Shown here piece after piece: positions 1-64,000 of a stretch of 64,000 bases of DNA. The notes under the pieces were generated by a model, which did no database searches, was not told the DNA's origin, and worked only from the letters and a program-made list of their open reading frames with translations. Made by a program: the position numbers and the translations under genes. Origin of the DNA: a virus; IMG/VR virus record IMGVR_UViG_3300029999_000002, positions 25,141 to 89,140 of that record; one strand, written 5' to 3'. Numbering within the stretch: position 1 is the first letter of the stretch; each line of letters opens with the position of its first letter.

Positions 1-100
1 TCAAGGTGGAGGAAACTTCAATTCTTTTCCATTGCCGTTTGGTGCAGCTTCACTCTTGAAGACCTATGAATTGTTTCCGCTTGGATACCCGAAGGGATAA
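1..100 (+). CDS. 3' end of head-tail connector protein (partial)
   Basis: Frame 2 open from the window edge (...PLPFGAASLLKTYELFPLGYPKG*), resembling gp6-type connector C-termini; directly upstream of the head-closure gene. Confidence 0.55.
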   Translation, partial: QGGGNFNSFPLPFGAASLLKTYELFPLGYPKG

Positions 101-106
101 ACAAAT

Positions 107-460
107 ATGCAAGCAGGAACCCTTCGACATCGCATCACAATTCAATCCCCTCCCCCTGCTTCAGGTGATCCGTTCGCGTCTCTGCCTTCAGGTTCTCCCC
201 CGGCATGGATACCTGTTGTCACTATGTGGGCAAGCATTTCTCCGCTGACTAGCAAGGAAGTCTTCCAGGCAGGCCAATTGAACATGAAGGTCAGCCATAA
301 AATCATGATCCGCTATCCAGGTGCAGCTTACACAGTGAGCGCCGGTGACCAGGTTGTGTTTGGATTCAGAGTTTTCAATCTTGCAACTGGGATCATCAAT
401 CCCGATGAGCGCAACATTGTGCTTGAACTTCTCGCCTATGAGATCACCGCTAACCAATAA
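107..460 (+). CDS. phage head-tail adaptor / head closure protein (SPP1 gp16-like)
   Basis: MQAGTLRHRITIQ start, WASISP and KIMIRY motifs; synteny. Confidence 0.85.
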   Translation: MQAGTLRHRITIQSPPPASGDPFASLPSGSPPAWIPVVTMWASISPLTSKEVFQAGQLNMKVSHKIMIRYPGAAYTVSAGDQVVFGFRVFNLATGIINPDERNIVLELLAYEITANQ

Positions 461-471
461 AGGAGGACCTC

Positions 472-906
472 ATGGACGTGCGTTGTGAAGTTCGACTGAA
501 TGGTATCGAGGAGATGCTCAATCAGATTGGACCCAAGCTGGCAAAGTCTCATCTCCGCAAGGCAATGAAGCAGTCAATGATGCTGATCGAGGCAGATGCC
601 AAAGCGAGAGCCCCGGTGGACACAGGCTCTCTCAGGGACTCGATCACTACTGTGACCGTGCTGAATGCTAACAAGGAGTCGGGAAGAGCCTCTGTAGGCC
701 CAGCAATGACACCTGGATTGAAGAAGTCTGGTAATGATCCCACACAAGACCCAGGGTTCTATGGTCGCCTTGTTGAGTTCGGCGTACCAAAGAGGAACAT
801 TCAGAAGCAGCCATTTTTGCGGCCTAGTTTTGACGCGCAGGCTGAGAACGTTGTGGCCAAGTTCGCAGAGGTTCTCAAAGAGGGTCTGTTGGAGGCAGTC
901 AAATGA
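472..906 (+). CDS. HK97 gp10-family tail component
   Basis: AKARAPVDTGSLRDSI, YGRLVEFG, QPFLRPSFD motifs; AGGAGG RBS. Confidence 0.9.
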   Translation: MDVRCEVRLNGIEEMLNQIGPKLAKSHLRKAMKQSMMLIEADAKARAPVDTGSLRDSITTVTVLNANKESGRASVGPAMTPGLKKSGNDPTQDPGFYGRLVEFGVPKRNIQKQPFLRPSFDAQAENVVAKFAEVLKEGLLEAVK

Positions 907-1331
907 CTCTAACGCCGCTCATCCTTCTTGAACAAGGCTTACTGCAGTTGCTGAAAGCCGACCCTGATGTATCTGGTTTCGCTACTGTAGCAGGAATCTT
1001 CCTGAACTCAGTACCAGAGACCGCTCCTGATCCCTCTTGTTGCTTCTCAAAAATCTCCGCAACACCGGATACCACGAATGATGGTCCGTCTGGTCTGAAT
1101 TTCAGGCGCTATCAGTTTGAAACATTCTCGAAAGACTACCCGACCGCTTTATTGCTTGCGGCATACATCCGCAAAGCAATCGACGGGTTCAGTGGAACTT
1201 TGCCGAATGGCAAGAGGGTATTCAACATCATCCGAGATAACGAGATTGATGGCTTTGATGATGTCACAGGTGAGAGCAGAGTGATCACTGACTACTTCAT
1301 TCACTATTTGGATGCGAACACTCTTGGCTAG
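903..1331 (+). CDS. tail terminator / completion protein (DUF3168-like)
   Basis: Position between gp10 and tail tube; RYQFETFS...A.LLA..IRKAIDG pattern; ATGA overlap. Confidence 0.75.
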   Translation: MTLTPLILLEQGLLQLLKADPDVSGFATVAGIFLNSVPETAPDPSCCFSKISATPDTTNDGPSGLNFRRYQFETFSKDYPTALLLAAYIRKAIDGFSGTLPNGKRVFNIIRDNEIDGFDDVTGESRVITDYFIHYLDANTLG

Positions 1332-1416
1332 TATCTCGCCGTAATCTCCGCACATTTTACCCAGTAACACCAACAGCCCACCTCAAGTGGGCCATTCAAG
1401 TTTAAGGACAAAACAC

Positions 1417-1875
1417 ATGGCCGATCTCGTCAGTAAAGCATTTACAGGAAAAGGAACAGTATTCTCCATCGGCACGGCCGGTGTCACTCCTACCTACACC
1501 GGGGTTAGTGAACTAAAGACGTTCTCTTTCTCTGGAACCAAAAATGATACGGAAGATGTCACCAACAGTGACTCGGCCGGTCGCGCACGTGAGTTCCTTG
1601 TGACTCTGCTCGATAGCGGTGAAATCTCGGTATCAGGCAACTACGTTGCTTCTGATGCTGGGCAGATCGCGTTTCGCGCAGCTTTCAATTCAGGCGTCAT
1701 TCTTCCTTTCAAGATTCAGCTTCCGCTTGCACCTGGTCAGACGACCCTTGGTGACTTGTTTACGTTTCTTGGTCTTGTTACTGAGAACGCACTTGATTTG
1801 CAGTTCGACAAGGCCACGTCGTTCGCGGGTAAGGTAAAAATTTCTGGTTTGATTACCTACACGGAAGGCTCTTAG
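1417..1875 (+). CDS. major tail (tube) protein
   Basis: EDVTNSDS...REFLVTLLDSGEISVSGNY motif; start moved to ATG 1417 after AAGGA RBS. Confidence 0.85.
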   Translation: MADLVSKAFTGKGTVFSIGTAGVTPTYTGVSELKTFSFSGTKNDTEDVTNSDSAGRAREFLVTLLDSGEISVSGNYVASDAGQIAFRAAFNSGVILPFKIQLPLAPGQTTLGDLFTFLGLVTENALDLQFDKATSFAGKVKISGLITYTEGS

Positions 1876-1883
1876 AAAATAAA

Positions 1884-1929
1884 GGGCTATTTATCAACTA
1901 CTTAGAAGGTAAATAGCCCAGTTGTTTTA
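1884..1929 (+). terminator. stem-loop after tail tube gene (probable attenuating terminator)
   Basis: GGGCTATTTA (1884-1893) / TAAATAGCCC (1910-1919) inverted repeat followed by GTTGTTTT. Confidence 0.5.
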
Positions 1930-1970
1930 CCGAAACACAAAATTAGAAACACCCAAGGACATTACACCCA

Positions 1971-2354
1971 ATGGCATCTCGCAAGTCAGTAGCAGGCATT
2001 CCCGGTAAAGACCCAACTCTTCCCAACGTCCCACTCGAACTCAATGGCAAGGTGTATCACTTGGCATTCAGTTTTAATGCGATGGCGAAGGTTGAAGAAC
2101 TCACTGGTCTTAAATTGCTGAACGCAATTGAGTTCAATGACCTCAGCGTCACCCAGTATAGAGCCCTCCTGTTCTCTGCCCTGCTTACCGAGAACCCAGA
2201 CATCACACTCGAAGAGGTGGGCAACTTGATCAACCTCAAGACGTTGGCGCCTATCACTGTTGCTCTCGTCCATGCGTGGACAGGAAGCCAGCCTGAGGTG
2301 GTTGCCCTAGGCAAAGATGAAAACCCTCCAGTGGAGCAGCCGGCCCAGAGTTAA
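1971..2354 (+). CDS. tail assembly chaperone (lambda gpG-like)
   Basis: Between tube and tape measure genes; slippery heptamer near the 3' end. Confidence 0.8.
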   Translation: MASRKSVAGIPGKDPTLPNVPLELNGKVYHLAFSFNAMAKVEELTGLKLLNAIEFNDLSVTQYRALLFSALLTENPDITLEEVGNLINLKTLAPITVALVHAWTGSQPEVVALGKDENPPVEQPAQS

Positions 2355-2719
2355 GCCCTGCTGCTCATTGGTCGCTCCTGTGGTCGATGGCGAGATTTGA
2401 TCTGCGCCTAAGTGATGATGAGTTCTTCTCACTTACGCCCAGGCAATTCTGGGCGCTCACCCAGAGGAAAAAAGAAGAGAACGAGCGCGCCGAACTACTA
2501 ATGGGGATTCAGACCTCAGTTCTCGCCAATCACTCAATGAGTCCTCCGAAGAAGCCATACGCGCCCCATGACTTCATGCCCTCAAAGCAGAAAGAAAAGG
2601 TGCAGAAGCCGAAGCGCTTCAATAGGCAGAAGTTTGCAAACGAGATCCGAACAGTCATGAAGATGCTGCCTGCGGATAGAGTGAAGTTCATTCCCGCTGC
2701 ACCCAAGACTGAAGACTAG
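2321..2719 (+). CDS. tail assembly chaperone -1 frameshift extension (gpT-like)
   Basis: A AAC CCT (2321-2327) fits X XXY YYZ; the -1 frame is open from 2321 into ORF 2387-2719 with the FFSLTPRQF motif. Confidence 0.75.
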   Translation, partial: KPSSGAAGPELSPAAHWSLLWSMARFDLRLSDDEFFSLTPRQFWALTQRKKEENERAELLMGIQTSVLANHSMSPPKKPYAPHDFMPSKQKEKVQKPKRFNRQKFANEIRTVMKMLPADRVKFIPAAPKTED

Positions 2720-2728
2720 GAGGAAGCC

Positions 2729-3499
2729 ATGCTCGACCCAGAAAGCGGCATCGAGTATGGCTTTATCTACCGACTGACAAATACGGTCAATGGGAAGGTC
2801 TACATAGGGCAAACCCTGTACTCCGTGAAGAGGCGCTGGCAGGGCCATTGTCAAGTTGCTGGAAAGAATCCTAAGTGGAGATTATCCAAGGCAATTGTAA
2901 AGTATGGTGCGGAAGTCTTCAAAGTTGAAGCATTAGCTTACATACCAGGAACGTGGCTTAATCATGTTGAGACAGCCTGCATTGACATTTATGACTCGAT
3001 GAGGAATGGCTACAACATGCGCGCCGATGGTAGCAGGATCTCGCCCGATGTTCGGAAGAGGATGAGTGAAGCGCATATTGGTAGGCCCTCTAATCGCAAA
3101 GGCAAGAAGAATGATCCAGTACAGATGGAAGCCCTTAGACAATCCAATATAGGTCGGTTAGCTTCCCCAGAGACAAAAGCAAAGATGGCTGCCTCCCAAC
3201 GGGCTCGGCGTATATCTAGTCCTGAATCCTATAAGAAATCAGATGAGCAAAAGGAACGTGCGAGGGTCACCCAGACAGGAAAGAGGATGTCTGCTGAGAC
3301 TTTGGTTCGCATGAGTCTTGCAAAACTAGGTAAGACGAAGAGTGAAGAGACCAAACAGAGAATGAAGGATGCCTGGAAGCTCCGCGCTCCACGTAAGCCT
3401 ATAACGGATGAACAGAGACGCAACCTGAGTGTAGCCATTCAAGCAGCGTGGGATAGGCGAAGAGCCGCTAAGGAGATCGTCCAATGTCAATCCGTCTAG
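2729..3499 (+). CDS. GIY-YIG homing endonuclease with NUMOD3-like repeats
   Basis: GFIYRLTNTVNGKVYIGQT, GYN motif, repeated S.ETK.KMS segments. Confidence 0.9.
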   Translation: MLDPESGIEYGFIYRLTNTVNGKVYIGQTLYSVKRRWQGHCQVAGKNPKWRLSKAIVKYGAEVFKVEALAYIPGTWLNHVETACIDIYDSMRNGYNMRADGSRISPDVRKRMSEAHIGRPSNRKGKKNDPVQMEALRQSNIGRLASPETKAKMAASQRARRISSPESYKKSDEQKERARVTQTGKRMSAETLVRMSLAKLGKTKSEETKQRMKDAWKLRAPRKPITDEQRRNLSVAIQAAWDRRRAAKEIVQCQSV

Positions 3500-6400
3500 G
3501 CCAAATTGTTGTCGATCTTACGGCGAACACTGTGTCATTTTCGCAAGGAATGGACAAAGCATCACAGATTGCGCTCAACAGTTCTAAGAATATTCAGCGT
3601 TCTCTCAACATGGTATCCGTAAGCGCAGCCGCAATGGCTTCCTCCATTATTGGATCGTTTACGATTGCTATTGACAAAGCTCAGAACTTTGCATTCCAGA
3701 TTCAGAAGTCTGCACAGCAAGTAGGCTCCAGTTCCGAGATGTTCTCCAAGCTTGCATACAATGCAAAGCTCGTCGGTACGCCGATGGAAACACTCTCGAT
3801 GGCCATGATGAGAATGGCTAGAACGTCGACTGCTGCTCAGGCTGGTACCAAAGAGTCAATTGGAGCCTATGCTGCACTCGGTATCACGGTCAAGATGCTC
3901 CAAGGTCCTCTCAAGGACTCTGGTAACCTCTTCGTTGCTGTTGCCAAGGGCCTAGATAAGTATGCTGACTCCAGCGCCAAGACTGGACTGGAGCAGAAGC
4001 TCCTGGGTCGCTCTGGCGCCATGTTGGCACCTCTCCTGAAACAAGTTGCTACCGGATTTGACACAGCTTCTCAAGCAGCTACTATCTTCGGGGTAGTCGT
4101 TGGTGACAAGGCTGCTGCCCAGGCACTCCAACTGCACCAATCTCTGGAGATGCTGGAATCAATCTCAATGGGCTTTGCTCTCAGATTGCTAACAGGTGTG
4201 TCGCCTGCTCTGCAGGATGCAGCCAGTAAGATCATCAAGTTTGCAACAAGTGCCAACGGCATGAAGACAGTGGCGAACATCGCTGAAGGCATCTCGAAGA
4301 CAATCTATGGTGTGGGTAATGCTTTTGTGTTTCTGGTGCAGCACGCTGGGGCAGTGAAAGCTATTCTGGAAGGTATAGTTGCCGTCAAGGTAGCCTCGTT
4401 CTTCATTCCTCTGATTGCCAGTGCTGCTACAGCAGACGGTGCCCTCGTGGGTATGGGCATGGCTGCTGTAGCAGCAGTTGGAAGAGTATCAGGCATTGGA
4501 GCAATCGCCAGGGTATTTGTACCAATCATCGCTGGAGCGTGGGGAACGACAACCGCGCTGCTCAGTCTTGCAGCCAGTGAAGGTGTTGCTGCGACCGCGT
4601 CCTATGCGTTTAGCACGGCATTCGGTTCCATCAAGGCTGCCCTGGTAGCAAACCCGATCACAGCCATTCTGGTTGGTTCGTTTGCGGTACTCGCTGGGGT
4701 CTTCCATAGCACGCTGAAGGAAGCACAGAGCCTATCTGGTGGCGCAGCACAGTCCACGGACATCTGGACAGCTGCAATCAACCAGTTGACAGACAAGTAC
4801 CGGATGCTCCATCTTGCGATGGACAAGGTAACAGGCAAGCCGCTCACAATTGATGACAAGAGCGCACAGGACACGATTGCCAAGTATGGTCTACTCGGTA
4901 AGACCATGGCTCAGGCCACGGCTGATGCAGCAAAGGATCGTCAGGCTGCACAATCAAAGTCACAAGCAGATGCTCCAAAGCTTCCTGATACCAGGCCTGA
5001 TGCCCCAGTTGTTCCCAAGGCTGCTTCCGATAAGACAGACCACCTAAAGTTGAAGATGCTTGAACTGGCTGAAGCGGCTAAAGCTGCTCACCAGACGCTG
5101 GCTGATGCCGGCAAGGGTGTGGACTTCGAGCGCGCCGGGGACATCACCAAAGAGTACACGAAGGTCATTGCTGAACTCGACCCACAACTCAAGAAGCTGA
5201 ACGCAACACAGCGTGCAGCGGCCGAGGCTGCGATCAAGGCGAGTGTCACGACCATTGTCAATGATAACTCTCAGGCAAAGTACAAAGATGAACTCGACAA
5301 ATCCACTGATTCCCTTCTGGGACAGGCTGCTGCACAGCGGATACTCACTGATGCCATTGGCAAGGGTGCTGCTGCTGTTCGCGCTGCACAAATGGCAGCT
5401 GCAGCCGCGCAGAGGGATCAGGGTAAGAGCAAGGACTGGGCAGCCGCTAATTCTGGATTGCTCAAGACGAACGATGATGCCACGCAGGCTGTCAAGGATC
5501 AGTCGAATGATACCACTGACAAGACAAACCTGCTAGGAATCACGCGTCAGATTGATGCTCAGAAATTGCTCAATGCGGCAATCATGCAGGGCAAGGAAGC
5601 AAGAGAACAAGCTGCTCAGACCAACGAGGAGCAGTCTCTCCGCAATGCCTACGCTGATCGCGGTGATAAGGACAAAGATGGTTCCCTTGAGTCGCAGCTT
5701 GCGATGAACAAGGAACTATTCAACATCAAGAAGCAAGAGGCTGCTCTGGAGAGCGCCCGTGCGATGAATCCTGCTGCAGTTTATCAGGAAGAAGCAATGG
5801 CGCTGGAACGTGTCGCTAAGGCCGCGCGTGATGCTGGGCAGGCTGTTGACACTATGCAGCTTGCTGCTGCCAGCAAACGAAGCTGGGATGAATATCTGTC
5901 ATCTGTTGATAGAGTGAATCTGGCTGTTGGTAATCTTGGTGACGGTGTTGGTACCTTCTTCCGGCAGATGGCAAGAGAGACTGAATCGGCTGCTCAGCAG
6001 ATACACGATGTGCTCTCTAAGGCTTTCGATTCGATCAATGATGTGCTTGTGAGAATGTTGGACGGGCAAAAGAACAGTTTTGCTCAATTCTTCCGTTCTA
6101 TCTCGCAGCAGTTAGCCAAGATTGCACTTCAGAAGACTGAGGCTGCAGTTGCTGGCTCTATTACCAAGGCTATAGGCAGTGGAGACCACACGAAGCCCAC
6201 AGGCCCAGCCAGTGGCATTATGGCTGCGCTGACAGGTGGTAACAAGCAGGGTCCAAACCCGCTCATCGCATTACAGAAGACCGCTAACGATTACCTGAAG
6301 ATGATTGCAGAGAAGATGACTGCTGCGACGGGTACCGGAACTGGAACGACAGCTGGTGCCGTAGCTCCCCCAGCGGGTGCTGTAGGTGCTGGTCTGGGAG

Positions 6401-6801
6401 CCATAACAGGTGGTCTGAGTACGTCAAGCAATTCAGCAGTGGGTACAACGGCATCTGCTGTGCGAGGGTTCCTTCCTCTACTCAGCCTGATCCCAGGCAT
6501 GCCAACAGGTCTGTTTGGTGGTCACTTCGCCACTGGTGGTGATGTAACGGCCGGCATGTCATATGACGTGGGCGAGATGGGACGTGAGACGTTCACTCCT
6601 TCTGTGAATGGACGAATCACTCCTAACAGCAAGTTGGGCGGTGGTCACACGATCAACATTGATGCTCGTGGTGCAAATGATCCAGCGCAGGTTAACGCAG
6701 CTGTGCACCGTGCCATGGCTCAGTATGGACCGCTGCTGGTCAAGGCAAGTGCAACAAGCCAGCATGATCGGCAACGAAGAATGCCGAGTGGTAGTAGGTA
6801 A
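3484..6801 (+). CDS. tail tape measure protein
   Basis: 1105 aa Ala-rich helical ORF after the chaperones; C-terminal FATGGDV...VGEMGRETFTP motif. Confidence 0.92.
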   Translation: MSIRLGQIVVDLTANTVSFSQGMDKASQIALNSSKNIQRSLNMVSVSAAAMASSIIGSFTIAIDKAQNFAFQIQKSAQQVGSSSEMFSKLAYNAKLVGTPMETLSMAMMRMARTSTAAQAGTKESIGAYAALGITVKMLQGPLKDSGNLFVAVAKGLDKYADSSAKTGLEQKLLGRSGAMLAPLLKQVATGFDTASQAATIFGVVVGDKAAAQALQLHQSLEMLESISMGFALRLLTGVSPALQDAASKIIKFATSANGMKTVANIAEGISKTIYGVGNAFVFLVQHAGAVKAILEGIVAVKVASFFIPLIASAATADGALVGMGMAAVAAVGRVSGIGAIARVFVPIIAGAWGTTTALLSLAASEGVAATASYAFSTAFGSIKAALVANPITAILVGSFAVLAGVFHSTLKEAQSLSGGAAQSTDIWTAAINQLTDKYRMLHLAMDKVTGKPLTIDDKSAQDTIAKYGLLGKTMAQATADAAKDRQAAQSKSQADAPKLPDTRPDAPVVPKAASDKTDHLKLKMLELAEAAKAAHQTLADAGKGVDFERAGDITKEYTKVIAELDPQLKKLNATQRAAAEAAIKASVTTIVNDNSQAKYKDELDKSTDSLLGQAAAQRILTDAIGKGAAAVRAAQMAAAAAQRDQGKSKDWAAANSGLLKTNDDATQAVKDQSNDTTDKTNLLGITRQIDAQKLLNAAIMQGKEAREQAAQTNEEQSLRNAYADRGDKDKDGSLESQLAMNKELFNIKKQEAALESARAMNPAAVYQEEAMALERVAKAARDAGQAVDTMQLAAASKRSWDEYLSSVDRVNLAVGNLGDGVGTFFRQMARETESAAQQIHDVLSKAFDSINDVLVRMLDGQKNSFAQFFRSISQQLAKIALQKTEAAVAGSITKAIGSGDHTKPTGPASGIMAALTGGNKQGPNPLIALQKTANDYLKMIAEKMTAATGTGTGTTAGAVAPPAGAVGAGLGAITGGLSTSSNSAVGTTASAVRGFLPLLSLIPGMPTGLFGGHFATGGDVTAGMSYDVGEMGRETFTPSVNGRITPNSKLGGGHTINIDARGANDPAQVNAAVHRAMAQYGPLLVKASATSQHDRQRRMPSGSR

Positions 6802-6809
6802 ACAAAAGA

Positions 6810-6832
6810 CCCACCGTGACTATACCGGTGGG
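6810..6832 (+). repeat. hairpin repeat A1
   Basis: CCCACCG-TGACTATAC-CGGTGGG; near-copy at 8799-8821. Confidence 0.7.
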
Positions 6833-6850
6833 CACGCATTGGAGACATAA

Positions 6851-8770
6851 ATGAAGAAGCTGATGACACTGCTGTTTGCAGTCGTGATGTTGTTTGGTGC
6901 ACAGTATGCGCGCGCAACAGGACCCGCTGGGACACTCAATGTCGTGGCTTACAACGTCCTGGATTCAACGGGGACTCCGCTCGTTAGTGGTACTGTGTAC
7001 TTCGCGCCAGTGGATGGCAGTGGTAACCCTTTGTCATACAGGCTGGGCAGCTTGGGGCAGGCAATAAGTTCTCCGGTCTCGGCGCCAATTGTCAATGGAG
7101 CTTTTTCACTCAATCTTCCTAACGTATCGCTCACAAACCCTGTGAACGTTTGCTTCAACACGACAATCATCAATAATAGCAATGGGCAGAGTGTGCTGGG
7201 CGGAGGATATACTTGTGTCCAACCAAATCCCTCATTGGGGTGGTGCAATACAACGACTTGCGACTTTGATAACTATCCCCCAAACGAAGCGGGTATTGGG
7301 ATCGTCTACCCTGCTACTGTTTCAATTGGCACTGTGACGACAGGAACGCCTGGGTCTTCGGCGTCTGCAACAATGAGTGGTACACCTTCAGCAGCTGTCT
7401 TGAATCTCACGTTGCCTCAGGGCATTCAAGGACCGATAGGCGCTCCTACCAGTGGCGTCAATTTGTCTACAACTTCTTTGCAGATGATGCTTGGCCCTTT
7501 GAATAGTGCCGGGTTCAATGGTCTTGTAAATGCTGCTGTGCTGACAGGTTCAGACATCGGTGCAAAGATCAATAGCTTCGGCCCAACCGGAACACTATGG
7601 ATTCCCGAAGGCACTTATAGCTTTTCCACGCCTATCTCCATCACACTCACCAACACGAATAATTTGCATATCATCTGTGCCTCACACAACACTATCCTGA
7701 ATTACACGGGAACGGGTGACGCAGTATATGTAAATGGGCAATTAGCCAATGGACAGTTTCACATGGAGAACTGCCAGCTTAACGGTAACTCCGGTGCAAC
7801 AAACGGTGTCCACTTATTTGACACAGCAAATGCAAGATTAACAAACATGGTGGTTTCAGGATTCACTCTTGGTTCTGGTATATATGGCCAGGGATCTCTG
7901 CTGGGTATGTTTATTGGCAATGGAGTGACGAGCAACAAGTATGGTGTGCGGTTGCAACCCGATACCACTAACAATTATGCAGCCAACCGCAATAGTGTTA
8001 TAGGGGGCTCGCTTGGGTACAACACATCCTTTAATTTTTGGGATGAGGGAAACTCCAGCAACTATGGTGGGGATAGCAGTAATGTCTTGGATGGTGTAAC
8101 GCTAGAAGAGAACGCTAATGTTGTTCAGTTCCTGGTTGAAGGTACATGGAACGATGCTATCGTAAATAGCTATATTGAAAACAATTTTGGCACATCTACA
8201 TCCAGTTTACCCACCGGAATTGTAGGCAACATTGCGAGCAGTGGGTACGGGTCCAATGCAACATACACGGCAGTTGATTTTTCGTTCTCCAATAATTATG
8301 TAACTTCAGTATTAGCCGGGTCAGGGTTTGTCACTGAGACTTTACTTGCGGAGAACACAACTGCATTAACTGTGACAACTATATCTGACACGGGATCTCC
8401 TAGTTACTTTGTAAACTTCAACGCTAGCGGTACTAATTCCTATACATCAATTGGAGTTTCTGAGGACAGTTGGAAAACTGCACCCTACTTGAATTTACCG
8501 ACAGATGCGATAGCTTGGACGTTTCAGCAGACACCAGGGTCTTCAGGGTTTACAGGGTCACCAACAGGATTGATTCTGGGTAGCTTGACAACGACAAAGA
8601 CGGTCTCAAATGCCCTCATCCAGAATGGTGCAGCGCCTACAGTGGGTAGTGGTCAGATTTCTATTGGTGCTACTACAAATGGGGCCGCAGCATGTGGTTC
8701 TATTGTTGGAGCGGCCGGTTGCATTGTTTTCAATCTAGGTGGGGTAACTCACTATTTCCCTTACTGGTAG
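6851..8770 (+). CDS. signal-peptide-bearing tailspike/fibre-like protein with beta-helix (pectin-lyase-like) domain, paralog 1
   Basis: MKKLMTLLFAVVMLFGAQYARA signal peptide; short G-X-Y segment; GTLWIPEGTY and Asn/Gly-rich beta-helix repeats; ends GCIVFNLGGVTHYFPYW. Confidence 0.65.
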   Translation: MKKLMTLLFAVVMLFGAQYARATGPAGTLNVVAYNVLDSTGTPLVSGTVYFAPVDGSGNPLSYRLGSLGQAISSPVSAPIVNGAFSLNLPNVSLTNPVNVCFNTTIINNSNGQSVLGGGYTCVQPNPSLGWCNTTTCDFDNYPPNEAGIGIVYPATVSIGTVTTGTPGSSASATMSGTPSAAVLNLTLPQGIQGPIGAPTSGVNLSTTSLQMMLGPLNSAGFNGLVNAAVLTGSDIGAKINSFGPTGTLWIPEGTYSFSTPISITLTNTNNLHIICASHNTILNYTGTGDAVYVNGQLANGQFHMENCQLNGNSGATNGVHLFDTANARLTNMVVSGFTLGSGIYGQGSLLGMFIGNGVTSNKYGVRLQPDTTNNYAANRNSVIGGSLGYNTSFNFWDEGNSSNYGGDSSNVLDGVTLEENANVVQFLVEGTWNDAIVNSYIENNFGTSTSSLPTGIVGNIASSGYGSNATYTAVDFSFSNNYVTSVLAGSGFVTETLLAENTTALTVTTISDTGSPSYFVNFNASGTNSYTSIGVSEDSWKTAPYLNLPTDAIAWTFQQTPGSSGFTGSPTGLILGSLTTTKTVSNALIQNGAAPTVGSGQISIGATTNGAAACGSIVGAAGCIVFNLGGVTHYFPYW

Positions 8771-8794
8771 TAGCTGTTCTTAGCCTGATCAATC

Positions 8795-8832
8795 AAAGCC
8801 CACTGTGAGTATCCCGGTGGGCTTTTTGTTTT
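8795..8832 (+). terminator. intrinsic terminator (hairpin repeat A2)
   Basis: AAAGCCCACTG-TGAGTATCC-CGGTGGGCTTT followed by TTGTTTT. Confidence 0.75.
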
Positions 8833-8879
8833 AACCACCGCTTATCGCGGAAAAGGGGATCGCCATCACATACCAACCT

Positions 8880-9536
8880 ATGACCATTCCGGACTTCACA
8901 GCGGTCACTGTGTTCAACGGCTGGAACGTGATGCCGATGCCTCTCTATCCCGGCTTCAGAGATGTTGAGTTCACAGTCAATGACACGGTGGCGCAGGTTG
9001 CCAACCCATTCACGCAGCAGAGTCAGTTTCAATCATGGCCCGGTGGTGACTTTTGGGCTGGAACACTCACACTTCCCAAGATGAATCGTGCCTCGGCCGC
9101 TCAGTGGATTGCATTCCTGATGGCAGCACGAGGCTCAGCTAATTGCTTCCTGGTGGGTGACCCTTCCATGAAGAACCCACAGGGATCTCCCACAGGCTCC
9201 ATGGTGGCCAACACGACTGGCTCTAACAACGCAGCCATGACTACTTCCCTGTTCGTCTCTGGCCTCGTAGCGCTATCCACTCGCAACCTCCTGCCTGGAG
9301 ATCAGATTCAGGTTGGTAACAGGCTGCACACATGTTTGAACACGGTGAACGCTGATGCAAGTGGTAATGCCAACATCGGAATTTGGCCAAGCCTCAGAGA
9401 GATTCCAACTAATGGAGAGGCCATTATCACCAACCATCCAAAGGGACTCTTCAGATTGGCGACTAACGCGCGCACATGGAGTGTAGATGAGACTCGTCTG
9501 TTCGGGTTGAGCTTCAAGATTGTAGAGGCCAAATAG
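8880..9536 (+). CDS. distal tail protein-like
   Basis: First conserved tail-tip gene after the TMP region; NPFT.Q.Q..WPG..W pattern; possible ATC start at 8865. Confidence 0.6.
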   Translation: MTIPDFTAVTVFNGWNVMPMPLYPGFRDVEFTVNDTVAQVANPFTQQSQFQSWPGGDFWAGTLTLPKMNRASAAQWIAFLMAARGSANCFLVGDPSMKNPQGSPTGSMVANTTGSNNAAMTTSLFVSGLVALSTRNLLPGDQIQVGNRLHTCLNTVNADASGNANIGIWPSLREIPTNGEAIITNHPKGLFRLATNARTWSVDETRLFGLSFKIVEAK

Positions 9537-9537
9537 C

Positions 9538-10092
9538 ATGTCACGACAACTGGACCCCTCTCTAGCTTCTGCGCTGTCTGATGGCATCATCTATCCCATC
9601 GTTCTTGTGATGCTGACCTTCGCATCAAGTACGAAGTATGTGTGGAGCGGCGTAGGCAATTTTGTCTATAACGGCAACACCTATCTGGGTGTTGGATCTC
9701 TGGGCAGCATCAGCACGATTAGTGAAGGCTCCGAAGTGCAGGCAGATGGAATCAACCTGAAGCTATCAGGTATCGATCCTGTCTTCATGGGCGAGTGCAT
9801 GGCTGACATTCAGCTGGGTGCACCTGCAAAGGTGTGGTTTGCCCTCGTGAGTGAAGGTGCCATTATTGGCTCCCCATATCTCATCTTCAGTGGCAACGTA
9901 GACCAGCCAAAGTTCAACACTTCTGCTGATGAGTGCTCGATAACTCTTTCACTAGAGAACGAGTTGGTGAACCTTCAGAGAGCTAGTCAGCGCAGGTATA
10001 CGAGTGCTGACCAAAGAAATTTTTATCCCAACGACACTGCATTCGGTTGGGTAGAACAGCTAAATGACCAGGCGCTTGTCTGGGGAACCTAG
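9538..10092 (+). CDS. tail tip / hub protein (minor tail protein L-like)
   Basis: VWSGVG...YLGVGSLGSIS and RRYTSADQ...YPND..F motifs; synteny. Confidence 0.65.
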   Translation: MSRQLDPSLASALSDGIIYPIVLVMLTFASSTKYVWSGVGNFVYNGNTYLGVGSLGSISTISEGSEVQADGINLKLSGIDPVFMGECMADIQLGAPAKVWFALVSEGAIIGSPYLIFSGNVDQPKFNTSADECSITLSLENELVNLQRASQRRYTSADQRNFYPNDTAFGWVEQLNDQALVWGT

Positions 10093-10102
10093 AGGAGACA
10101 TC

Positions 10103-10543
10103 GTGGCATTAGTACGCAAAGATCATTGGGCCACGCGCTCCTATCATCAGTTCCTTATAGACAACAAAGACAAGACATTCGAGTGGGGGTCCTGGGACTG
10201 CACAACATTCTGCGCCAATGCAATTGAGGCTATGACAGGTGTCGACATCGCTGATGAAGTTCGTGGAAAGTACACAACCGCTATTGGTGCCATGAAGCTA
10301 ATCAAGTCACTTACTGGTGGAACTACTGTTGCTGATGCGGTTGCATACTGTGCGCAAAAGCATGGCCTTCCAGAACTTGAGAAGCCCAAGTTTGCAAAGC
10401 GTGGGGACGTGGTTGTCATCAAGAATGGTGATGACTTGATTGCAGGCATGGTGCACCTCAATGGCAGGCATGTGATCTGTGTATCTGAGACGGGACTTGT
10501 TCGTCTATCGATTGAAAACGTACAGAGAGCATGGAGTGTATAG
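10103..10543 (+). CDS. NlpC/P60-like tail tip protein
   Basis: FEWGSWDCTTF, AKRGDVV; GTG start after AGGAG. Confidence 0.7.
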   Translation: MALVRKDHWATRSYHQFLIDNKDKTFEWGSWDCTTFCANAIEAMTGVDIADEVRGKYTTAIGAMKLIKSLTGGTTVADAVAYCAQKHGLPELEKPKFAKRGDVVVIKNGDDLIAGMVHLNGRHVICVSETGLVRLSIENVQRAWSV

Positions 10544-10546
10544 GCT

Positions 10547-13447
10547 ATGAGCAAGGCACTTATGTCCGCTGCAATTGGCGCTGCGCTCATCGCAGGCGCA
10601 GCGGCTATCTTCATTGCTACGGGTGGCGTAGCAGCTGTCGCCGCCATCGGACTAGAAGCCACCCTCGGAGCAACATCATCAGTAGTTGTCGGATTGGCTG
10701 TAGCTGGCATCTCGATGGAAGCAGCGTCGATTGCCAATGCTCTGACCACCAATCGTGGTATGAATATCACCACGAGAGCAGCAGCAAGTTACAGACAAGT
10801 CATCTATGGGCAGCAGCGTGTTGGAGGCGTGACTATTTACCGCAGCACAACCGGCTCCCATAAAGATCAGTACAATTATGTCATTGTTATAGCAGGGCAT
10901 GAGATTGATAGCATTCAGAACCTATACCTGGATGGAAGACAAGTCTACTGGGATACGTCTTCGGTTGGTAACAGCACTCGCAACGGTGTGAACTTTGGCG
11001 GTAATGCTGATAGTAATAACCACGAGGGACCCAACGGAGTTCAATACAACTTCGGTTCTGGTAACGGTTATGCTGCTCAGGTCTTCTGTGACGCCTATTA
11101 TGGCGACCAGGCTCCTAACACTGTTGACGGCCACCTCACAGCGAATGACCCTGTATGGGCACCGGATGGTGCTGGTGGGTATCCCTGGGTCGCAGGCTGT
11201 GCCTATGTATACCTCAAGGTAGAGTCAAACGCCACCGAGTTCCCTGGTGAGCCTGAGATCAGATTCACGGTCAACGGTAAGAACAACATTCTTGATCCCC
11301 GCGAGCCGGCTGTTGATGGAATTCCCTACACTGGATTCACCTCTAACTGGGCGCTGATAGCAGCAGACATCATCACTGATCCCATCTTTGGTCTCGGTGA
11401 TCCTACAGTAAATCAGGCTCAACTGATCGCAGCTGCAAATGTCTGCGATGAGCAGGTAGATATTGCTATCGGTGGTACAGAAGCCCGATACCATATTGGA
11501 CACCACTACGACACCTCAACGTCCCCAGGCGATGCCCTGAACTCAATCATGGCCTCGGCCGCTGGGCGCATTAGCCGTATTGGTGGTGAGTGGTACTTGT
11601 GGCCGGCTTATTGGCAGGGACCATCCTTCAGTTTCTCTGATACCAACTTCACGGGCGCTGTTGAGTGGAAGCCATATCGTAGCTATCGGGATCTCATCAA
11701 TCGGGTGAACGGTACTTACACCGCTCCCAACTTCCCCTGGAATGTCACAGGCAATCTCTATGATGCCAATGGCTTCTACAACGGGTTCACGCAGAATAAC
11801 TTCGCGTTTGCCTTCCAGCCAACAAATTATCCCCAGTATGCGGCCGACGTGCTCCATGGGTACGCTTCGGATCAGTACCTGATAGCAGATGGCGGTAAAC
11901 AGCTTCCACTTGAACTCACGCTGAACCCAGTGCTGTCAGTATCACAGGCGCAGAGAATTGCGAAAATCGCGCTACTGAGAAATAGGCAGCAGGGTATGGG
12001 AACCTTCCATCTCAATCTTGCTTGTTGGCAGATGCAGCCTGTTGACGTGTTCCTGTTTGATTACGCTAACTACGGCTGGACGAGCAAGGTGCTTGAAGTT
12101 GGTTCTGTCAAATTCTCCATTTCTTCTGGATCAGATGAGTCGGCGCCCAGTGTGCGCGCCGAGTTTGAGGTTCACGAGACCGCCGAAACGGTTTATGAGT
12201 GGAGCACGGTTGAAGAGCTAACTGTCTATGACGTTGGTGCTACACCGACTCAGTATTCGGGCATTGTTGCACCGCCAACATCGCTCACAGCCGTGTCCTC
12301 AGCAGCAACCGCTCTTGTATCTCCAGATGGCAAGACAGTAACGCCTCGCATTGAGGTCACCTGGGATACCCCGCTGGACACATATGTTTCGCAGATTCAG
12401 ATTCAGTATCAGGTGGCTGAGACTACAGCTTGGCTGGATGGTGGCATCGTGTCCGTGGAGGCAAATCTCGCGTACATTGCCAACATCGTTGCTGGTCAAC
12501 AGTACAACATTCAGATAGCTTCAGTCCGCGCCAATGGCAACACTTCAGCGTGGGTTGGTCCTGTGACAATCACTGCTGGCTTGGTTCTCTCAATTGAGAC
12601 GGTAGCTGGCCTTGATCCTGGGTCTCTGGTTGGAGATGCTTATGATACGGGCTACGGAGCAGTAACCTGCAACCCGTTCACAGCACTGATTGGTCAAGTG
12701 TCTCTGCCAATCCTTCCTGGAGGCGCAGTCACTGTTTCCGTTGATGGAACAAGTGGACTCGCACCGCTAACACCTGTGTCGCAGCAGACCCTGTACTACG
12801 TGTACTACATTGACCTAACGTCGTCCGGTGGAAACATCACGCCAATCGTGACCACGAATCCAGTCGACTTCCTTGGAAAGCTTGGGTACTGGCTGATTGG
12901 AACAGTGACCACTCCCTATGCTGCTGTTACAGGTAGCGGTCCTGGTGGCAGCACTCCTGGGTCTTTGTATCAACCTTCAACCTCTACGAGTGTAGGAACC
13001 AGAACACCAACAAATCCCTCATGGGCATATGACGGTAACACGTCTACTTCTGCAGGGGTTGGTAGTAGTGCTACCAGTATTTATCGTCTTGGTTCTACAA
13101 CTTCATCTTCATCATATGGGAATGTCACCTGGGGTGTATTCCCTAGCTATGTTGCTCCATCAGGGGGAATGACGCTATCGATAAACCTGTCCTCAGTGGC
13201 GTCAGCAACTAACAACCCATTTGGTGCATGGACGTTGACAGCGGTTATCAATGGTGTTTCCTCAACGATAGCCTCTGGTACCAACACAACGCAACAGATA
13301 TTTACGGCCGCAATCGCTGCTGGAGTGAATCTCAACACAATCTCAGTGACGTTGAATGTCGCGCCCGGTACTCCAGTTGCAAGCTCTGGAACAACAGTCG
13401 CAAGTGCGTCAACGAATGTATCTGTGTTCGAGATATATGCACAGTAA
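10547..13447 (+). CDS. tail tip attachment / central fibre protein (J-like) with FN3 domain
   Basis: RQVIYGQQRVGG, AANVCDEQV, FN3-like VTWDTP...YNIQIASV. Confidence 0.8.
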   Translation: MSKALMSAAIGAALIAGAAAIFIATGGVAAVAAIGLEATLGATSSVVVGLAVAGISMEAASIANALTTNRGMNITTRAAASYRQVIYGQQRVGGVTIYRSTTGSHKDQYNYVIVIAGHEIDSIQNLYLDGRQVYWDTSSVGNSTRNGVNFGGNADSNNHEGPNGVQYNFGSGNGYAAQVFCDAYYGDQAPNTVDGHLTANDPVWAPDGAGGYPWVAGCAYVYLKVESNATEFPGEPEIRFTVNGKNNILDPREPAVDGIPYTGFTSNWALIAADIITDPIFGLGDPTVNQAQLIAAANVCDEQVDIAIGGTEARYHIGHHYDTSTSPGDALNSIMASAAGRISRIGGEWYLWPAYWQGPSFSFSDTNFTGAVEWKPYRSYRDLINRVNGTYTAPNFPWNVTGNLYDANGFYNGFTQNNFAFAFQPTNYPQYAADVLHGYASDQYLIADGGKQLPLELTLNPVLSVSQAQRIAKIALLRNRQQGMGTFHLNLACWQMQPVDVFLFDYANYGWTSKVLEVGSVKFSISSGSDESAPSVRAEFEVHETAETVYEWSTVEELTVYDVGATPTQYSGIVAPPTSLTAVSSAATALVSPDGKTVTPRIEVTWDTPLDTYVSQIQIQYQVAETTAWLDGGIVSVEANLAYIANIVAGQQYNIQIASVRANGNTSAWVGPVTITAGLVLSIETVAGLDPGSLVGDAYDTGYGAVTCNPFTALIGQVSLPILPGGAVTVSVDGTSGLAPLTPVSQQTLYYVYYIDLTSSGGNITPIVTTNPVDFLGKLGYWLIGTVTTPYAAVTGSGPGGSTPGSLYQPSTSTSVGTRTPTNPSWAYDGNTSTSAGVGSSATSIYRLGSTTSSSSYGNVTWGVFPSYVAPSGGMTLSINLSSVASATNNPFGAWTLTAVINGVSSTIASGTNTTQQIFTAAIAAGVNLNTISVTLNVAPGTPVASSGTTVASASTNVSVFEIYAQ

Positions 13448-13468
13448 CCAGTAGTCCGCAAAGAGGAA

Positions 13469-14023
13469 TTGATGAACTATCTTCAGATAATCCAATATCT
13501 CTACCCTTCATCTGTCCAGGGTGCGGACTACTACTTCTCTCTCATGCTTGATGGTGTCACTCCGATTCTCACGAATTGGAACACCACCAAGCTGGGAGTG
13601 CAGCCAACTGCTGCCACCCTGCAAGCAGCTTGGGCCGCAACGCAACTAAACTTGGCTCAGCAGCAGCAGCTTTTACTGTTGCAGTCCTGTGCAGCGGCAG
13701 CAATTACAAGCGGGTTCACATCCTCTGCGTTAGGCAGTCCGCACACATATCCATCACAGACAACAGATCAGTTGAACTTGACTGCTTCAATAGTGGCTTC
13801 GATGATCCCAGCTGTAGAGACTGGCTATACCACTCTCTTCTACTGCGCTATCGGCAGCCCTCTCGTGTGGTCATTCACTTCACACACAGCAGCACAGATT
13901 CAGCAGGTTGGCATCGACGCCAAAGCGTGGATTCAATCTCAGCAAGCAATACATGCAACACTCGCTGCCCAAGTAGCAGCAGCAACCACAGTCGCGACCG
14001 TCCAAGCAATTGTTTGGCAGTAG
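13469..14023 (+). CDS. tail fibre assembly-like protein (XkdW/DUF4376-like)
   Basis: WN..KLG.QPT N-terminus; GFTSSALGSPHTYPS..TDQLNL and HTAAQI motifs. Confidence 0.6.
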   Translation: MMNYLQIIQYLYPSSVQGADYYFSLMLDGVTPILTNWNTTKLGVQPTAATLQAAWAATQLNLAQQQQLLLLQSCAAAAITSGFTSSALGSPHTYPSQTTDQLNLTASIVASMIPAVETGYTTLFYCAIGSPLVWSFTSHTAAQIQQVGIDAKAWIQSQQAIHATLAAQVAAATTVATVQAIVWQ

Positions 14024-14082
14024 TAGTTCAGGCCCTCTAACACAGCAATGCAGTCTGTTACTGCGTGGGGAGAAACCATGTC

Positions 14083-14439
14083 ATGGTCCCAGTAGATGTA
14101 GTTTTAGGAATAGCAGCCGCACTTGGTGGTATAGGAACATTCGTATTTGGTGGGGGTATGTTTCGCCAGATGTTTTCCCATAGCAACAAGATGGCAATTC
14201 AGTCGCACCGACAAGATCAGACTGAAGTGTTAGTCAAAGATAACAACAACTCCATTATCTCTCTTCAGATGACTGTGGCTTTGCAGAACCAAAACATGGA
14301 AGGCTTCCAGCGCCAGTTAATCAAGCTAGACCTTATTCCAGACATTAGCGCAAAGCTGAACAGTTTTGGCCAAGTCATGGATGATGTCAAAGACCAACTC
14401 AGAGAGCTTCGCGAAGATCGCATTAGAGACAGAGAGTAA
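14083..14439 (+). CDS. single-TM coiled-coil protein (possible holin/antiholin)
   Basis: N-terminal hydrophobic segment, coiled-coil, charged C-terminus. Confidence 0.35.
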   Translation: MVPVDVVLGIAAALGGIGTFVFGGGMFRQMFSHSNKMAIQSHRQDQTEVLVKDNNNSIISLQMTVALQNQNMEGFQRQLIKLDLIPDISAKLNSFGQVMDDVKDQLRELREDRIRDRE

Positions 14440-14463
14440 GAGACAACACCGGAGATCCACATA

Positions 14464-15483
14464 ATGAGTTCTAACACTCGGACGGACCTCGCAACTCGCG
14501 AGTCCGTCATGGCAGAGGTGCGCGCCGGCATAAGCAACAGGCAGGTTGCCAGCAATCATGGAATTGATGAAGCAACCGTTCGTAGGATTCGCGCAGCATC
14601 TTTGCCGAAGCCTACCACGAATGTTGAGTACCTTGACAAGAAGATTGGTGGGTTCAACTGGCGTGATGCAATCGCTCCTATCCAGGAGATGCAGAAGCTC
14701 CACCGTGAAGCCTCTTGGTCCCAGCAGACTGCGACAATTCGTGTTGGCACTGGCCCTGGTCCCATTGGCATCCTTGTTTGGGGTGATCAGCATGTCGGCG
14801 CCAGAGGCACTGAGTATGACACGTTTGTCCAACTGACCGATCTCTTGCTTGAGACTCCAAACTTGTACGCGATGCTAACGGGTGATGTTGCAGAGTGGGC
14901 AGTCAAGCTTCGAGGTGTTGCTGAAGTCTGCGCACAACTCCTTGATCCTTCTCTCCAGCTTCAGTTCATTGAGTCGTGGTTTGACGAGATCAAGCACAAG
15001 GTCATTGCCAGTACCTGGGGCAATCACACTGATGACAGATCAGAAGCCGGAATCGGTGTATGTCCTCTCAAAAACATTATTGCCAAGCACGTTCCTTATT
15101 TCAGTGGCATCGGCCACATGGAATTGCTGGTTGGAGAGCAGTCATACAAGATTGCGTGCTCCCACAAGTTCTCTGGTGTGACAGCCCTTGACTCTACGGC
15201 GGGTGCGAAGAAATATCTAAGAATGGAAGCCCCAAGCTTTGATGCTGCCATTCAAGGGGACTGTCATCGTGCTGGTGTCTCGATGTACAACGAAGGACCC
15301 AGCCACCGTATTGCTATTACCAATGGTACACACCATCTGCACAGCGGCTTCGCTGCACGTTATTTCTCTATCGCTACGAGTGACTGTATGCCTGTTCTAG
15401 CGTTGTGGCCAGATACGAAGCGCATGGTTGGCTTCTTCAATGTGGATCAGTTCACAGCAACGATAGGTGGTAAGAGTGTCTAA
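14464..15483 (+). CDS. calcineurin-like metallophosphoesterase with N-terminal HTH
   Basis: GDQH, TGD, GNH, SH and GDCH motifs; SNRQVASNHGIDEATVRR HTH. Confidence 0.8.
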   Translation: MSSNTRTDLATRESVMAEVRAGISNRQVASNHGIDEATVRRIRAASLPKPTTNVEYLDKKIGGFNWRDAIAPIQEMQKLHREASWSQQTATIRVGTGPGPIGILVWGDQHVGARGTEYDTFVQLTDLLLETPNLYAMLTGDVAEWAVKLRGVAEVCAQLLDPSLQLQFIESWFDEIKHKVIASTWGNHTDDRSEAGIGVCPLKNIIAKHVPYFSGIGHMELLVGEQSYKIACSHKFSGVTALDSTAGAKKYLRMEAPSFDAAIQGDCHRAGVSMYNEGPSHRIAITNGTHHLHSGFAARYFSIATSDCMPVLALWPDTKRMVGFFNVDQFTATIGGKSV

Positions 15484-16096
15484 GTCATTAGTGATTGGGT
15501 TTAGTGGTTTGGCCCGGTCGGGAAAAGACTCTTGTGTTGATCACTTGGTCAGCAAATATAAGAGCAGCAAAATTCTAAAGACCTCATTTGCGAAAAAATT
15601 ACGCAGTGAAGTTCACAAAGCTATGCACGCGGTAATGGAAGAGCAAACCTGCTCCGAGCGTGAAGGTCTTAGAGTGCTCTGTGAGCGTGAAGGTGTTGAG
15701 TATGAACCCTTCGCTTGCAGAGACACGATGGACCCTTTTGGCAAGCAACGTTATCTCCTTCAAGCCTGGGGAATGAAGCGAAGAAATGAACATGCTGATT
15801 ATTGGGTTGAGAAAGTAGAAGAAGAGATTGCTTCTAGGCAGCCTGATTTCGTGCTCATTTCTGATCTCCGTTTCGAGAACGAGGCTGCCTACATAGCCAG
15901 CGTTGAAGGAAAGACTGTAAGGGTAAATCGTCCCAATAGTGGGCTTACTGGACAGGCAGCAACTCATGTGTCCGAGCACGCGCTTGCACACTATGCATTT
16001 GATTACGAGATTGCTAACACGGGCACAATCAAGCATCTTCACCAGCGAGTGGAGCAGGTGTTCGGGGCAATTCAGCAAACGAGGTTCAAATGGTAA
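15467..16096 (+). CDS. deoxynucleoside monophosphate kinase
   Basis: P-loop GLARSGKD, SFA, LLQAWG, ISDLRFENE, HVSE. Confidence 0.85.
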   Translation: MVRVSKSLVIGFSGLARSGKDSCVDHLVSKYKSSKILKTSFAKKLRSEVHKAMHAVMEEQTCSEREGLRVLCEREGVEYEPFACRDTMDPFGKQRYLLQAWGMKRRNEHADYWVEKVEEEIASRQPDFVLISDLRFENEAAYIASVEGKTVRVNRPNSGLTGQAATHVSEHALAHYAFDYEIANTGTIKHLHQRVEQVFGAIQQTRFKW

Positions 16097-16347
16097 TAGA
16101 GACAGCCCTAGCCGCCTTGGTTGGCGTCTTCGCTGCACAGTCCCTGAACGCAGCAGTGTCTGCAATGTCCAAGCCGAAGCGGGACGACGGAGCTTATGCC
16201 TACTGGTTTAAGTTTTTGCATGCCGAGGCATCCATAGTTACTTCTCTGATCGAGAAGAAGGTAGATGGACTTGATGTGCAGACAAACACGTTCGTAAAAA
16301 CTGAGACCGCGATTACACCGGCCTCCTCAACAGACCCAAAAAGCTAA
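16090..16347 (+). CDS. small membrane protein (possible holin)
   Basis: Hydrophobic N-terminus; late operon. Confidence 0.35.
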   Translation: MVIETALAALVGVFAAQSLNAAVSAMSKPKRDDGAYAYWFKFLHAEASIVTSLIEKKVDGLDVQTNTFVKTETAITPASSTDPKS

Positions 16348-16361
16348 CAAGGAGTAACACT

Positions 16362-16775
16362 ATGAGTTTGATCACTGATTTGAAGTCGTTCGCATCGAAG
16401 GTAGAAGTTGCTTTCAAGAAGCTCTTCGGTGATGCGCCCGAGTGGATCACTATTGCACAGGGTGTGCTCACCTACCTGGGACCGGTCGTTGTCACGATCC
16501 TGACCATTGGTGGTGGCGTGGCTCTGGGCACGGAAGCGAACACCATCATCGCTGGTATCAAGTCCGATCTGGCTACTGCCATGGCAACTGTGACTACGGT
16601 CAACGCTGCTTCCAGCCTGCCTGCATTGCTGACTGGTATTCAGGCTCAGTTGCCTGCGCTCTTGGCTGCGGTCAAGGTCAGCAACCCGACGAAGGCTGCT
16701 GAGATCGAGAACTACACGAGCATCATCTCGACGGAGCTCACGGCTGTTGTCAATGCCATTCCTTCTGTTGCCTAA
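16362..16775 (+). CDS. hypothetical Ala-rich protein
   Basis: ORF with AAGGAG RBS and phage-like codon use. Confidence 0.6.
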   Translation: MSLITDLKSFASKVEVAFKKLFGDAPEWITIAQGVLTYLGPVVVTILTIGGGVALGTEANTIIAGIKSDLATAMATVTTVNAASSLPALLTGIQAQLPALLAAVKVSNPTKAAEIENYTSIISTELTAVVNAIPSVA

Positions 16776-16797
16776 GAACTATCCAAGTAATTCCTCA

Positions 16798-16821
16798 GGG
16801 GCGCGCTAGTACAGGCGCCCC
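16798..16821 (+). repeat. hairpin repeat B1
   Basis: GGGGCGC-GCTAGTACAG-GCGCCCC; copies at 21163 and 24486. Confidence 0.75.
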
Positions 16822-16848
16822 GACATTTTGTAACAGATAAGGACCCTC

Positions 16849-19800
16849 ATGAACCGTTTGTTTAAAGCAGTTCTCGCCCTCGTGTGTCTGTTTGGCCTGG
16901 GCCAAATGGCGAGTGCGCAGACCACCACCGTCACGGCTGCACATTTGAAAATGGGTGGCTACCTTATTTCTACAGGACAGGTTGACATTACACCTGTTAA
17001 TTTGCAGGGTGTTCCCATTGCTTTCGCTGATGCCACTGGTGCCCAGAACGGACCCACGGCGTATTCTTGCCAAGTTGTAGCCGGCGTGATCACTGGCGCC
17101 ATCGGTGAAACCGGAACTGTTAGCGGAACCTGCGTCGTACCCGATGCGTCCCTCACGACTCCTGCCAACATCCTGTACCAGATTCAGGTTCTGGATCAGT
17201 CCACTGGGCAGCGCACCTCTGGCTTGGCTTACACCATGCAGGCTGTTGTAGGTGTCACAGGCTCTACCTGGGCTCTGGATCACTATGGTCCCCCGGCTCA
17301 GACTTCTGCTGTAAGCTCGCTTCAGGCTACTCAGGGCTCTACCTTGCCCACGTCCTGCGTCTCGCCCTCGGTGTTTACCTACTACAACACAGGTGGTTCA
17401 TTTCTTGGCTTCTATACCTGCGTGGGTGGCGTTGAAGTTGCCATCACTACAGGCAGCACAGGTCCAACTGGTCCTGCTGGACCTACAGGTCCCGCTGGTA
17501 CGGCTGGTGCAACGGGTCCCACGGGAGCAACAGGTCCAACTGGCCCAACTGGATCAACGGGTGCCACTGGTCCTACAGGCTCAACCGGCTCCGCTGGCGC
17601 TGCTGCCACCATCGCTGTTGGCACTGTGACCGCGCTGTCTCCTGGTGCAACGCCTACCGTTGTCAATGCAGGCACATCGAGTGCGGCCACTTTCAACTTT
17701 GGTATCCCTAGCACTTCTAGCTTGACTCTGGCCAACATTGGGGCAGGGGCAGCAGGCGCTGGTCTGTTTGACTTCTCCGCTGCGACCGCGCTGAAGGTTC
17801 CTATTCATGCAGGTGCAACAGCTGCCGCTGCTGGTGAGTTGATCTATGACTCGACCAACGGCAACCTACACACGAATGTTGTTGGCACTGATTTGATCCT
17901 TGCTGGATTCCCTTCTGCGTCCCTGCCTACAACCGGCCATTGCGCTCAGTTCACTGAAATTGGCGCCTGGTGGGAGATCACGGATGCTGGGGCGGCTTGC
18001 GGTAGTGGCTCTGGTGGTGCGCCCTATCCGTCTGGTTCTGGTATTCCAGTTGTCGCTGGTGGTGCATCGTGGGGAACCACCGTAGCTGCCCCCGCTGGAG
18101 CCATCGTTGGTACCACTGATACCCAGATGCTGACCAACAAGACGGTCGATGGTGTAACTCCTGCGACCTTGGCGTTCATGGATGCCACGAGCAGCGTTCA
18201 GACTCAATTGAATGCGCGCACGTCTAGCACAAAGGCTAAGTATGTATCTACCGTCACCGGTGTAACATCATACCCGTACACAAATTGTGCACCTGGAGCT
18301 TCAGCAACTGGGTTGACAGACAGTTGGTCTGTGATAAACGCTTATGCTGCCACTGCTGGCCAGCGATTGGAGTTTGACGGCTGTTTTGCGTTGAGCCAAG
18401 CACTAACTCCCAACTCTTCCACCACCCTCCATGGCGCATTTGGTGGCGCGGGCGTCATTATGCTCACGGGTGCCAACACTCCAGCCATCCAGAACCTCCA
18501 TCAGGCCGGACCCACCACCGCCAGCGGCACGGGAGGGTATGCCGTTTCTAACATCACGGACACCAACATCAGCGTGTCTGACATGATGATCAACTGCAAC
18601 TCAACGCAATCCGTCACCGGCAGCGGCAACGGCCAGAGCGTAGCACACACTACCAACAGTTCAAACGTGTGGATCTTCTGTGAACAGTACCTTGGCGTTA
18701 GCGGTCTGTTCCACGATCACAACTACGTCTACGACGCAGGCACATATAGTGTCATGTACTCCAACGTGGAGCATGCTTGGTTTGGTCATGACCAATTGAT
18801 CCAACCCACACCGTTGGTGCTGAAAAAGAACACGGACGGACTGCATTGCACCGGGCCATGCACGGACATTCACATCAGTGATGAGCGGATTCTAGCTGGC
18901 GACGACGCTATGGCCATCAACTGTAATGACGGCAACCAAACAGACCCCGGAGCCTACCCGACCGGCTTCAAGTTCGGCCCGTGCCTGGGCTTCTATATCA
19001 ACAACGTCAACATAGACGGTAGCTTGTCCGGCCCGCTCATCTATAGCAGCACTGAGCTAGCAGACGACATCCACATGAATAACATCGGCGGGACAGTCCT
19101 CGGTAACGGTCTAGAGATTGCACCGTTCACCACCGGCCCGGGTAACGTTGGCAGTGTCTATATCAGCGGCTACAGTTCGCAGTCCAACGGTTCACAGAAC
19201 CCTTGGTCGCAACCGTATCCCTTCCTCATCACGGCCAACTACAAGCTTATCGAGCTTGGCATCCAGTACAAGAACCCCGCAGCCGCCGTTGCGACGTGGC
19301 CGATTCTTACCCATAACGTCGCGACCCCGGGCATCCTGTCGTTGCGGAACTGGGACGTGAACACCTCCACCACGACCCTAACCGTCCCTTTGATTGACAT
19401 AACGGGTGGAGGCGCTCCGCAGGTCTCTATCAGTGGCCTGAACTGGCAGGATGTCATCACGGGCGGGACCGCTACCGTGTTCGGCGGCTCGACCGTACCG
19501 GCCACGCTCAACTGCTCCAACTACAACGGTCCGAACCGTCTGCTCGCGTCTGGGTTCGCTCCAGCCCAGCAAAACGGCGACTGCTTCACCAACACCTATC
19601 CCTCTACCCACACCATCGGTTTGATTCCCGCGATGACGGGTGGAAACACCACGATAGCTGCAGACCAGGTAACCCTTTTGGGAACTCCCTTCCCGGTGTC
19701 GGGAACACTGTCCTCGATTAGCTTCCAATATGGAGCTGCACCCGGCAGCACTACTCCCATAACGATAGCAATCTTCAGCGGTACGCTGCCTAACCTAACC

Positions 19801-20064
19801 GTTGTCAACAGCTTCACCGTCACTCCAGCAAATGTAGCGACAGTGCAAACGATGACAGGTGGCGGTGTCAACTTCCCAACGACAGCTATCACAGCAGGGG
19901 AGTATATCGGATACTGGGGAACAACCGTAACGCCAGGCTTCGGTGTGGCTTCGGGGTATAACATCTACTACTCACCGTCACACACAACCCTGCCCACCGG
20001 CTCGGTCGCGTATACGCTGCTAGGCGGGGATGCGATTGCTTTGACTGCAACCACAACTCCCTAA
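16849..20064 (+). CDS. signal-peptide-bearing fibre-like protein with collagen-like repeat and GH28-like beta-helix, paralog 2
   Basis: [23 protein letters not shown]|Q signal peptide; (GPT/GAT)n at about 17450-17600; NTDGLH...GDDAMAI resembles the polygalacturonase (GH28) NTDG/GDD motifs. Confidence 0.7.
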
Positions 20065-21101
20065 GAGCTATACCAAACCGCAGTACGTTCAATGGACTCA
20101 GCCAGAGAATAATGCTGGCTGAGTCCAAGTTCGTGTTGCACCCGCTGCGTTGCTGGAACATAGCGCGTGGGTGCAACACCTTCCTTTGGATGTTGAGCAA
20201 TGCTGATTGGCAAAGAGGGGTTGAGGGTGTCTGCTGTAAGGCGTGCCAACTCAGCGATGCTGATTGCCTCATCTGAACCCACGTTGAATGGGCGAAGAGT
20301 AGGAGCTTTGAAAAGAATAGTCCACAACCAAACTGCGAGATCAGCCGCGTAGAGATATGAACGTAATGGTGTGCCATCCCCACCGATCTGAATTGGTGAT
20401 CCTTTGATAGCATCTCGAATGAAGTTTCCAACAGCAAAGTTGCTGTCAAGAGGCAGATTGGGACCTACGAAGGCAAAGCAGCGCGCAATCTTGAACTCAA
20501 TAGATGATTGCTTTGCGTACAGTGCGCACATCAGTTCTGATGCCCTTTTCCCTTCACCATAAGCAGAATTTGGGGAAAGCACATCCGGCGCACCGAGGAA
20601 TTCTTCTGAAACGTTGCTGAGATCAGTTGGTTGTACACCATAGACAGCACCCGAGCTAGTGAGAAGAAACTTCTTAGTTGCATGGGTGGCTGCAAACTCT
20701 AACATATGTGCAGTGCCCTCTGTGATAGCAGTGTATCGCTCAATAGGATTGCTATTTTTAGTGATTGTAGAAACCTCTGTTGCAGCGTGGATAACAAATT
20801 CAAATTCACCTGGAGGTATCTGGAACGACCTTATATCTCCAGAGACCATAGTTACGGATGGATCACTAGCAAGATGAGGTGATTGTGTTCTAAAACGTTC
20901 TGGGTAACGTGTGAGTACAGATACCTCAGCGTGTAAAGTCAACTTTTTGTTGATATGCAGGAATGTTGAGAGTAGCCATGTGCCGAAGAATCCAGTACCA
21001 CCTGTGATGAAGAGTCTCTTATTCCTAAGCTCATCCCACAGTGGGCGGGTCTGCTCAAGCACAAAGTTTAGGTCATCAGTTGCAAAGGGCTTGTTAGTCA
21101 T
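20061..21101 (-). CDS. NAD-dependent nucleotide-sugar epimerase/dehydratase (extended SDR)
   Basis: [35 protein letters not shown]. Confidence 0.9.
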
Positions 21102-21162
21102 AGTTATTCCTCACTGCGCCCACCATACAGCATTAGAAACAATTTGTCACAACCTGAACCCA

Positions 21163-21200
21163 AGAGGGACGTGCTTGTATAGGCGTCCCTCTTTTCTTGT
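21163..21200 (+). terminator. hairpin repeat B2 / intrinsic terminator
   Basis: AGAGGGACGT-GCTTGTATAG-GCGTCCCTCT then TTTCTT. Confidence 0.65.
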
Positions 21201-21225
21201 ATGACACCAGATAAGGACACAACTC

Positions 21226-24200
21226 ATGAAATTTTTGTATCGATTCGCCCTTGCCCTTGTATGTCTGTTCGGCCTGGGACAAGTTGCAAGCGCGCAATCT
21301 ACAACTGTTACAGCATCACAAATCAAGATCAGTGGGTTTCTCATCCCAACAGGACTGGTGACCTTTGCCCCAGTTGACATCAACGGCGCACCCATCTCGT
21401 TTGCAGACGGTACCGGCGCCCAGAACGGTCCTAAGGCCATCGCGTGCCAGATCGTCAACGGTGCCATCACTGGAGCCCTCACTGAATCCGGGTCCGTTAG
21501 CGGATCGTGCGTAGTCCCCGACTCCTCGCTGACCACTCCTCAAAACATTATGTACCAGATTCAGGTCACCGATCAGTCCACAGGACTGAGAACAAGTGGC
21601 ATTAGCTACACACTGCACACGGTTGTTGGCGTGTCTGGATCAACCTGGGCGCTAGACCATTATGGCCCCCCTGCTCAGACGACCAACGTGAGCCCTCTTG
21701 AGTCCAGTGTGGGCACCGTGCTTCCCAGCCCCTGCGTGGTGCCGTCCGTATTCACCTTGATGGCTTCAGGTGTGCTCTCAGGCTTCTACACATGTGTTGG
21801 TGGTACAGAAGTTCTCATCACTAATGGAACTGGTAGCGGCTCGGTAGGCCCTATGGGACCGACCGGACCTACTGGTGCAACCGGCGCTGCTGGATCAAAT
21901 GGTGCAGCCGGCCCCAACATTGTTACCACGTCGACCTCAACCACGATCACAGGATTGCTAAAGGGTAATGGCAGCAATGTGGGTCTTGCGGTTGCAGGTA
22001 CTGATTACATGCTGCCCACCAGCAACATCACAGGCACGGCCGCAGGCTTGAGTGCAGCTTCTGCTCTACCTAATGGCACCACGGTCACAACGCAGTCAAC
22101 AAGTGACACAAGTGGACAGGCTGCTTCTGATGAGTTCGTAGCTGCTGCCATTACAGCCTCAGGTGGTGCTGCTCCCGGAGCCTATCTTCAGACAGGTGCA
22201 AGTGGCAGTCAGACCATGGTGATCCCAGCTGCTGGCGGTCTTTTCGAAACGGAGACAAACAACACTCTAGCTTCTATGGTCATGCACAAACTGACGCTGC
22301 TCAATGTGGGTCAAGGATACGATCTCGGCAGCCCTTGGAGCACGCATAACACGCTGACTCTCAACGAACTCAACACTGTTCGCGGCAACAACCAGATGAT
22401 CCCAATCACGTTCAACAATTGGGCCGTGGGTGATGCGGATGGTTTGTATATTGCCATGCTGAACTTTGGTGGTAAGAAGTTTGCCAGCGACGAGGGTGTA
22501 AATACACAGACTTTGCAGATGCATCAGGCACCTGAGATTTATGGGCCACTAGCCACACCACAAGCAGGCAATCTGTTTGGGGCATTCGGTGCGCTAGTTG
22601 CTGGTAATACATTCATTTCTATTGGTGCTGTGTTCCCGGTCACGGGTCAAGTGCAGACTGTGAGCATCCCGTTCCCAAGTGGTTCCACTGCGCAGACAGC
22701 TTATGTCGGTGTTGGAACTTTGGGTACAGCAAACAGCATCACAATCACTCAAGTTGTTCCCATCAGCATCCCTACGACGGTCGGAAACAACACCCAGGTT
22801 TACACTGCTGGGTCCACACTTCCTACCTTGTTAGCTTCAGGTGGGCAGGTGCTGCTCTATTTCCAAGCTACGGGTGAGGGTCCATCTGGCACCTCTGTTT
22901 CTCCAAACTGTCTTCCTGCATCTGGAGTTCCGACTGTTGGAACCTACACGATGTCAACCACGAATGCTGCCTGCAACATCGGTGGCTATTATGGTGGCCT
23001 TGTTATTGAAGCAACCCAAGCTGCACCCACAGTTGGTGCAACGACCATCTGGATCAATCCTGTTAGCTACTATGGCTATCTGGACTACAATCTGAGCCCG
23101 CCAATGTTCTCAGATGATCAGATCGTCTATGACACAGCTTCAGTTGCAACGGGTACCATTGGTTCGCAGTCGACGCTGGAAGGTCTTGCTACTGGGTTCA
23201 CTCTTAGTTCAGGAACGGTTCCAGTTTCTACCGCGTTTGGGTTCCTGTCTGCTTGCTCTGGTTCGGGCAATGGTCAGACTCAGGTTGCAGCACTGGTGAC
23301 CTGCACGGTTACACCCTCTACCTCACCAGCGAGCGGTGCGTTCGTTGCACCCATCACGCTGACAGGTTCGACAACCAGTGGCAGCACGACGGTACCAGTA
23401 TCTTCCACCACTGGCATGATTGTTGGGCAGATGTTGATTGGAACAGGAATCCCGGCTTGGGACACGATTGCTTCCATTGGGTCTGGTTCAGTAGTCATGA
23501 CCACGGCCGCAACTGCGACCAACAGCACTGAAGCAATGCACATCAGGACCACTGTGGCTATCTCCGGATACTTCGGTGAGACCGCTGCGATGTCAACTGT
23601 CACAGCTTTGTCTGGTGGAACGCAGACCATTGCATTCTATTCGACGTATCCCCCCGTTGCTCACGATGGCGAGTTCATTGGACAGGGTGGTATGGCTGGT
23701 ACCGGCATGACAATTGCGAACACAGGCTGGGCTCCTATGTGGCAGATCATTGCTTCTATATCCAGCACTCAGTTCATTCTCAGCAACTGCGTCACTGGAG
23801 GCTGCTTCACTACCGGTTACCTTCCTGCTGCTACCAATAGTGCTTACTTCTATCCGATGAGCTATGTGAATGGCACCAACGGAGGAATCTCCGGATCGGC
23901 AAATCTGTTAGCAAATGATATGCCTGACAATCCAGGTGATGGCATCGAAGGTGCGCCGTCAACTGAGTATTCAGGCAACATCACCTTTGAGGTGTTTGGG
24001 CAGAATACCCCAATTGATTACTCGCAACCAAGCGGCATGCACTACATGTTGCATGATGGCCCGATTGGTCCTGCTTACGAGTGGGACATTCAGGAGAATG
24101 GCAGCCTGTTCACAAACACCATGATGTTGAACGGTGTTCACTACGGGTCTGTGTTCAGCTTCTCTCACTATCCGACCACTTGCTTTGCATGTTGGAGCAG

Positions 24201-24462
24201 TCAGTCTTCGGGTGCAGTCTTCACTCTGTTCGGTGTCTACAACGTGGGCAACTTCAGTGTTGATTACAGCGGGTTCCACTTCAACACGCCTCTGAGCTCT
24301 AACAACATTGTGTTCAGTGCTGCTGCTCCCACGACCACTACGGGACAGGTTGGCTTTGGATCAACAGTCGTTGCATCTAGCTTCTGCGGATCACTGAGTG
24401 GAGCAATTGGATGCACTGTGATTAACGTCGCAGGAACTGCCCATTATCAACCATACTGGTAG
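21226..24462 (+). CDS. signal-peptide-bearing fibre-like protein, paralog 3
   Basis: [23 protein letters not shown]|Q; first ~200 aa clearly homologous to 16849; G-X-Y segment; C-terminus GCTVINVAGTAHYQPYW homologous to 6851. Confidence 0.7.
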   Translation: MKFLYRFALALVCLFGLGQVASAQSTTVTASQIKISGFLIPTGLVTFAPVDINGAPISFADGTGAQNGPKAIACQIVNGAITGALTESGSVSGSCVVPDSSLTTPQNIMYQIQVTDQSTGLRTSGISYTLHTVVGVSGSTWALDHYGPPAQTTNVSPLESSVGTVLPSPCVVPSVFTLMASGVLSGFYTCVGGTEVLITNGTGSGSVGPMGPTGPTGATGAAGSNGAAGPNIVTTSTSTTITGLLKGNGSNVGLAVAGTDYMLPTSNITGTAAGLSAASALPNGTTVTTQSTSDTSGQAASDEFVAAAITASGGAAPGAYLQTGASGSQTMVIPAAGGLFETETNNTLASMVMHKLTLLNVGQGYDLGSPWSTHNTLTLNELNTVRGNNQMIPITFNNWAVGDADGLYIAMLNFGGKKFASDEGVNTQTLQMHQAPEIYGPLATPQAGNLFGAFGALVAGNTFISIGAVFPVTGQVQTVSIPFPSGSTAQTAYVGVGTLGTANSITITQVVPISIPTTVGNNTQVYTAGSTLPTLLASGGQVLLYFQATGEGPSGTSVSPNCLPASGVPTVGTYTMSTTNAACNIGGYYGGLVIEATQAAPTVGATTIWINPVSYYGYLDYNLSPPMFSDDQIVYDTASVATGTIGSQSTLEGLATGFTLSSGTVPVSTAFGFLSACSGSGNGQTQVAALVTCTVTPSTSPASGAFVAPITLTGSTTSGSTTVPVSSTTGMIVGQMLIGTGIPAWDTIASIGSGSVVMTTAATATNSTEAMHIRTTVAISGYFGETAAMSTVTALSGGTQTIAFYSTYPPVAHDGEFIGQGGMAGTGMTIANTGWAPMWQIIASISSTQFILSNCVTGGCFTTGYLPAATNSAYFYPMSYVNGTNGGISGSANLLANDMPDNPGDGIEGAPSTEYSGNITFEVFGQNTPIDYSQPSGMHYMLHDGPIGPAYEWDIQENGSLFTNTMMLNGVHYGSVFSFSHYPTTCFACWSSQSSGAVFTLFGVYNVGNFSVDYSGFHFNTPLSSNNIVFSAAAPTTTTGQVGFGSTVVASSFCGSLSGAIGCTVINVAGTAHYQPYW

Positions 24463-24485
24463 CTTATATAAATCAACTTCATACC

Positions 24486-24520
24486 GAGGGGCGCGCTTGT
24501 ACAGGTGCCCCTCTTTTCTT
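24486..24520 (+). terminator. hairpin repeat B3 / intrinsic terminator
   Basis: GAGGGGCGC-GCTTGTACAG-GTGCCCCTC then TTTTCTT. Confidence 0.65.
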
Positions 24521-24640
24521 GTTTATCGAGGTCTCATGGCAACGATCACCGCAGCACAGGTTGGCTCGATGTGTTAGAGAAGCTACAACATTGTTCAACT
24601 TGTCGCGAACCCAGTATTACCGAATCAAAAGAGGCGAGCA

Positions 24641-25159
24641 ATGGAAACCGCAATAACTGCAGAACAGGTTAGTGTTTTACTGGGAGTTGCTCCTAGCAAG
24701 AACATACCTCTATTTTTATCGTTGATCGCATTCAGCGAAGGTGCAAACTACAACACCATTGTCACAGGCATTCACGGCCCTGAAGTCTTCACGGATTACA
24801 GCACGCACCCATTTGCTAACGGACGGCCTCCACAGGTTGTCAGACTGAACCCGCTCCTGGAGTCAACTGCATCCGGCCGCTACCAATTGCTGGAGCGTTA
24901 CTGGGTCGCATACAAGAAGCAACTGAACCTGCCAGACTTCTCGCCCTTGTCTCAGGACAAGATTGCAATCCAACAGATTGGTGAGCACAGAGATGCCAAC
25001 CATGTAGGCGCCCTGACTCACATCATAAACGGTGACATCCAGACTGCGATCCAGTTGTGCTCAGCAACGTGGGCGAGCTTTCCGAACAACAGCTATGGAC
25101 AGGGTGGAAAATCGATGGGAACTCTGTTGACCAAATGGGCAGAATTGGTGGCAGCATGA
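24641..25159 (+). CDS. endolysin, lambda R-like lytic transglycosylase (GH104)
   Basis: IAFSEG, STASGRYQ, LPDFSPLSQD, WASFP motifs. Confidence 0.9.
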   Translation: METAITAEQVSVLLGVAPSKNIPLFLSLIAFSEGANYNTIVTGIHGPEVFTDYSTHPFANGRPPQVVRLNPLLESTASGRYQLLERYWVAYKKQLNLPDFSPLSQDKIAIQQIGEHRDANHVGALTHIINGDIQTAIQLCSATWASFPNNSYGQGGKSMGTLLTKWAELVAA

Positions 25160-25878
25160 TTCCTCAAATTATACCCCAGCAAATCCTAGCCTGGGCAAAA
25201 GCCACGCTAGTTGTGTTTGTTTGCATACTTTGCATTCCGGCCAGCTACTTGATGTTCCATGCTAACAAGACTCTGACCGGAGTTGACACAGCGGTAGCTG
25301 GTCTGAACGCAGCCTTGGTCACTATCAACAAGCCGAAGTCCGGAACGCTGTCCATGCTGGATGACACGATCCTCCAGATACGACTCACAATTGATTCTCT
25401 GAACAAGGTTGCACTCCATGAGCAGAACCAGTTGACGACTTTGGACTCAGACCTGGCCCAATTGGTGTCCCACACCAATGGAGCGCTGACTGCAGTCACG
25501 GGGACCGCTAATCAGGCGACTACAACCCTCTCCAGCGTGTCTCACAGCGTCCAGGACGTTTCCGACCATGTAACCCCTGCTGCCGACGCTGTGACGAGCA
25601 CCACGGTCAAGCTGGGAGCAGCGATAGACGCTCTGAGCCCCTCTGAGGTAGCCCTGGCTAAGTCTGTGAAGGACTTTGACGAGCTAGTCACGAGTTCCCC
25701 AGTGCAGCAGATACTTGTCAACATGGCGGATGGCACAAAGACCGGAGACCACATCCTGATTACAACTGATGCCCTGGAGACCAAGATGGCACAGTGTACA
25801 CTTCATCCGAACTTCGGTTGCTTCGTCAAACAGGATCTCTTGTTTGGTGCTCAAGTCGGTGGCTACCTATTGAAGTAA
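25156..25878 (+). CDS. TM-anchored coiled-coil protein (possible spanin)
   Basis: ATGA overlap with the endolysin; N-terminal TM then long helical domain. Confidence 0.45.
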   Translation: MIPQIIPQQILAWAKATLVVFVCILCIPASYLMFHANKTLTGVDTAVAGLNAALVTINKPKSGTLSMLDDTILQIRLTIDSLNKVALHEQNQLTTLDSDLAQLVSHTNGALTAVTGTANQATTTLSSVSHSVQDVSDHVTPAADAVTSTTVKLGAAIDALSPSEVALAKSVKDFDELVTSSPVQQILVNMADGTKTGDHILITTDALETKMAQCTLHPNFGCFVKQDLLFGAQVGGYLLK

Positions 25879-25892
25879 TTGAAAACAAACCT

Positions 25893-25932
25893 GCTCCCCA
25901 GTTGCCCTAACAGGCGCTGGGGAGCTTTTGTG
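25893..25932 (+). terminator. intrinsic terminator ending the late operon
   Basis: GCTCCCCAG...CTGGGGAGC then TTTTGTGTTT. Confidence 0.8.
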
Positions 25933-25939
25933 TTTAAGT

Positions 25940-25988
25940 GTTATGCAGTATTTATTTCCTTGACATCATTGAAGGAGTGTGTGATTCT
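25940..25988 (+). promoter_or_regulatory. sigma70-type promoter with upstream ATRCAG box
   Basis: GTTATGCAG-N11-TTGACA(25960)-N17-GATTCT with TG extension. Confidence 0.65.
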
Positions 25989-26025
25989 GAATGGGCGATA
26001 CAAAGCTTCAAGGAGAACCACCAGA

Positions 26026-26232
26026 ATGGCATTCAAGAAAGCAGTCTCCACATTCAGTTTGACTTCAGACTTCCAGCGTATGGCCGACACTGAGGACAAG
26101 ATCAATCGCAGAGCGACCAAAGATGCAGCCAATGCGCGCAACAAAGCAAACCAGAAGGCACTCGGAGCATGGCATGGGAGCAGCAGAGGGAAGATGAACG
26201 AGATCCCGATGCCAGCGAGGCGCACAACCTAA
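26026..26232 (+). CDS. small basic early protein
   Basis: ATG after AAGGAG, downstream of the promoter. Confidence 0.6.
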   Translation: MAFKKAVSTFSLTSDFQRMADTEDKINRRATKDAANARNKANQKALGAWHGSSRGKMNEIPMPARRTT

Positions 26233-26405
26233 TGGCTGACATCCGGGTTGAGCTCAAGATTTGTGAAGCCTGTGGGGCGCTGGGATTGCGTCCTGTTACC
26301 AGCCTGAACGCATACTGTGCACAATGCTCTAACAAACTGGGAGCCGTTGTAACACCTGTTCACAGGACGAGCCCAGGTCGCGCGCCAAGGATGGCAGTAG
26401 CTTGA
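26232..26405 (+). CDS. zinc-ribbon protein
   Basis: MADIRVELKICEACG...CAQC; TAATG coupling. Confidence 0.6.
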   Translation: MADIRVELKICEACGALGLRPVTSLNAYCAQCSNKLGAVVTPVHRTSPGRAPRMAVA

Positions 26406-26650
26406 TTCTCGGTGAGCAACATGCAATCACCTCGATAGCCGATGAGGGATTCGGCCTGATGATTCATGGCTTCCTTGTCTACACCGGGCCTGAAGAGGGT
26501 AGAGATCACTTCCACCAGTTGCTGACTACGTTCCTAGCTGGTGTCAGGTTCACGAACTACGAATGGGAAGATCAGGGCGAAGACGAGGAACAGGAAGGTC
26601 ACGTCATTCGTCAGTATTCGGTCATCAACAAATCGAAGTTGATTCACTAG
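26402..26650 (+). CDS. hypothetical protein
   Basis: ORF coupled to the previous gene. Confidence 0.45.
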   Translation: MILGEQHAITSIADEGFGLMIHGFLVYTGPEEGRDHFHQLLTTFLAGVRFTNYEWEDQGEDEEQEGHVIRQYSVINKSKLIH

Positions 26651-26659
26651 AGGAGCCCT

Positions 26660-26839
26660 ATGAACGCAAATGATCTCATCCTGTATACACACCGAGCCTA
26701 TCAGTTCAAAGCAAAGGTGCTGACCGGCCGACCTGATAAACAAGGATTCCTGATCGTTCGCAGGGATGACAACGGACTGATGTGTTGGGCGAACCCAGAG
26801 TTGATGGTAGCGATTGAGCAGCAATTGGAGGCAGCGTGA
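26660..26839 (+). CDS. hypothetical protein (59 aa)
   Basis: AGGAG RBS, MNANDLILYTHRAY..., GTGA overlap with the next ORF. Confidence 0.55.
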   Translation: MNANDLILYTHRAYQFKAKVLTGRPDKQGFLIVRRDDNGLMCWANPELMVAIEQQLEAA

Positions 26840-27015
26840 AGTATTTCATACGAATCAAGCAACCGGATGGAACCTGGAAGCGAACCAGGTGGACAACCAC
26901 TGGCGATGCAGCACGGCCATATCCAGTGAAGACCAAAGCTCGGGCAAAGGAATGCTTGAAGGATGCGCTAAAGATGTACCCGAATGAGAAGTACCGGATC
27001 GAGGAAGTGGCATGA
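26836..27015 (+). CDS. hypothetical protein (59 aa)
   Basis: GGAGG RBS, GTG start, ATGA overlap with the next ORF. Confidence 0.55.
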   Translation: MKYFIRIKQPDGTWKRTRWTTTGDAARPYPVKTKARAKECLKDALKMYPNEKYRIEEVA

Positions 27016-27194
27016 GCCATCAAGATGTAGTAGACGAGGTTTCAGACGCCCTACCTAGCTATATTCCAAATGCTATCAAAGAGAAGATACTTGATGCCGT
27101 TTGGACGATACTTCATGACAATTTACCAGATCCCGCCGATGAAGCATACGAGGCAGAATGCGCCAAAGACATTCCTCTTCCCAAGGGTAACTGA
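27012..27194 (+). CDS. hypothetical acidic protein
   Basis: Coupled ORF. Confidence 0.5.
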   Translation: MSHQDVVDEVSDALPSYIPNAIKEKILDAVWTILHDNLPDPADEAYEAECAKDIPLPKGN

Positions 27195-27325
27195 TATGTG
27201 GTTCTTATGCTCCGTCTCCAACAGTAAGATATGCGGAACTTCTGATTGACCGCGCTCTGTATGGCCGTATCAGAGGCGGGATGTAGAAACGGCCAGATTT
27301 ACCCCAGTACCAGAAGGAGAGAGAG

Positions 27326-27766
27326 ATGAAGGCAATAGCACTCTTGATGTTTAGCGCGGCACTCACGGCGGGATGTCGTAGTCAAACAGCGAAGCATAAA
27401 CCCACGTCAAAAGCGGTGGATGATTCCTGTGGTGCATCTATGATTGGTGCCACAGGTGGGAGCGACGGGACTCAGTACAAGTGCACCAAGGGTGCTGATG
27501 GCAAGGGCCACTGGGTTGAGGATCTGGAGGCCGAAAAGTCAATTCGCGAATTTTACGCTCATCGGTCAATGTTGCGGAGCGCTCTAACTACCCGCGTACT
27601 TACAAATGTAGAGATGGCAGAGGTGCTTGATATTGGATCGGATATTTTCGTGAACCCCTACGAGAGTTTCCGGCAGGAAGACGTGGATCAAAAATATCTC
27701 GTGGCCCTAAAAATCCAAGAGGAATTGCGGAACTTACATCTCCCGCCTACAGCCCCAAAGCACTAA
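27326..27766 (+). CDS. lipoprotein
   Basis: MKAIALLMFSAALTAGC lipobox; AAGGAG RBS. Confidence 0.7.
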   Translation: MKAIALLMFSAALTAGCRSQTAKHKPTSKAVDDSCGASMIGATGGSDGTQYKCTKGADGKGHWVEDLEAEKSIREFYAHRSMLRSALTTRVLTNVEMAEVLDIGSDIFVNPYESFRQEDVDQKYLVALKIQEELRNLHLPPTAPKH

Positions 27767-27796
27767 CCCCAGCTACGATAAAGGAATGGAGAGACC

Positions 27797-27988
27797 GTGA
27801 GCGAGAAAATTTGGATAGCGAAGGACGGATTTCCCGTTGAACACATCAAAGGCCGTTGGTTCACTAATTGGCTGCGCGACCTGATCCACGGTCGAGAATT
27901 GATGACGTGGGACGAATGGAATGAGGAGCAGCACAGGCGTCGAGTTGCGAGCGCACTAATGGGCGGATCATCCACACGCCTTCCTTGA
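27797..27988 (+). CDS. hypothetical protein
   Basis: GGAG RBS, GTG start. Confidence 0.45.
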   Translation: MSEKIWIAKDGFPVEHIKGRWFTNWLRDLIHGRELMTWDEWNEEQHRRRVASALMGGSSTRLP

Positions 27989-28176
27989 ACCCCCTGTAGC
28001 AAAGAACTGATGCGCTGCTTCGACGAAATGAGGAAAAATGGGATGAGCGATCTTTTATTGGGTCTAATACTTTTTGTTCTGCTGATTATCAACTTTGCGG
28101 CTTGGTCATGTGTTGATCTTTTGAAGAAAATTGCCGCACCACCTGAAGCAAAGTAGTCCCACCACAAGGAGCAGAG

Positions 28177-28914
28177 ATGGCAGACGTAGAAGAGATGAAG
28201 GCGGCACTCAAAGCGGCGGGTATTACGGTTTGGAATGATGGTGACCAATGGACGGGAGTTCATGACGAACTGACTTGGTTTGCGACGCCAAAGCCTTGGG
28301 CAGAAGCTGCGACCGAAGAGGAAGCCATTCGAGTCGCTTACGCCAAGCTCCCAGCAGATGCTATCCCCTCAGAGCCGCAGGAGCAGGATGAGCCGATACG
28401 TTTGGCGCGAACGAGAGACCACGAAGGGAATCCACTAACCGATGAGCTGCGAAAGTGGCATGATTGGAGCGAAGAAAAGCTACGCGAGATGGCTGCTGCT
28501 GAGGATATGGTCGGCGTGGGTTCAGTAGATGCGGTCATGGAGCAGATATTTGGCAAGCCTCCCACAGCCCCAACAGCAGCAGGGAGCGAGGAGCCGAAGC
28601 CGCTCAAGTTCAACCTTGAGAATCCTGGCGAGATGATTGCCGCGTCTGGAGCGGTGAAAGCATTACATGATGCTGGATATAGGGCGGCTCCTGTGGCATC
28701 CCAAGCCCCAGCCCCGAAGCGGCCTGAGGCTATCAAAGATGCTGGATTGGGAAAGAAGTATTGGGCACACGAAGCCGACGCCTACATGGACTATCTAGAG
28801 TGCCGCGTAAGGGAGTTGGAGGCCAAACTAGAAAGCGCGATGACCGAAGAAGTGATGCTCCGCAGCCAACTACTTGATCTCGGGAAAAGACCCGGCGAGG
28901 CCAACCATGAATAA
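28177..28914 (+). CDS. hypothetical mosaic phage protein
   Basis: AAGGAG RBS; long ORF. Confidence 0.6.
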   Translation: MADVEEMKAALKAAGITVWNDGDQWTGVHDELTWFATPKPWAEAATEEEAIRVAYAKLPADAIPSEPQEQDEPIRLARTRDHEGNPLTDELRKWHDWSEEKLREMAAAEDMVGVGSVDAVMEQIFGKPPTAPTAAGSEEPKPLKFNLENPGEMIAASGAVKALHDAGYRAAPVASQAPAPKRPEAIKDAGLGKKYWAHEADAYMDYLECRVRELEAKLESAMTEEVMLRSQLLDLGKRPGEANHE

Positions 28915-29239
28915 GCCCCTAGACACGCAAGAACTGCCGCCACTGCCTAAGCCGATGATGTCGAGTAAGCATTGGGACTCTGGAATAGAGTGGTCTCTGG
29001 CGGGTGAACGAGCCGTACGCCTAGAGCGCGAAGATCAGCTACGCGAAGCCTTGTCTCGGATCTCCCAGCTTGAGAAAGAGAACGCTGCGCTGTATTCCGC
29101 CTTGAGTGATTTGGTAGACGGGATCGAAGATGCGGGCGGTCACGATGAGAATGGAGATGTGTTCGCTATCGAGGATGCTGTATCCGCCTTAGAAATGCAC
29201 GAAAAACGGCTCCCATCCCCTCCCAAGGAGGCACTTTGA
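28907..29239 (+). CDS. hypothetical coiled-coil protein
   Basis: GAGG RBS; overlaps the previous stop. Confidence 0.55.
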   Translation: MNKPLDTQELPPLPKPMMSSKHWDSGIEWSLAGERAVRLEREDQLREALSRISQLEKENAALYSALSDLVDGIEDAGGHDENGDVFAIEDAVSALEMHEKRLPSPPKEAL

Positions 29240-29282
29240 GCTTCGAGCGCCTATCCGATCCGCTATTGAGGGAGACTCTAGC

Positions 29283-29474
29283 ATGAAGACTAGAACCATT
29301 TCCATTGGTCAGAAGTTTGCTGCAAAGGCTGGACTCATTGCTGAGGTCACGAAGATCAGGTGGGTGGGTAATGGTCGACATGTGGTGTTCGACTATGACG
29401 GCGGCTTCTCCATCCTGCCAGCAGGTGAGTTTCTGCGCCGATTCAAGTTGGTTCCAGATGAGATTGCTCAATGA
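29283..29474 (+). CDS. hypothetical protein
   Basis: GGAG RBS; ATGA overlap with xis. Confidence 0.55.
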   Translation: MKTRTISIGQKFAAKAGLIAEVTKIRWVGNGRHVVFDYDGGFSILPAGEFLRRFKLVPDEIAQ

Positions 29475-29677
29475 GTAACGCAACTGAGTACCTAACCCCC
29501 GAACAGGCCGCTGTCATCCTGAACGTCTCCCCGATGACGGTGATGCGCAAGTTCGAGCAGCGCAAGGGTGTTCTGGATCTTGGTACCCCGGAGACCAGGC
29601 ACAAGCGGCGGCGTCGTATACTCCGGATACCTCGTGAGGTATTTGATGCCTATGTCCACGAGGTTCGCATCCGGTAG
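29471..29677 (+). CDS. xis: excisionase / MerR-like HTH recombination directionality factor
   Basis: YLTPEQAAVILNVSPMTVMR HTH and LRIPR motif; adjacent to attP and integrase. Confidence 0.75.
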   Translation: MSNATEYLTPEQAAVILNVSPMTVMRKFEQRKGVLDLGTPETRHKRRRRILRIPREVFDAYVHEVRIR

Positions 29678-29681
29678 CAAA

Positions 29682-29874
29682 TTGGGAAAATTTTGTGAAA
29701 GTCTTCTGTTGGTTGGGTGCTTTGTGTGAGTTGTGTGACTTGTAGAATTTGTAACTTACACATTCCATTAGATAGAGGGATGAACGAATCCTTCCGGGCG
29801 CACCATTCTAAACTATTGAAAACAAAAGGAATAGCTGGTGGAGCTTGACTTTTGAGAAAGAATTGTGAAAGTCT
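29682..29874. other. attP: tRNA 3'-end core plus arm-type repeats
   Basis: CGAATCCTTCCGGGCGCACCA (29785-29805) is a T-arm/acceptor/CCA sequence; TTGTGAAAGTCT direct repeats at 29693 and 29863, each preceded by a TTGNGAAA copy. Confidence 0.8.
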
Positions 29875-29909
29875 CCAATCGAGGTTGATTCTCGGAATGA
29901 GGCTTCACC

Positions 29910-31073
29910 ATCGAACTGCAACCGTCTGTCCCCACCGTCACAGTCTTCGTCCGGCACCGCGAGAAGTGCGAATTTGCGGACGATGAGGCCTACAAACGCT
30001 GTCGCTGTCTAAAGCATCTACGCTGGTATCAGAACGGCCGGCTGATGCGAAGGAAGACAGGGACCCGCAGCTGGTCCCTGGCTGTGGAAGCTCAGATCAA
30101 AGTGACCAATCAGTTACTGGCTGCCGCCCGTCCGGACGCTGTAAAGGTCCAGGCGGATGACGCGCGTGATATGAGGCGCACAGTTGATCTCTTCCTTGCT
30201 AACCGTAGGGCAGAGGGTGCTGGCAAAGAGACCATGAGCAAGTACGCCAGGGAACTCGAACGCTTCGTGGTGTTCATGGGGAAGCGGAACAAGTTCTTTC
30301 CCTCTGAGGTCGACCGTGAGCTCCTGATTGAATACAGAGACTCCTGGGACGCCATCTATCCTGCTAGCATCACTCGGAGCTTGGTCCTGATGCGCCTGAA
30401 CACACTGCTGGCCTTCTGTGTCCAGATGGGGGATCTCAGGGTTGTGCCCAAGCTGTCCAAGATCAAGGTCCACAGGGAGCCCACACAGCCTCTCGTAGAC
30501 GGCCAGTATCCGGCGCTGCTGAAGGCTGTGGAGGCCATGGGCGTCACTGACAGCATCCCTACGGCCAAGAGGCTTGCTGTGGTCAAGCTGATGCGCTGGG
30601 CAGGCCCCTCGATCACAGATGCCATCATGATGCGCAGAGACAGTCTCAAGTGGGTACCCAAGCAGAATGAGTACCAACTGACCTACATCCGGATAAAGAC
30701 CAAGGTGCGCGTGTCGTTCCCCATCCCGAAGTCACTGGGTGACGAACTGATTGAGGCAGGCAAGTTGTCAGACAGTCCAACGTACCTGTTCCAGATGAAG
30801 CATGAAGAAGGAACCGGCCGTGGGTCCAAGAGGCGCTGGGTTGACTTCTTTGCTGCTGCCTTTGTGAAGGCTGGGCAGCCTGGAGGCCACAGTCATCAAC
30901 TGAGGGACACGTTTGCAGTCGGGCTGCTGCTCAAGGAAGTGGCCCTGGAAGACGTGTCGAAGGCGCTGGGTCACAAGTCCATCGTGGTGACAGAGAAGTA
31001 TTACTCACCTTGGATCGTGGCGAGGCAGAACCGGCTGGATGACAAGATCAGGGCATCTTGGGATATTGATTAA
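29910..31073 (+). CDS. int: tyrosine recombinase / integrase
   Basis: HSHQLRDTFAV, LGHKS, TEKYY catalytic motifs; frame open upstream of ATG 30045 to the stop at 29898, adding an RH..C...CRC N-terminal arm; ATC start inferred. Confidence 0.9.
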   Translation: MELQPSVPTVTVFVRHREKCEFADDEAYKRCRCLKHLRWYQNGRLMRRKTGTRSWSLAVEAQIKVTNQLLAAARPDAVKVQADDARDMRRTVDLFLANRRAEGAGKETMSKYARELERFVVFMGKRNKFFPSEVDRELLIEYRDSWDAIYPASITRSLVLMRLNTLLAFCVQMGDLRVVPKLSKIKVHREPTQPLVDGQYPALLKAVEAMGVTDSIPTAKRLAVVKLMRWAGPSITDAIMMRRDSLKWVPKQNEYQLTYIRIKTKVRVSFPIPKSLGDELIEAGKLSDSPTYLFQMKHEEGTGRGSKRRWVDFFAAAFVKAGQPGGHSHQLRDTFAVGLLLKEVALEDVSKALGHKSIVVTEKYYSPWIVARQNRLDDKIRASWDID

Positions 31074-31107
31074 TCCACAGGAAACAATCTGATACTCTTC
31101 AGCCTCA

Positions 31108-31181
31108 GGGCGAGTAGTTCAACTGGATAGAGCACGGATCTTCTAAGTCCAAGGTTGCAGGTTCAAGTCCTGCCTCGCCCA
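31108..31181 (+). tRNA. tRNA-Arg(TCT), CCA not encoded
   Basis: Acceptor GGGCGAG/CTCGCCC, D arm GTTC/GAGC, anticodon loop CTTCTAA, T arm GCAGG-TTCAAGT-CCTGC; one C-A mismatch in the anticodon stem. Confidence 0.9.
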
Positions 31182-31192
31182 CTAAACACAAG

Positions 31193-31227
31193 AAAGCCTC
31201 CCTGAACCAGCGGGAGGCGTTTATTTT
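31193..31227. terminator. terminator between the convergent arms
   Basis: AAAGCCTCCC...GGGAGGCGTTTATTTT. Confidence 0.65.
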
Positions 31228-31240
31228 GCACACTGTGCGT

Positions 31241-31579
31241 TCAGGGTGTCACGGTATAGTGTACCTTGAGTGCCTCGAATACGACCCCGGCAACAGCCTT
31301 GGCCTCAGGACTGCGGAAATCAAAGTCAAGCTGACGCTGACCGAAGTGTCCCTGGTCGATGACTGCCAGCGTCTCGAATCCCCTGCAGACAACCCAGGCG
31401 CCGGTCATGCAATCATACCCGCCCATCTCCCTGAACTCCATTGTGATCCCCTGGGAGTCAGCCACGCGCTTCTCGATGGCAGAGTAGTCCGTTAGATCCT
31501 TCCTCTTGTCAGCAGTGACTTCATCCCAGGTTTGGCCCATGAGGCCATCTGAGGATTGTGGTGGCTTCTTGTCGCTCAT
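31241..31579 (-). CDS. hypothetical protein (probably leaderless)
   Basis: ATG lies 7 nt downstream of the -10 box; no RBS. Confidence 0.6.
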   Translation of the reverse strand: MSDKKPPQSSDGLMGQTWDEVTADKRKDLTDYSAIEKRVADSQGITMEFREMGGYDCMTGAWVVCRGFETLAVIDQGHFGQRQLDFDFRSPEAKAVAGVVFEALKVHYTVTP

Positions 31580-31585
31580 GTGCTC

Positions 31586-31634
31586 AGGATATGCATTGAT
31601 TCCTACTGTGTCAAGGTAAATTTTACTGTATAGC
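31586..31634 (-). promoter_or_regulatory. sigma70-type promoter with ATRCAG box
   Basis: GCTATACAG-N11-TTGACA-N17-TATCCT. Confidence 0.75.
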
Positions 31635-31637
31635 TTA

Positions 31638-31675
31638 AATAAAAATGAGACCCCAGACTGTTCCCTGAGGTCTCC
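31638..31675 (-). terminator. intrinsic terminator
   Basis: GAGACCTCAG...CTGGGGTCTC then ATTTTTATTT on the - strand. Confidence 0.7.
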
Positions 31676-31681
31676 ATGTTG

Positions 31682-31936
31682 CTACTTGCTTGATTTCTTC
31701 GCCGCTGCCCTCTTGTCGGCCCAGCGCTTCTTCATCATCTCTGCTATCCGCTTGCGACCCTCTGGTGTCATGCCTGATCTCTTCTTTGCTGCCTTGCGGG
31801 GAGCCCGTGTGACTTTGTGTCCAGAAGCTGACATTGAGTGAACAACTGAGGACGTGTTTGAGGCAAGGAGATCACGCGCCTGAGTGAGCCGTGCAATCTC
31901 AGCATTCAGTTCAAGGACTATTGAATCTGCGTTCAT
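31682..31936 (-). CDS. small basic nucleoid-associated-like DNA-binding protein
   Basis: N-terminal coiled coil LNAEIARLTQARDLL and basic C-terminus MTPEGRKRIAEMMKKRWA. Confidence 0.6.
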   Translation of the reverse strand: MNADSIVLELNAEIARLTQARDLLASNTSSVVHSMSASGHKVTRAPRKAAKKRSGMTPEGRKRIAEMMKKRWADKRAAAKKSSK

Positions 31937-31978
31937 GGTGTTCCTCCGTTAGTGCCTTACCACTATAGCACTAGGAGG

Positions 31979-32227
31979 CTACTTCTTGGTGTCAGTGTGC
32001 TCCCACCATCCGCCTTCGGTGCTTGCCTGACAGCTATAGGCTTCTCCACGGTTGGTCAGGTAGAAGTCACCATAGGAACAGGGCGTAGCTGGATACGTGG
32101 TGGTCAGTACCGCAGTGACAGGTTGCTTCATCTCACTGATGCTGAACCTGATCCCAATGTAGAAGCCTGCCAGCACCGACCAGGCAACAATTGAGATCAG
32201 TACGGCAATACGGGAAGCTAGTCTCAC
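31979..32227 (-). CDS. small TM/secreted protein
   Basis: N-terminal hydrophobic helix, Cys pair. Confidence 0.5.
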   Translation of the reverse strand: MRLASRIAVLISIVAWSVLAGFYIGIRFSISEMKQPVTAVLTTTYPATPCSYGDFYLTNRGEAYSCQASTEGGWWEHTDTKK

Positions 32228-32424
32228 TCTTCACCTCGGATCTTAGCCAGAGCCCGTGTGGCATCCGGCCCAACAAACATGTAGCTCTTTAGCAACCTCT
32301 TGAGAGCAAGGCGCTCAGCTGCGTCCAGGATGACACCGCCCCGTTCAATGACCGTTAGTAAGGCAATTCCTCGTGCCAGTGTGTCTCGGTCAGATTGGTG
32401 CAGCATTACAGTTAGATCCGGCAC
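32224..32424 (-). CDS. hypothetical protein
   Basis: Coupled ORF. Confidence 0.45.
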   Translation of the reverse strand: MPDLTVMLHQSDRDTLARGIALLTVIERGGVILDAAERLALKRLLKSYMFVGPDATRALAKIRGEE

Positions 32425-32575
32425 GTGCCCTTCACTTTCTTGGTAACAGCCAGAGCATCCCTGAGCTCATCCAGGTCATCAGTCTTGAGGCTCTTTATGA
32501 ATGCCTTTGCTGCCTTCTCGATACCTTGGAGACGCTTCAGTTCGTTCGACAATAATTCTTTCGCTGCTGCTGTCA

Positions 32576-32797
32576 TTACTTTCCTGCTTTCTTGATGAGA
32601 ACTTTGTCGAACAAGTTGTTTTCACAACTGAGCCAGATAATGGAAGTTAGGACTGTGACCAAACCACCAATTCCTCCCAAGGTCACTGCCGCTATGAGAT
32701 CGCCCACAGTGATGTCAGTGATTGTCCTTGTGGTGTAGAGCATTGAACTGAAACCAATCAGCCACCACAGGAGCCCAGCTAGAATCCAGATGATCAT
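32576..32797 (-). CDS. small two-TM protein (paralog C)
   Basis: WWLIGF...DITVGDL...DKVLIKK. Confidence 0.6.
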   Translation of the reverse strand: MIIWILAGLLWWLIGFSSMLYTTRTITDITVGDLIAAVTLGGIGGLVTVLTSIIWLSCENNLFDKVLIKKAGK

Positions 32798-33022
32798 AGT
32801 GACCTCTTCTTTGCGATCACGATGTCAGGGAACGTTGCTTTGGTTAGTAGCCAGTACAGACCAAACATAAGCATGACGGCCGGCCATGTAGCAATGAAGA
32901 GAACCACAAGGGGGCAGGTGGGCCAGCTTTACATCACTGTTCTCTGTCATCCAGTGGCGTGTGTATACACTCCCGATGCAGCCATATAGAGCGGAAAGTG
33001 TCCAGATAAAGATGTGGATCAT
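32794..33022 (-). pseudogene. small two-TM protein (paralog B), frameshifted at a C5 run
   Basis: Removing one base at 32910-32914 gives LPLVVLFIATWPAVMLMFGLYWLL...PDIVIAKKRSL* with ATGA overlap into 32797. Confidence 0.55.
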
Positions 33023-33225
33023 CGCTGCCTCCCCTTGATGATCACCTTGTCCTCAATAAGAATGGAGAACACCACTCCTGTGGCTATCAGACCCATGATG
33101 CCAGCAAAGATGAGCACGGGGAGTTCATTACCGGTGACATCATCACCCTCAACCCAAAACCAGTAGACCCACGTTGCAAATCCAATAAACCACCACGCTA
33201 GAGCAAACAAGATGAAAGGCAACAC
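33019..33225 (-). CDS. small two-TM protein (paralog A)
   Basis: WWFIGF...DVTGNEL...DKVIIKG. Confidence 0.6.
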   Translation of the reverse strand: MLPFILFALAWWFIGFATWVYWFWVEGDDVTGNELPVLIFAGIMGLIATGVVFSILIEDKVIIKGRQR

Positions 33226-33896
33226 TATGCAACCTCCTGAACCAAATATGAATCACCACGAGTCAAAGCCAGCTTCGCCATTGGGATCAGGAAGGTGAGG
33301 TTGGGAATAGCATTGTCAGCAGTGATGCAGTCTGTGCTGTAGATGACAACCTGCTCGTCCGTGGTTGACTTCAGGGAGCGGATGGGTCCGACGGATGCAA
33401 AGAAGTCAACCCGGTAATCAGGGCCTTCGAGAATAGCCAGTTGGACCCATTGGAATATAGAAGTGTCCAGTCCTGTTTCCTCGCGGAACTCTCGAACCAT
33501 AGCCTCAAAGGTTACTTCACCCTGCTCAACATGCCCACCAATCCCATTCAGTTTCCCAGCCTGCCAATCCGGCCGCTTCTTCTCAATGAGAGCAACGTGT
33601 TTCAACTCTGGGTCGAACATGAATCCTGCTACGTACAGTGTCTTACTCATGGCTCTCCATCCAATCACAATCTGATTCTTGTACTGGGACTTCACTGGCA
33701 GCACGTAACCCAGCAAGATTGCAAAGACGGCAGCGAACAGGAGAGTTCCTATTCCGGCCATGAACCCTACTGGACCCACAATGGCGAAAATAGTTGCGAT
33801 CACTGCGCCGTAGAACAAATGAGCCAAAGTGACCCGCCTCAGGGTACAGATGATGCCGAAGATGAACAACGAGAGTACAATGAAAAATGTGATCAT
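33225..33896 (-). CDS. NUDIX hydrolase with in-frame N-terminal membrane segment (internal start at 33650)
   Basis: Nudix box GGHVEQGEVTFEAMVREFREETG; RBS-ATG at both 33896 and 33650. Confidence 0.8.
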   Translation of the reverse strand: MITFFIVLSLFIFGIICTLRRVTLAHLFYGAVIATIFAIVGPVGFMAGIGTLLFAAVFAILLGYVLPVKSQYKNQIVIGWRAMSKTLYVAGFMFDPELKHVALIEKKRPDWQAGKLNGIGGHVEQGEVTFEAMVREFREETGLDTSIFQWVQLAILEGPDYRVDFFASVGPIRSLKSTTDEQVVIYSTDCITADNAIPNLTFLIPMAKLALTRGDSYLVQEVA

Positions 33897-33903
33897 AAGA
33901 TCC

Positions 33904-34236
33904 TTAGAATTGAGCCCAGACCAGCGGCTTGGATTGTTGACTGCGTGAGACTTGCTGTGCACCGCGCCGAGAAGAGTTGTGAACTTCCTCAATGATCTCT
34001 TCATCAGTTGAGTCATTGGTCAGGTGCTTGAGGGCATCTGCCAACTCCTGGTGCGTGTGGAGAGTCTCCCGATACTGAATGACTTCCACATTGGTGCAGC
34101 CGGCCTTGACTGTTGCCAGCGCTGTTCTCAGGGCTGCTGCATATTCGTTCCTGAAGATGAGAGATGTGTAGACTCGGCCGCAGAAGCGACCACGACTGTA
34201 CTTGACGATGATGTTGCTGGGATCAAAGCGCTGCAT
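33904..34236 (-). CDS. hypothetical protein
   Basis: ORF in operon. Confidence 0.45.
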   Translation of the reverse strand: MQRFDPSNIIVKYSRGRFCGRVYTSLIFRNEYAAALRTALATVKAGCTNVEVIQYRETLHTHQELADALKHLTNDSTDEEIIEEVHNSSRRGAQQVSRSQQSKPLVWAQF

Positions 34237-34262
34237 GTCAGTCTCTTCTTGGGAACAGGTTG

Positions 34263-34757
34263 TTACTGCTCAATGTTCTTCGGTATTTCACCAATTTTGA
34301 GATAGTCCAAATCCACCAACTCATGCGCACAGTATGCGTTCTGTGTGTACTCAATTACCTTGTCCAACTCCTCACCCAATTCCTTCAGGTGTGGTGAGAT
34401 ACGGGTCCTCATGGTCTCCCAGATGTCCAGCAACTCAATGTAGAACTCGCCCCTGGTCATCAACTGATTGGGATCAAGTGGCCCGTTGGTGTAGTCAATC
34501 TGAACCAGGAAGAAACTGAAGACATCCGTGCAGACTGATTCCAATGTCACATCGTCATCAGGTACGCGCCGGACGTGGTTCTGATCTGGGTACAGCGTTC
34601 CATTGTGCCAGCAGGGTCTGACTGTGATGTTGACCCTCTTGCCAATCTGAAGCTCTCTGGCGTTGCGGTGGAGAGCAGCACAGTTGACCTCCTTGGCAGC
34701 AGTCCGTGAGAGAACACCAGGTGCAATTGTGTTCAAGTCGTTAGGCTGCTCTGACAT
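34263..34757 (-). CDS. hypothetical protein
   Basis: ORF in operon. Confidence 0.5.
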   Translation of the reverse strand: MSEQPNDLNTIAPGVLSRTAAKEVNCAALHRNARELQIGKRVNITVRPCWHNGTLYPDQNHVRRVPDDDVTLESVCTDVFSFFLVQIDYTNGPLDPNQLMTRGEFYIELLDIWETMRTRISPHLKELGEELDKVIEYTQNAYCAHELVDLDYLKIGEIPKNIEQ

Positions 34758-34992
34758 GTTCTGCCAACCAATCTGCATACTGTGCATCCAGCTTGCCTAA
34801 CGTGTAGAGGGTTCCTGATTTGGTGAGGGCTGTGACCTTGTTGAACTCAATCACTCGACTGGTGTCCACATGGGTTCCGTCAACCTGCGTTGGGTGATCA
34901 GTCACGATCCCATTCAGGAACGACTTGGGTCCAGCTTCGGCAACGTACTCGAAGTATTCGCCACGGAGAGACCATTGCTCAAGATGTGCCAT
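34741..34992 (-). CDS. conserved phage hypothetical protein
   Basis: GIVTDHP...DGTHVDTSRV...TKSGTLYTLG pattern; AAGGAGG RBS. Confidence 0.6.
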   Translation of the reverse strand: MAHLEQWSLRGEYFEYVAEAGPKSFLNGIVTDHPTQVDGTHVDTSRVIEFNKVTALTKSGTLYTLGKLDAQYADWLAEHVRAA

Positions 34993-35188
34993 AAGCCTCC
35001 TTCAGTAGTGACACCATGCAACGGATGGCAAGCTTGTGAGCCTTGCGTTGGTTCTGGACTGGCAGCCCTCGGTATAGTTTGAGGAGCCGCCGAATGCTCT
35101 TGATCTCGTCTCGAACAGGTTTGGGCAGAGTGCTGCGCTGACGAGTGGGTACCGTTGTGATCATGGGGACTCCGGTGTGGTTACAGGG

Positions 35189-35668
35189 TTAGTTCTTGAT
35201 AGGAGGTAATTCGTAATTGCCAAGCCCGAGAGCGACCAGTTGCCCAGCCTTGACCAGTTCAGACACCCGAGACGAGATACCATTCTTGGCAACATCTGGG
35301 AACGCAGCCTGAATATGAGATATGTGTGCAAAGCCAACACCTTCAAACCAGTCCAGGATTCTGCTCTTTGTGGTTGGTGCTGTGGGCAGGCTGAGTTCAG
35401 CTACGGCCACATGAGCAACAACTTCCTGTTCCCTGATCGTTGGCGCCAAGGCATCCTGACCGTCAGTGAAGAACTCCTCCAGGCTGCCCCTGAAGACATA
35501 TGTAGGAGACATCGGGTTGAACCTGTCATCATCTGTCTTCAGGGGCAGCGGCTTCTTGAACAGGCCCGTCAGCCAAGCTGGTAACCCGAATGACTTCTTG
35601 ATGCGCTCAATTCTGGGGGTGAGGAAATCGGGATCGGCCGAAGCCTGGATGGTGGGGATTGTGTGCAA
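35189..35668 (-). CDS. protein with C-terminal winged-HTH
   Basis: ILDWF...ISSRVSELVKAGQL; TTG start after AAGGAG. Confidence 0.55.
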   Translation of the reverse strand: MHTIPTIQASADPDFLTPRIERIKKSFGLPAWLTGLFKKPLPLKTDDDRFNPMSPTYVFRGSLEEFFTDGQDALAPTIREQEVVAHVAVAELSLPTAPTTKSRILDWFEGVGFAHISHIQAAFPDVAKNGISSRVSELVKAGQLVALGLGNYELPPIKN

Positions 35669-35697
35669 TTGGTGCTCCTTGCTTGATGTCTGAATTG

Positions 35698-35746
35698 AGT
35701 GTATCGAATTGCTCACTGCATGTCAATGTATTTCATGCTGCATTTA
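35698..35746 (-). promoter_or_regulatory. sigma70-type promoter with ATRCAG box
   Basis: AAATGCAG-N11-TTGACA(35726-35721)-N17-TACACT. Confidence 0.75.
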
Positions 35747-35757
35747 CCAGAGAGTCA

Positions 35758-37665
35758 TTACTTGATGGGACAGGCTCCAGATGAGCACTCATCCGTATCC
35801 AGTAAGTCAGCCTCTGAAACCTCAACCGAATGGATAGGCTTGACACTGGCTGCCATCGTGTTGTACTGCTCCTCGGTGATCTCCTCGTAGGGAGCCTGGA
35901 CGAACCCATGCTCCTGATAGAGCAGGAAGCTGACAGTCTTGACACCATCATTGAAGTTCTTCGCCAACCACTTCTGGATCTTCGGTAGCTCAGACTTCTT
36001 GTAGTAGACCGTGCATGAGACAGAGTTATCACTCCACTCAGTCTGCAGGCGCCTGACGAACTCCAACTGGTCAATTGCTGTTACATCTTTCGCGCAGACT
36101 GTTCCCTCTGGATACCGAGATGGGAAGCTGACCACAACAGTGTTCTTGTCGTTGGTGCCATCGAAGTTCTTCTGGAACTCGACTGGGTAGCCATTCTTCT
36201 TGCAGAGGTCTACAAGAGGGATATTGGCTGCCATACGGATGCGCCGGATGAAGAACATGCTGAACCCAGGATGGACACCTGGAGTCACACCTGGGAGCAG
36301 GCTGAGCGTTCCTGATGGCTTGCAGGTTGTGATCTTGATGGAGACAGGCCAATTGTGTGCGGCCGAATACTCCACGTCGAATGCCCTGAGCTCTGTGTAG
36401 ACCTCAGAGAGCCACTGCTTCTTCTCTTCGCTAGCCTGAAGGTAGCCTGTGACACCTATGCCCATCCGCATGTTCTTGTGAACAATGGCAGCAGTCTCGG
36501 CCGAGTGCGAGGGCAGCGCCAGTGAATGCTTGTTTATCCGGTAGAGATACTTGGCAACCTTTAATAGCTCAGCCTTGCTATTAATGTTTGGCAGCACGAT
36601 CTCAGCTAGGCAGCATGTCTCATAGTTCGCAAGACTCTGCTCACTGCAGGGGTTAAATACCTCAACATCCGGATCTGGGTACTGCGTCTCACCAAGTCTG
36701 CCCACCTTTCGAGACAGACTAAGATTTATCAGGCCGTACGCCTCACCGTTGCCCAGGTACCCTTCCCAGAACTCCTTGGGCAGCTTGCTGAAGTCATTGC
36801 AGACCACAGAGTTGTTCGACATCGCGCGCCAGTTGGGAATACCTGTAGGCACGCCGTCAACAGTCCAGGTCTTTGCAGATAGGAACTGAAGATCATCCAT
36901 GTCACCGATTGCGATCTGAGCAGAACGGCGAACATTTCCAGACACTACGACAAACCCAATGATATTCATAATGTCGAGAGCATCAATCGTCCGGATGCGT
37001 TTTCCTGCGCGTGCGTTGAGCAGTTTGGAAATCTCTAGCATGCCCCACACGAGTTCTTCGGGTCCAGATGCAACACCACCGAACCCCTTGATGGTTGCAC
37101 CCTTGCTCCGAATGCACACCGTGCTGAAGCTGAACCCTTTGCCACCAATGAAGTGGGCCTTGAGAACCTTGCCCAACAACCGCACCCAACCCTCGCGCGA
37201 ATCGGGAACAATAAAGTCAGCGTCGTTCGTGTCCAGGCGTGTGATCTTGGCACGCTTCACAACAGGAAGCTGATACACGTTCTCACGTTGAATGTTGTAG
37301 CCCACACCTGCACCCAGCATGAGGGCATCCATGGTCCAGGTAAACGGACGAACAGGCTCATTCACAACAACCGCTGCGCAGTTCTGCAGTGAGAACATGC
37401 CTAGCTGGTCTACGGTCTTTGTTCCAAGCTGCCACAGGAAGCGGCCGGCTACGGAACCTTTGAGGTTCAGGAAGATTTCACGTAAGTCATCTTCTTCGGT
37501 AGGAGTGAATCCTACCTTGAGTTGTGTTCTGCATCCCTTAATGACCCGTTCAATGACCTGATCGAATTCCTCTGTGGGACTGTTGGGTGTGTCCTTGAGT
37601 CGTCGCGCATATGTGCGCTTCATGGTGATATAGCCGGTGCTGCCAAAAGGTGTTACGTGTTTCAA
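35758..37665 (-). CDS. nrdJ: class II (adenosylcobalamin-dependent) ribonucleotide reductase
   Basis: LQNC, VVSGNVRRSA, NPCSEQ, TCCLAE, TTCKPSGTLS, C-terminal CSSGACPIK. Confidence 0.92.
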   Translation of the reverse strand: MKHVTPFGSTGYITMKRTYARRLKDTPNSPTEEFDQVIERVIKGCRTQLKVGFTPTEEDDLREIFLNLKGSVAGRFLWQLGTKTVDQLGMFSLQNCAAVVVNEPVRPFTWTMDALMLGAGVGYNIQRENVYQLPVVKRAKITRLDTNDADFIVPDSREGWVRLLGKVLKAHFIGGKGFSFSTVCIRSKGATIKGFGGVASGPEELVWGMLEISKLLNARAGKRIRTIDALDIMNIIGFVVVSGNVRRSAQIAIGDMDDLQFLSAKTWTVDGVPTGIPNWRAMSNNSVVCNDFSKLPKEFWEGYLGNGEAYGLINLSLSRKVGRLGETQYPDPDVEVFNPCSEQSLANYETCCLAEIVLPNINSKAELLKVAKYLYRINKHSLALPSHSAETAAIVHKNMRMGIGVTGYLQASEEKKQWLSEVYTELRAFDVEYSAAHNWPVSIKITTCKPSGTLSLLPGVTPGVHPGFSMFFIRRIRMAANIPLVDLCKKNGYPVEFQKNFDGTNDKNTVVVSFPSRYPEGTVCAKDVTAIDQLEFVRRLQTEWSDNSVSCTVYYKKSELPKIQKWLAKNFNDGVKTVSFLLYQEHGFVQAPYEEITEEQYNTMAASVKPIHSVEVSEADLLDTDECSSGACPIK

Positions 37666-37678
37666 ATTTGATTCCTAT

Positions 37679-38226
37679 CTATTCGGTTGGTTCGCTTTGA
37701 ACGAAGTTGAATGGTCCACTGACGCCCGCCGAGAACCTCTCTGCTGCCTCAAGAGCAATCGGATGTGCGCAACTGGGTCCAAGGTGGGATCAAGTGCAAA
37801 CATCGCGCCCAGTGCCAAGTCCTGACCACAGCCAACTGCTGCATATGGCTGGGCCTGCATAGCTACCTGGTAGTCTCCTTCGATCTCATATAGCTTGCCC
37901 CTGTACCCAACGAGGAACGTGCCACCCTCTTCCACCTCGTTACTCTTTGAGGCAAAACCTACGTTCTTCAAGCACTCTCGAACGTTGTCGATGAAGCGTG
38001 TGACCATGAACGCGAAGTCATCCATTGATGCAGGATGCTCAGGTGTCTGCAGTTTGTGTTGAAGGATCTGCCCCATGCGGAATGAGGATGTGAATCCGAT
38101 AACGAATGGGCCTCTCTTGAATACCTTTGGGTCCAGGCGGCTCTGAATTCTGTAGCCACCAACACCAGCGGAGTCACCACCTATATGGACGATGCCCTTC
38201 TCTACTACTCCTACAATGCAAGTCAT
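37679..38226 (-). CDS. HslV/proteasome-like Ntn-hydrolase, apparent frameshift near 37760
   Basis: MTCIVG, GGDSAG, AVGCG..LALGAM; the -1 frame supplies IALEAAERFSAGVSGPF*. Confidence 0.65.
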
Positions 38227-38480
38227 TCTGCTCCTAAGTCTTCAAATTCGAGTTCAGGGTAGGCAACGAACTTCACATCCTTGAGTCCAGGAGTGAAATC
38301 AACTTCGCCTTCAACGTCATCAGGCTCTTGGATCTCTCTGCTCTCAAGAGGAATCTCCAGGGCCTGAAAGATGTCACTTGGGCTCAGGCTGTGACCATCT
38401 GCAACCTTAACACCGTTCAAGTAGAGAGCCTCCCAGTCGCCACTGCTGTTGCTGACTATTACTGCGTTCGGGATAGGCAT
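38223..38480 (-). CDS. hypothetical acidic protein
   Basis: GDWEALYLNG..V.DGHSL motif. Confidence 0.5.
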   Translation of the reverse strand: MPIPNAVIVSNSSGDWEALYLNGVKVADGHSLSPSDIFQALEIPLESREIQEPDDVEGEVDFTPGLKDVKFVAYPELEFEDLGAE

Positions 38481-38863
38481 TATTGCTGACATTTCTTGGT
38501 CCTCGCTGCAATAAAAGCCATGACCTCTGGCCAGTTACGATTGAAGTGAATTCCCTTGTCATCAACCAGCCAGGTGTAGTCAGCCTTGCCTCGGCTGCCA
38601 TCATCGATCTCGTCATAGGCATAGCCGTGTTCATCGAGCCAAGTCTTCATGGCAACAACTGACTCACGTTCAAGTGTTGGTGTCTCACGCTTGATATTCG
38701 GGTAGAGATCATAGTGCCAGTGACACGTCCTGCAGCTGAAGATCAGGATGAGGTAGCCAAGGTCTCTGAATAGCTGCAATGCCTCTTTGCCGCCTGGGAT
38801 CGGTAGGCCACAGAGAGGATAGTTCGAGTCGCAGAGTGTCTTGTCGAAGTCGACAGCAATCAC
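38480..38863 (-). CDS. HAD-superfamily phosphatase-like protein
   Basis: IAVDFDKTL, IFSCR, GK...VDDKG. Confidence 0.8.
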   Translation of the reverse strand: MIAVDFDKTLCDSNYPLCGLPIPGGKEALQLFRDLGYLILIFSCRTCHWHYDLYPNIKRETPTLERESVVAMKTWLDEHGYAYDEIDDGSRGKADYTWLVDDKGIHFNRNWPEVMAFIAARTKKCQQ

Positions 38864-38876
38864 GGGAACAGGGTTG

Positions 38877-40945
38877 TTATCGATTATGCTCAGCTTGAAT
38901 CCTCTTTCCTAACCAGACGATCACAGGGACAGCCATGCTGTTACCGCATGCTTTGTATCTAGGCCCATCAGCGGAAGAGTTCTGACATTGCTCCTGAGTC
39001 AGACGGCCTCCACGGAAGAGATACTTGATGTAATCCCAGTCCAACTTCCTCTTGCTGGTTGCCTTCGGAACAGTTGCAGATGGGATCAGGGTGTAATCAT
39101 CTGGAAACCCCTGGAGACGTTCACACTCGCGCGGTGTCAGTCTGCGAACAGCCATGCGACTAGAGACAGCAACACCCATAGCAGCATCTAGGGTATGTGT
39201 CTGCTCTTCTTGAATGCCCCCAACCGTTGCTGGATGTGTTTGCTGTGCGGATACCATAGGCAACGAGGTCACAATTGACTGGATCTTGTTGGCCACGTTC
39301 TCCCTCACCAGCGGTGGTGAGGGTCTTTGCTGTCTCAGCCACGGAGATAGGGACAGCAACGTAAGTAGTCTGCTTCATACCTGGTTCAGCACTGAGAGCA
39401 CCTGTGATCGAACCGTCGCCTGCGACGAGGTGCGCCTCGTCGCGGGAGTTCTGTGCGAAGCCATATGCAACCATTTGAACCTCAGACCGAGCCTCTACGG
39501 TGTAAGCCACTTCTTCCTGTACACCAAGTCCATCAGGTCCACTTGTAGGGTTCTCTCGTGTGACTCCAGGTTGCATTTGCAATGCAACCACGTTCGTGCA
39601 GCGATCAGTGTTGGTTGTCAAAGGGGCAGTCTTGTCTCCCTCTTCGTACACTGCTCCATCTCCAGCGGTACGGTAGTCGCCTACCGTACTCTCTCGCGCA
39701 CCGCCCCCACCGGTGTCGTCACCTTTACGGATCGTGGCCGCTGCTTCTGCAGGTTGCCAGTATCCTGCTCCGGTATTGTTAAAAGCTTCAGCACTCATGG
39801 ATCACCATTGTTTCTGTTGTGTGGTCGATTCTTCCCATCCCTCCTGCGTTCAAGCAGAGAGCAGGATCACTAGTAGGAACCAACACTGCTGGAAACCTGT
39901 TCTTCTCTGGCATACACTGCCCCTTGGACAGGACAGCATCAAGAGTCTGACTCACTTGGCTCCCGTCCCACCAACATGGAGGACACGAACCATTGCCCCC
40001 CCCGTTAATGTGCTGATCGTCAAGTCCTTGCTTGTCACCTAATGTGGTATCAAGTGCTGCTGCAACTTCGGCCGGCCACACCTTGTCATTAACAGACACG
40101 TCCGGATTGTGATGGAGAACTAGTCCTCCATCACAATCAAAGTCGGAACCTAATCCACCACCTCCCAGGTTCCGAGAAGGAATAGTCGGAGCTACTTGGT
40201 GGCTGGGAGTGCCGATGTGTCGATCACTGCTTGCAGGGCCTTCAGTAGCATCACTGGCAACTTCTTGCCTCTTTTCTCGGCTCGGCGCAGGATTCCCAAG
40301 CAAGCTTTCTGGCTCAAGAAGTATCGGGCTGGTACTGGCCCAGTCTCCAATGTCTCGGACAAGGAACACACGACGGCGCCGTTGCGCCACTCCGAAGTAT
40401 TGCGCATCCAGAATTGCCCACTGGACAAGTCCGTCTCGTCCGAGGAGAAAACCGGAGTTTTGCCATTTACCTTTTGGTATATCGACTTCTGCCCCAGCCA
40501 TCTCTCCAACCACGGCAGCAAAGTCTGCTCCTGATTTGGAACTGAGGAGTCCAGGGACGTTCTCAGCAAGAGTCCATCTGGCACCACTCCATCTAACGAT
40601 TTGCATTGCTGTGAAGAAGAGTCCACTGCGAGTTACCTTTCCTGTTGCGTCCGAGAGACCAGCACGCTTGCCGGCCACAGACAGATCCTGACAAGGGAAA
40701 CCAAAGACAACCACGTCAATGTGACCGAGGGCTTCAACCTGTTCCCTTGTGATTTTTGTGATGTCCCCAAGATTGGGAACAGTAGGGTAGTGGTGATTGA
40801 GAACAGCCGAGGGGAACTTCTCGATCTCAGCGACTCCAACACACTCCCATCCTAGTGGGCACCAAGCTACCGATGCAGCTTCAATCCCTGAGAACAGGGA
40901 GAGGAAGCGGATAGCTTGTGGTTCTTCCTGTATAGTCTTATCCAC
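38877..40945 (-). CDS. C5 cytosine DNA methyltransferase, split over three frames
   Basis: Motif I LFSGIE, IV GFPCQD, VI ENVPG, VIII QRRRRVF in 39788-40945; repeat-rich variable region 39160-39798; RRLTPRECERLQGFPD and YKACGNS in 38877-39359. Confidence 0.85.
40192..40626 (-). CDS. nested alternative-frame ORF in the methyltransferase (EcoHK31I beta-like)
   Basis: 144-aa ORF inside the MTase with SLSETLE..VPARYFLS.KAC.GILRRAEKRGKKLP. Confidence 0.6.
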   Translation of the reverse strand: MDSSSQQCKSLDGVVPDGLLLRTSLDSSVPNQEQTLLPWLERWLGQKSIYQKVNGKTPVFSSDETDLSSGQFWMRNTSEWRNGAVVCSLSETLETGPVPARYFLSQKACLGILRRAEKRGKKLPVMLLKALQAVIDTSALPATK

Positions 40946-42059
40946 GCAGTGCCCTCTTGATGTACTCAGGAGTCTTCCCCATTGCGACCAGGGTTGCCTT
41001 CTCTGTGATCTTCCTGAGTTCTTTGTTGTCCCTCAGAGCATCACGCAGATTGTCCTTGCCTGTTACCACTTCTGAAGTAGAGGGCAGACTGTACTTGCTG
41101 CCTTCCTGAATCCAGACCCCGTTACCGAGAGCAAGGTCAACCAGGCTCCGCGCTGAATCAAACCCCGGCTTCTGCCCAGGCATGTCATACATCAGGTTGA
41201 AGTCCATCTCCAGCTTGGGACGATACGTTTTATTCTTAGGTGTCTTGATCTTGGTCACAGCACCGACAACCTCACCCCGTTCCTTGTGGTTCTGGATGCG
41301 GTCCACACTGAGTCTGACTGAACTGAAGAACTTCAGAGCTTTGCCACCAGGCGTGTCACTCTTGGCTCCGAAGCCAGTGTTCATAGTGGCACGCAATTGA
41401 TTCACGAATACCACACAGGTTCCAGTCTTGCTGGTCAGTGCAGTCATCTTGCGAATAGCCTTGCCCATCATGGCAGCTTGCAGGCCCATGTGAGCATCGC
41501 TGACTTCACCTTCAAGCTCAGCACGAGGCACCAACGCTGCGACCGAATCAATAGCAACCAACTTGATGCCACCAGTTGTGATCATGTCGAGAGCAGCCTG
41601 TAGAGCTTGCTCACCGTAGTCAGGCTCTGCGATCAGCAGCCGGTCTGTATCCACACCCAGCTTGCTGGCATAGGTCAGGTCTAGCGCACATTCTGCGTCC
41701 ACGTATGCGATCTCATTGCTGGCACTCATCTTCTGAATGTTGCCAATCAGTTGCGCCAGGAGAGTTCCCTTGCCACCAGACTCAACACCAAACAGTTCCA
41801 CGATGCGCCCACGTGGGAACCCGCCTGAACCAATCAGGAAATGGTCCACACCAAAGATGCCAGTGGGTAGCACTGATCGCAGGACGTTAGCCTTGTCAAT
41901 TGGTCGTGTGAACAGGCAACCATCCTTGGCAATGCTCTTGATTGCAGCCTCAACCAACTTGGAAGTATCTTTCTCTTTGACAGGCGCCACATAATCAGGA
42001 TCTGCCTCAAGGGCAGCTAACTTGGCCTTCTCAGCAGCCCTCTGTTTATTCGTTGCCAT
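40938..42059 (-). CDS. recA: RecA-family recombinase
   Basis: GGFPRGRIVELFGVESGGKGT, YVDAE, IDSVAALVPRAELEG, FVNQLR, TPGGKALKFFSSVR. Confidence 0.95.
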   Translation of the reverse strand: MATNKQRAAEKAKLAALEADPDYVAPVKEKDTSKLVEAAIKSIAKDGCLFTRPIDKANVLRSVLPTGIFGVDHFLIGSGGFPRGRIVELFGVESGGKGTLLAQLIGNIQKMSASNEIAYVDAECALDLTYASKLGVDTDRLLIAEPDYGEQALQAALDMITTGGIKLVAIDSVAALVPRAELEGEVSDAHMGLQAAMMGKAIRKMTALTSKTGTCVVFVNQLRATMNTGFGAKSDTPGGKALKFFSSVRLSVDRIQNHKERGEVVGAVTKIKTPKNKTYRPKLEMDFNLMYDMPGQKPGFDSARSLVDLALGNGVWIQEGSKYSLPSTSEVVTGKDNLRDALRDNKELRKITEKATLVAMGKTPEYIKRALRG

Positions 42060-42259
42060 TACTTGTGACCTTTCAGATACTCAACAGCAGCCTTTCGCGC
42101 AGCGGCGTAATCAGCGGCCGTCTGTGCATCCTTGATCTGCTTGCACAGTGTGCAGACCTTGCTGCCATTGACTAACACCAACGGAGTAAAGTGAACAGGA
42201 CAGATGTTCTGTTTGCGCAGTGTGCGCTGAGCCTGCAACTTCCTAAGCCAAATCGGCAT
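42059..42259 (-). CDS. small Zn-ribbon protein
   Basis: CPVH...CTLC; TAATG coupling to recA. Confidence 0.45.
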   Translation of the reverse strand: MPIWLRKLQAQRTLRKQNICPVHFTPLVLVNGSKVCTLCKQIKDAQTAADYAAARKAAVEYLKGHK

Positions 42260-42785
42260 TCGCAACCTCTTCCTCAATGTCAGAACTTTGTGCCAATTTG
42301 CTGACAACACTGCCACCAAACTGCATCCCGTTGTAATCAACCGGAACCTCTTTGGTGGCAGCAAGCTCTGCCTCGTGCTCAGCAATAGCTTCCTTGTTCG
42401 CTTCAATGAACTGATCGAACCCAACCAGGTTCTTGTGATACTTCTTCCCGAGCTCATACCTGATCTCATCACCCTTACCAGCCCTGAGCACAGCAATGTT
42501 ATGGACAGTCATCTTCTGGTTGGCGATGAAGAAGTGGCCCCAGCAACCGACACAGTTCGTCCTGGGTAGTTCTCCTGTGTCCAGCATGTGACCGCAGCCG
42601 TCAGCCTGAGTCTTGCGTCGTGCTGATCGCAGGGTGACCTTGTGAGTCTCGCGCGAGTAGCTGCTCTTGTGCTCAACAGGAACAATCGACTTGTTAGCAG
42701 GGTTGGGTTCCCACTCTTTGTGAATGGCGCGAACCTCATCGATTGCAGCTTTGGCTTCAGCTTTGTTATCTACTTCTGGTCCCAA
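42243..42785 (-). CDS. hypothetical protein with CGH...CVGC motif
   Basis: ORF in operon. Confidence 0.5.
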   Translation of the reverse strand: MGPEVDNKAEAKAAIDEVRAIHKEWEPNPANKSIVPVEHKSSYSRETHKVTLRSARRKTQADGCGHMLDTGELPRTNCVGCWGHFFIANQKMTVHNIAVLRAGKGDEIRYELGKKYHKNLVGFDQFIEANKEAIAEHEAELAATKEVPVDYNGMQFGGSVVSKLAQSSDIEEEVANADLA

Positions 42786-42788
42786 TGG

Positions 42789-43280
42789 TTACCTGTCTTT
42801 CTGTGAAATGAACTCTGCAAGGCCAGGATTGCGCTGGAGCAATTCTGCCCACATGGCTGCAAATTGGTAGATGCCTTCGTGCTTGATTGCATCGGTAGAG
42901 TTGTAAATCAGGTTGTTCGGCTGGAAGTTCCAACCTGCGTCCGTGCAGACCAGAGCGTGGCTCAACTCGTGAACCAAGATCGTGCCATGGCTCTGTGGGT
43001 ACTTCTTGTTGAACACAACATAGATGTGCCTGGTGGAGCAGTCAGTGATGCCAACGTAGGCACCACCGTCATCAATGAAGTCGACCTGACTGATATTCCA
43101 TTGGGTTCCATTGACGTCAACATGGTCCGGTAGTGGGACCAAAGCTGCAACTGGAGTAGGAGATTTCAGCTTTGCAAACGCGAAGCCAGTGTTGACGATC
43201 CCGATTGCCAATAAGAAAGCAAGGATTGTTGCGATGAGCGCGCTGCTCACTGGGTGCTTGAGTAGATGTCTATTGATCAT
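42789..43280 (-). CDS. membrane-anchored HExxH metallopeptidase-like protein
   Basis: N-terminal TM; TILVHELSHAL. Confidence 0.6.
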   Translation of the reverse strand: MINRHLLKHPVSSALIATILAFLLAIGIVNTGFAFAKLKSPTPVAALVPLPDHVDVNGTQWNISQVDFIDDGGAYVGITDCSTRHIYVVFNKKYPQSHGTILVHELSHALVCTDAGWNFQPNNLIYNSTDAIKHEGIYQFAAMWAELLQRNPGLAEFISQKDR

Positions 43281-43590
43281 GGGTGAGTTCCTCTTCCAAT
43301 TTCTGAATGAATGCGTGCAGTTGCCCTATCGATTCTTTGAACGATTTGATTAGGCCCTTCAGAGCTTCCTGCTTGCTTGGAAAGAAAAGAATCCCAATTG
43401 GAAGTGGTGCATAGTTTTCAGGGTTGAGGACCACCCTGTTATCAAGCCTGATCCAGCCCTGCACCGCAGTCATCTGGTAGGTCTCAGGGTCGACCACAAC
43501 TCCATCAACAAGCTCAAGGGAGCCGGATGATTTGAACTGCTGGGCTTTATAGGGAGCAGTGTCGGTTGGGAATGCGATGAGGGTTGCCAT
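43270..43590 (-). CDS. hypothetical protein
   Basis: Coupled ORF. Confidence 0.5.
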   Translation of the reverse strand: MATLIAFPTDTAPYKAQQFKSSGSLELVDGVVVDPETYQMTAVQGWIRLDNRVVLNPENYAPLPIGILFFPSKQEALKGLIKSFKESIGQLHAFIQKLEEELTHDQ

Positions 43591-44357
43591 CAGCTGATCC
43601 CAAACCGTTTGGTCTTGCGGCCCTTCCAGTTCACACCCATCTGAGCCGACTCTGATTCCAGGTGGTAGACAACGATCTCAGGGAGCAGTGCGCGCTTCCT
43701 GCGAGGCCAAGCTAGGGGAAAGTGTGAATCTTCCCTGCCCGCATCGCTGTGACCCTCTGGATACTTGAAGACTCCACTGTCTGCGTGCCATAGCTGGAAG
43801 TAGCCGATGGGAACATATCCGCCTTGGTGCGGGAATGCCACCCTGGTCCCAAGCTGTTGCCCATGGTGCGTAATATGAATGAAGAACCCGCCACCAGCTG
43901 TACACGGCTCTGGAGATCCAATGAACTTCTGCCACTCCTCGAACGACTTGAACTCAGCACGGTCTGCACCATAGATCATGGATGGGTCCAGGTCGGCTGC
44001 CTCAATGACCTTGCGGAAGTTAGGAGGTAGGACTATGTCGGCATCCAGGTGCAGAATCCAGGCGTCCCTGTCCAGCCGGCTGAGTCCCTGGTTGATCCCA
44101 GCGCCCTTCTTGAATTGCCCATCCCACTGAGCGTTGAAGGCATCAGTGAGCCAAACCTGAACCCCGTAGAAGTCACATACCTTCTGGGTCTCCTTGTCAG
44201 CGGGTGACGTGGCAACCACCAGCTTGTCGAAGTGGCGCATGTTGAGGGGGAGTGTGTGAGCAAGGAAGTCTCCATAGCCAACACAGGTGATGACACATTC
44301 GATCTTGATTCTGGGACTGCATACGGGTTGTGAGGGTGGTGGTGTGACTTGGCTCAT
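43590..44357 (-). CDS. glycosyltransferase (GT-A fold, family 2-like)
   Basis: KGAGINQG, WILHLDADI (DxD), GYFQLW, ED. Confidence 0.8.
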   Translation of the reverse strand: MSQVTPPPSQPVCSPRIKIECVITCVGYGDFLAHTLPLNMRHFDKLVVATSPADKETQKVCDFYGVQVWLTDAFNAQWDGQFKKGAGINQGLSRLDRDAWILHLDADIVLPPNFRKVIEAADLDPSMIYGADRAEFKSFEEWQKFIGSPEPCTAGGGFFIHITHHGQQLGTRVAFPHQGGYVPIGYFQLWHADSGVFKYPEGHSDAGREDSHFPLAWPRRKRALLPEIVVYHLESESAQMGVNWKGRKTKRFGIS

Positions 44358-44372
44358 TTGTTCCTTGTTCTT

Positions 44373-44870
44373 CTAGTCAAGATGTGACCATGGGCGTTTA
44401 GGTTTGCGAGGAGATCGAACATCCACTGAACCCATATAGACCTTGGTTGGGCTGATCCCAACCTGAATGAAATAGGCGCCCAACACTTCCCTCATTCGGG
44501 AATCAATGGACCTGACTGCAGCCTGCTGGTGCTCGGGAAACGACGCCACATGGTTCTCAAGGCAGTCATCAAGTTCTTCGTAGGCTTCAGGAAGCTGAAC
44601 CACTACGTCACAGGTTTTGTAGTACAGGGTGAAATAGGAGAAGTCTCCAGGTTTGAGTGCTTTGCGCGCAGCTAATTCAATGTCGCATATCAGATCCGAG
44701 GGAGAGGGCTGAACGTTCTGGGAGTTGCCCGTGTTCGTTGCCTTACCACTTTCTGCACCCTTGCTATACTCCATAGCCTTCAGGCCACCGGAAGAGATAG
44801 CAGTTTCTTGATAGATGAACATTGTTCTGGCAAACTCTTGAGCAGTAATCAGCTTCTGTTCTGCCGCCAT
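44373..44870 (-). CDS. hypothetical protein (paralog of 44871)
   Basis: SDLICDIEL...LGAYFIQVGISP. Confidence 0.55.
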   Translation of the reverse strand: MAAEQKLITAQEFARTMFIYQETAISSGGLKAMEYSKGAESGKATNTGNSQNVQPSPSDLICDIELAARKALKPGDFSYFTLYYKTCDVVVQLPEAYEELDDCLENHVASFPEHQQAAVRSIDSRMREVLGAYFIQVGISPTKVYMGSVDVRSPRKPKRPWSHLD

Positions 44871-45245
44871 CTACTTGGACCCAGATGCGTATCGACTGAG
44901 CGGGTAGATCCCAGCCTGAATAAAATGTCTACCCAACTTGGTGCGAACACTGGAATCAAGTTCAGCGTAGTGCTTGGGCACAGTTTCCAAGTCGGACCCA
45001 TTTTCGCTCACAGCAATGAAACCAGTCTTGATGAACCTTCGGAAATACTCGGCTTCCATTGGGTCCAGGCACTTGCCCACTGATAGCTCTACGTCCGCGA
45101 TGAAATCAGAGATGCAAACATGGCTGCCTTCGGTGATCGGATCAAGTCCTCCGTTGTATTTCTTCTCTTGGTAGTAGGAGACAGTGCTTCCAAATGAAAG
45201 GGAAAATGATTCGTGCTGTGATCCAGACACGTTCGTACTTAACAA
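44871..45245 (-). CDS. hypothetical protein (paralog of 44373)
   Basis: SDFIADVEL...LGRHFIQAGIYP. Confidence 0.55.
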   Translation of the reverse strand: MLSTNVSGSQHESFSLSFGSTVSYYQEKKYNGGLDPITEGSHVCISDFIADVELSVGKCLDPMEAEYFRRFIKTGFIAVSENGSDLETVPKHYAELDSSVRTKLGRHFIQAGIYPLSRYASGSK

Positions 45246-45253
45246 TTCATAGC

Positions 45254-45694
45254 CTATAAGTCTTTCTTCGGGTTGGTATGCAGGGTTGGTTTGCCCTGTA
45301 TAGCAGTTCTGGGTTGTGGAGTCTTGGTTTTGTTGGGACCATACCGGCGATTCTTTGCCATCTTGTTGATTCGCCCTACGAGGCCATACACGGGCTCCCC
45401 AAGAGCTCTGGTAACAGTTGGGTTCTCAAGGTAGTCAGCTGCCCTACGGAGCAGAACAGGGTCGTCCCTGAATAGTTCCAGGCCCTTGTTCAGCTTCCAG
45501 TCCACCAAGCCGCGTAGTAATCCATAGGTGTGGTCGTGATCCATTACCAATAGGGCAGAAGGCTGGCCGGTAATTGCACAGTTGCCACCCTGAAACAGGA
45601 GAACCTTCTCATACTCTTCGGAGCATATATTGAAGCAGGTTCGGAGTCTTCGCTCTCGTGCTGCTTCTGCTTTCTCAGCCTTAGTCTTCGGCAA
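45254..45694 (-). CDS. recombination endonuclease VII
   Basis: QGGNCAI...DHDH..G.LRGL...N.GL..FRDDP.LLRRAADYL. Confidence 0.85.
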   Translation of the reverse strand: MPKTKAEKAEAARERRLRTCFNICSEEYEKVLLFQGGNCAITGQPSALLVMDHDHTYGLLRGLVDWKLNKGLELFRDDPVLLRRAADYLENPTVTRALGEPVYGLVGRINKMAKNRRYGPNKTKTPQPRTAIQGKPTLHTNPKKDL

Positions 45695-45911
45695 GGAACA
45701 GTTTCTTTTCAGGAAGGTCGAATCCAGAGTTGTATTCCACACCCTCGTGGAATGTAACTCCACCATTTGGGACAATTGTGAGCAGACTGAAGATAAACTC
45801 ATCATCACCCTCTCGTTGTGCTGTGACTGTCACTCCATCACTATCATGTCGAAGTGCGATCAGTACAATTTCTTCCGTGGTAGAAGGAGCTTCAATTATC
45901 AACTGGGGCAT
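45681..45911 (-). CDS. hypothetical protein
   Basis: GAGG RBS; directly downstream of a promoter. Confidence 0.55.
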   Translation of the reverse strand: MPQLIIEAPSTTEEIVLIALRHDSDGVTVTAQREGDDEFIFSLLTIVPNGGVTFHEGVEYNSGFDLPEKKLFLAED

Positions 45912-45938
45912 TCAGTGTTCCTCTCGATGTCTGTATTC

Positions 45939-45984
45939 AATGTAACGCTATTAGATTTGGATGTCAATGTTTTTTATGCTGCAT
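45939..45984 (-). promoter_or_regulatory. sigma70-type promoter with ATRCAG box
   Basis: ATGCAG-N11-TTGACA(45967-45962)-N17-TACATT. Confidence 0.75.
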
Positions 45985-46323
45985 CTTGCCAGCCTTCAGG
46001 AACTTGTGGATTCGGCCCACAAGAAAGTCCAGATGATAGGCGAATGTCTCGTTGTCATTACGAACACCGAGGCCTGCGAACAATACACGGATTGCATGGC
46101 TGGCCTCATGAGCAACAGTGGCTTCGTCCGGGTTCTGGCCGAACACGATCCAACCAAACGGAGTGTTGGGTTTCCTGTCTGCATCCGCATGAACGAAGCA
46201 AGCCACGCAGTCGATGTCAGGTATTCCTAGACCCCGAATGGAGCGTGTGACATCCTTGGACTGAATGACACGGAGCCTGCGCTCATTTAGAGCATGGAAG
46301 ATGATGTCAGTGCGCCGGTTCAT
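45964..46323 (-). CDS. HExxH-containing protein
   Basis: VAHEASHA...ETFAY. Confidence 0.6.
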   Translation of the reverse strand: MNRRTDIIFHALNERRLRVIQSKDVTRSIRGLGIPDIDCVACFVHADADRKPNTPFGWIVFGQNPDEATVAHEASHAIRVLFAGLGVRNDNETFAYHLDFLVGRIHKFLKAGKMQHKKH

Positions 46324-47080
46324 ACTTGGTTCTCCAGACTCATTGTGATACTCGTCAGAACCCTCTGAGCCTGCTCTTTGAGCATCTGAAGGCTGCTACG
46401 GTAGTGCTCTAGGTCTCTTTCACTCTTCTGCCACTCTTTGAAGGCCAATCCTTGCCTACTGGCTTGCTCCAGGCTCGTGTACTGATTCAGGTTGATACCA
46501 CTAGACCCCTGAAACGCTTCTAGGACCTTCTGGAGCTTCTCAAGAGCCTCCCCCCACTGCGCCCAACCTGTTTCTTCCCTGCTTCCACTCCCAGCGCATA
46601 CTGTGCACTCTCAGCCTTACTGCGCTCAACTGAGTCCACCTTCTGGGCAGCGTAGATGAGAGCAGACAGGAAGACCATGTTGGGTACCTGTGGCTCCAGG
46701 GCTGGAGGCTTTACAATCCACTTGATCTTGGTCTGGGCTCCCTTCCTGCTCTGGTGAGGAACACCCAGACCCCAGGTTGGAGGCAGTTCGCCGTCATGCA
46801 CAATGGAGGCGTCAGGCACGATCAGGGACCAGTGATGGCAGAATCTGAGAATGGACTCAGCCTTGGCCGCATTCTTGAGCTCCCTGAGCCAGTCGGATCG
46901 AGACACCTTCATCTCGAACCCATGGATCAGCCGGCCGCAGGATCGGTACATCCCGATAGCCAGGGCATCAGCACTGCGAACAGAGTCGAATCCAGTTGCA
47001 TCCCTGACTTCCTGGAGGTAAACATAATTGGGTGCAGGATAGGAAGCTTTGACTGCTTCGTGGAGATCCGCGCAGATCAA
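46320..47080 (-). CDS. MmcB-like PD-(D/E)xK nuclease-fold protein, apparent frameshift near the G6 run at 46550-46555
   Basis: EVR..TG...RSADALA...GFEMKVSRSDWLREL; a second frame (EALEKLQKVLEAF...) runs to an ATGA overlap at 46320. Confidence 0.65.
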
Positions 47081-47445
47081 GAGTAGACCCCGCCACCAAA
47101 CCTGAGAACAGGAGGACGGAAAATGTAGCTGTTCTGCACCTCCGGTACCTCGTCCGAGAACACGATACCCGACATTCCATCAGGTCTGTTCTTCAACTGG
47201 ACCCAGGTCAGGAACCGTGGTTCGATCAGTTGTGGGTACCGTTCCTTCCACCTGCGCCTAGAGATGTTGCTGAGATCCATTGTCTTGGAAACAAGAATGG
47301 CATCAGTATGGTGCAGGGCGATGTAGGCCAACAGGGTCTCAGTCTTGCCGGTGAACCGGTTGTCCCAAACCACCTTGCCTTCTTTGAGTCCTTTGGCAAC
47401 ATGTGGGTTGATTGCGAGTCCAGCTGGGTTCCAGAGTGTGCTCAC
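47077..47445 (-). CDS. small degenerate P-loop-like protein
   Basis: RFTGKTE and VFSDE. Confidence 0.4.
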   Translation of the reverse strand: MSTLWNPAGLAINPHVAKGLKEGKVVWDNRFTGKTETLLAYIALHHTDAILVSKTMDLSNISRRRWKERYPQLIEPRFLTWVQLKNRPDGMSGIVFSDEVPEVQNSYIFRPPVLRFGGGVYS

Positions 47446-48533
47446 ATGTCCTCCGGTAGCCGAATGGCATGGCCGCTTGCATGATGGGGCAGGCCGCTTT
47501 CGTTGCGCCCGATGAACCTAACTGTTAGCTTTTCACCGTAGTGACTGACTGCCTCGTTGAAGAGCTTCCTGCGTTCAGGATGGGTACCGCGCGGCCGAGT
47601 CTCGAAGGTCAAGTCGTTGATGTCATTCTTGCAGATCCAGATGACCAAGCCTGTTTCGTTGCCTCTTCCCTCTGTGTGACCGACGATGGTGAACTCTGCA
47701 TCTTCAAACTCTTTGACCTTGAGCAGGACTGGCGACCGATGACCCCATTCGTATGGAGCATCCAACACGCGCGCGATCAGACCTTCGTATCCCTGCTCCA
47801 CATAGATGTCATGTCTCTGCATCATCTGCTCTTTGGTAGTCACAGTACCCATCGGCACCAGCTTCAACTTGTTAGGAGTAATGCTATTGAAGAAGTTGAT
47901 GAGGGCGGTCTGACGAATGATGTTTGGTGCATCATCTAGTCCGGGAACTTCTGGCATATCGTAGCAATGGTATTCGAGAAGCTCAGTTCCCTCCTGCTTC
48001 TTCTTGGTGCGAGAACTGATCCACTGCAGACTCTTGCCATGCAGATAGATTTCGCCATCGAGTACCATGTCCTTGGGCAACACTGCTTCCAGTTCTGCGT
48101 TCAGATGGGTAGTAGCTGTCCACGGCTTGCCTTGGCGCGACTGAAGTACAACCCTGTCACCATCCCAGAACGCGGTGGCCCTCACGCCGTCGAGCTTAAT
48201 TTGCTCACCAAGTGGGAACGGAGTCTTGTCTTTGAAGGACTGTGCCAGCATAGGAAGCTTGACATCTTCCTTGGCGCCTTCAGGAGTCAAGCTGTACTTA
48301 CGATCCAGCTTGAACTTGTGCATGGCAGCAGCCTCGATCACAGCCTGTTGCTGGCTGGTCGTAGCATTGCTCCTACCCACGTTCTTAGGCTGTGCCTCTT
48401 TGGTGCTGATGATCTTCTGGCCGTCAACCTGCCCGTGCTCAGAGTAGATCAGGTTGCCGTCAGTCCAGACTCTCCAGCTATGGATGGCTCCGGTTCTCGC
48501 TCGATGAAATAAGACTGGTAGTTCGTTACTCAT
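47442..48533 (-). CDS. ATP-dependent DNA ligase
   Basis: PMLA, KLDGVR, LDGEIY, GYEGLI, LLKVKEFEDAEF. Confidence 0.92.
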   Translation of the reverse strand: MSNELPVLFHRARTGAIHSWRVWTDGNLIYSEHGQVDGQKIISTKEAQPKNVGRSNATTSQQQAVIEAAAMHKFKLDRKYSLTPEGAKEDVKLPMLAQSFKDKTPFPLGEQIKLDGVRATAFWDGDRVVLQSRQGKPWTATTHLNAELEAVLPKDMVLDGEIYLHGKSLQWISSRTKKKQEGTELLEYHCYDMPEVPGLDDAPNIIRQTALINFFNSITPNKLKLVPMGTVTTKEQMMQRHDIYVEQGYEGLIARVLDAPYEWGHRSPVLLKVKEFEDAEFTIVGHTEGRGNETGLVIWICKNDINDLTFETRPRGTHPERRKLFNEAVSHYGEKLTVRFIGRNESGLPHHASGHAIRLPEDM

Positions 48534-48909
48534 TCTTCACACTCAGATCATTGACGACAAACTTTCTCATATGACCTTCGGTATCACACGTTGTTGCATC
48601 AGAGAGTCGCTGTGCTTCCCAGTGAGTGTTGTCTGTGAACCGCACCGTCTTTATCTCTGCCAACTTTCCCGTGTTCGGGTTGTACATGACAAACTTTGCA
48701 TTAGCGAACGCGTCAAAGCTGGAGAACAGCGTGACCTCAGCAGTCGTGGCCCTATCTACACCCATGTTGATTTGCACTGCTTTCACACCGGGGATGTTTC
48801 GGCCGTCTTCATCAGTGATTGAAGCACCCTTACCCGTGGTCAGTTCGTACGGTGTTACAGTCTTGATGTGGATGACGCGGTTCGTTCTCAACTTCTCTTG
48901 GTTACTCAT
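48526..48909 (-). CDS. hypothetical protein
   Basis: AAGGA RBS. Confidence 0.5.
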   Translation of the reverse strand: MSNQEKLRTNRVIHIKTVTPYELTTGKGASITDEDGRNIPGVKAVQINMGVDRATTAEVTLFSSFDAFANAKFVMYNPNTGKLAEIKTVRFTDNTHWEAQRLSDATTCDTEGHMRKFVVNDLSVKNE

Positions 48910-49129
48910 GGTTTCCTTCCGGATCTATGTAAGGGATTGCAGCACAAGGACCATCATGTCCCAGAGCCCGAGTGCAGTACCAACCAGCTGGGGCTTTGCT
49001 CTGGGCACAAGTGGGAACAGGATGCTTGGCCTGGTACTCACGGTCAGTCAGGAAGATCCTGTCCCAGGCTCGGTCTGTGATTCGTGGGCTGCCAACAGGC
49101 ACGGTGAACCTGGGCTCTGTGTATTTCAT
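48902..49129 (-). CDS. small Cys/His protein
   Basis: C...CTRALGHDGPC. Confidence 0.5.
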   Translation of the reverse strand: MKYTEPRFTVPVGSPRITDRAWDRIFLTDREYQAKHPVPTCAQSKAPAGWYCTRALGHDGPCAAIPYIDPEGNHE

Positions 49130-49518
49130 CAGTACGCTTTCCCTCCTGGTTTCACCCTGTTCTCAAGTTTGTGATCACTACGAACCGCATTGTATGCACG
49201 CTTCTCTTCAACCGCGCCTCCGATGTCATAGCCTTTCCAACCGCAGTAATCAAAAATTCTAATCACAGCGTCAGCCATTTCGACCTCTTCCATCTTGCGA
49301 TGAGGCAGCTTGTCGTCCATCAAGTTCTTGCGGTTGCCTTCCATAGCTTCAGCAATCTCTGAGACCATAAGCATGAATCGCTCACCATCATTCATTACCT
49401 TGGGCAGACCAGTGGTGTGATCCGTGTACCATCCTGCCTTCAGGTTGTCAGCGTGAATCTCATTGGAGAGTCGAGTGAGTGCCTCTGCGTGGAGGTCGCT
49501 ATAAGTGGCTTCCTGCAT
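49129..49518 (-). CDS. MazG-like nucleotide pyrophosphohydrolase
   Basis: LMVSEIAEAMEG.RK...EEVEMADAVIRIFD...KRAYN. Confidence 0.85.
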   Translation of the reverse strand: MQEATYSDLHAEALTRLSNEIHADNLKAGWYTDHTTGLPKVMNDGERFMLMVSEIAEAMEGNRKNLMDDKLPHRKMEEVEMADAVIRIFDYCGWKGYDIGGAVEEKRAYNAVRSDHKLENRVKPGGKAY

Positions 49519-49815
49519 CTACTCAGCCACCGTGATTTCATTCAGGTACTTGATGGAAACCAAATCTTCCAGGGTGTACACGGCAGGCTTTGCGCCGTTG
49601 TCCTTGATCTCTTGGCGCTTCTGGGCTGCAGTCAGGCTGTCATCAGAATTGATTCGGTTGATCTCATCCTGATGGCTCTCTGCATACTCTGCGTTGGTCT
49701 GCTTGATGTAGAACTTGAGAGCAGAGATGGCATCTTTGGCAACGATATTGTCTTCAGTCTCGAAGCCGGCAAAGTCACCACTACGAATTTCCAGCTTGAT
49801 TTCATAAAGTTTCAT
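49519..49815 (-). CDS. hypothetical protein (paralog of 49815)
   Basis: MKLYEI...INSDDSL...TLED. Confidence 0.55.
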   Translation of the reverse strand: MKLYEIKLEIRSGDFAGFETEDNIVAKDAISALKFYIKQTNAEYAESHQDEINRINSDDSLTAAQKRQEIKDNGAKPAVYTLEDLVSIKYLNEITVAE

Positions 49816-50123
49816 TACTCACCATCCGTGATGTCTTTTGAAGCCAGCACTTCATGCTTGAGGTCAACCTTGATCACATTCTCAAGCGTCAAGGGAACAG
49901 ACCATGCTCCACTGAGATCACGCAGCTTTGCATTCTCGCTAAGATTATTATCTGCGTTGATCTCGGCAATGCGCTTCTCGCGCTCATCATTGGCCTGGTT
50001 GAGAGCAATCTTTGCCGCACGGATGAAGTTGATTGCAACCACTGGCTTGGTGATTACAAGAGCATGGTCCAGACCCCAAGTGTTAGGAGTCCGCGAACTA
50101 ACTGTTACTTCAAATAGTTTCAT
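49815..50123 (-). CDS. hypothetical protein (paralog of 49519)
   Basis: MKLFEV...INADNNL...TLEN. Confidence 0.55.
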   Translation of the reverse strand: MKLFEVTVSSRTPNTWGLDHALVITKPVVAINFIRAAKIALNQANDEREKRIAEINADNNLSENAKLRDLSGAWSVPLTLENVIKVDLKHEVLASKDITDGE

Positions 50124-50349
50124 TATTCTTACCTTTCAGGTATGTTGCTATTTCTGTTGTGCTGAGTGTGCTGCCCCAGTGAACCAGTTCCCAATCTCGA
50201 ACACCTTGAGGCAGAGATGTGAACATGATGGCGCTTCGGCCAGCCAGGTCAGCAAGAATGAGTCCTGTGTACGAGGGCAGTTCCTCATGCGTGAGCATGT
50301 CGAATATCCTGCCCTCCTTCACGTATGCATCTGGGTAACAGGGTGTCAC
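50110..50349 (-). CDS. hypothetical protein
   Basis: ORF in operon. Confidence 0.4.
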   Translation of the reverse strand: MTPCYPDAYVKEGRIFDMLTHEELPSYTGLILADLAGRSAIMFTSLPQGVRDWELVHWGSTLSTTEIATYLKGKNNETI

Positions 50350-50460
50350 TACTTGCGCTTGCCTCTGATCGCGTCGATGATCCCAATGACATCTTTGCTG
50401 TTCCAGAGCAGGACGCTGGTAATGATCACTACAAACGTCAATACTGTTTCCAACATGTTC

Positions 50461-52374
50461 CTAAACCTCTACCTTCTCGTTGTCATCTATGATCTGAATG
50501 CCACCAGCCATGATCTTCTTCTGTCCAGCGGTGGTCTCTGTGTCATCGAACTCGCGAATGAGTGACTTCGCACCATCTATCTTGAGAGTCCTGAACCCAC
50601 CAGCTGAGCGCCTGCTGAGACCAAGCTCGATGTACATGTTCTCTGAATGGCTCTGATTGGTTTCCAGCTTGCCAATAGACTCCATTTGCGCCAGCTTCAT
50701 CTTGACTTCAGGGTTGCGGTTAGCAGTGAAGAACAGGTCTGCATCTTTGGTCAGCGTGCTGCTGCCCTCACTGTCATTCACACCAACCATCTTGTCTTCC
50801 TGCAGTTGCTTGGGTTGCGAGATGAGAACAAGTGGAACTTGCAACTCATGCGCCAGAGCTTTCAGACTCTTGCTAACCTGCGACATATAGGCGGGGCGGT
50901 TGTTCGAGTTGTTGCGCCCAATAGTGAGATCGACTAGTATCTGGAAGTTGTCCACCACGATGATTCCAGAGTCATACCTACGCTTGATTCTGCGTAGATG
51001 CGTGAGGTACTCATCAAGGGTTGTTGGATGAGACCGTGTGAAGATGAACTGATTCGGCCGACTCTTTGCCAACCTCTTCCCTTCCTGCATCTGTGCAAGA
51101 GTGAGATCATCTTCGTCAACCCCCAACTTCATAGCAGTCCACTTCTTGGTAAGGTCGTCGCCAGTCATCTCCATACAATCGAAGTGTGGGCTGATGCCAT
51201 ACTGTTCGGCCATGAACTCACAATCGTTAAGACACCAGGTCGTCTTTCCACATTTGGCCGGCGCGAGGAATACAATCAGGTCGCCCTTCTTCTTGCCCTT
51301 TGCGATCTGGTTGATAGAGTCCCATTTGAATTTGTACTCGGGGAGGAAGGACCCAGTGTCACCAAAGTTCTTGATGATGTTGTCGAACGCCTCATCCATC
51401 GTGGTAACGCCTTCGATGTCAAAGGGTCTAGCTGAATCCAGCAAGGCATCAAACTCTTCCTTCGTGTGTCCAGTGTGGAAGAACTCATTCACATCGCTGA
51501 TGGTGGTGCGGGTTCCATGCTTGTCAGTGATGGGAACATCAAGGTCGTAATGGGGAATGTTGACGATGTTGAATCGCTCCACACCGAACCTAGCTGTGAA
51601 CGCCTTAGCACCCTTTAGTCCTGCCTCATCATTGTCCAAGACCAGATATAACTTCTTGGGGAGTTCCAGTAGATCCGCCCAATCCATCTTCTTGGCGTCA
51701 CACCCAGAGATGCCTACTACGTTCGTGTAGCCGGCCTGGAGCAGCATCATTACATCTGTCTCACCCTCTGCAATGATGAGGTATTCCATGTCCTTCTTGA
51801 TGTTGTCCACACGGTACAGGCCAACATCACGCCCCTTAGTGAACCTGAAGTCTTTCACTTCTGGCGCTATGGATTTGTACTTCACACCCGTACACTTACC
51901 CTTGCTGAAGTAGGGGAAGGTCAGCGCGCGAACAGGACCGTTGCCGAAGTTCCTCTTGCTGAGCCCAAGCTTGGAATCCTTGATTGTCTCCATGCTGAAC
52001 CCACGCTCGTCGTTGAGGTAGTTCATCAGTTCGTCATCAGCCAGGAGAGCAGCATGGTGAGCTTCGATGTTCGGGATGTCTTCTATTGGCTTCGTCTTGG
52101 TAGCAGCCTTGGGTTCAGGTTCGTCATCCTCCAGGTTGCTCTTGTGTTCAATAACGTCCCCAAACTTTCTCTTGAAGGTGATCTCATTTACTTTGGTGGC
52201 ACACTTCCCTTTAAAGCACTGGCCCAACCAGTTCTCAATGTTGATCCCGAACTTCTGCTCAGAGTCGTCACAGAATGGGCAGTTGAATAGTGCATTGTTT
52301 CCGTCTAACTGGTAATCAATCTTCTTTGCATCTAAATACTTAATTACATTAGAAGTCAAGCTACGTCCTTCCAA
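50461..52374 (-). CDS. primase-helicase (T7 gp4/Twinkle-like)
   Basis: CPFC zinc finger, TOPRIM EGETD and DNDEAG, Walker A APAKCGKT, VVDNFQ, ISQP. Confidence 0.92.
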   Translation of the reverse strand: MEGRSLTSNVIKYLDAKKIDYQLDGNNALFNCPFCDDSEQKFGINIENWLGQCFKGKCATKVNEITFKRKFGDVIEHKSNLEDDEPEPKAATKTKPIEDIPNIEAHHAALLADDELMNYLNDERGFSMETIKDSKLGLSKRNFGNGPVRALTFPYFSKGKCTGVKYKSIAPEVKDFRFTKGRDVGLYRVDNIKKDMEYLIIAEGETDVMMLLQAGYTNVVGISGCDAKKMDWADLLELPKKLYLVLDNDEAGLKGAKAFTARFGVERFNIVNIPHYDLDVPITDKHGTRTTISDVNEFFHTGHTKEEFDALLDSARPFDIEGVTTMDEAFDNIIKNFGDTGSFLPEYKFKWDSINQIAKGKKKGDLIVFLAPAKCGKTTWCLNDCEFMAEQYGISPHFDCMEMTGDDLTKKWTAMKLGVDEDDLTLAQMQEGKRLAKSRPNQFIFTRSHPTTLDEYLTHLRRIKRRYDSGIIVVDNFQILVDLTIGRNNSNNRPAYMSQVSKSLKALAHELQVPLVLISQPKQLQEDKMVGVNDSEGSSTLTKDADLFFTANRNPEVKMKLAQMESIGKLETNQSHSENMYIELGLSRRSAGGFRTLKIDGAKSLIREFDDTETTAGQKKIMAGGIQIIDDNEKVEV

Positions 52375-52976
52375 ATCTTACGAGTGAGTATGGGGTGAAT
52401 GTTGCCCATACTCACACCAAATTGTTCAGCAAGAACACGGTACTTTACACCGGTTTCTCTAAGTCTTCTTATCTCTCGCACGTCATCCTCCGTAAGGATT
52501 ACTCTTATTCCTCTACGCTTGTTAACAATGTGAGTGACAGGTTCTAAATGCAACGGATTTACACAGGCGCGCTTCCTGTATAGATGATCCAACTCCAAAC
52601 CCTCTGGTATGGGACCAACCATGTTTTCATATACCCACCTATGTGCTGCTTCCGTCTTTAGACCTGTCCACAGACCACCGTATCCCTTTCCCATATAGCA
52701 AGTCTGCCAAAGCCAGCAACCTGTTTCCTGGTCAACAACCCACCGCTCCACGCCATCTGGATCTACCTGACCAAATGGTATTGACTGAGTATTGGTAAAA
52801 GCGGAAGTTCTACATGCCATGCTGCAGAACTTCTTTCGGAGAAACTCGCTAGTTGCTGGACGAATTCTGCCATCTTGGGCACGATGACGAAACATTCTTG
52901 TGTTGCAAACTACACAGAATTTCTCTGGGTCATTGGCAGGATTCCACCACCGTTCTCCAACCTTGGTTGCGCTCAA
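52356..52976 (-). CDS. HNH homing endonuclease
   Basis: GCWLW, GYG, AHRWVY, LDHL...CVNPLHLE..T...N; C-terminal HTH. Confidence 0.85.
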   Translation of the reverse strand: MSATKVGERWWNPANDPEKFCVVCNTRMFRHRAQDGRIRPATSEFLRKKFCSMACRTSAFTNTQSIPFGQVDPDGVERWVVDQETGCWLWQTCYMGKGYGGLWTGLKTEAAHRWVYENMVGPIPEGLELDHLYRKRACVNPLHLEPVTHIVNKRRGIRVILTEDDVREIRRLRETGVKYRVLAEQFGVSMGNIHPILTRKIWKDVA

Positions 52977-54664
52977 CGTAAATTACCCAGCTTCCTAGTT
53001 ATGAACTGTGCTGCCCAACCCTTGTCCATCTGTGCAATCGTGGACTGGGGGACCTTGAACTGCTTTAGCATCTTCAGCTGCCCCTCAGTTACGGGACCCT
53101 TATGCCACTTGGCCTCCCGCTTGAGAAGAGTCAGGAGCGTCCTGCCCTTCTCTGACAGGTTCTTCTCTGCATACGCAAGGGCATCAGGCAGGTTCGCAAA
53201 GTGGTATGCGTCAATAGGTGTCCTCAGGATGGTGCCCTTCACCCTGAACTCACCGAGGACATCACCCTTGATCTCAATCTGTTCCCGACCCGGCATCAAG
53301 AGGCAGTAATGGTCTACACCACGCTTATGCCACTGCAAAGCTGAAGCAGTAGTGATCTCAGAGCAGAAGTCCACCCGAAACAGCATGGCTTCCTCGATGT
53401 ACGCTTTGAGCTTGGTAATGTTGCCCAGCTTGCTCATGTCAAGGTCAGGGAACTTAGCCTGAGCCTGATCGATCAGCTTCTTCGCTTCCATCGCTGACGT
53501 GCCCTGTAGGTCCAGTTCAGGTCCTAGGCCAAACAGTGTGGGCAAAGATACCAAGCTGTGCTTGACACTCGCGTCCACAACATCCAGCAGCAGCATGTCT
53601 ACCTTGTAGCCAGCCTTTAGTCTGCCCTCTGCCCTTGCTCTGACCAGGTTGTCAACTCTGGGGTCAAGCCTGTCTCCACGGACGGTTGCCTGGATGAAAT
53701 AGGTCAGGCTCTTCGTCGGACGCGCCATGATCACACATGACACCATTGGATCGTCGTACCCCTCTACCAGCAGCTGCGAGCAGAGGAGAACCATGAGTTC
53801 CCCAGCCTGATGCTGTCTGAGCTTCTCGTTGCGTTCCGGATCGTCGCCCCAGATTGCCTGCGCCGGCACACCATGTTTCTGGAAGCAAGCAGCAAGGTCC
53901 TTGGCGTGCTGCACAGTGACAGTGAAGCCAATCGTGCGCCGAGGCTGTGCCTCTTTGATCCAAGCCTGCACAATGAGTTCGTTGCGTGCAGGAGTGTTGA
54001 CGGTATCAGCGAGTTCGTCCTGTTTGAAGTCCCCGTTCTGTGTGCCTACATTGCTGAGATCAGTGTGGGTCTTGACCCGAATCCCTCTGACATCAGAGAG
54101 CCATCCGTCCCTGATCGCATCCTGCATACCGTAGGAGAAGACAACCTCCTCGTACACAGCGCCTAGAGCCAATCCATCGCCCCTATGTGGCGTTGCAGTC
54201 AGACCAACCAAGGCTGTGTTCTGGTTGGTGTCATCGAACAGACCGAAGTGCTCGAACACATTCTGGTAGGTATCAGAGATGCTGCGGTGCGCTTCGTCCA
54301 CCATGATCCAAGCAAAGTCCTTGGGGTTGAACTTGGACAGGCGCGCGCCCAGTGACCTTCCGATGGTCTGGATACTGGCTACGACAATCTGTTCGTCAGA
54401 GGTGACCTGATCGGCCATCTCGATCCCAACTGAGAGCCCTGGGTTCCACTTGGTGAGATGGGCAGCAGCTTGGTTGACCAGTTCCTTGGTGTGAACAGTG
54501 AGGAGAGAGCGCTGCCCCTTCTCAGCGAACTGAGGGATGTTGCCGAAGATCAGGCTCTTGCCTGTACCTCCAGCCATAGAGACTAGCTGCCTCTTGACTC
54601 CTGCCTTACGCTTCTCTTGAATCTTTGCTAGGCACGCCTCCTGATAGTTCCTAAGAGCGCACAC
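52973..54664 (-). CDS. SF2 DEAH helicase (Irc3/RadD-like)
   Basis: LRNYQ, GTGKS, DEAH, TATP, EGYDDP, ARPTKS. Confidence 0.9.
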   Translation of the reverse strand: MCALRNYQEACLAKIQEKRKAGVKRQLVSMAGGTGKSLIFGNIPQFAEKGQRSLLTVHTKELVNQAAAHLTKWNPGLSVGIEMADQVTSDEQIVVASIQTIGRSLGARLSKFNPKDFAWIMVDEAHRSISDTYQNVFEHFGLFDDTNQNTALVGLTATPHRGDGLALGAVYEEVVFSYGMQDAIRDGWLSDVRGIRVKTHTDLSNVGTQNGDFKQDELADTVNTPARNELIVQAWIKEAQPRRTIGFTVTVQHAKDLAACFQKHGVPAQAIWGDDPERNEKLRQHQAGELMVLLCSQLLVEGYDDPMVSCVIMARPTKSLTYFIQATVRGDRLDPRVDNLVRARAEGRLKAGYKVDMLLLDVVDASVKHSLVSLPTLFGLGPELDLQGTSAMEAKKLIDQAQAKFPDLDMSKLGNITKLKAYIEEAMLFRVDFCSEITTASALQWHKRGVDHYCLLMPGREQIEIKGDVLGEFRVKGTILRTPIDAYHFANLPDALAYAEKNLSEKGRTLLTLLKREAKWHKGPVTEGQLKMLKQFKVPQSTIAQMDKGWAAQFITRKLGNLR

Positions 54665-55053
54665 TATGCGTCCCGACTGGGATCTTCATACGTTCGGAAC
54701 CCCTTGATCGCAATCGAAGCAGGAGGACCAGGAGGAACATGCCTGGGCCTAGGCTGGTGCATGTCGAGCGATGCCAACACTGCTCCCTGTACGTCTGGTC
54801 CCTTGGTCACAGGCACGGCTACTGGTTCTGCAGCCTGTATAGCTTTGCGTGCACGCTTGGGAGTCGGGTGCTGAGACACAACTGTGTTCTTGGTCAGCTT
54901 CAGGATGGCAGAGTTCAGTGCTGTGACCAGTGCCCATGCTTGGGCTGGGTTCAGTGTGGTTTCAACCTGTTCCCCAGTTGAGTCGTCCGCTGCGATCAGG
55001 CTGATCTCATTCTGCTTCGGCTGGCACAATACCTCGATTGGCGAATCTTCCAA
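54664..55053 (-). CDS. hypothetical protein
   Basis: GAGG RBS, TTG start. Confidence 0.5.
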   Translation of the reverse strand: MEDSPIEVLCQPKQNEISLIAADDSTGEQVETTLNPAQAWALVTALNSAILKLTKNTVVSQHPTPKRARKAIQAAEPVAVPVTKGPDVQGAVLASLDMHQPRPRHVPPGPPASIAIKGFRTYEDPSRDA

Positions 55054-55065
55054 TTGGTTCCTCTT

Positions 55066-55650
55066 TCAGTCACTTTTAAGCTGTTGGGTGTCGAGAATCT
55101 TTTGGAGCAGTGCAAAGAACTGGGGCTGGCTAAGAGAACCCTTTGCCCTATTGCAGTTCCAGCAGGAAGTGACCACATTTTCCGGGGTGTATCCAGCGCC
55201 GGGATCTATCTGATCAAACCCGTTATAAGAGTAGTCATGGTTGCCACGCTTCAGCCTGTTTGAGGGTGGGCAGTCACAATAGAAACAATTTAGCTGTGAA
55301 TGAATCGTGACATACTCAGAAGTCAGGGTGAATGGTAGTTTCTTGAGAAGTGCCCTGCTTCTTATCGCTGCATAAGTTATGTTTCTTGCACCTACATGCT
55401 CACCAAGGTAATTAAGCGGGGCACCTTTGTGGCGATGCCCAAATTCAGTCACTAAACACCCACAAGACTTGACTCTAGAATGTAAGAGGTTAGTTCTTGG
55501 ACGATAAAAAGTTACCGCAGGTTTACAGGAACAGAAGACTTCCCAGCAGGTTGTGTTTTGGCCATAAGCTTGCTCCATTTTCCAGTTACCTGTTGTTGTC
55601 AGTCTGCTAAACGTTTGTCCTTTTAGGGGAGGTTGCGAGATCCTACTCAT
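55066..55650 (-). CDS. HNH endonuclease (homing-type)
   Basis: CSC...KSCGC; CFYC...NGFDQID...GYTPENVVTSCWNCNRAK. Confidence 0.8.
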   Translation of the reverse strand: MSRISQPPLKGQTFSRLTTTGNWKMEQAYGQNTTCWEVFCSCKPAVTFYRPRTNLLHSRVKSCGCLVTEFGHRHKGAPLNYLGEHVGARNITYAAIRSRALLKKLPFTLTSEYVTIHSQLNCFYCDCPPSNRLKRGNHDYSYNGFDQIDPGAGYTPENVVTSCWNCNRAKGSLSQPQFFALLQKILDTQQLKSD

Positions 55651-55655
55651 TGCTA

Positions 55656-56618
55656 CTAGAACAACCTCTCTATGATTTCGCACAGATAGGCAGTGTTGAC
55701 CCGTTCTGGATCTTTCTCTTTCAGCCGTGCGATCAATTGCAGGAAGTAGGCTGTGTCCACACCTGTTAGCTGGTCTTCGAGCACGTTGATGTCAGTCAAG
55801 TCCAGTTCTGAAATCTGCATGGCCATCTTGAGGACTTGGCCTGCGTTGATCCGCCAACCGCGTGCAATGAACTTGCGAAGGCGCACCACCGAACAGACTG
55901 GGTACTTGCTGCCCACATACCGAAGCTCACGAGACAGAAGGCACTCAAGGGCAGCCGGACGTAGAACCAACTCATGATCCCAACTCTTCCAGTAGTTCGT
56001 GCAGTGGGAGAAGTCGTAGTTCTCATGGATTGTGTCAGGCTCACCATAAAACCGAAGTACAATCTGAACCTTGTCTGAAAGCGTGATGGCATTGCTGCTC
56101 AGGAACACAGGACGGAACTGCTTCTCTTCTGGAACAGCCAGCGCCTGGATCTCTGTGTCTTCGTGGACATCAGCAATCTCATCTGGGTTCTGCATGATGG
56201 CAGACACGTAATCAGTGCCCTTCTCATCTGGACCCATCTCGAAGTATTGGTAGGCTTCAGTCTTGGTAGCCTCGCCAGCGATGCCTACAGACTTGGCTCC
56301 GATCTTGATTCGGCCGTCGATGTCTGTGACTTCCAGATCGAACTGAGGGCTGCCATTCTTACTCTTGAACCGGGTCACGTAATACTGAGCAACAGCCAGT
56401 GCTGTGTGGTGATTCTTGAAGTACACGTCGAAGTCGTTGACATCCTCGCCCAGCAACATGGAAGCTATGCAGCCACCTGTGATAATGGTTCCCTTCTCCA
56501 CCATCTTGCGAACAGCTTCATCCTCAATGGTGTCCAACCAGGCGCTCATCTTCTTAGTGAGCACAGCCTTGATTGTCTTGGCCTTCATGCCGTGCCTTAC
56601 TGCAGCAGGTGTCTCCAC
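55656..56618 (-). CDS. Pol-beta-superfamily nucleotidyltransferase-like protein
   Basis: ITGGCIASMLL..VNDFDVYF, YDFSHC, RLRKF..RGW. Confidence 0.7.
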   Translation of the reverse strand: METPAAVRHGMKAKTIKAVLTKKMSAWLDTIEDEAVRKMVEKGTIITGGCIASMLLGEDVNDFDVYFKNHHTALAVAQYYVTRFKSKNGSPQFDLEVTDIDGRIKIGAKSVGIAGEATKTEAYQYFEMGPDEKGTDYVSAIMQNPDEIADVHEDTEIQALAVPEEKQFRPVFLSSNAITLSDKVQIVLRFYGEPDTIHENYDFSHCTNYWKSWDHELVLRPAALECLLSRELRYVGSKYPVCSVVRLRKFIARGWRINAGQVLKMAMQISELDLTDINVLEDQLTGVDTAYFLQLIARLKEKDPERVNTAYLCEIIERLF

Positions 56619-56935
56619 GTAACTCTCCGTCGAACCTTGTTATATTTCTTGAACTTCAGTGGGTAATTAGCGTCAGGCAACACGTCATCACCATGAGGCG
56701 AGACGATCACAATGAACTTCTTCAGGTTCTTTCCATGAACGCAGTCATGGCAGCCAGAGCAGAGGCAGACTAAGTTGCTATCTGTGTCCGGACCTTGGTC
56801 TGATCGGAACTGGATATGGTGACAGCTGATCCCAGAGCGGGAACTGCATACTCTGCACTTGTTCCCATCTCTGGTTCGTACCTTGTCCTTGAGCAGCTTC
56901 AGTTCGGCATCAGGTAGAGAGAAGCGCTTGGCCAC
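56597..56935 (-). CDS. HNH endonuclease
   Basis: RDGNKCRVC...HHIQFRS...NLVCLCSGCH. Confidence 0.85.
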   Translation of the reverse strand: MAKRFSLPDAELKLLKDKVRTRDGNKCRVCSSRSGISCHHIQFRSDQGPDTDSNLVCLCSGCHDCVHGKNLKKFIVIVSPHGDDVLPDANYPLKFKKYNKVRRRVTWRHLLQ

Positions 56936-57747
56936 TACTGGCCGTCTGCCTCATCAACGTCGATGTCCTCTGTGTCCTCATCTTCATCATCTTCAAAGTC
57001 ATTCTCGTCGCCGTCTTCGGTCTCGTCCTGGATGTCTTCTGCTTCACCCTGCTCGTCCACTTGGTTGTTGGGGTCAGCTGCCCAGTCGCCGCACACGAGC
57101 TCCAACGCACTGGCCTTGGATAAATTCTTGGCTTCGCCTGTGAGGATGTCGAACGTCTGTCCAGCTACAGCAGAAGCTTTCTCCAGCGTGGCCTCGATCA
57201 CTTCCTTAGCGTCACGGCGCACTGGCCAGTTCCACCAAGTTAACTCTCCTGCCTTGTCTTCAACAGGTCCCTTGAGCCGTTTTACAATCTCCTTGACTTC
57301 AGCAAGGGAACGATTTGGCGCATCGATCACCAGGTTCCGCATGATGTCAGCCATTGACTCTTCCTTGAGCGTGGCAGGATCAGTGACAGTCAGCGTGTGG
57401 TCGAGACTGTAAATCTCTTTCAGCTTGCTGATGCGCGCCTTGGCGAGATCAGTCTTGGTAACAGTCAGTATCTTGGAGACGTTGCTGATCTGAACCAGGT
57501 AGTCCACTTGGCGCCGGCTGATGTCAACACCAGATGCCTTAATGTATTCAGAGAAGGACTCGAACTTCCATTCGTTCCAAAGGTTCTCTGCCTTGATGGT
57601 TGAGAACAGGTCACCGAGTTCAAAGGTGCTGAGCGTGAGCGTTGTGTCCAACTGCTGAACACGCTTCCGGATCTCGTCTGCTCTGCGACTATCCTGCTCG
57701 ATGATTGCAGCGGGGGATTCCAGTGTAATAACTAGGGGATCTTTCAA
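56935..57747 (-). CDS. hypothetical protein with acidic tail
   Basis: ELGDLF..IK...W...FESFSEYI pattern; D/E-rich C-terminus. Confidence 0.55.
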   Translation of the reverse strand: MKDPLVITLESPAAIIEQDSRRADEIRKRVQQLDTTLTLSTFELGDLFSTIKAENLWNEWKFESFSEYIKASGVDISRRQVDYLVQISNVSKILTVTKTDLAKARISKLKEIYSLDHTLTVTDPATLKEESMADIMRNLVIDAPNRSLAEVKEIVKRLKGPVEDKAGELTWWNWPVRRDAKEVIEATLEKASAVAGQTFDILTGEAKNLSKASALELVCGDWAADPNNQVDEQGEAEDIQDETEDGDENDFEDDEDEDTEDIDVDEADGQ

Positions 57748-57948
57748 CTATTTACCTTTCACACTAATGGTGACTTCGTACCGACCAGCCAGGTACATGA
57801 AGAGGATGACGAGCAGAAACATCACTGTTCCGTAGAGGCTGGCAAAGACAACCGGGAAAATGGGCAGGAACCAGTAGAGGCCAAAGTACGGGTAGCCTTT
57901 CTGGAGATTGAGGACGAGGACCGTCCAGAGGTTCTTGATGGTTTTGAT
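57748..57948 (-). CDS. small membrane protein with probable ATC start
   Basis: AAGGAACCAC-ATC, 66 codons with a hydrophobic helix; stop abuts the next start. Confidence 0.5.
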   Translation of the reverse strand: MKTIKNLWTVLVLNLQKGYPYFGLYWFLPIFPVVFASLYGTVMFLLVILFMYLAGRYEVTISVKGK

Positions 57949-58445
57949 GTGGTTCCTTTCAATTCAAAACTTGTGGCTCGATACGCGGCCTTGGATCGGT
58001 ACAGGATGGCTGCCCCTGTGAATGTGGCACGAGTCAGCTTCCACACCTGAGCCCTTATGTCGACAACATGGGCATCATGGAGTTCATAGCTCATGCCCAT
58101 TGGCTCAGTGTCTTCATGCTCAAGATGCCCCTTGAGTTCAGGGAAGTCCTTTGCAAACAAGTAACCTTCGACCTTCAGCTTGAACCCAGTGATCCATGCG
58201 TTAGTGATGATTCCCACTTTGCGCCTAGCATCGTGCCCATCCCATGTGACCTTCATGTCAACGCCCATACCGATCAGCGTGTGCAAGGAGGCTTCGGCTG
58301 CCTCTTTGGTCAGGATGCACCTATGCCCTCGTGCACCACTTGGGGCCAAGTCGCTAGCAGTGTCGATAACAGTGAGGACACCCTTGAAGGGCAGACGGTT
58401 CGGATGGTTCAGGTCGGCCGCAGCCTGGATGTTCCATGAGTTCAT
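57822..58445 (-). CDS. prohead-protease-like protein (HK97/assemblin fold)
   Basis: GHD.RRKVGII..AWI...L.VEGYL...GMSYE...FTGAAIL...AAY resembles the His/Ser layout of phage maturation proteases. Confidence 0.55.
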   Translation of the reverse strand: MNSWNIQAAADLNHPNRLPFKGVLTVIDTASDLAPSGARGHRCILTKEAAEASLHTLIGMGVDMKVTWDGHDARRKVGIITNAWITGFKLKVEGYLFAKDFPELKGHLEHEDTEPMGMSYELHDAHVVDIRAQVWKLTRATFTGAAILYRSKAAYRATSFELKGTTSKPSRTSGRSSSSISRKATRTLASTGSCPFSRLSLPASTEQ

Positions 58446-58621
58446 TTGGGTTCCTGTCTGGTTGTGGTCGGTGGCAGCCGCTCTGCATGACTCGGCAGCT
58501 GCCACCTACAGCGGTTTAGTTATCCCGCTCCGGAGCCAACTTCATAACTCGGCATTGCCCAACTACCTTGGCAGTTGTGCTCGTCTAGGGAACAGGCTGA
58601 GCCGGATGGACGGATGGTTGA
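58446..58621 (-). ncRNA. putative structured RNA leader
   Basis: Hairpins 58470-58506 (9-bp outer stem), 58510-58529 and 58560-58577. Confidence 0.35.
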
Positions 58622-59446
58622 CTAGACCTCAGTGACCTCAGCGTCGATCACTTCGCCGGCATCCTCTTCCGAGACATAGGTTTCCTGTGGCTGCTCTTCC
58701 TCAACTGCGTCGGACGAAGGACGGTTTGCATAGTCGGTCACAAACTGTTTGTAGTAGGGACCAAACTTGGCGGCATCCTCAGGAGTTAGCTGGCGAATCG
58801 CAGTGAACTTGACACGATAAGCCTTCTTTGCCTTCTCGCTACTCATGGTGAGAACGTAGTCAAAAGTTGATGGCATCCTACCTGTTTTCGCCTTGACCAA
58901 TTTCGCGCGCTCACGTACCAGGTTGTAGACAACCTCGGAAGGATCTACACCCTGACCTGAAGCATCATAGATATAGGGCAGGTTCGTCTCCTGATCCAGG
59001 AACAGGAACGTGAAGCCACGGTCGCATACGGGTTTGGGTCCGGTGTTGGTCTTCTTGTCGTAGCCCTTCCAGGAAGCCTTAGGGCAGCTGGCACAATCCT
59101 TAGCCTGTGGCTCCAAGCGGTCATCGTTGGTAACAGGAGTCTTGCCATTGCGAGACCGACAAAGAACAGCCTCATTCTTCATCTTCGTGAAGTCCGGAGA
59201 GCTCGGCTTCCACTGGCGCGTCTTGCTCATGTGCAGGACGACCATGTTGATTTCTTTCCACGTCTGCCCCGATGCACGATGGAAAAACGTCCCGTTAGGA
59301 ACGTCATCCATACCTTCAGTAAGTTCCTGCTTCAACTGAATGTACTGAGGGCGAACTTCATCATCACCCCAGTTGCCATTGTCCTCAACCTCAGCGATCT
59401 GAGTGTTGTTATTCAAAACTGTGAGTCCTGTTTCCTCTGCTGCCAT
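58622..59446 (-). CDS. single-stranded DNA-binding-like protein
   Basis: C...C..CP...C pattern, acidic C-terminal tail, next to the exonuclease. Confidence 0.55.
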   Translation of the reverse strand: MAAEETGLTVLNNNTQIAEVEDNGNWGDDEVRPQYIQLKQELTEGMDDVPNGTFFHRASGQTWKEINMVVLHMSKTRQWKPSSPDFTKMKNEAVLCRSRNGKTPVTNDDRLEPQAKDCASCPKASWKGYDKKTNTGPKPVCDRGFTFLFLDQETNLPYIYDASGQGVDPSEVVYNLVRERAKLVKAKTGRMPSTFDYVLTMSSEKAKKAYRVKFTAIRQLTPEDAAKFGPYYKQFVTDYANRPSSDAVEEEQPQETYVSEEDAGEVIDAEVTEV

Positions 59447-59491
59447 AAATGGTGATGCCTTTCAGTGATTGTTTTGTGCCCTGTATAGCTC

Positions 59492-59668
59492 TTAGGAGGC
59501 AGAGTTGGGTGCGAGACGGATGATCTGTGTATACGATCCGGAAGTGAAGATTGCGGCCGTGTTCCCTGTTGTGTCAGTGAAGACTGCACTGCCTGCATTA
59601 AGGGTTACATTGGTTGCAATGACATCCAGGATGGAGCCGTTTGCAAGGGTGATTTTGAATGTGTTCAT
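59492..59668 (-). CDS. small hypothetical protein
   Basis: AAGGA RBS. Confidence 0.45.
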   Translation of the reverse strand: MNTFKITLANGSILDVIATNVTLNAGSAVFTDTTGNTAAIFTSGSYTQIIRLAPNSAS

Positions 59669-59676
59669 GCTGTCCT

Positions 59677-60954
59677 TTAGAGTTTGAGCTCCCATTCCAC
59701 TTGGAAGGGTTCTTCAATTGGTGCTATTGTGGGTTCAGTTGGGGCAGATGCGCGAAGATTGCCCATCATCTCGTCTACAATTTCATCTGCGATCTCGGCA
59801 GCAGTCTTCTCGACCTTTGGATACGCCAGAGCCTTAGCCTCGTCCACAGGCACACCATCTGCTCTCAGTTGCTTATAGTGGGCCTTCTGAGCCTCATTGC
59901 GGGCCTTTGTGGCCAGCTTGGACGCTTCCCTGTTCGCAATGCTGGTTGCTTTGGCTTCAGCCTTGAGAACAGCCTTGGCTTCGTCTCTAATAGCTTTGCC
60001 AATCGCCTTGCGCTTAGCCTTGTCCACTCGGATGGACTCCTCTACATCCTTCATACGTCGGTAGAGGTTGAGGGCAGCCAAGAACGCTTCCAGTTCCATT
60101 TCGAAGGTGTTCGGGGACCGATGGAGAGAGGTTAGTTTGCCCGTCTCCTTGTCCAGCTTAAGCACCCAGGTATCCGTGACTGGCTCACCTGTTTCCTCGA
60201 TGTAACAAAACCTATAGATCGCGGTCTGCAGGATGTACGTGGTTCTCATACTTCGGCTGGTTTTCCAGTCTATGAACGCCAACCTGTCAACATACTCTTC
60301 AGAGCAGCAACTAGGATCATCACAACTTGATACCCATGCGAGTCCGTCGCCAGTTCCGGCCACGTCATACTCTCTTGAGTACACCTTGCGTTCAGTGAAG
60401 ATGAACCGAACCTTGTGCTTCTGTGTCCACTCGAACGCTGCGCCAGTGCTGTTCTTTACTCGCTCATCTGTTGGTGGGAAGTCTAGAGGCTGGAGAACAC
60501 CGTTGTTGTTCTTGATGGCCAGCTTGATCTGCTCTTCTAGAATGCCGTGGACAATGTGTCCTACATCACCAGCCTCTTCCAGTTCCTGACTGTGCTTTGT
60601 TCGCGCGTCATTCAGGAGCCAGTTGAGATCCTCTGTGGACAATTCCTTTCGAGAGCCATCTGCGTTGTGCAGGCCGGCCTGAATCGTCATGATTGCCAGC
60701 TTGACTGCCCACAGCATCAGGGGCTTGCTCTTGTCGATGATCTGAAGAACAGTTGTGACACCAGGAATCTCTACCCTGTTCCCATCTGCATCAAACCTGT
60801 AATAGGCATGGGCAGAGTCATCGTAGTACAGAGTCACTTCGCCTTCAGGAGAGTCTTTGTAAAAGGAGTAGCTTGTTACCTGTGGTGCAACATCTTCCGA
60901 GTCCCAATTATCATCAGTCTCGGGTTTCATCCAATCCGGTAGAGGTGCTACCAT
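59677..60954 (-). CDS. PD-(D/E)xK exonuclease
   Basis: PGVTTVL, G..VH, TERKVY...AGTGDG, IDWKTS, LQTAIY. Confidence 0.85.
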   Translation of the reverse strand: MVAPLPDWMKPETDDNWDSEDVAPQVTSYSFYKDSPEGEVTLYYDDSAHAYYRFDADGNRVEIPGVTTVLQIIDKSKPLMLWAVKLAIMTIQAGLHNADGSRKELSTEDLNWLLNDARTKHSQELEEAGDVGHIVHGILEEQIKLAIKNNNGVLQPLDFPPTDERVKNSTGAAFEWTQKHKVRFIFTERKVYSREYDVAGTGDGLAWVSSCDDPSCCSEEYVDRLAFIDWKTSRSMRTTYILQTAIYRFCYIEETGEPVTDTWVLKLDKETGKLTSLHRSPNTFEMELEAFLAALNLYRRMKDVEESIRVDKAKRKAIGKAIRDEAKAVLKAEAKATSIANREASKLATKARNEAQKAHYKQLRADGVPVDEAKALAYPKVEKTAAEIADEIVDEMMGNLRASAPTEPTIAPIEEPFQVEWELKL

Positions 60955-61335
60955 CTACTGATCTCCATCAAGAAGCTTGAGCAGGCGTGCAGCGAGTTGC
61001 TCATTGGTCTCATCCAGAGGCGCTGTCTCAATTGCAAAGAGCACCTCTGCTACTCTGGGATCAACTGGCTTCGGGATGAGAGCAGCGTTTCGCGCAGTGA
61101 TGAACTCCTTCAGTGCCACTCGTGTGCTCTCTTTGCAGTTACCTGGATCTGCATAATAGGTGAGGTTGAACCGTTCGGTCTCTTCTTCAGTTGGATCAGC
61201 CTGTGGAAGCTGCAGGAAGGGAGCAGCTGCCCTCAGTGCTGCCATCCGCTTGACATCGGTATCACCTGAGTTCGTGGCCCAGAACGTCGTATAGTAGACA
61301 CCGGCTGCCTTCTCCAATTGCTCATCTGTGAACAT
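60955..61335 (-). CDS. hypothetical protein
   Basis: ORF in operon. Confidence 0.5.
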   Translation of the reverse strand: MFTDEQLEKAAGVYYTTFWATNSGDTDVKRMAALRAAAPFLQLPQADPTEEETERFNLTYYADPGNCKESTRVALKEFITARNAALIPKPVDPRVAEVLFAIETAPLDETNEQLAARLLKLLDGDQ

Positions 61336-61337
61336 AT

Positions 61338-61613
61338 CTATTTGCCAATCACCAAAACATCCGTGACCTTTCTCTCGATTTCAATAATTTCAAAAATGGA
61401 TAACACTGGAACCACACCCAAACCTGAATCCACAAATCTCTCCCTGCTCACAGCCAGGTACTCCCTGACCACAGTGGGCACATATTCCCTAACCTGTTCC
61501 TCATCACGAGCCACCAGGTTTGCAGACAGGATTACGCTCGACTTGGGTCCAGTTTGGGAACCTTTGTCCAGGGTGTAGACAATTTTGAAACTGGCTAGGT
61601 ACAGGTTCCTCAC
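61338..61613 (-). CDS. hypothetical protein
   Basis: Coupled to the capsid-like gene. Confidence 0.45.
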   Translation of the reverse strand: MRNLYLASFKIVYTLDKGSQTGPKSSVILSANLVARDEEQVREYVPTVVREYLAVSRERFVDSGLGVVPVLSIFEIIEIERKVTDVLVIGK

Positions 61614-62506
61614 TAGCGATCCACCAGAACCTGACAGTGCGCATAGTCTGCATTCTTGACGACAATCGCGCCGAACTTCACAACGGTGTACGAACTGGCT
61701 CCTGCTCCAAATGTTCCAGATTGGAACACGCGAGGATTCGGATCACTTAACCAGTGATACTCAATTAGGTCCTCAGTCACGATGTAGGCAGGCAACACCG
61801 CTGAACCCGAACCTGGAACACCTGTATAGGGCAGTGTCCATTCTGGGATCAGTGGCAGAAACCCTGCTTGTGTGCTGAGCACCTTGACCACAGCACCATT
61901 CTCAATGGTCTTCGTACCCAGAGCCACATTGAAGTCAGACTTGAGTTCGCGGTCGAGCAGATCCAGCAGCACAGGGTTCGCATAGATAGCAGTCGGCCGT
62001 GCGCCAGTGGCTACCATCTTGGCAACAGCGTCCTTCAGCCCATCCACGATGCTGAACCCAGCACCGATATTCATGCTGTTCCCTGCTGCGATCTGGTCTG
62101 CCACACCGAAATACTGGTTGGTAGTCGGTGCGCTCAGGCTGGTATCAGTACCGTTCCAGAGGGCAACATCATGGGTCCGGAGAACGCCATCCACGGTATC
62201 AGTGAGGTCTCTGGCTTGCAGGTATGTGAACTGGGCCTGTTGCTTACCGAGTTCAAGATCGAATAGGTTGTAGTTGATCTCTGCGACCAGAGCCTTCAGA
62301 GGGACAGACTTCTCAACTCGCCCACGGGCAGCCTGTTCAAAGTAGCGACTCGGGTGCCCAGTGGCGGGAACTTGTTTTATTCTCTGCCCAAAGAGTCCAC
62401 GCCGGCGAACCAGGTCGGTGATCTCTGACTGGTAGATGGGAACCTCTATTGCTCCGGGTCCGATGTAATCCGCAGCTTGATGGATGTCTACAAACTTTGC
62501 GTTCAA
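61613..62506 (-). CDS. major-capsid-protein-like (HK97 fold) gene outside the head module
   Basis: 297 aa; spine-helix-like ...LRTHDVALWNG, PTAIYANP, C-terminal VVKFGAIVVK...AH; recognition by eye only. Confidence 0.55.
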   Translation of the reverse strand: MNAKFVDIHQAADYIGPGAIEVPIYQSEITDLVRRRGLFGQRIKQVPATGHPSRYFEQAARGRVEKSVPLKALVAEINYNLFDLELGKQQAQFTYLQARDLTDTVDGVLRTHDVALWNGTDTSLSAPTTNQYFGVADQIAAGNSMNIGAGFSIVDGLKDAVAKMVATGARPTAIYANPVLLDLLDRELKSDFNVALGTKTIENGAVVKVLSTQAGFLPLIPEWTLPYTGVPGSGSAVLPAYIVTEDLIEYHWLSDPNPRVFQSGTFGAGASSYTVVKFGAIVVKNADYAHCQVLVDR

Positions 62507-62509
62507 TTG

Positions 62510-62720
62510 GAAGTCCTTGGGTGTTGCAGGATGAAGTTGTCAGTGTGGGAACAGGAGAGGAACCAAGCTCAACTCATCCTGTTACTAAGAGGTTCCCGGC
62601 CACTGCAGTCAGGAGCAGCTTGCTGGCCGGTATATCACATGCAGTGCTGACTTCCACTGAGACCCATTGGGCCATTTTGTCAGAGCAAGGGAACCTGGAA
62701 GAACCCTTTCCAACTGTCAG
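62510..62720 (-). ncRNA. putative structured 5' leader RNA
   Basis: Stems 62527-62534/62574-62581, 62596-62602/62624-62630, 62590-62597/62689-62696, 62696-62700/62708-62712. Confidence 0.4.
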
Positions 62721-62725
62721 ACTTT

Positions 62726-62774
62726 AGTTTACTAAACCTGCAGGCCCATGTCAAGGTTTATTTTGCTGTATAGC
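62726..62774 (-). promoter_or_regulatory. sigma70-type promoter with ATRCAG box
   Basis: GCTATACAG-N11-TTGACA(62754-62749)-N17-TAAACT. Confidence 0.75.
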
Positions 62775-63046
62775 TAGAATGGGCAGTCATCTGCGTCAAG
62801 ATTAAGCACACGATAAAACTCTTTGGCTGCCTCGATCTCTTCTGTCCTCGTCGGAGCCAGATCAGGAAACTCCAGAAACTCCAGGGACGCATTGAGCCTT
62901 GCCTGTTTCCGGTACTGTTTCTCCTGCTCACATTTGGGGCAGACTTCCTGGGACCTAAAGGGACCATTCTTGATCTTCCTGATCCCATGCTTGGTGCAGA
63001 CACCGTGCGTGTATAGGAACAGCCTTGCGAACAGTCTTGATAACAT
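62774..63046 (-). CDS. small Zn-ribbon protein
   Basis: CTKH...CPKC; AAGGGA RBS. Confidence 0.5.
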   Translation of the reverse strand: MLSRLFARLFLYTHGVCTKHGIRKIKNGPFRSQEVCPKCEQEKQYRKQARLNASLEFLEFPDLAPTRTEEIEAAKEFYRVLNLDADDCPF

Positions 63047-63068
63047 CTGAGTTCCCTTCCTGTTTCCG

Positions 63069-64000
63069 TTACTGTCTAGCGCCAATGGATGGCGGTACCG
63101 AGTATAAAGCCCCTGTATAGTCCGTAACCAAGCCTGGGATCGAGATGCCGGCGCCCAGAAGCGGACTGGTTGCAGACGGCGTGAATGAGTTTGGAGTGAT
63201 GAACGGATTGAACCCATCTAAGTCAGCCTCTTCACCGGGCCATGGCTGCACAGGTTCATTCTGCAACAGTGGGTCCTCGCAGAGCATACTGTTGGTAGTC
63301 GATGGGCAGCTTCCACCCTTCATTCCATACTCCAGGTTGTGTGATGCGTTCAGGACGATGCCAGGAGACAGGTAGTAGAGATCAGGTGCGTTACCAGCCC
63401 CATACGGATTGTTTGGATCTGTGTACCCAAGGAACAAGTTGTTGGTTGAGTTCACTGTTGAGGGGCATGTTGCATCTGCCCCGTTGCAGGCGATGTACAG
63501 AGCTATCTGTTGCGCCGATATGAACGTGTTGTTGATCAGGTTCCAGGTTGAGCCAATTGGGATCACACTGGCCATCCCATTGCCACCAGCCCTGCAGAAC
63601 CCCGTCAGGTACTGATTGTAAGTAGCCGGCACACCTGTCATCGGCTGACTCATTCGAGTGCAGTTGAACACTGACAGGTTGTTCTCAAATGTGGTCGTGT
63701 TGACTACAGAGTCGTCACCACCCCACTTCCAGTTTGAGCCCATGTTGCCGATAGCCACCGAGTTGGTGATGATGATGTTCGCCGTTTCCACGTGTGGCCC
63801 GATGAACCCATCCTTGGTGTTGTAGTCGTCCACGCAATAGTTGCAGGTAAACGAGGCGAGTGGGGTGTTCTGGCCGCTCCAGGAGTCACCAAAGCCTGCA
63901 GAGTTAGTGTCATAACAGACTTGCGCGGGATAGATCGCCGTGATGGGATACTGCTCATAGCAACCGTTGAAGATCATCGTGACGTATTGTGCGTTGACAC
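63069..64000 (-). CDS. C-terminal part of an extracellular-type beta-helix protein (partial)
   Basis: Asn/Cys-rich repeats; DPLL...SPLLGAG...DYTG...PSIGA tail resembles choice-of-anchor Q; frame open to the window edge. Confidence 0.6.
   Translation of the reverse strand, partial: VNAQYVTMIFNGCYEQYPITAIYPAQVCYDTNSAGFGDSWSGQNTPLASFTCNYCVDDYNTKDGFIGPHVETANIIITNSVAIGNMGSNWKWGGDDSVVNTTTFENNLSVFNCTRMSQPMTGVPATYNQYLTGFCRAGGNGMASVIPIGSTWNLINNTFISAQQIALYIACNGADATCPSTVNSTNNLFLGYTDPNNPYGAGNAPDLYYLSPGIVLNASHNLEYGMKGGSCPSTTNSMLCEDPLLQNEPVQPWPGEEADLDGFNPFITPNSFTPSATSPLLGAGISIPGLVTDYTGALYSVPPSIGARQ

Follow-up and report, generated by a model that had tools for sequence, protein, structure and literature searches.

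Three paralogous fibre-like proteins with predicted Sec-type signal peptides in a putative peat phage of Acidobacteria

Described fibre systems and the present locus

In the textbook view, tailed phages assemble wholly in the cytoplasm. To our knowledge Stf of Ur-lambda has no signal peptide, neither the beta-helix tailspike depolymerases Dettilon gp208, LKA1 gp49, APK09 gp48 and K2-2 TSP nor ORF18 of Geobacillus virus E2 have leaders, and mounting of exported fibres is not known from any tailed phage. The article texts searched yielded no description of tail fibres with Sec signal peptides in tailed phages.

The available text of PMC12617516 describes a collar domain formed by residues 1–94 of Stf and located at the junction of gpV and gpM; Stf is a peripheral fibre, attached late at the tube/Dit junction, and is encoded downstream of the central fibre. 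The window analysed here (the whole stretch of DNA, 64,000 nucleotides) contains three genes, P0001, P0002 and P0003 (Table 1), that resemble Stf in gene position and in a small predicted N-terminal beta-sandwich followed by a long, putatively trimeric fibre; in 18 of 24 related loci the gene adjoins tail genes, near those for the central fibre or distal tail protein. Sequence similarity to Stf was not found. The proteins differ from Stf, a cytoplasmic fibre, in four N-domain cysteines and in a cleavable-looking leader, which all three carry, as do 142 of the 147 relatives whose N-terminus is intact.

A likeness of layout alone links the proteins to the MAT fibres of Bdellovibrio bacteriovorus, which, in the part of Caulton et al. 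(2024, PMC10769870) available, combine a signal peptide, a directly following conserved beta-rich N-domain (∼130 aa) for which binding to an envelope component is proposed, a phage-like trimeric fibre, and swapped C-terminal tips, one of which holds a disulfide. MATs, as described there, are chromosomal, belong to the predator and are displayed on its surface, whereas the genes here lie in phage tail modules. Genes of Porphyromonas phages likewise encode a Sec signal peptide that exposes an N-terminal Gln, as in the Q-rule of Bacteroidetes (Matrishin et al., 2023, PMC10367356; Bochtler et al., 2018, PMC5837995, both in the portions available). Those genes are of unknown function and are read as envelope modifiers, the term "tail fiber" being absent from the available text of PMC10367356; the Q-rule is described as specific to Bacteroidetes in that of PMC5837995, whereas the hosts here are Acidobacteriota. 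The window is proposed to come from an uncultured peat phage that infects Acidobacteria; the phage would be a temperate siphophage, with relatives that occur as prophages in Terriglobales (Acidobacteriota). Contigs from four other peat runs, compared with positions 6000–25999, contain the same phage at low depth and in short pieces.

Table 1. Coordinates of the three fibre genes and their parts within the window.
Feature	Position	Strand	Length or residues	Remarks
P0001 (ORF 6851)	6851..8770	+	639 aa	signal-peptide fibre/tailspike gene; flanked by the tape measure and distal tail protein genes
P0001 leader	6851..6916	+	22 aa	predicted cleavage ARA/TGPAG
P0001 N-terminal domain	6917..7300	+	∼residues 23–150	4 Cys: 101, 122, 132, 137
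P0001 short beta-rich fibre motif	7313..7444	+	residues 155–198	
P0001 right-handed beta-helix body, confident part	7514..8026	+	∼residues 222–392	from model and Foldseek
P0001 C-terminal module	8606..8767	+	residues 586–639	Cys 615, 624; HYFPYW end
P0002 (ORF 16849)	16849..20064	+	1071 aa	signal-peptide fibre gene, not in core tail operon
P0002 leader	16849..16917	+	23 aa	predicted cleavage ASA/QTTTV
P0002 N-terminal domain	16918..17448	+	residues 24–200	Cys 74, 95, 170, 191
P0002 collagen-like G-X-Y repeats	17452..17601	+	residues 202–251	PF01391
P0002 NTDG and GDD strings	18826..18930	+	residues 660–694	GH28 match below cut-off
P0003 (ORF 21226)	21226..24462	+	1078 aa	signal-peptide fibre gene; endolysin gene downstream
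P0003 leader	21226..21294	+	23 aa	predicted cleavage ASA/QSTTV
P0003 N-terminal domain	21295..21831	+	residues 24–202	Cys 74, 95, 170, 190; all-beta model, pLDDT 95.1
P0003 short G-X-Y stretch	21838..21912	+	residues 205–229	below Pfam cut-off
P0003 C-terminal module	24298..24459	+	residues 1025–1078	Cys 1054, 1063; HYQPYW end

Domains, folds and gene neighbourhood

The common N-terminal domain reported by the initial annotation is confirmed by pairwise comparison, P0002 and P0003 being 65% identical over 216 aa (E 4e-82), P0001 and P0003 30% identical over 175 aa (E 9e-10), and P0001 and P0002 matching at E 4e-8, with the DNYPP and DHYGPP motifs mutually aligned. The proposed C-terminal module of P0001 and P0003 is likewise borne out (46% identity, E 6e-12). 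Among all fetched sequences it occurs in these two proteins only, a search of 5.8 billion proteins with the module region (lengths 592–1887 aa) returned only P0003 itself, and its structural model is poor (pLDDT below 50). A G-X-Y linker had been assigned to all three proteins; the assignment stands for P0002, which passes the Pfam Collagen cut-off (PF01391, 32.4 bits against 27.2), is weak for P0003 (13.8 bits), and does not extend to P0001, which has no match and about three triplets only. The bodies that follow are unrelated to one another in pairwise comparison, as had been stated. The NTDG and GDD strings of the supposed GH28-like body are present in P0002, although the GH28 label itself fails the Pfam threshold (PF00295, 13.9 bits against 22.9, over 35 residues only). 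No S74 domain was found in P0001–P0003 by Pfam search, matches in a PDB sequence search were confined to the collagen-like repeats, and a tblastn search of GenBank phages with P0003 gave no match; the J-like protein has distant matches only among GenBank phages. In the contigs from other peat runs, the joints and loose ends are concentrated in the collagen-like repeats, where they resemble assembly breaks.

Ordinary, mostly leaderless fibres from other phages likewise contain the short beta-rich motif of P0001. The model of P0001 has pLDDT values of ∼77–95 over model residues 1–120 and mostly 80–98 over residues 200–370, and Foldseek against the PDB gives 19 matches at E ≤ 0.001 for the body, including beta-helix enzymes and tailspikes; the four tailspikes and E2 ORF18 named above match at E 1.6e-5 to 2e-3. 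The body is thus modelled as a tailspike-like right-handed parallel beta-helix, with ∼170 residues confidently placed; tailspikes usually consist of an N-terminal anchor and an enzymatic body.

The top four of 48,161 chains compared with the N-domain model of P0003 are phage virion collar or anchor pieces: the A-1(L) neck fibre (Z 7.5), the Bxb1 tail tip (Z 7.0), chain Ta of the Ur-lambda tail tip (PDB 9e7m; Z 6.8, rmsd 2.9, 90 of 94 residues aligned) and the XM1 neck (Z 6.3). From its length and the available text of PMC12617516, we infer chain Ta to be StfN. Generic transthyretin-like sandwiches, including pilins and adhesins among secreted proteins, reach Z values of up to 6.1, so that the modelled fold resembles phage collar domains to a middling degree, barely above these. 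In BFVD the model has nine matches at E ≤ 0.001, among them actinophage minor tail and tail fibre proteins; the minor tail proteins of Arthrobacter, Gordonia and Streptomyces phages match at E 2.4e-5 to 9.4e-4 and probability 0.99–1.0, although with low TM-scores (0.35–0.46) and from phages of Actinobacteria. An ESM Atlas search with residues 1–205 gave scores of 0.83–0.89, to be taken as leads only. Complex prediction for the N-domain with the major tail protein and Dit was uninformative either way (score 0.00, mark 0.32).

P0001 sits between TMP and Dit. P0002 and P0003 lie 3.4 and 7.8 kb past the J-like gene, with a dNMP kinase, an epimerase and lysis genes as neighbours, and are flanked by hairpins, one of its own ahead of each; a scan of 16000–25200 for sigma-70 promoters and terminators gave no more hits than shuffled sequence. 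A search of RNA runs for 16000–25500 listed none. In the 18 related loci with tail context, among which are prophages of cultured Tunturiibacter strains, the gene follows either the tape measure or the J-like fibre; 15 of them have Dit, gpL-like and J-like homologues, two are accounted for by L024 (J by PHROG) and its sister L025 with the same gene order, and one by L015, where a tail protein is encoded upstream. Both slots are also found with leaderless orthologues, which in L017 stand between TMP and Dit and in L015 follow a J-type protein. The phage encodes an integrase, and in relatives extra leader-bearing proteins lacking the N-domain are found downstream of these genes, one being a ConA-like lectin/glucanase.

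Leaders, cysteines and translation starts

The basic-hydrophobic-AxA leaders noted by the initial annotation are present in all three ORFs, each with a well-placed ATG preceded by a ribosome site (GGAG or AAGGA, 6–9 nt 5' of the ATG). Signal-peptide calls rest on our own rule-based scripts and on comparative evidence. By these rules the leaders (MKKLMTLLFAVVMLFGAQYARA and its counterparts) agree with Sec export and signal peptidase I (type I): two K/R residues in the n-region ahead of the h-region, mean Kyte-Doolittle hydropathy of 2.5–2.8 in the best 12-residue windows, and small residues at −1 and −3 of the predicted small-x-small sites (Table 1). Between the two closest paralogues, P0002 and P0003, codons 9–23 show seven synonymous-only differences and one amino-acid change, indicating that the leader is translated and under selection. 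A loose leader rule flagged 13 of 141 greedy ORFs of this genome; by reading of these 13, Sec-like leaders are confined to the three fibres and one lipobox protein. A profile search of the 89-kb record (81% complete) found no encoded DsbA (PF01323) or signal peptidase (PF10502).

The candidate exported-fibre system is not unique to this phage, the family comprising at least 226 clusters. From 156 family proteins, nine without an N-terminus were left out and 147 were counted. The leader was called by rule in 140 and on inspection in two; the other five are leaderless. A small-x-small site followed by Q stands at the domain start in 136 of 141 leader-bearing proteins (P0001 being counted via an alternative site), position −1 is Ala in 116 of the 141, and the P0001 homologues P0160–P0164 have leaders at the same place. 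Leader length (11–57 aa) and sequence vary, whereas the residues after the leader are conserved. The five leaderless relatives, and likewise the proteins of L016 and L017, have their start precisely at the predicted cleavage point, where G replaces Q.

The paired cysteines reported earlier are also found: the mature forms of P0001, P0002 and P0003 would have 8, 16 and 14 cysteines in close pairs, while the TMP and the major tail protein of this phage have none. An even number, usually four, occurs in 120 of 131 leader-bearing N-domains, and leaderless N-domains have 0–2 (n = 5), with a further one each in L016 and L017. The leader state has changed at least two to three times on the tree, and in both independent contrasts the cysteine number changes in the same direction as the leader, which with n = 2 is not significant (p 0.5). 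The conservation of the leader, the start of leaderless proteins at the cleavage site, and cysteine pairs that appear to track the leader make export and oxidative folding of these proteins, as the initial annotation had read them, well supported by comparison of sequences; the fibres are probably folded outside the cytoplasm, and we infer that they are actually exported, cleaved and disulfide-bonded.

Assembly route and biological meaning

The reading favoured here, with a probability of about 0.42, is that the three genes encode exported tail-fibre/tailspike proteins that are loaded onto virions at lysis. Each fibre would bear a cleavable Sec-type signal peptide when made and be translocated unfolded to the periplasm, where signal peptidase I would cut at AxA, exposing an N-terminal Gln in P0002 and P0003, and where the proteins would trimerise and their paired cysteines form disulfides. 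The N-terminal beta-sandwich would act like the collar domain of lambda Stf, the finished fibres docking on cytoplasmically built tails in the lysate or once the inner membrane has been opened by the holin; the enzymatic bodies may act earlier, on the infected cell's own surface polysaccharide. This reading is favoured because of gene position, the leaderless orthologues in the same slots, and the collar-like fold of the N-domain. Mounting on the virion is nevertheless the step held with least certainty, since the compartments of fibre and tail are mismatched until lysis, P0002 and P0003 are not part of the core tail operon, the 89-kb record encodes neither DsbA nor signal peptidase, leader-bearing lectin-like proteins follow the genes in relatives, the integrase makes expression from a prophage possible, and the fold matches are middling.

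Nearly as likely as loading at lysis is that the proteins are exported and never reach the virion, serving as free or cell-surface depolymerases or adhesins whose N-domain binds an envelope component. Such proteins could strip the cell's own polysaccharide (for receptor destruction, superinfection exclusion or easier release of progeny) or bring about lysogenic conversion. The signal peptide and disulfide evidence suits this alternative, as do the position of P0002 and P0003 apart from the tail operon, with their own hairpins and beside epimerase and lysis genes, the integrase, the adjoining lectin-like proteins of relatives, and the matches of the N-domain fold to pilins and adhesins at Z 5–6. 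The architecture is also like that of MAT fibres as far as described in the available text of PMC10769870, and signal peptides are reported on 5% of prophage CAZymes in that of PMC13507307. Yet the leaderless orthologues in the same tail-module slots would have no access to the envelope until lysis, the TMP–Dit operon includes P0001 and its relatives, and the N-domain finds its best fold matches in virion collar domains and minor tail proteins; moreover, the anchor and stalk conserved in three paralogues would be needless for a free enzyme, and a route across the outer membrane is not evident.

It is improbable that the hydrophobic N-terminus serves as a membrane tether without being cleaved, or as a segment for assembly or trimerisation, in fibres that remain on the cytoplasmic side and assemble in the usual way. 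Cleavage of the leader is predicted by rules only, and the J-like protein of the same phage likewise has a hydrophobic, Gly/Ala-rich N-terminus; however, the n-h-c layout with its recurrent small-x-small sites, a leader that varies ahead of conserved residues, leaderless relatives that begin exactly at the cleavage site, and even cysteine numbers that accompany the leader, fitting an oxidising compartment, argue against it. That the leaders are artefacts of wrong starts, as an in-frame ATG at codon 20 of P0002 might suggest, is rejected as very improbable in view of the ribosome sites ahead of the first ATGs, Val at codon 20 of P0003, the synonymous-only leader changes between paralogues, and retention of the leader across the family.

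If loading at lysis is taken further, a tentative and more doubtful proposal is that virion assembly in a whole clade of Acidobacteria siphophages, and in some outliers from other phyla, is divided between two compartments: heads and tails would form in the cytoplasm, whereas side fibres and tailspikes would be Sec-exported, trimmed by signal peptidase I to a Gln (probably pyroglutamate) N-terminus, disulfide-locked in the periplasm and clipped on by a Stf-like collar domain only once the holin opens the membrane, after the same enzymes have stripped the dying cell's polysaccharide from within. Bench tests could draw on two cultured strains with complete genomes, Tunturiibacter gelidiferens M8UP28 and T. 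psychrotolerans X4BP1, both of which carry related prophages. A large natural family of tail-module fibre proteins that combines conserved signals for export with cysteine pairs linked to it would imply one of two things: that part of late virion assembly proceeds beyond the cytoplasm, or that secretion of fibre-shaped enzymes is routine among soil phages. Both possibilities matter for the production of such fibres in folded form, for whether viral "carbohydrate-active" genes in soil metagenomes reflect auxiliary metabolism or host recognition, and for how phages of slime-rich acid-soil bacteria handle thick polysaccharide and harsh conditions.

Leaders and cysteines of the fibre-like proteins

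Translation of the window bears out the three open reading frames and the N-termini attributed to them in the initial annotation, which encode the fibre- or tailspike-like proteins P0001, P0002, and P0003. Each ATG is preceded at 6–9 nt by GGAG or AAGGA, and all three proteins begin with a leader in which two basic residues precede an uncharged hydrophobic stretch followed by an AxA site, in keeping with the secretion-type leader that had been described. Over leader codons 9–23 the two closest paralogues differ by seven synonymous-only changes versus one amino-acid change, and this predominance of synonymous changes indicates that the leader, judged from its codons, is translated and under selection. 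The domain directly after the leader (N-domain) is common to the three proteins as proposed, with 65% identity between P0002 and P0003 and 30% between P0001 and P0003 (E 9e-10), and the C-terminal module shared by P0001 and P0003 is likewise recovered, with 46% identity across 54 residues. Of the G-X-Y linkers assigned to all three, that of P0002 alone scores above the Pfam threshold, as collagen-like, and the GH28 match of one body lies under the Pfam threshold. The cysteine pairs noted earlier are closely spaced; mature P0001, P0002, and P0003 hold 8, 16, and 14 cysteines, and the tape measure protein (TMP), major tail protein, and J-like central fibre of the same phage have 0, 0, and 5.

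A full HMMER search of 1.84 billion representatives with P0003 residues 1–202 as query returns 226 clusters at E<=0.001, of which 107 reach E<=1e-10, and the N-domain is always N-terminal in the matched proteins. Leaders and cysteines were tallied by rule-based scripts in three proteins from the window and 153 family members from the searches; among these 156, in which the cluster representatives are non-independent samples, nine lack the N-terminus, 140 meet a simple leader rule, two more prove on inspection to have leaders (locus L025 shows the longer frame of one, which had been called too short), and five are complete and leaderless. A small-x-small site with Gln after the cut stands directly before the conserved TT(V/I)TA domain start in 136 of the 141 leader-bearing proteins, P0001 being counted by an alternative site rather than by its canonical one, ARA followed by T, and Ala occupies position -1 in 116. 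The leaders vary in sequence and length (11–57 residues, median 23), the residues past the site are conserved, and the five leaderless proteins, together with those of loci L016 and L017, start 2–5 residues before that point with Gly replacing Gln; for these reasons the leader is, on sequence comparison, a discrete module with its edge at the predicted cleavage site. Such leaders are present in 10 of the 11 P0001 relatives fetched, including proteins that have the beta-helix body alone in common and carry other N-domains.

Gln at +1 of the predicted site in about 135 of the 141 leader-bearing relatives (window 16915–16920 and 21292–21297) resembles the "Q-rule", which is described as specific to Bacteroidetes (PMC5837995); the hosts here are Acidobacteriota. 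Judged by eye, Q is at +1 in two of three leader-bearing host genes at locus L026.

The cysteine count is even in 120 of 131 leader-bearing N-domains (two in 17, four in 85, and six in 18), and the five leaderless N-domains have 0, 1, 1, 1, and 2 cysteines, with one each in L016 and L017. In a quick FastTree tree of 143 N-domains, the seven leaderless rows require at least 2–3 changes of leader state, and their nearest leader-bearing neighbours have four cysteines in conserved places. Independent contrasts of leader against cysteines number two, both in the expected direction, for which p is 0.5 and significance is unreachable. Jointly, these observations match what would be seen if the leader delivered the protein into an oxidising compartment. 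On this strong comparative evidence we infer, with a probability of about 0.85, that the proteins are exported, cleaved, and disulfide-bonded; in P0003 the predicted bonds join Cys 74 to 95 and Cys 170 to 190.

Gene order in the phage and in related loci

The source record comprises 89,140 bases, is estimated by CheckV to be 81% complete, and is found repeatedly in peat metagenomes; the window covers its bases 25141–89140. In PHROG searches the + strand shows the tail module of a siphovirus, running from Neck1 to the XkdW/DUF4376 gene. A tyrosine integrase gene in the record makes it probable that the phage is temperate.

Features of the window in order of position
Feature	Position	Strand	Basis or placement
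Neck1	472	+	PHROG
Tail terminator	903	+	PHROG
Major tail protein	1387–1875	+	PHROG
Two chaperone-like genes	after major tail protein	+	PHROG
GIY-YIG homing endonuclease	2729–3499		inserted between tail chaperone and TMP genes
Tape measure protein (TMP)	3484–6801	+	PHROG
P0001	6851–8770	+	between TMP and Dit genes
Distal tail protein (Dit)	8880–9536	+	PHROG
L-like tail protein	9538	+	PHROG
phrog_2134	10064	+	PHROG
J-like central fibre	10547–13447	+	PHROG
Small XkdW/DUF4376 protein	13469–14023		directly 3' of J-like gene; no leader
Exonuclease and dNMP kinase (non-structural)			between XkdW/DUF4376 and P0002 genes
Hairpin	16798–16821
P0002	16849–20064	+	past exonuclease and dNMP kinase genes
Nucleotide-sugar epimerase	20061–21101	-	between P0002 and P0003 genes
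Hairpin	21164–21192		followed by TTTTCTTG
P0003	21226–24462	+	between epimerase and endolysin genes
Hairpin	24486–24513		followed by TTTTCTTG
Endolysin	24641		3' of P0003 gene
Lipobox ORF	27326–27766		146 aa; 2.2 kb past endolysin
Tyrosine integrase	30504–31004 (G000:C1:55644–56144)		PF00589, 37.1 bits; open frame 390 aa

The three hairpins are G+C-rich with loops alike, GCT(T/A)GTA(C/T)AGG, and lie 22–33 nt upstream of the start codons at 16849 and 21226 and of an ATG at 24537, which precedes the endolysin, with hardly any promoter space between each hairpin and its gene; read-through or antitermination control of the P0002 and P0003 genes along with the lysis genes would fit. The lipobox ORF has a lipoprotein-type leader (LTAGC) and no Pfam match, and may encode an o-spanin or a superinfection-exclusion lipoprotein. 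The N-terminus of the J-like fibre (10547–10660) is a long Gly/Ala-rich hydrophobic stretch, MSKALMSAAIGAALIAGAAAIFIATGGVAAVAAIGL, of a kind also present in the J-like homologues of loci L004, L006, and L017; its appearance is unlike that of a cleaved signal peptide. In locus L005 a gene related to the homing endonuclease separates phrog_2134 from the L-like gene.

The 24 related loci comprise 16 viral contigs and eight genome loci, the latter from two complete Tunturiibacter chromosomes, those of T. gelidiferens M8UP28 (L020) and T. psychrotolerans X4BP1 (L022), two Edaphobacter MAGs, Terriglobus albidus, and one Terriglobales, one unclassified, and one Rhodanobacteraceae MAG; by these taxa the hosts are mainly Terriglobales (Acidobacteriota), as judged from prophage relatives rather than from the window phage itself. 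By blastp of locus ORFs against window proteins, a leader-bearing gene follows the series TMP, Dit, L-like, phrog_2134, J-like in 15 loci. As in the window, an additional leader-bearing gene separates TMP from Dit in L005 and L006. PHROG identifies a lambda-type J in L024 (phrog_31, E 2e-102), whose gene order recurs in its sister L025, and in L015 a different tail-tip protein is immediately upstream of the N-domain gene. In total 18 of the 24 loci have tail-gene context, and no recognisable tail genes are near the N-domain gene in the other six. The locus genes are leader-bearing in 21 cases and leaderless in three, two of which take exactly the positions used elsewhere by leader-bearing genes (in L017, between TMP and Dit; in L015, directly after the J-type protein). 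A leaderless protein in a tail-module slot is most simply an ordinary virion fibre, which argues that the N-domain may be a tail-docking domain.

Five prophage-type relatives have at least one leader-bearing gene without an N-domain after the fibre gene (L007 12190–14907, L008 12211–12981, L011 12270–13061, L020 12295–12909, L023 12362–13117); by eye, those of L008 and L020 stand ahead of an endolysin-like gene, and the L023 protein has a Laminin_G_3 (ConA-like lectin/glucanase) domain. One viral contig, L019, has a tandem pair of leader-bearing N-domain genes (10001–12005). In Terriglobus albidus (L026, 9902–11481) the N-domain gene is frameshift-split and lies among chromosomal genes for secreted proteins, phage genes were not recognised near it, and it is probably a remnant.

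Structure models and possible fates after the predicted export

AlphaFold2 with a 41-row alignment models P0003 residues 24–202 as two all-beta units (pLDDT 95.1). Foldseek finds no PDB match to this model at E<=0.001, the best being the cyanophage A-1(L) tail fibre (E 0.018), and nine BFVD matches at that threshold, among them the N-terminal portions of minor tail and tail fibre proteins from actinophages. The top four of 48,161 chains in VIA-align are phage virion pieces, namely the A-1(L) neck fibre (Z 7.5), Bxb1 tail tip (7.0), Ur-lambda tail tip chain Ta (6.8; rmsd 2.9 over 90/94 residues), and XM1 neck (6.3), followed by generic transthyretin-like sandwiches, pilins, and adhesins with Z up to 6.1. 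According to PMC12617516, residues 1–94 of Ur-lambda Stf form a collar domain present in 12 copies around the tail tube/gpM junction, and we infer that chain Ta is this domain. The match of the modelled fold to the collar is a lead rather than proof because the Z values fall in the "common" range of the tool. The P0001 model (mean pLDDT 64.9) is good for the N-domain and a beta-helix of ~170 residues and poor elsewhere; the beta-helix matches Geobacillus virus E2 ORF18, alginate epimerase, rhamnogalacturonase, RbmB, and several tailspikes. P0001 residues 155–198 match a motif that recurs in ordinary fibres from unrelated phages, and by eye most of those fibres are leaderless.

Late mounting on the virion is tentatively favoured, at somewhat under even odds, because of the positions of the genes, the occurrence of leaderless orthologues at the same positions, the resemblance of the N-domain fold to a collar, and the plan of a common anchor with swapped bodies, which is that of multi-fibre phages. 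Since collar-type attachment is peripheral and phage lambda is viable without Stf, it is mechanically conceivable that the fibres would join the tail once the holin has opened the membrane. It is almost as likely that the proteins are secreted or displayed enzymes or adhesins that are never part of the particle, as suggested by the location of the P0002 and P0003 genes among non-structural genes, the integrase in the record, and the extra leader-bearing lectin-like genes adjoining fibre genes in relatives. This second reading is also supported by a close architectural parallel with the Bdellovibrio MAT fibres, cell-surface proteins in which a signal peptide is followed by a conserved beta-rich N-domain (PMC10769870). 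Virion mounting and secretion or display are mutually compatible.

Relation to known systems

Our literature search found no report of tail fibres with signal peptides in tailed phages. Signal peptides, some following the Q-rule, are reported on Porphyromonas phage genes of unknown function (Matrishin et al. 2023, PMC10367356), in a text that nowhere mentions tail fibres; a 2026 survey reports signal peptides on 5% of prophage CAZymes, tail fibres having been excluded beforehand (PMC13507307). The Stf-like anchor, the collagen-like and beta-sandwich stalk pieces, and the beta-helix tailspike body are known kinds of part. What is new is the conservation of the Sec leader and the link of the cysteines to it; a categorically new assembly route would require the mounting step to be demonstrated.
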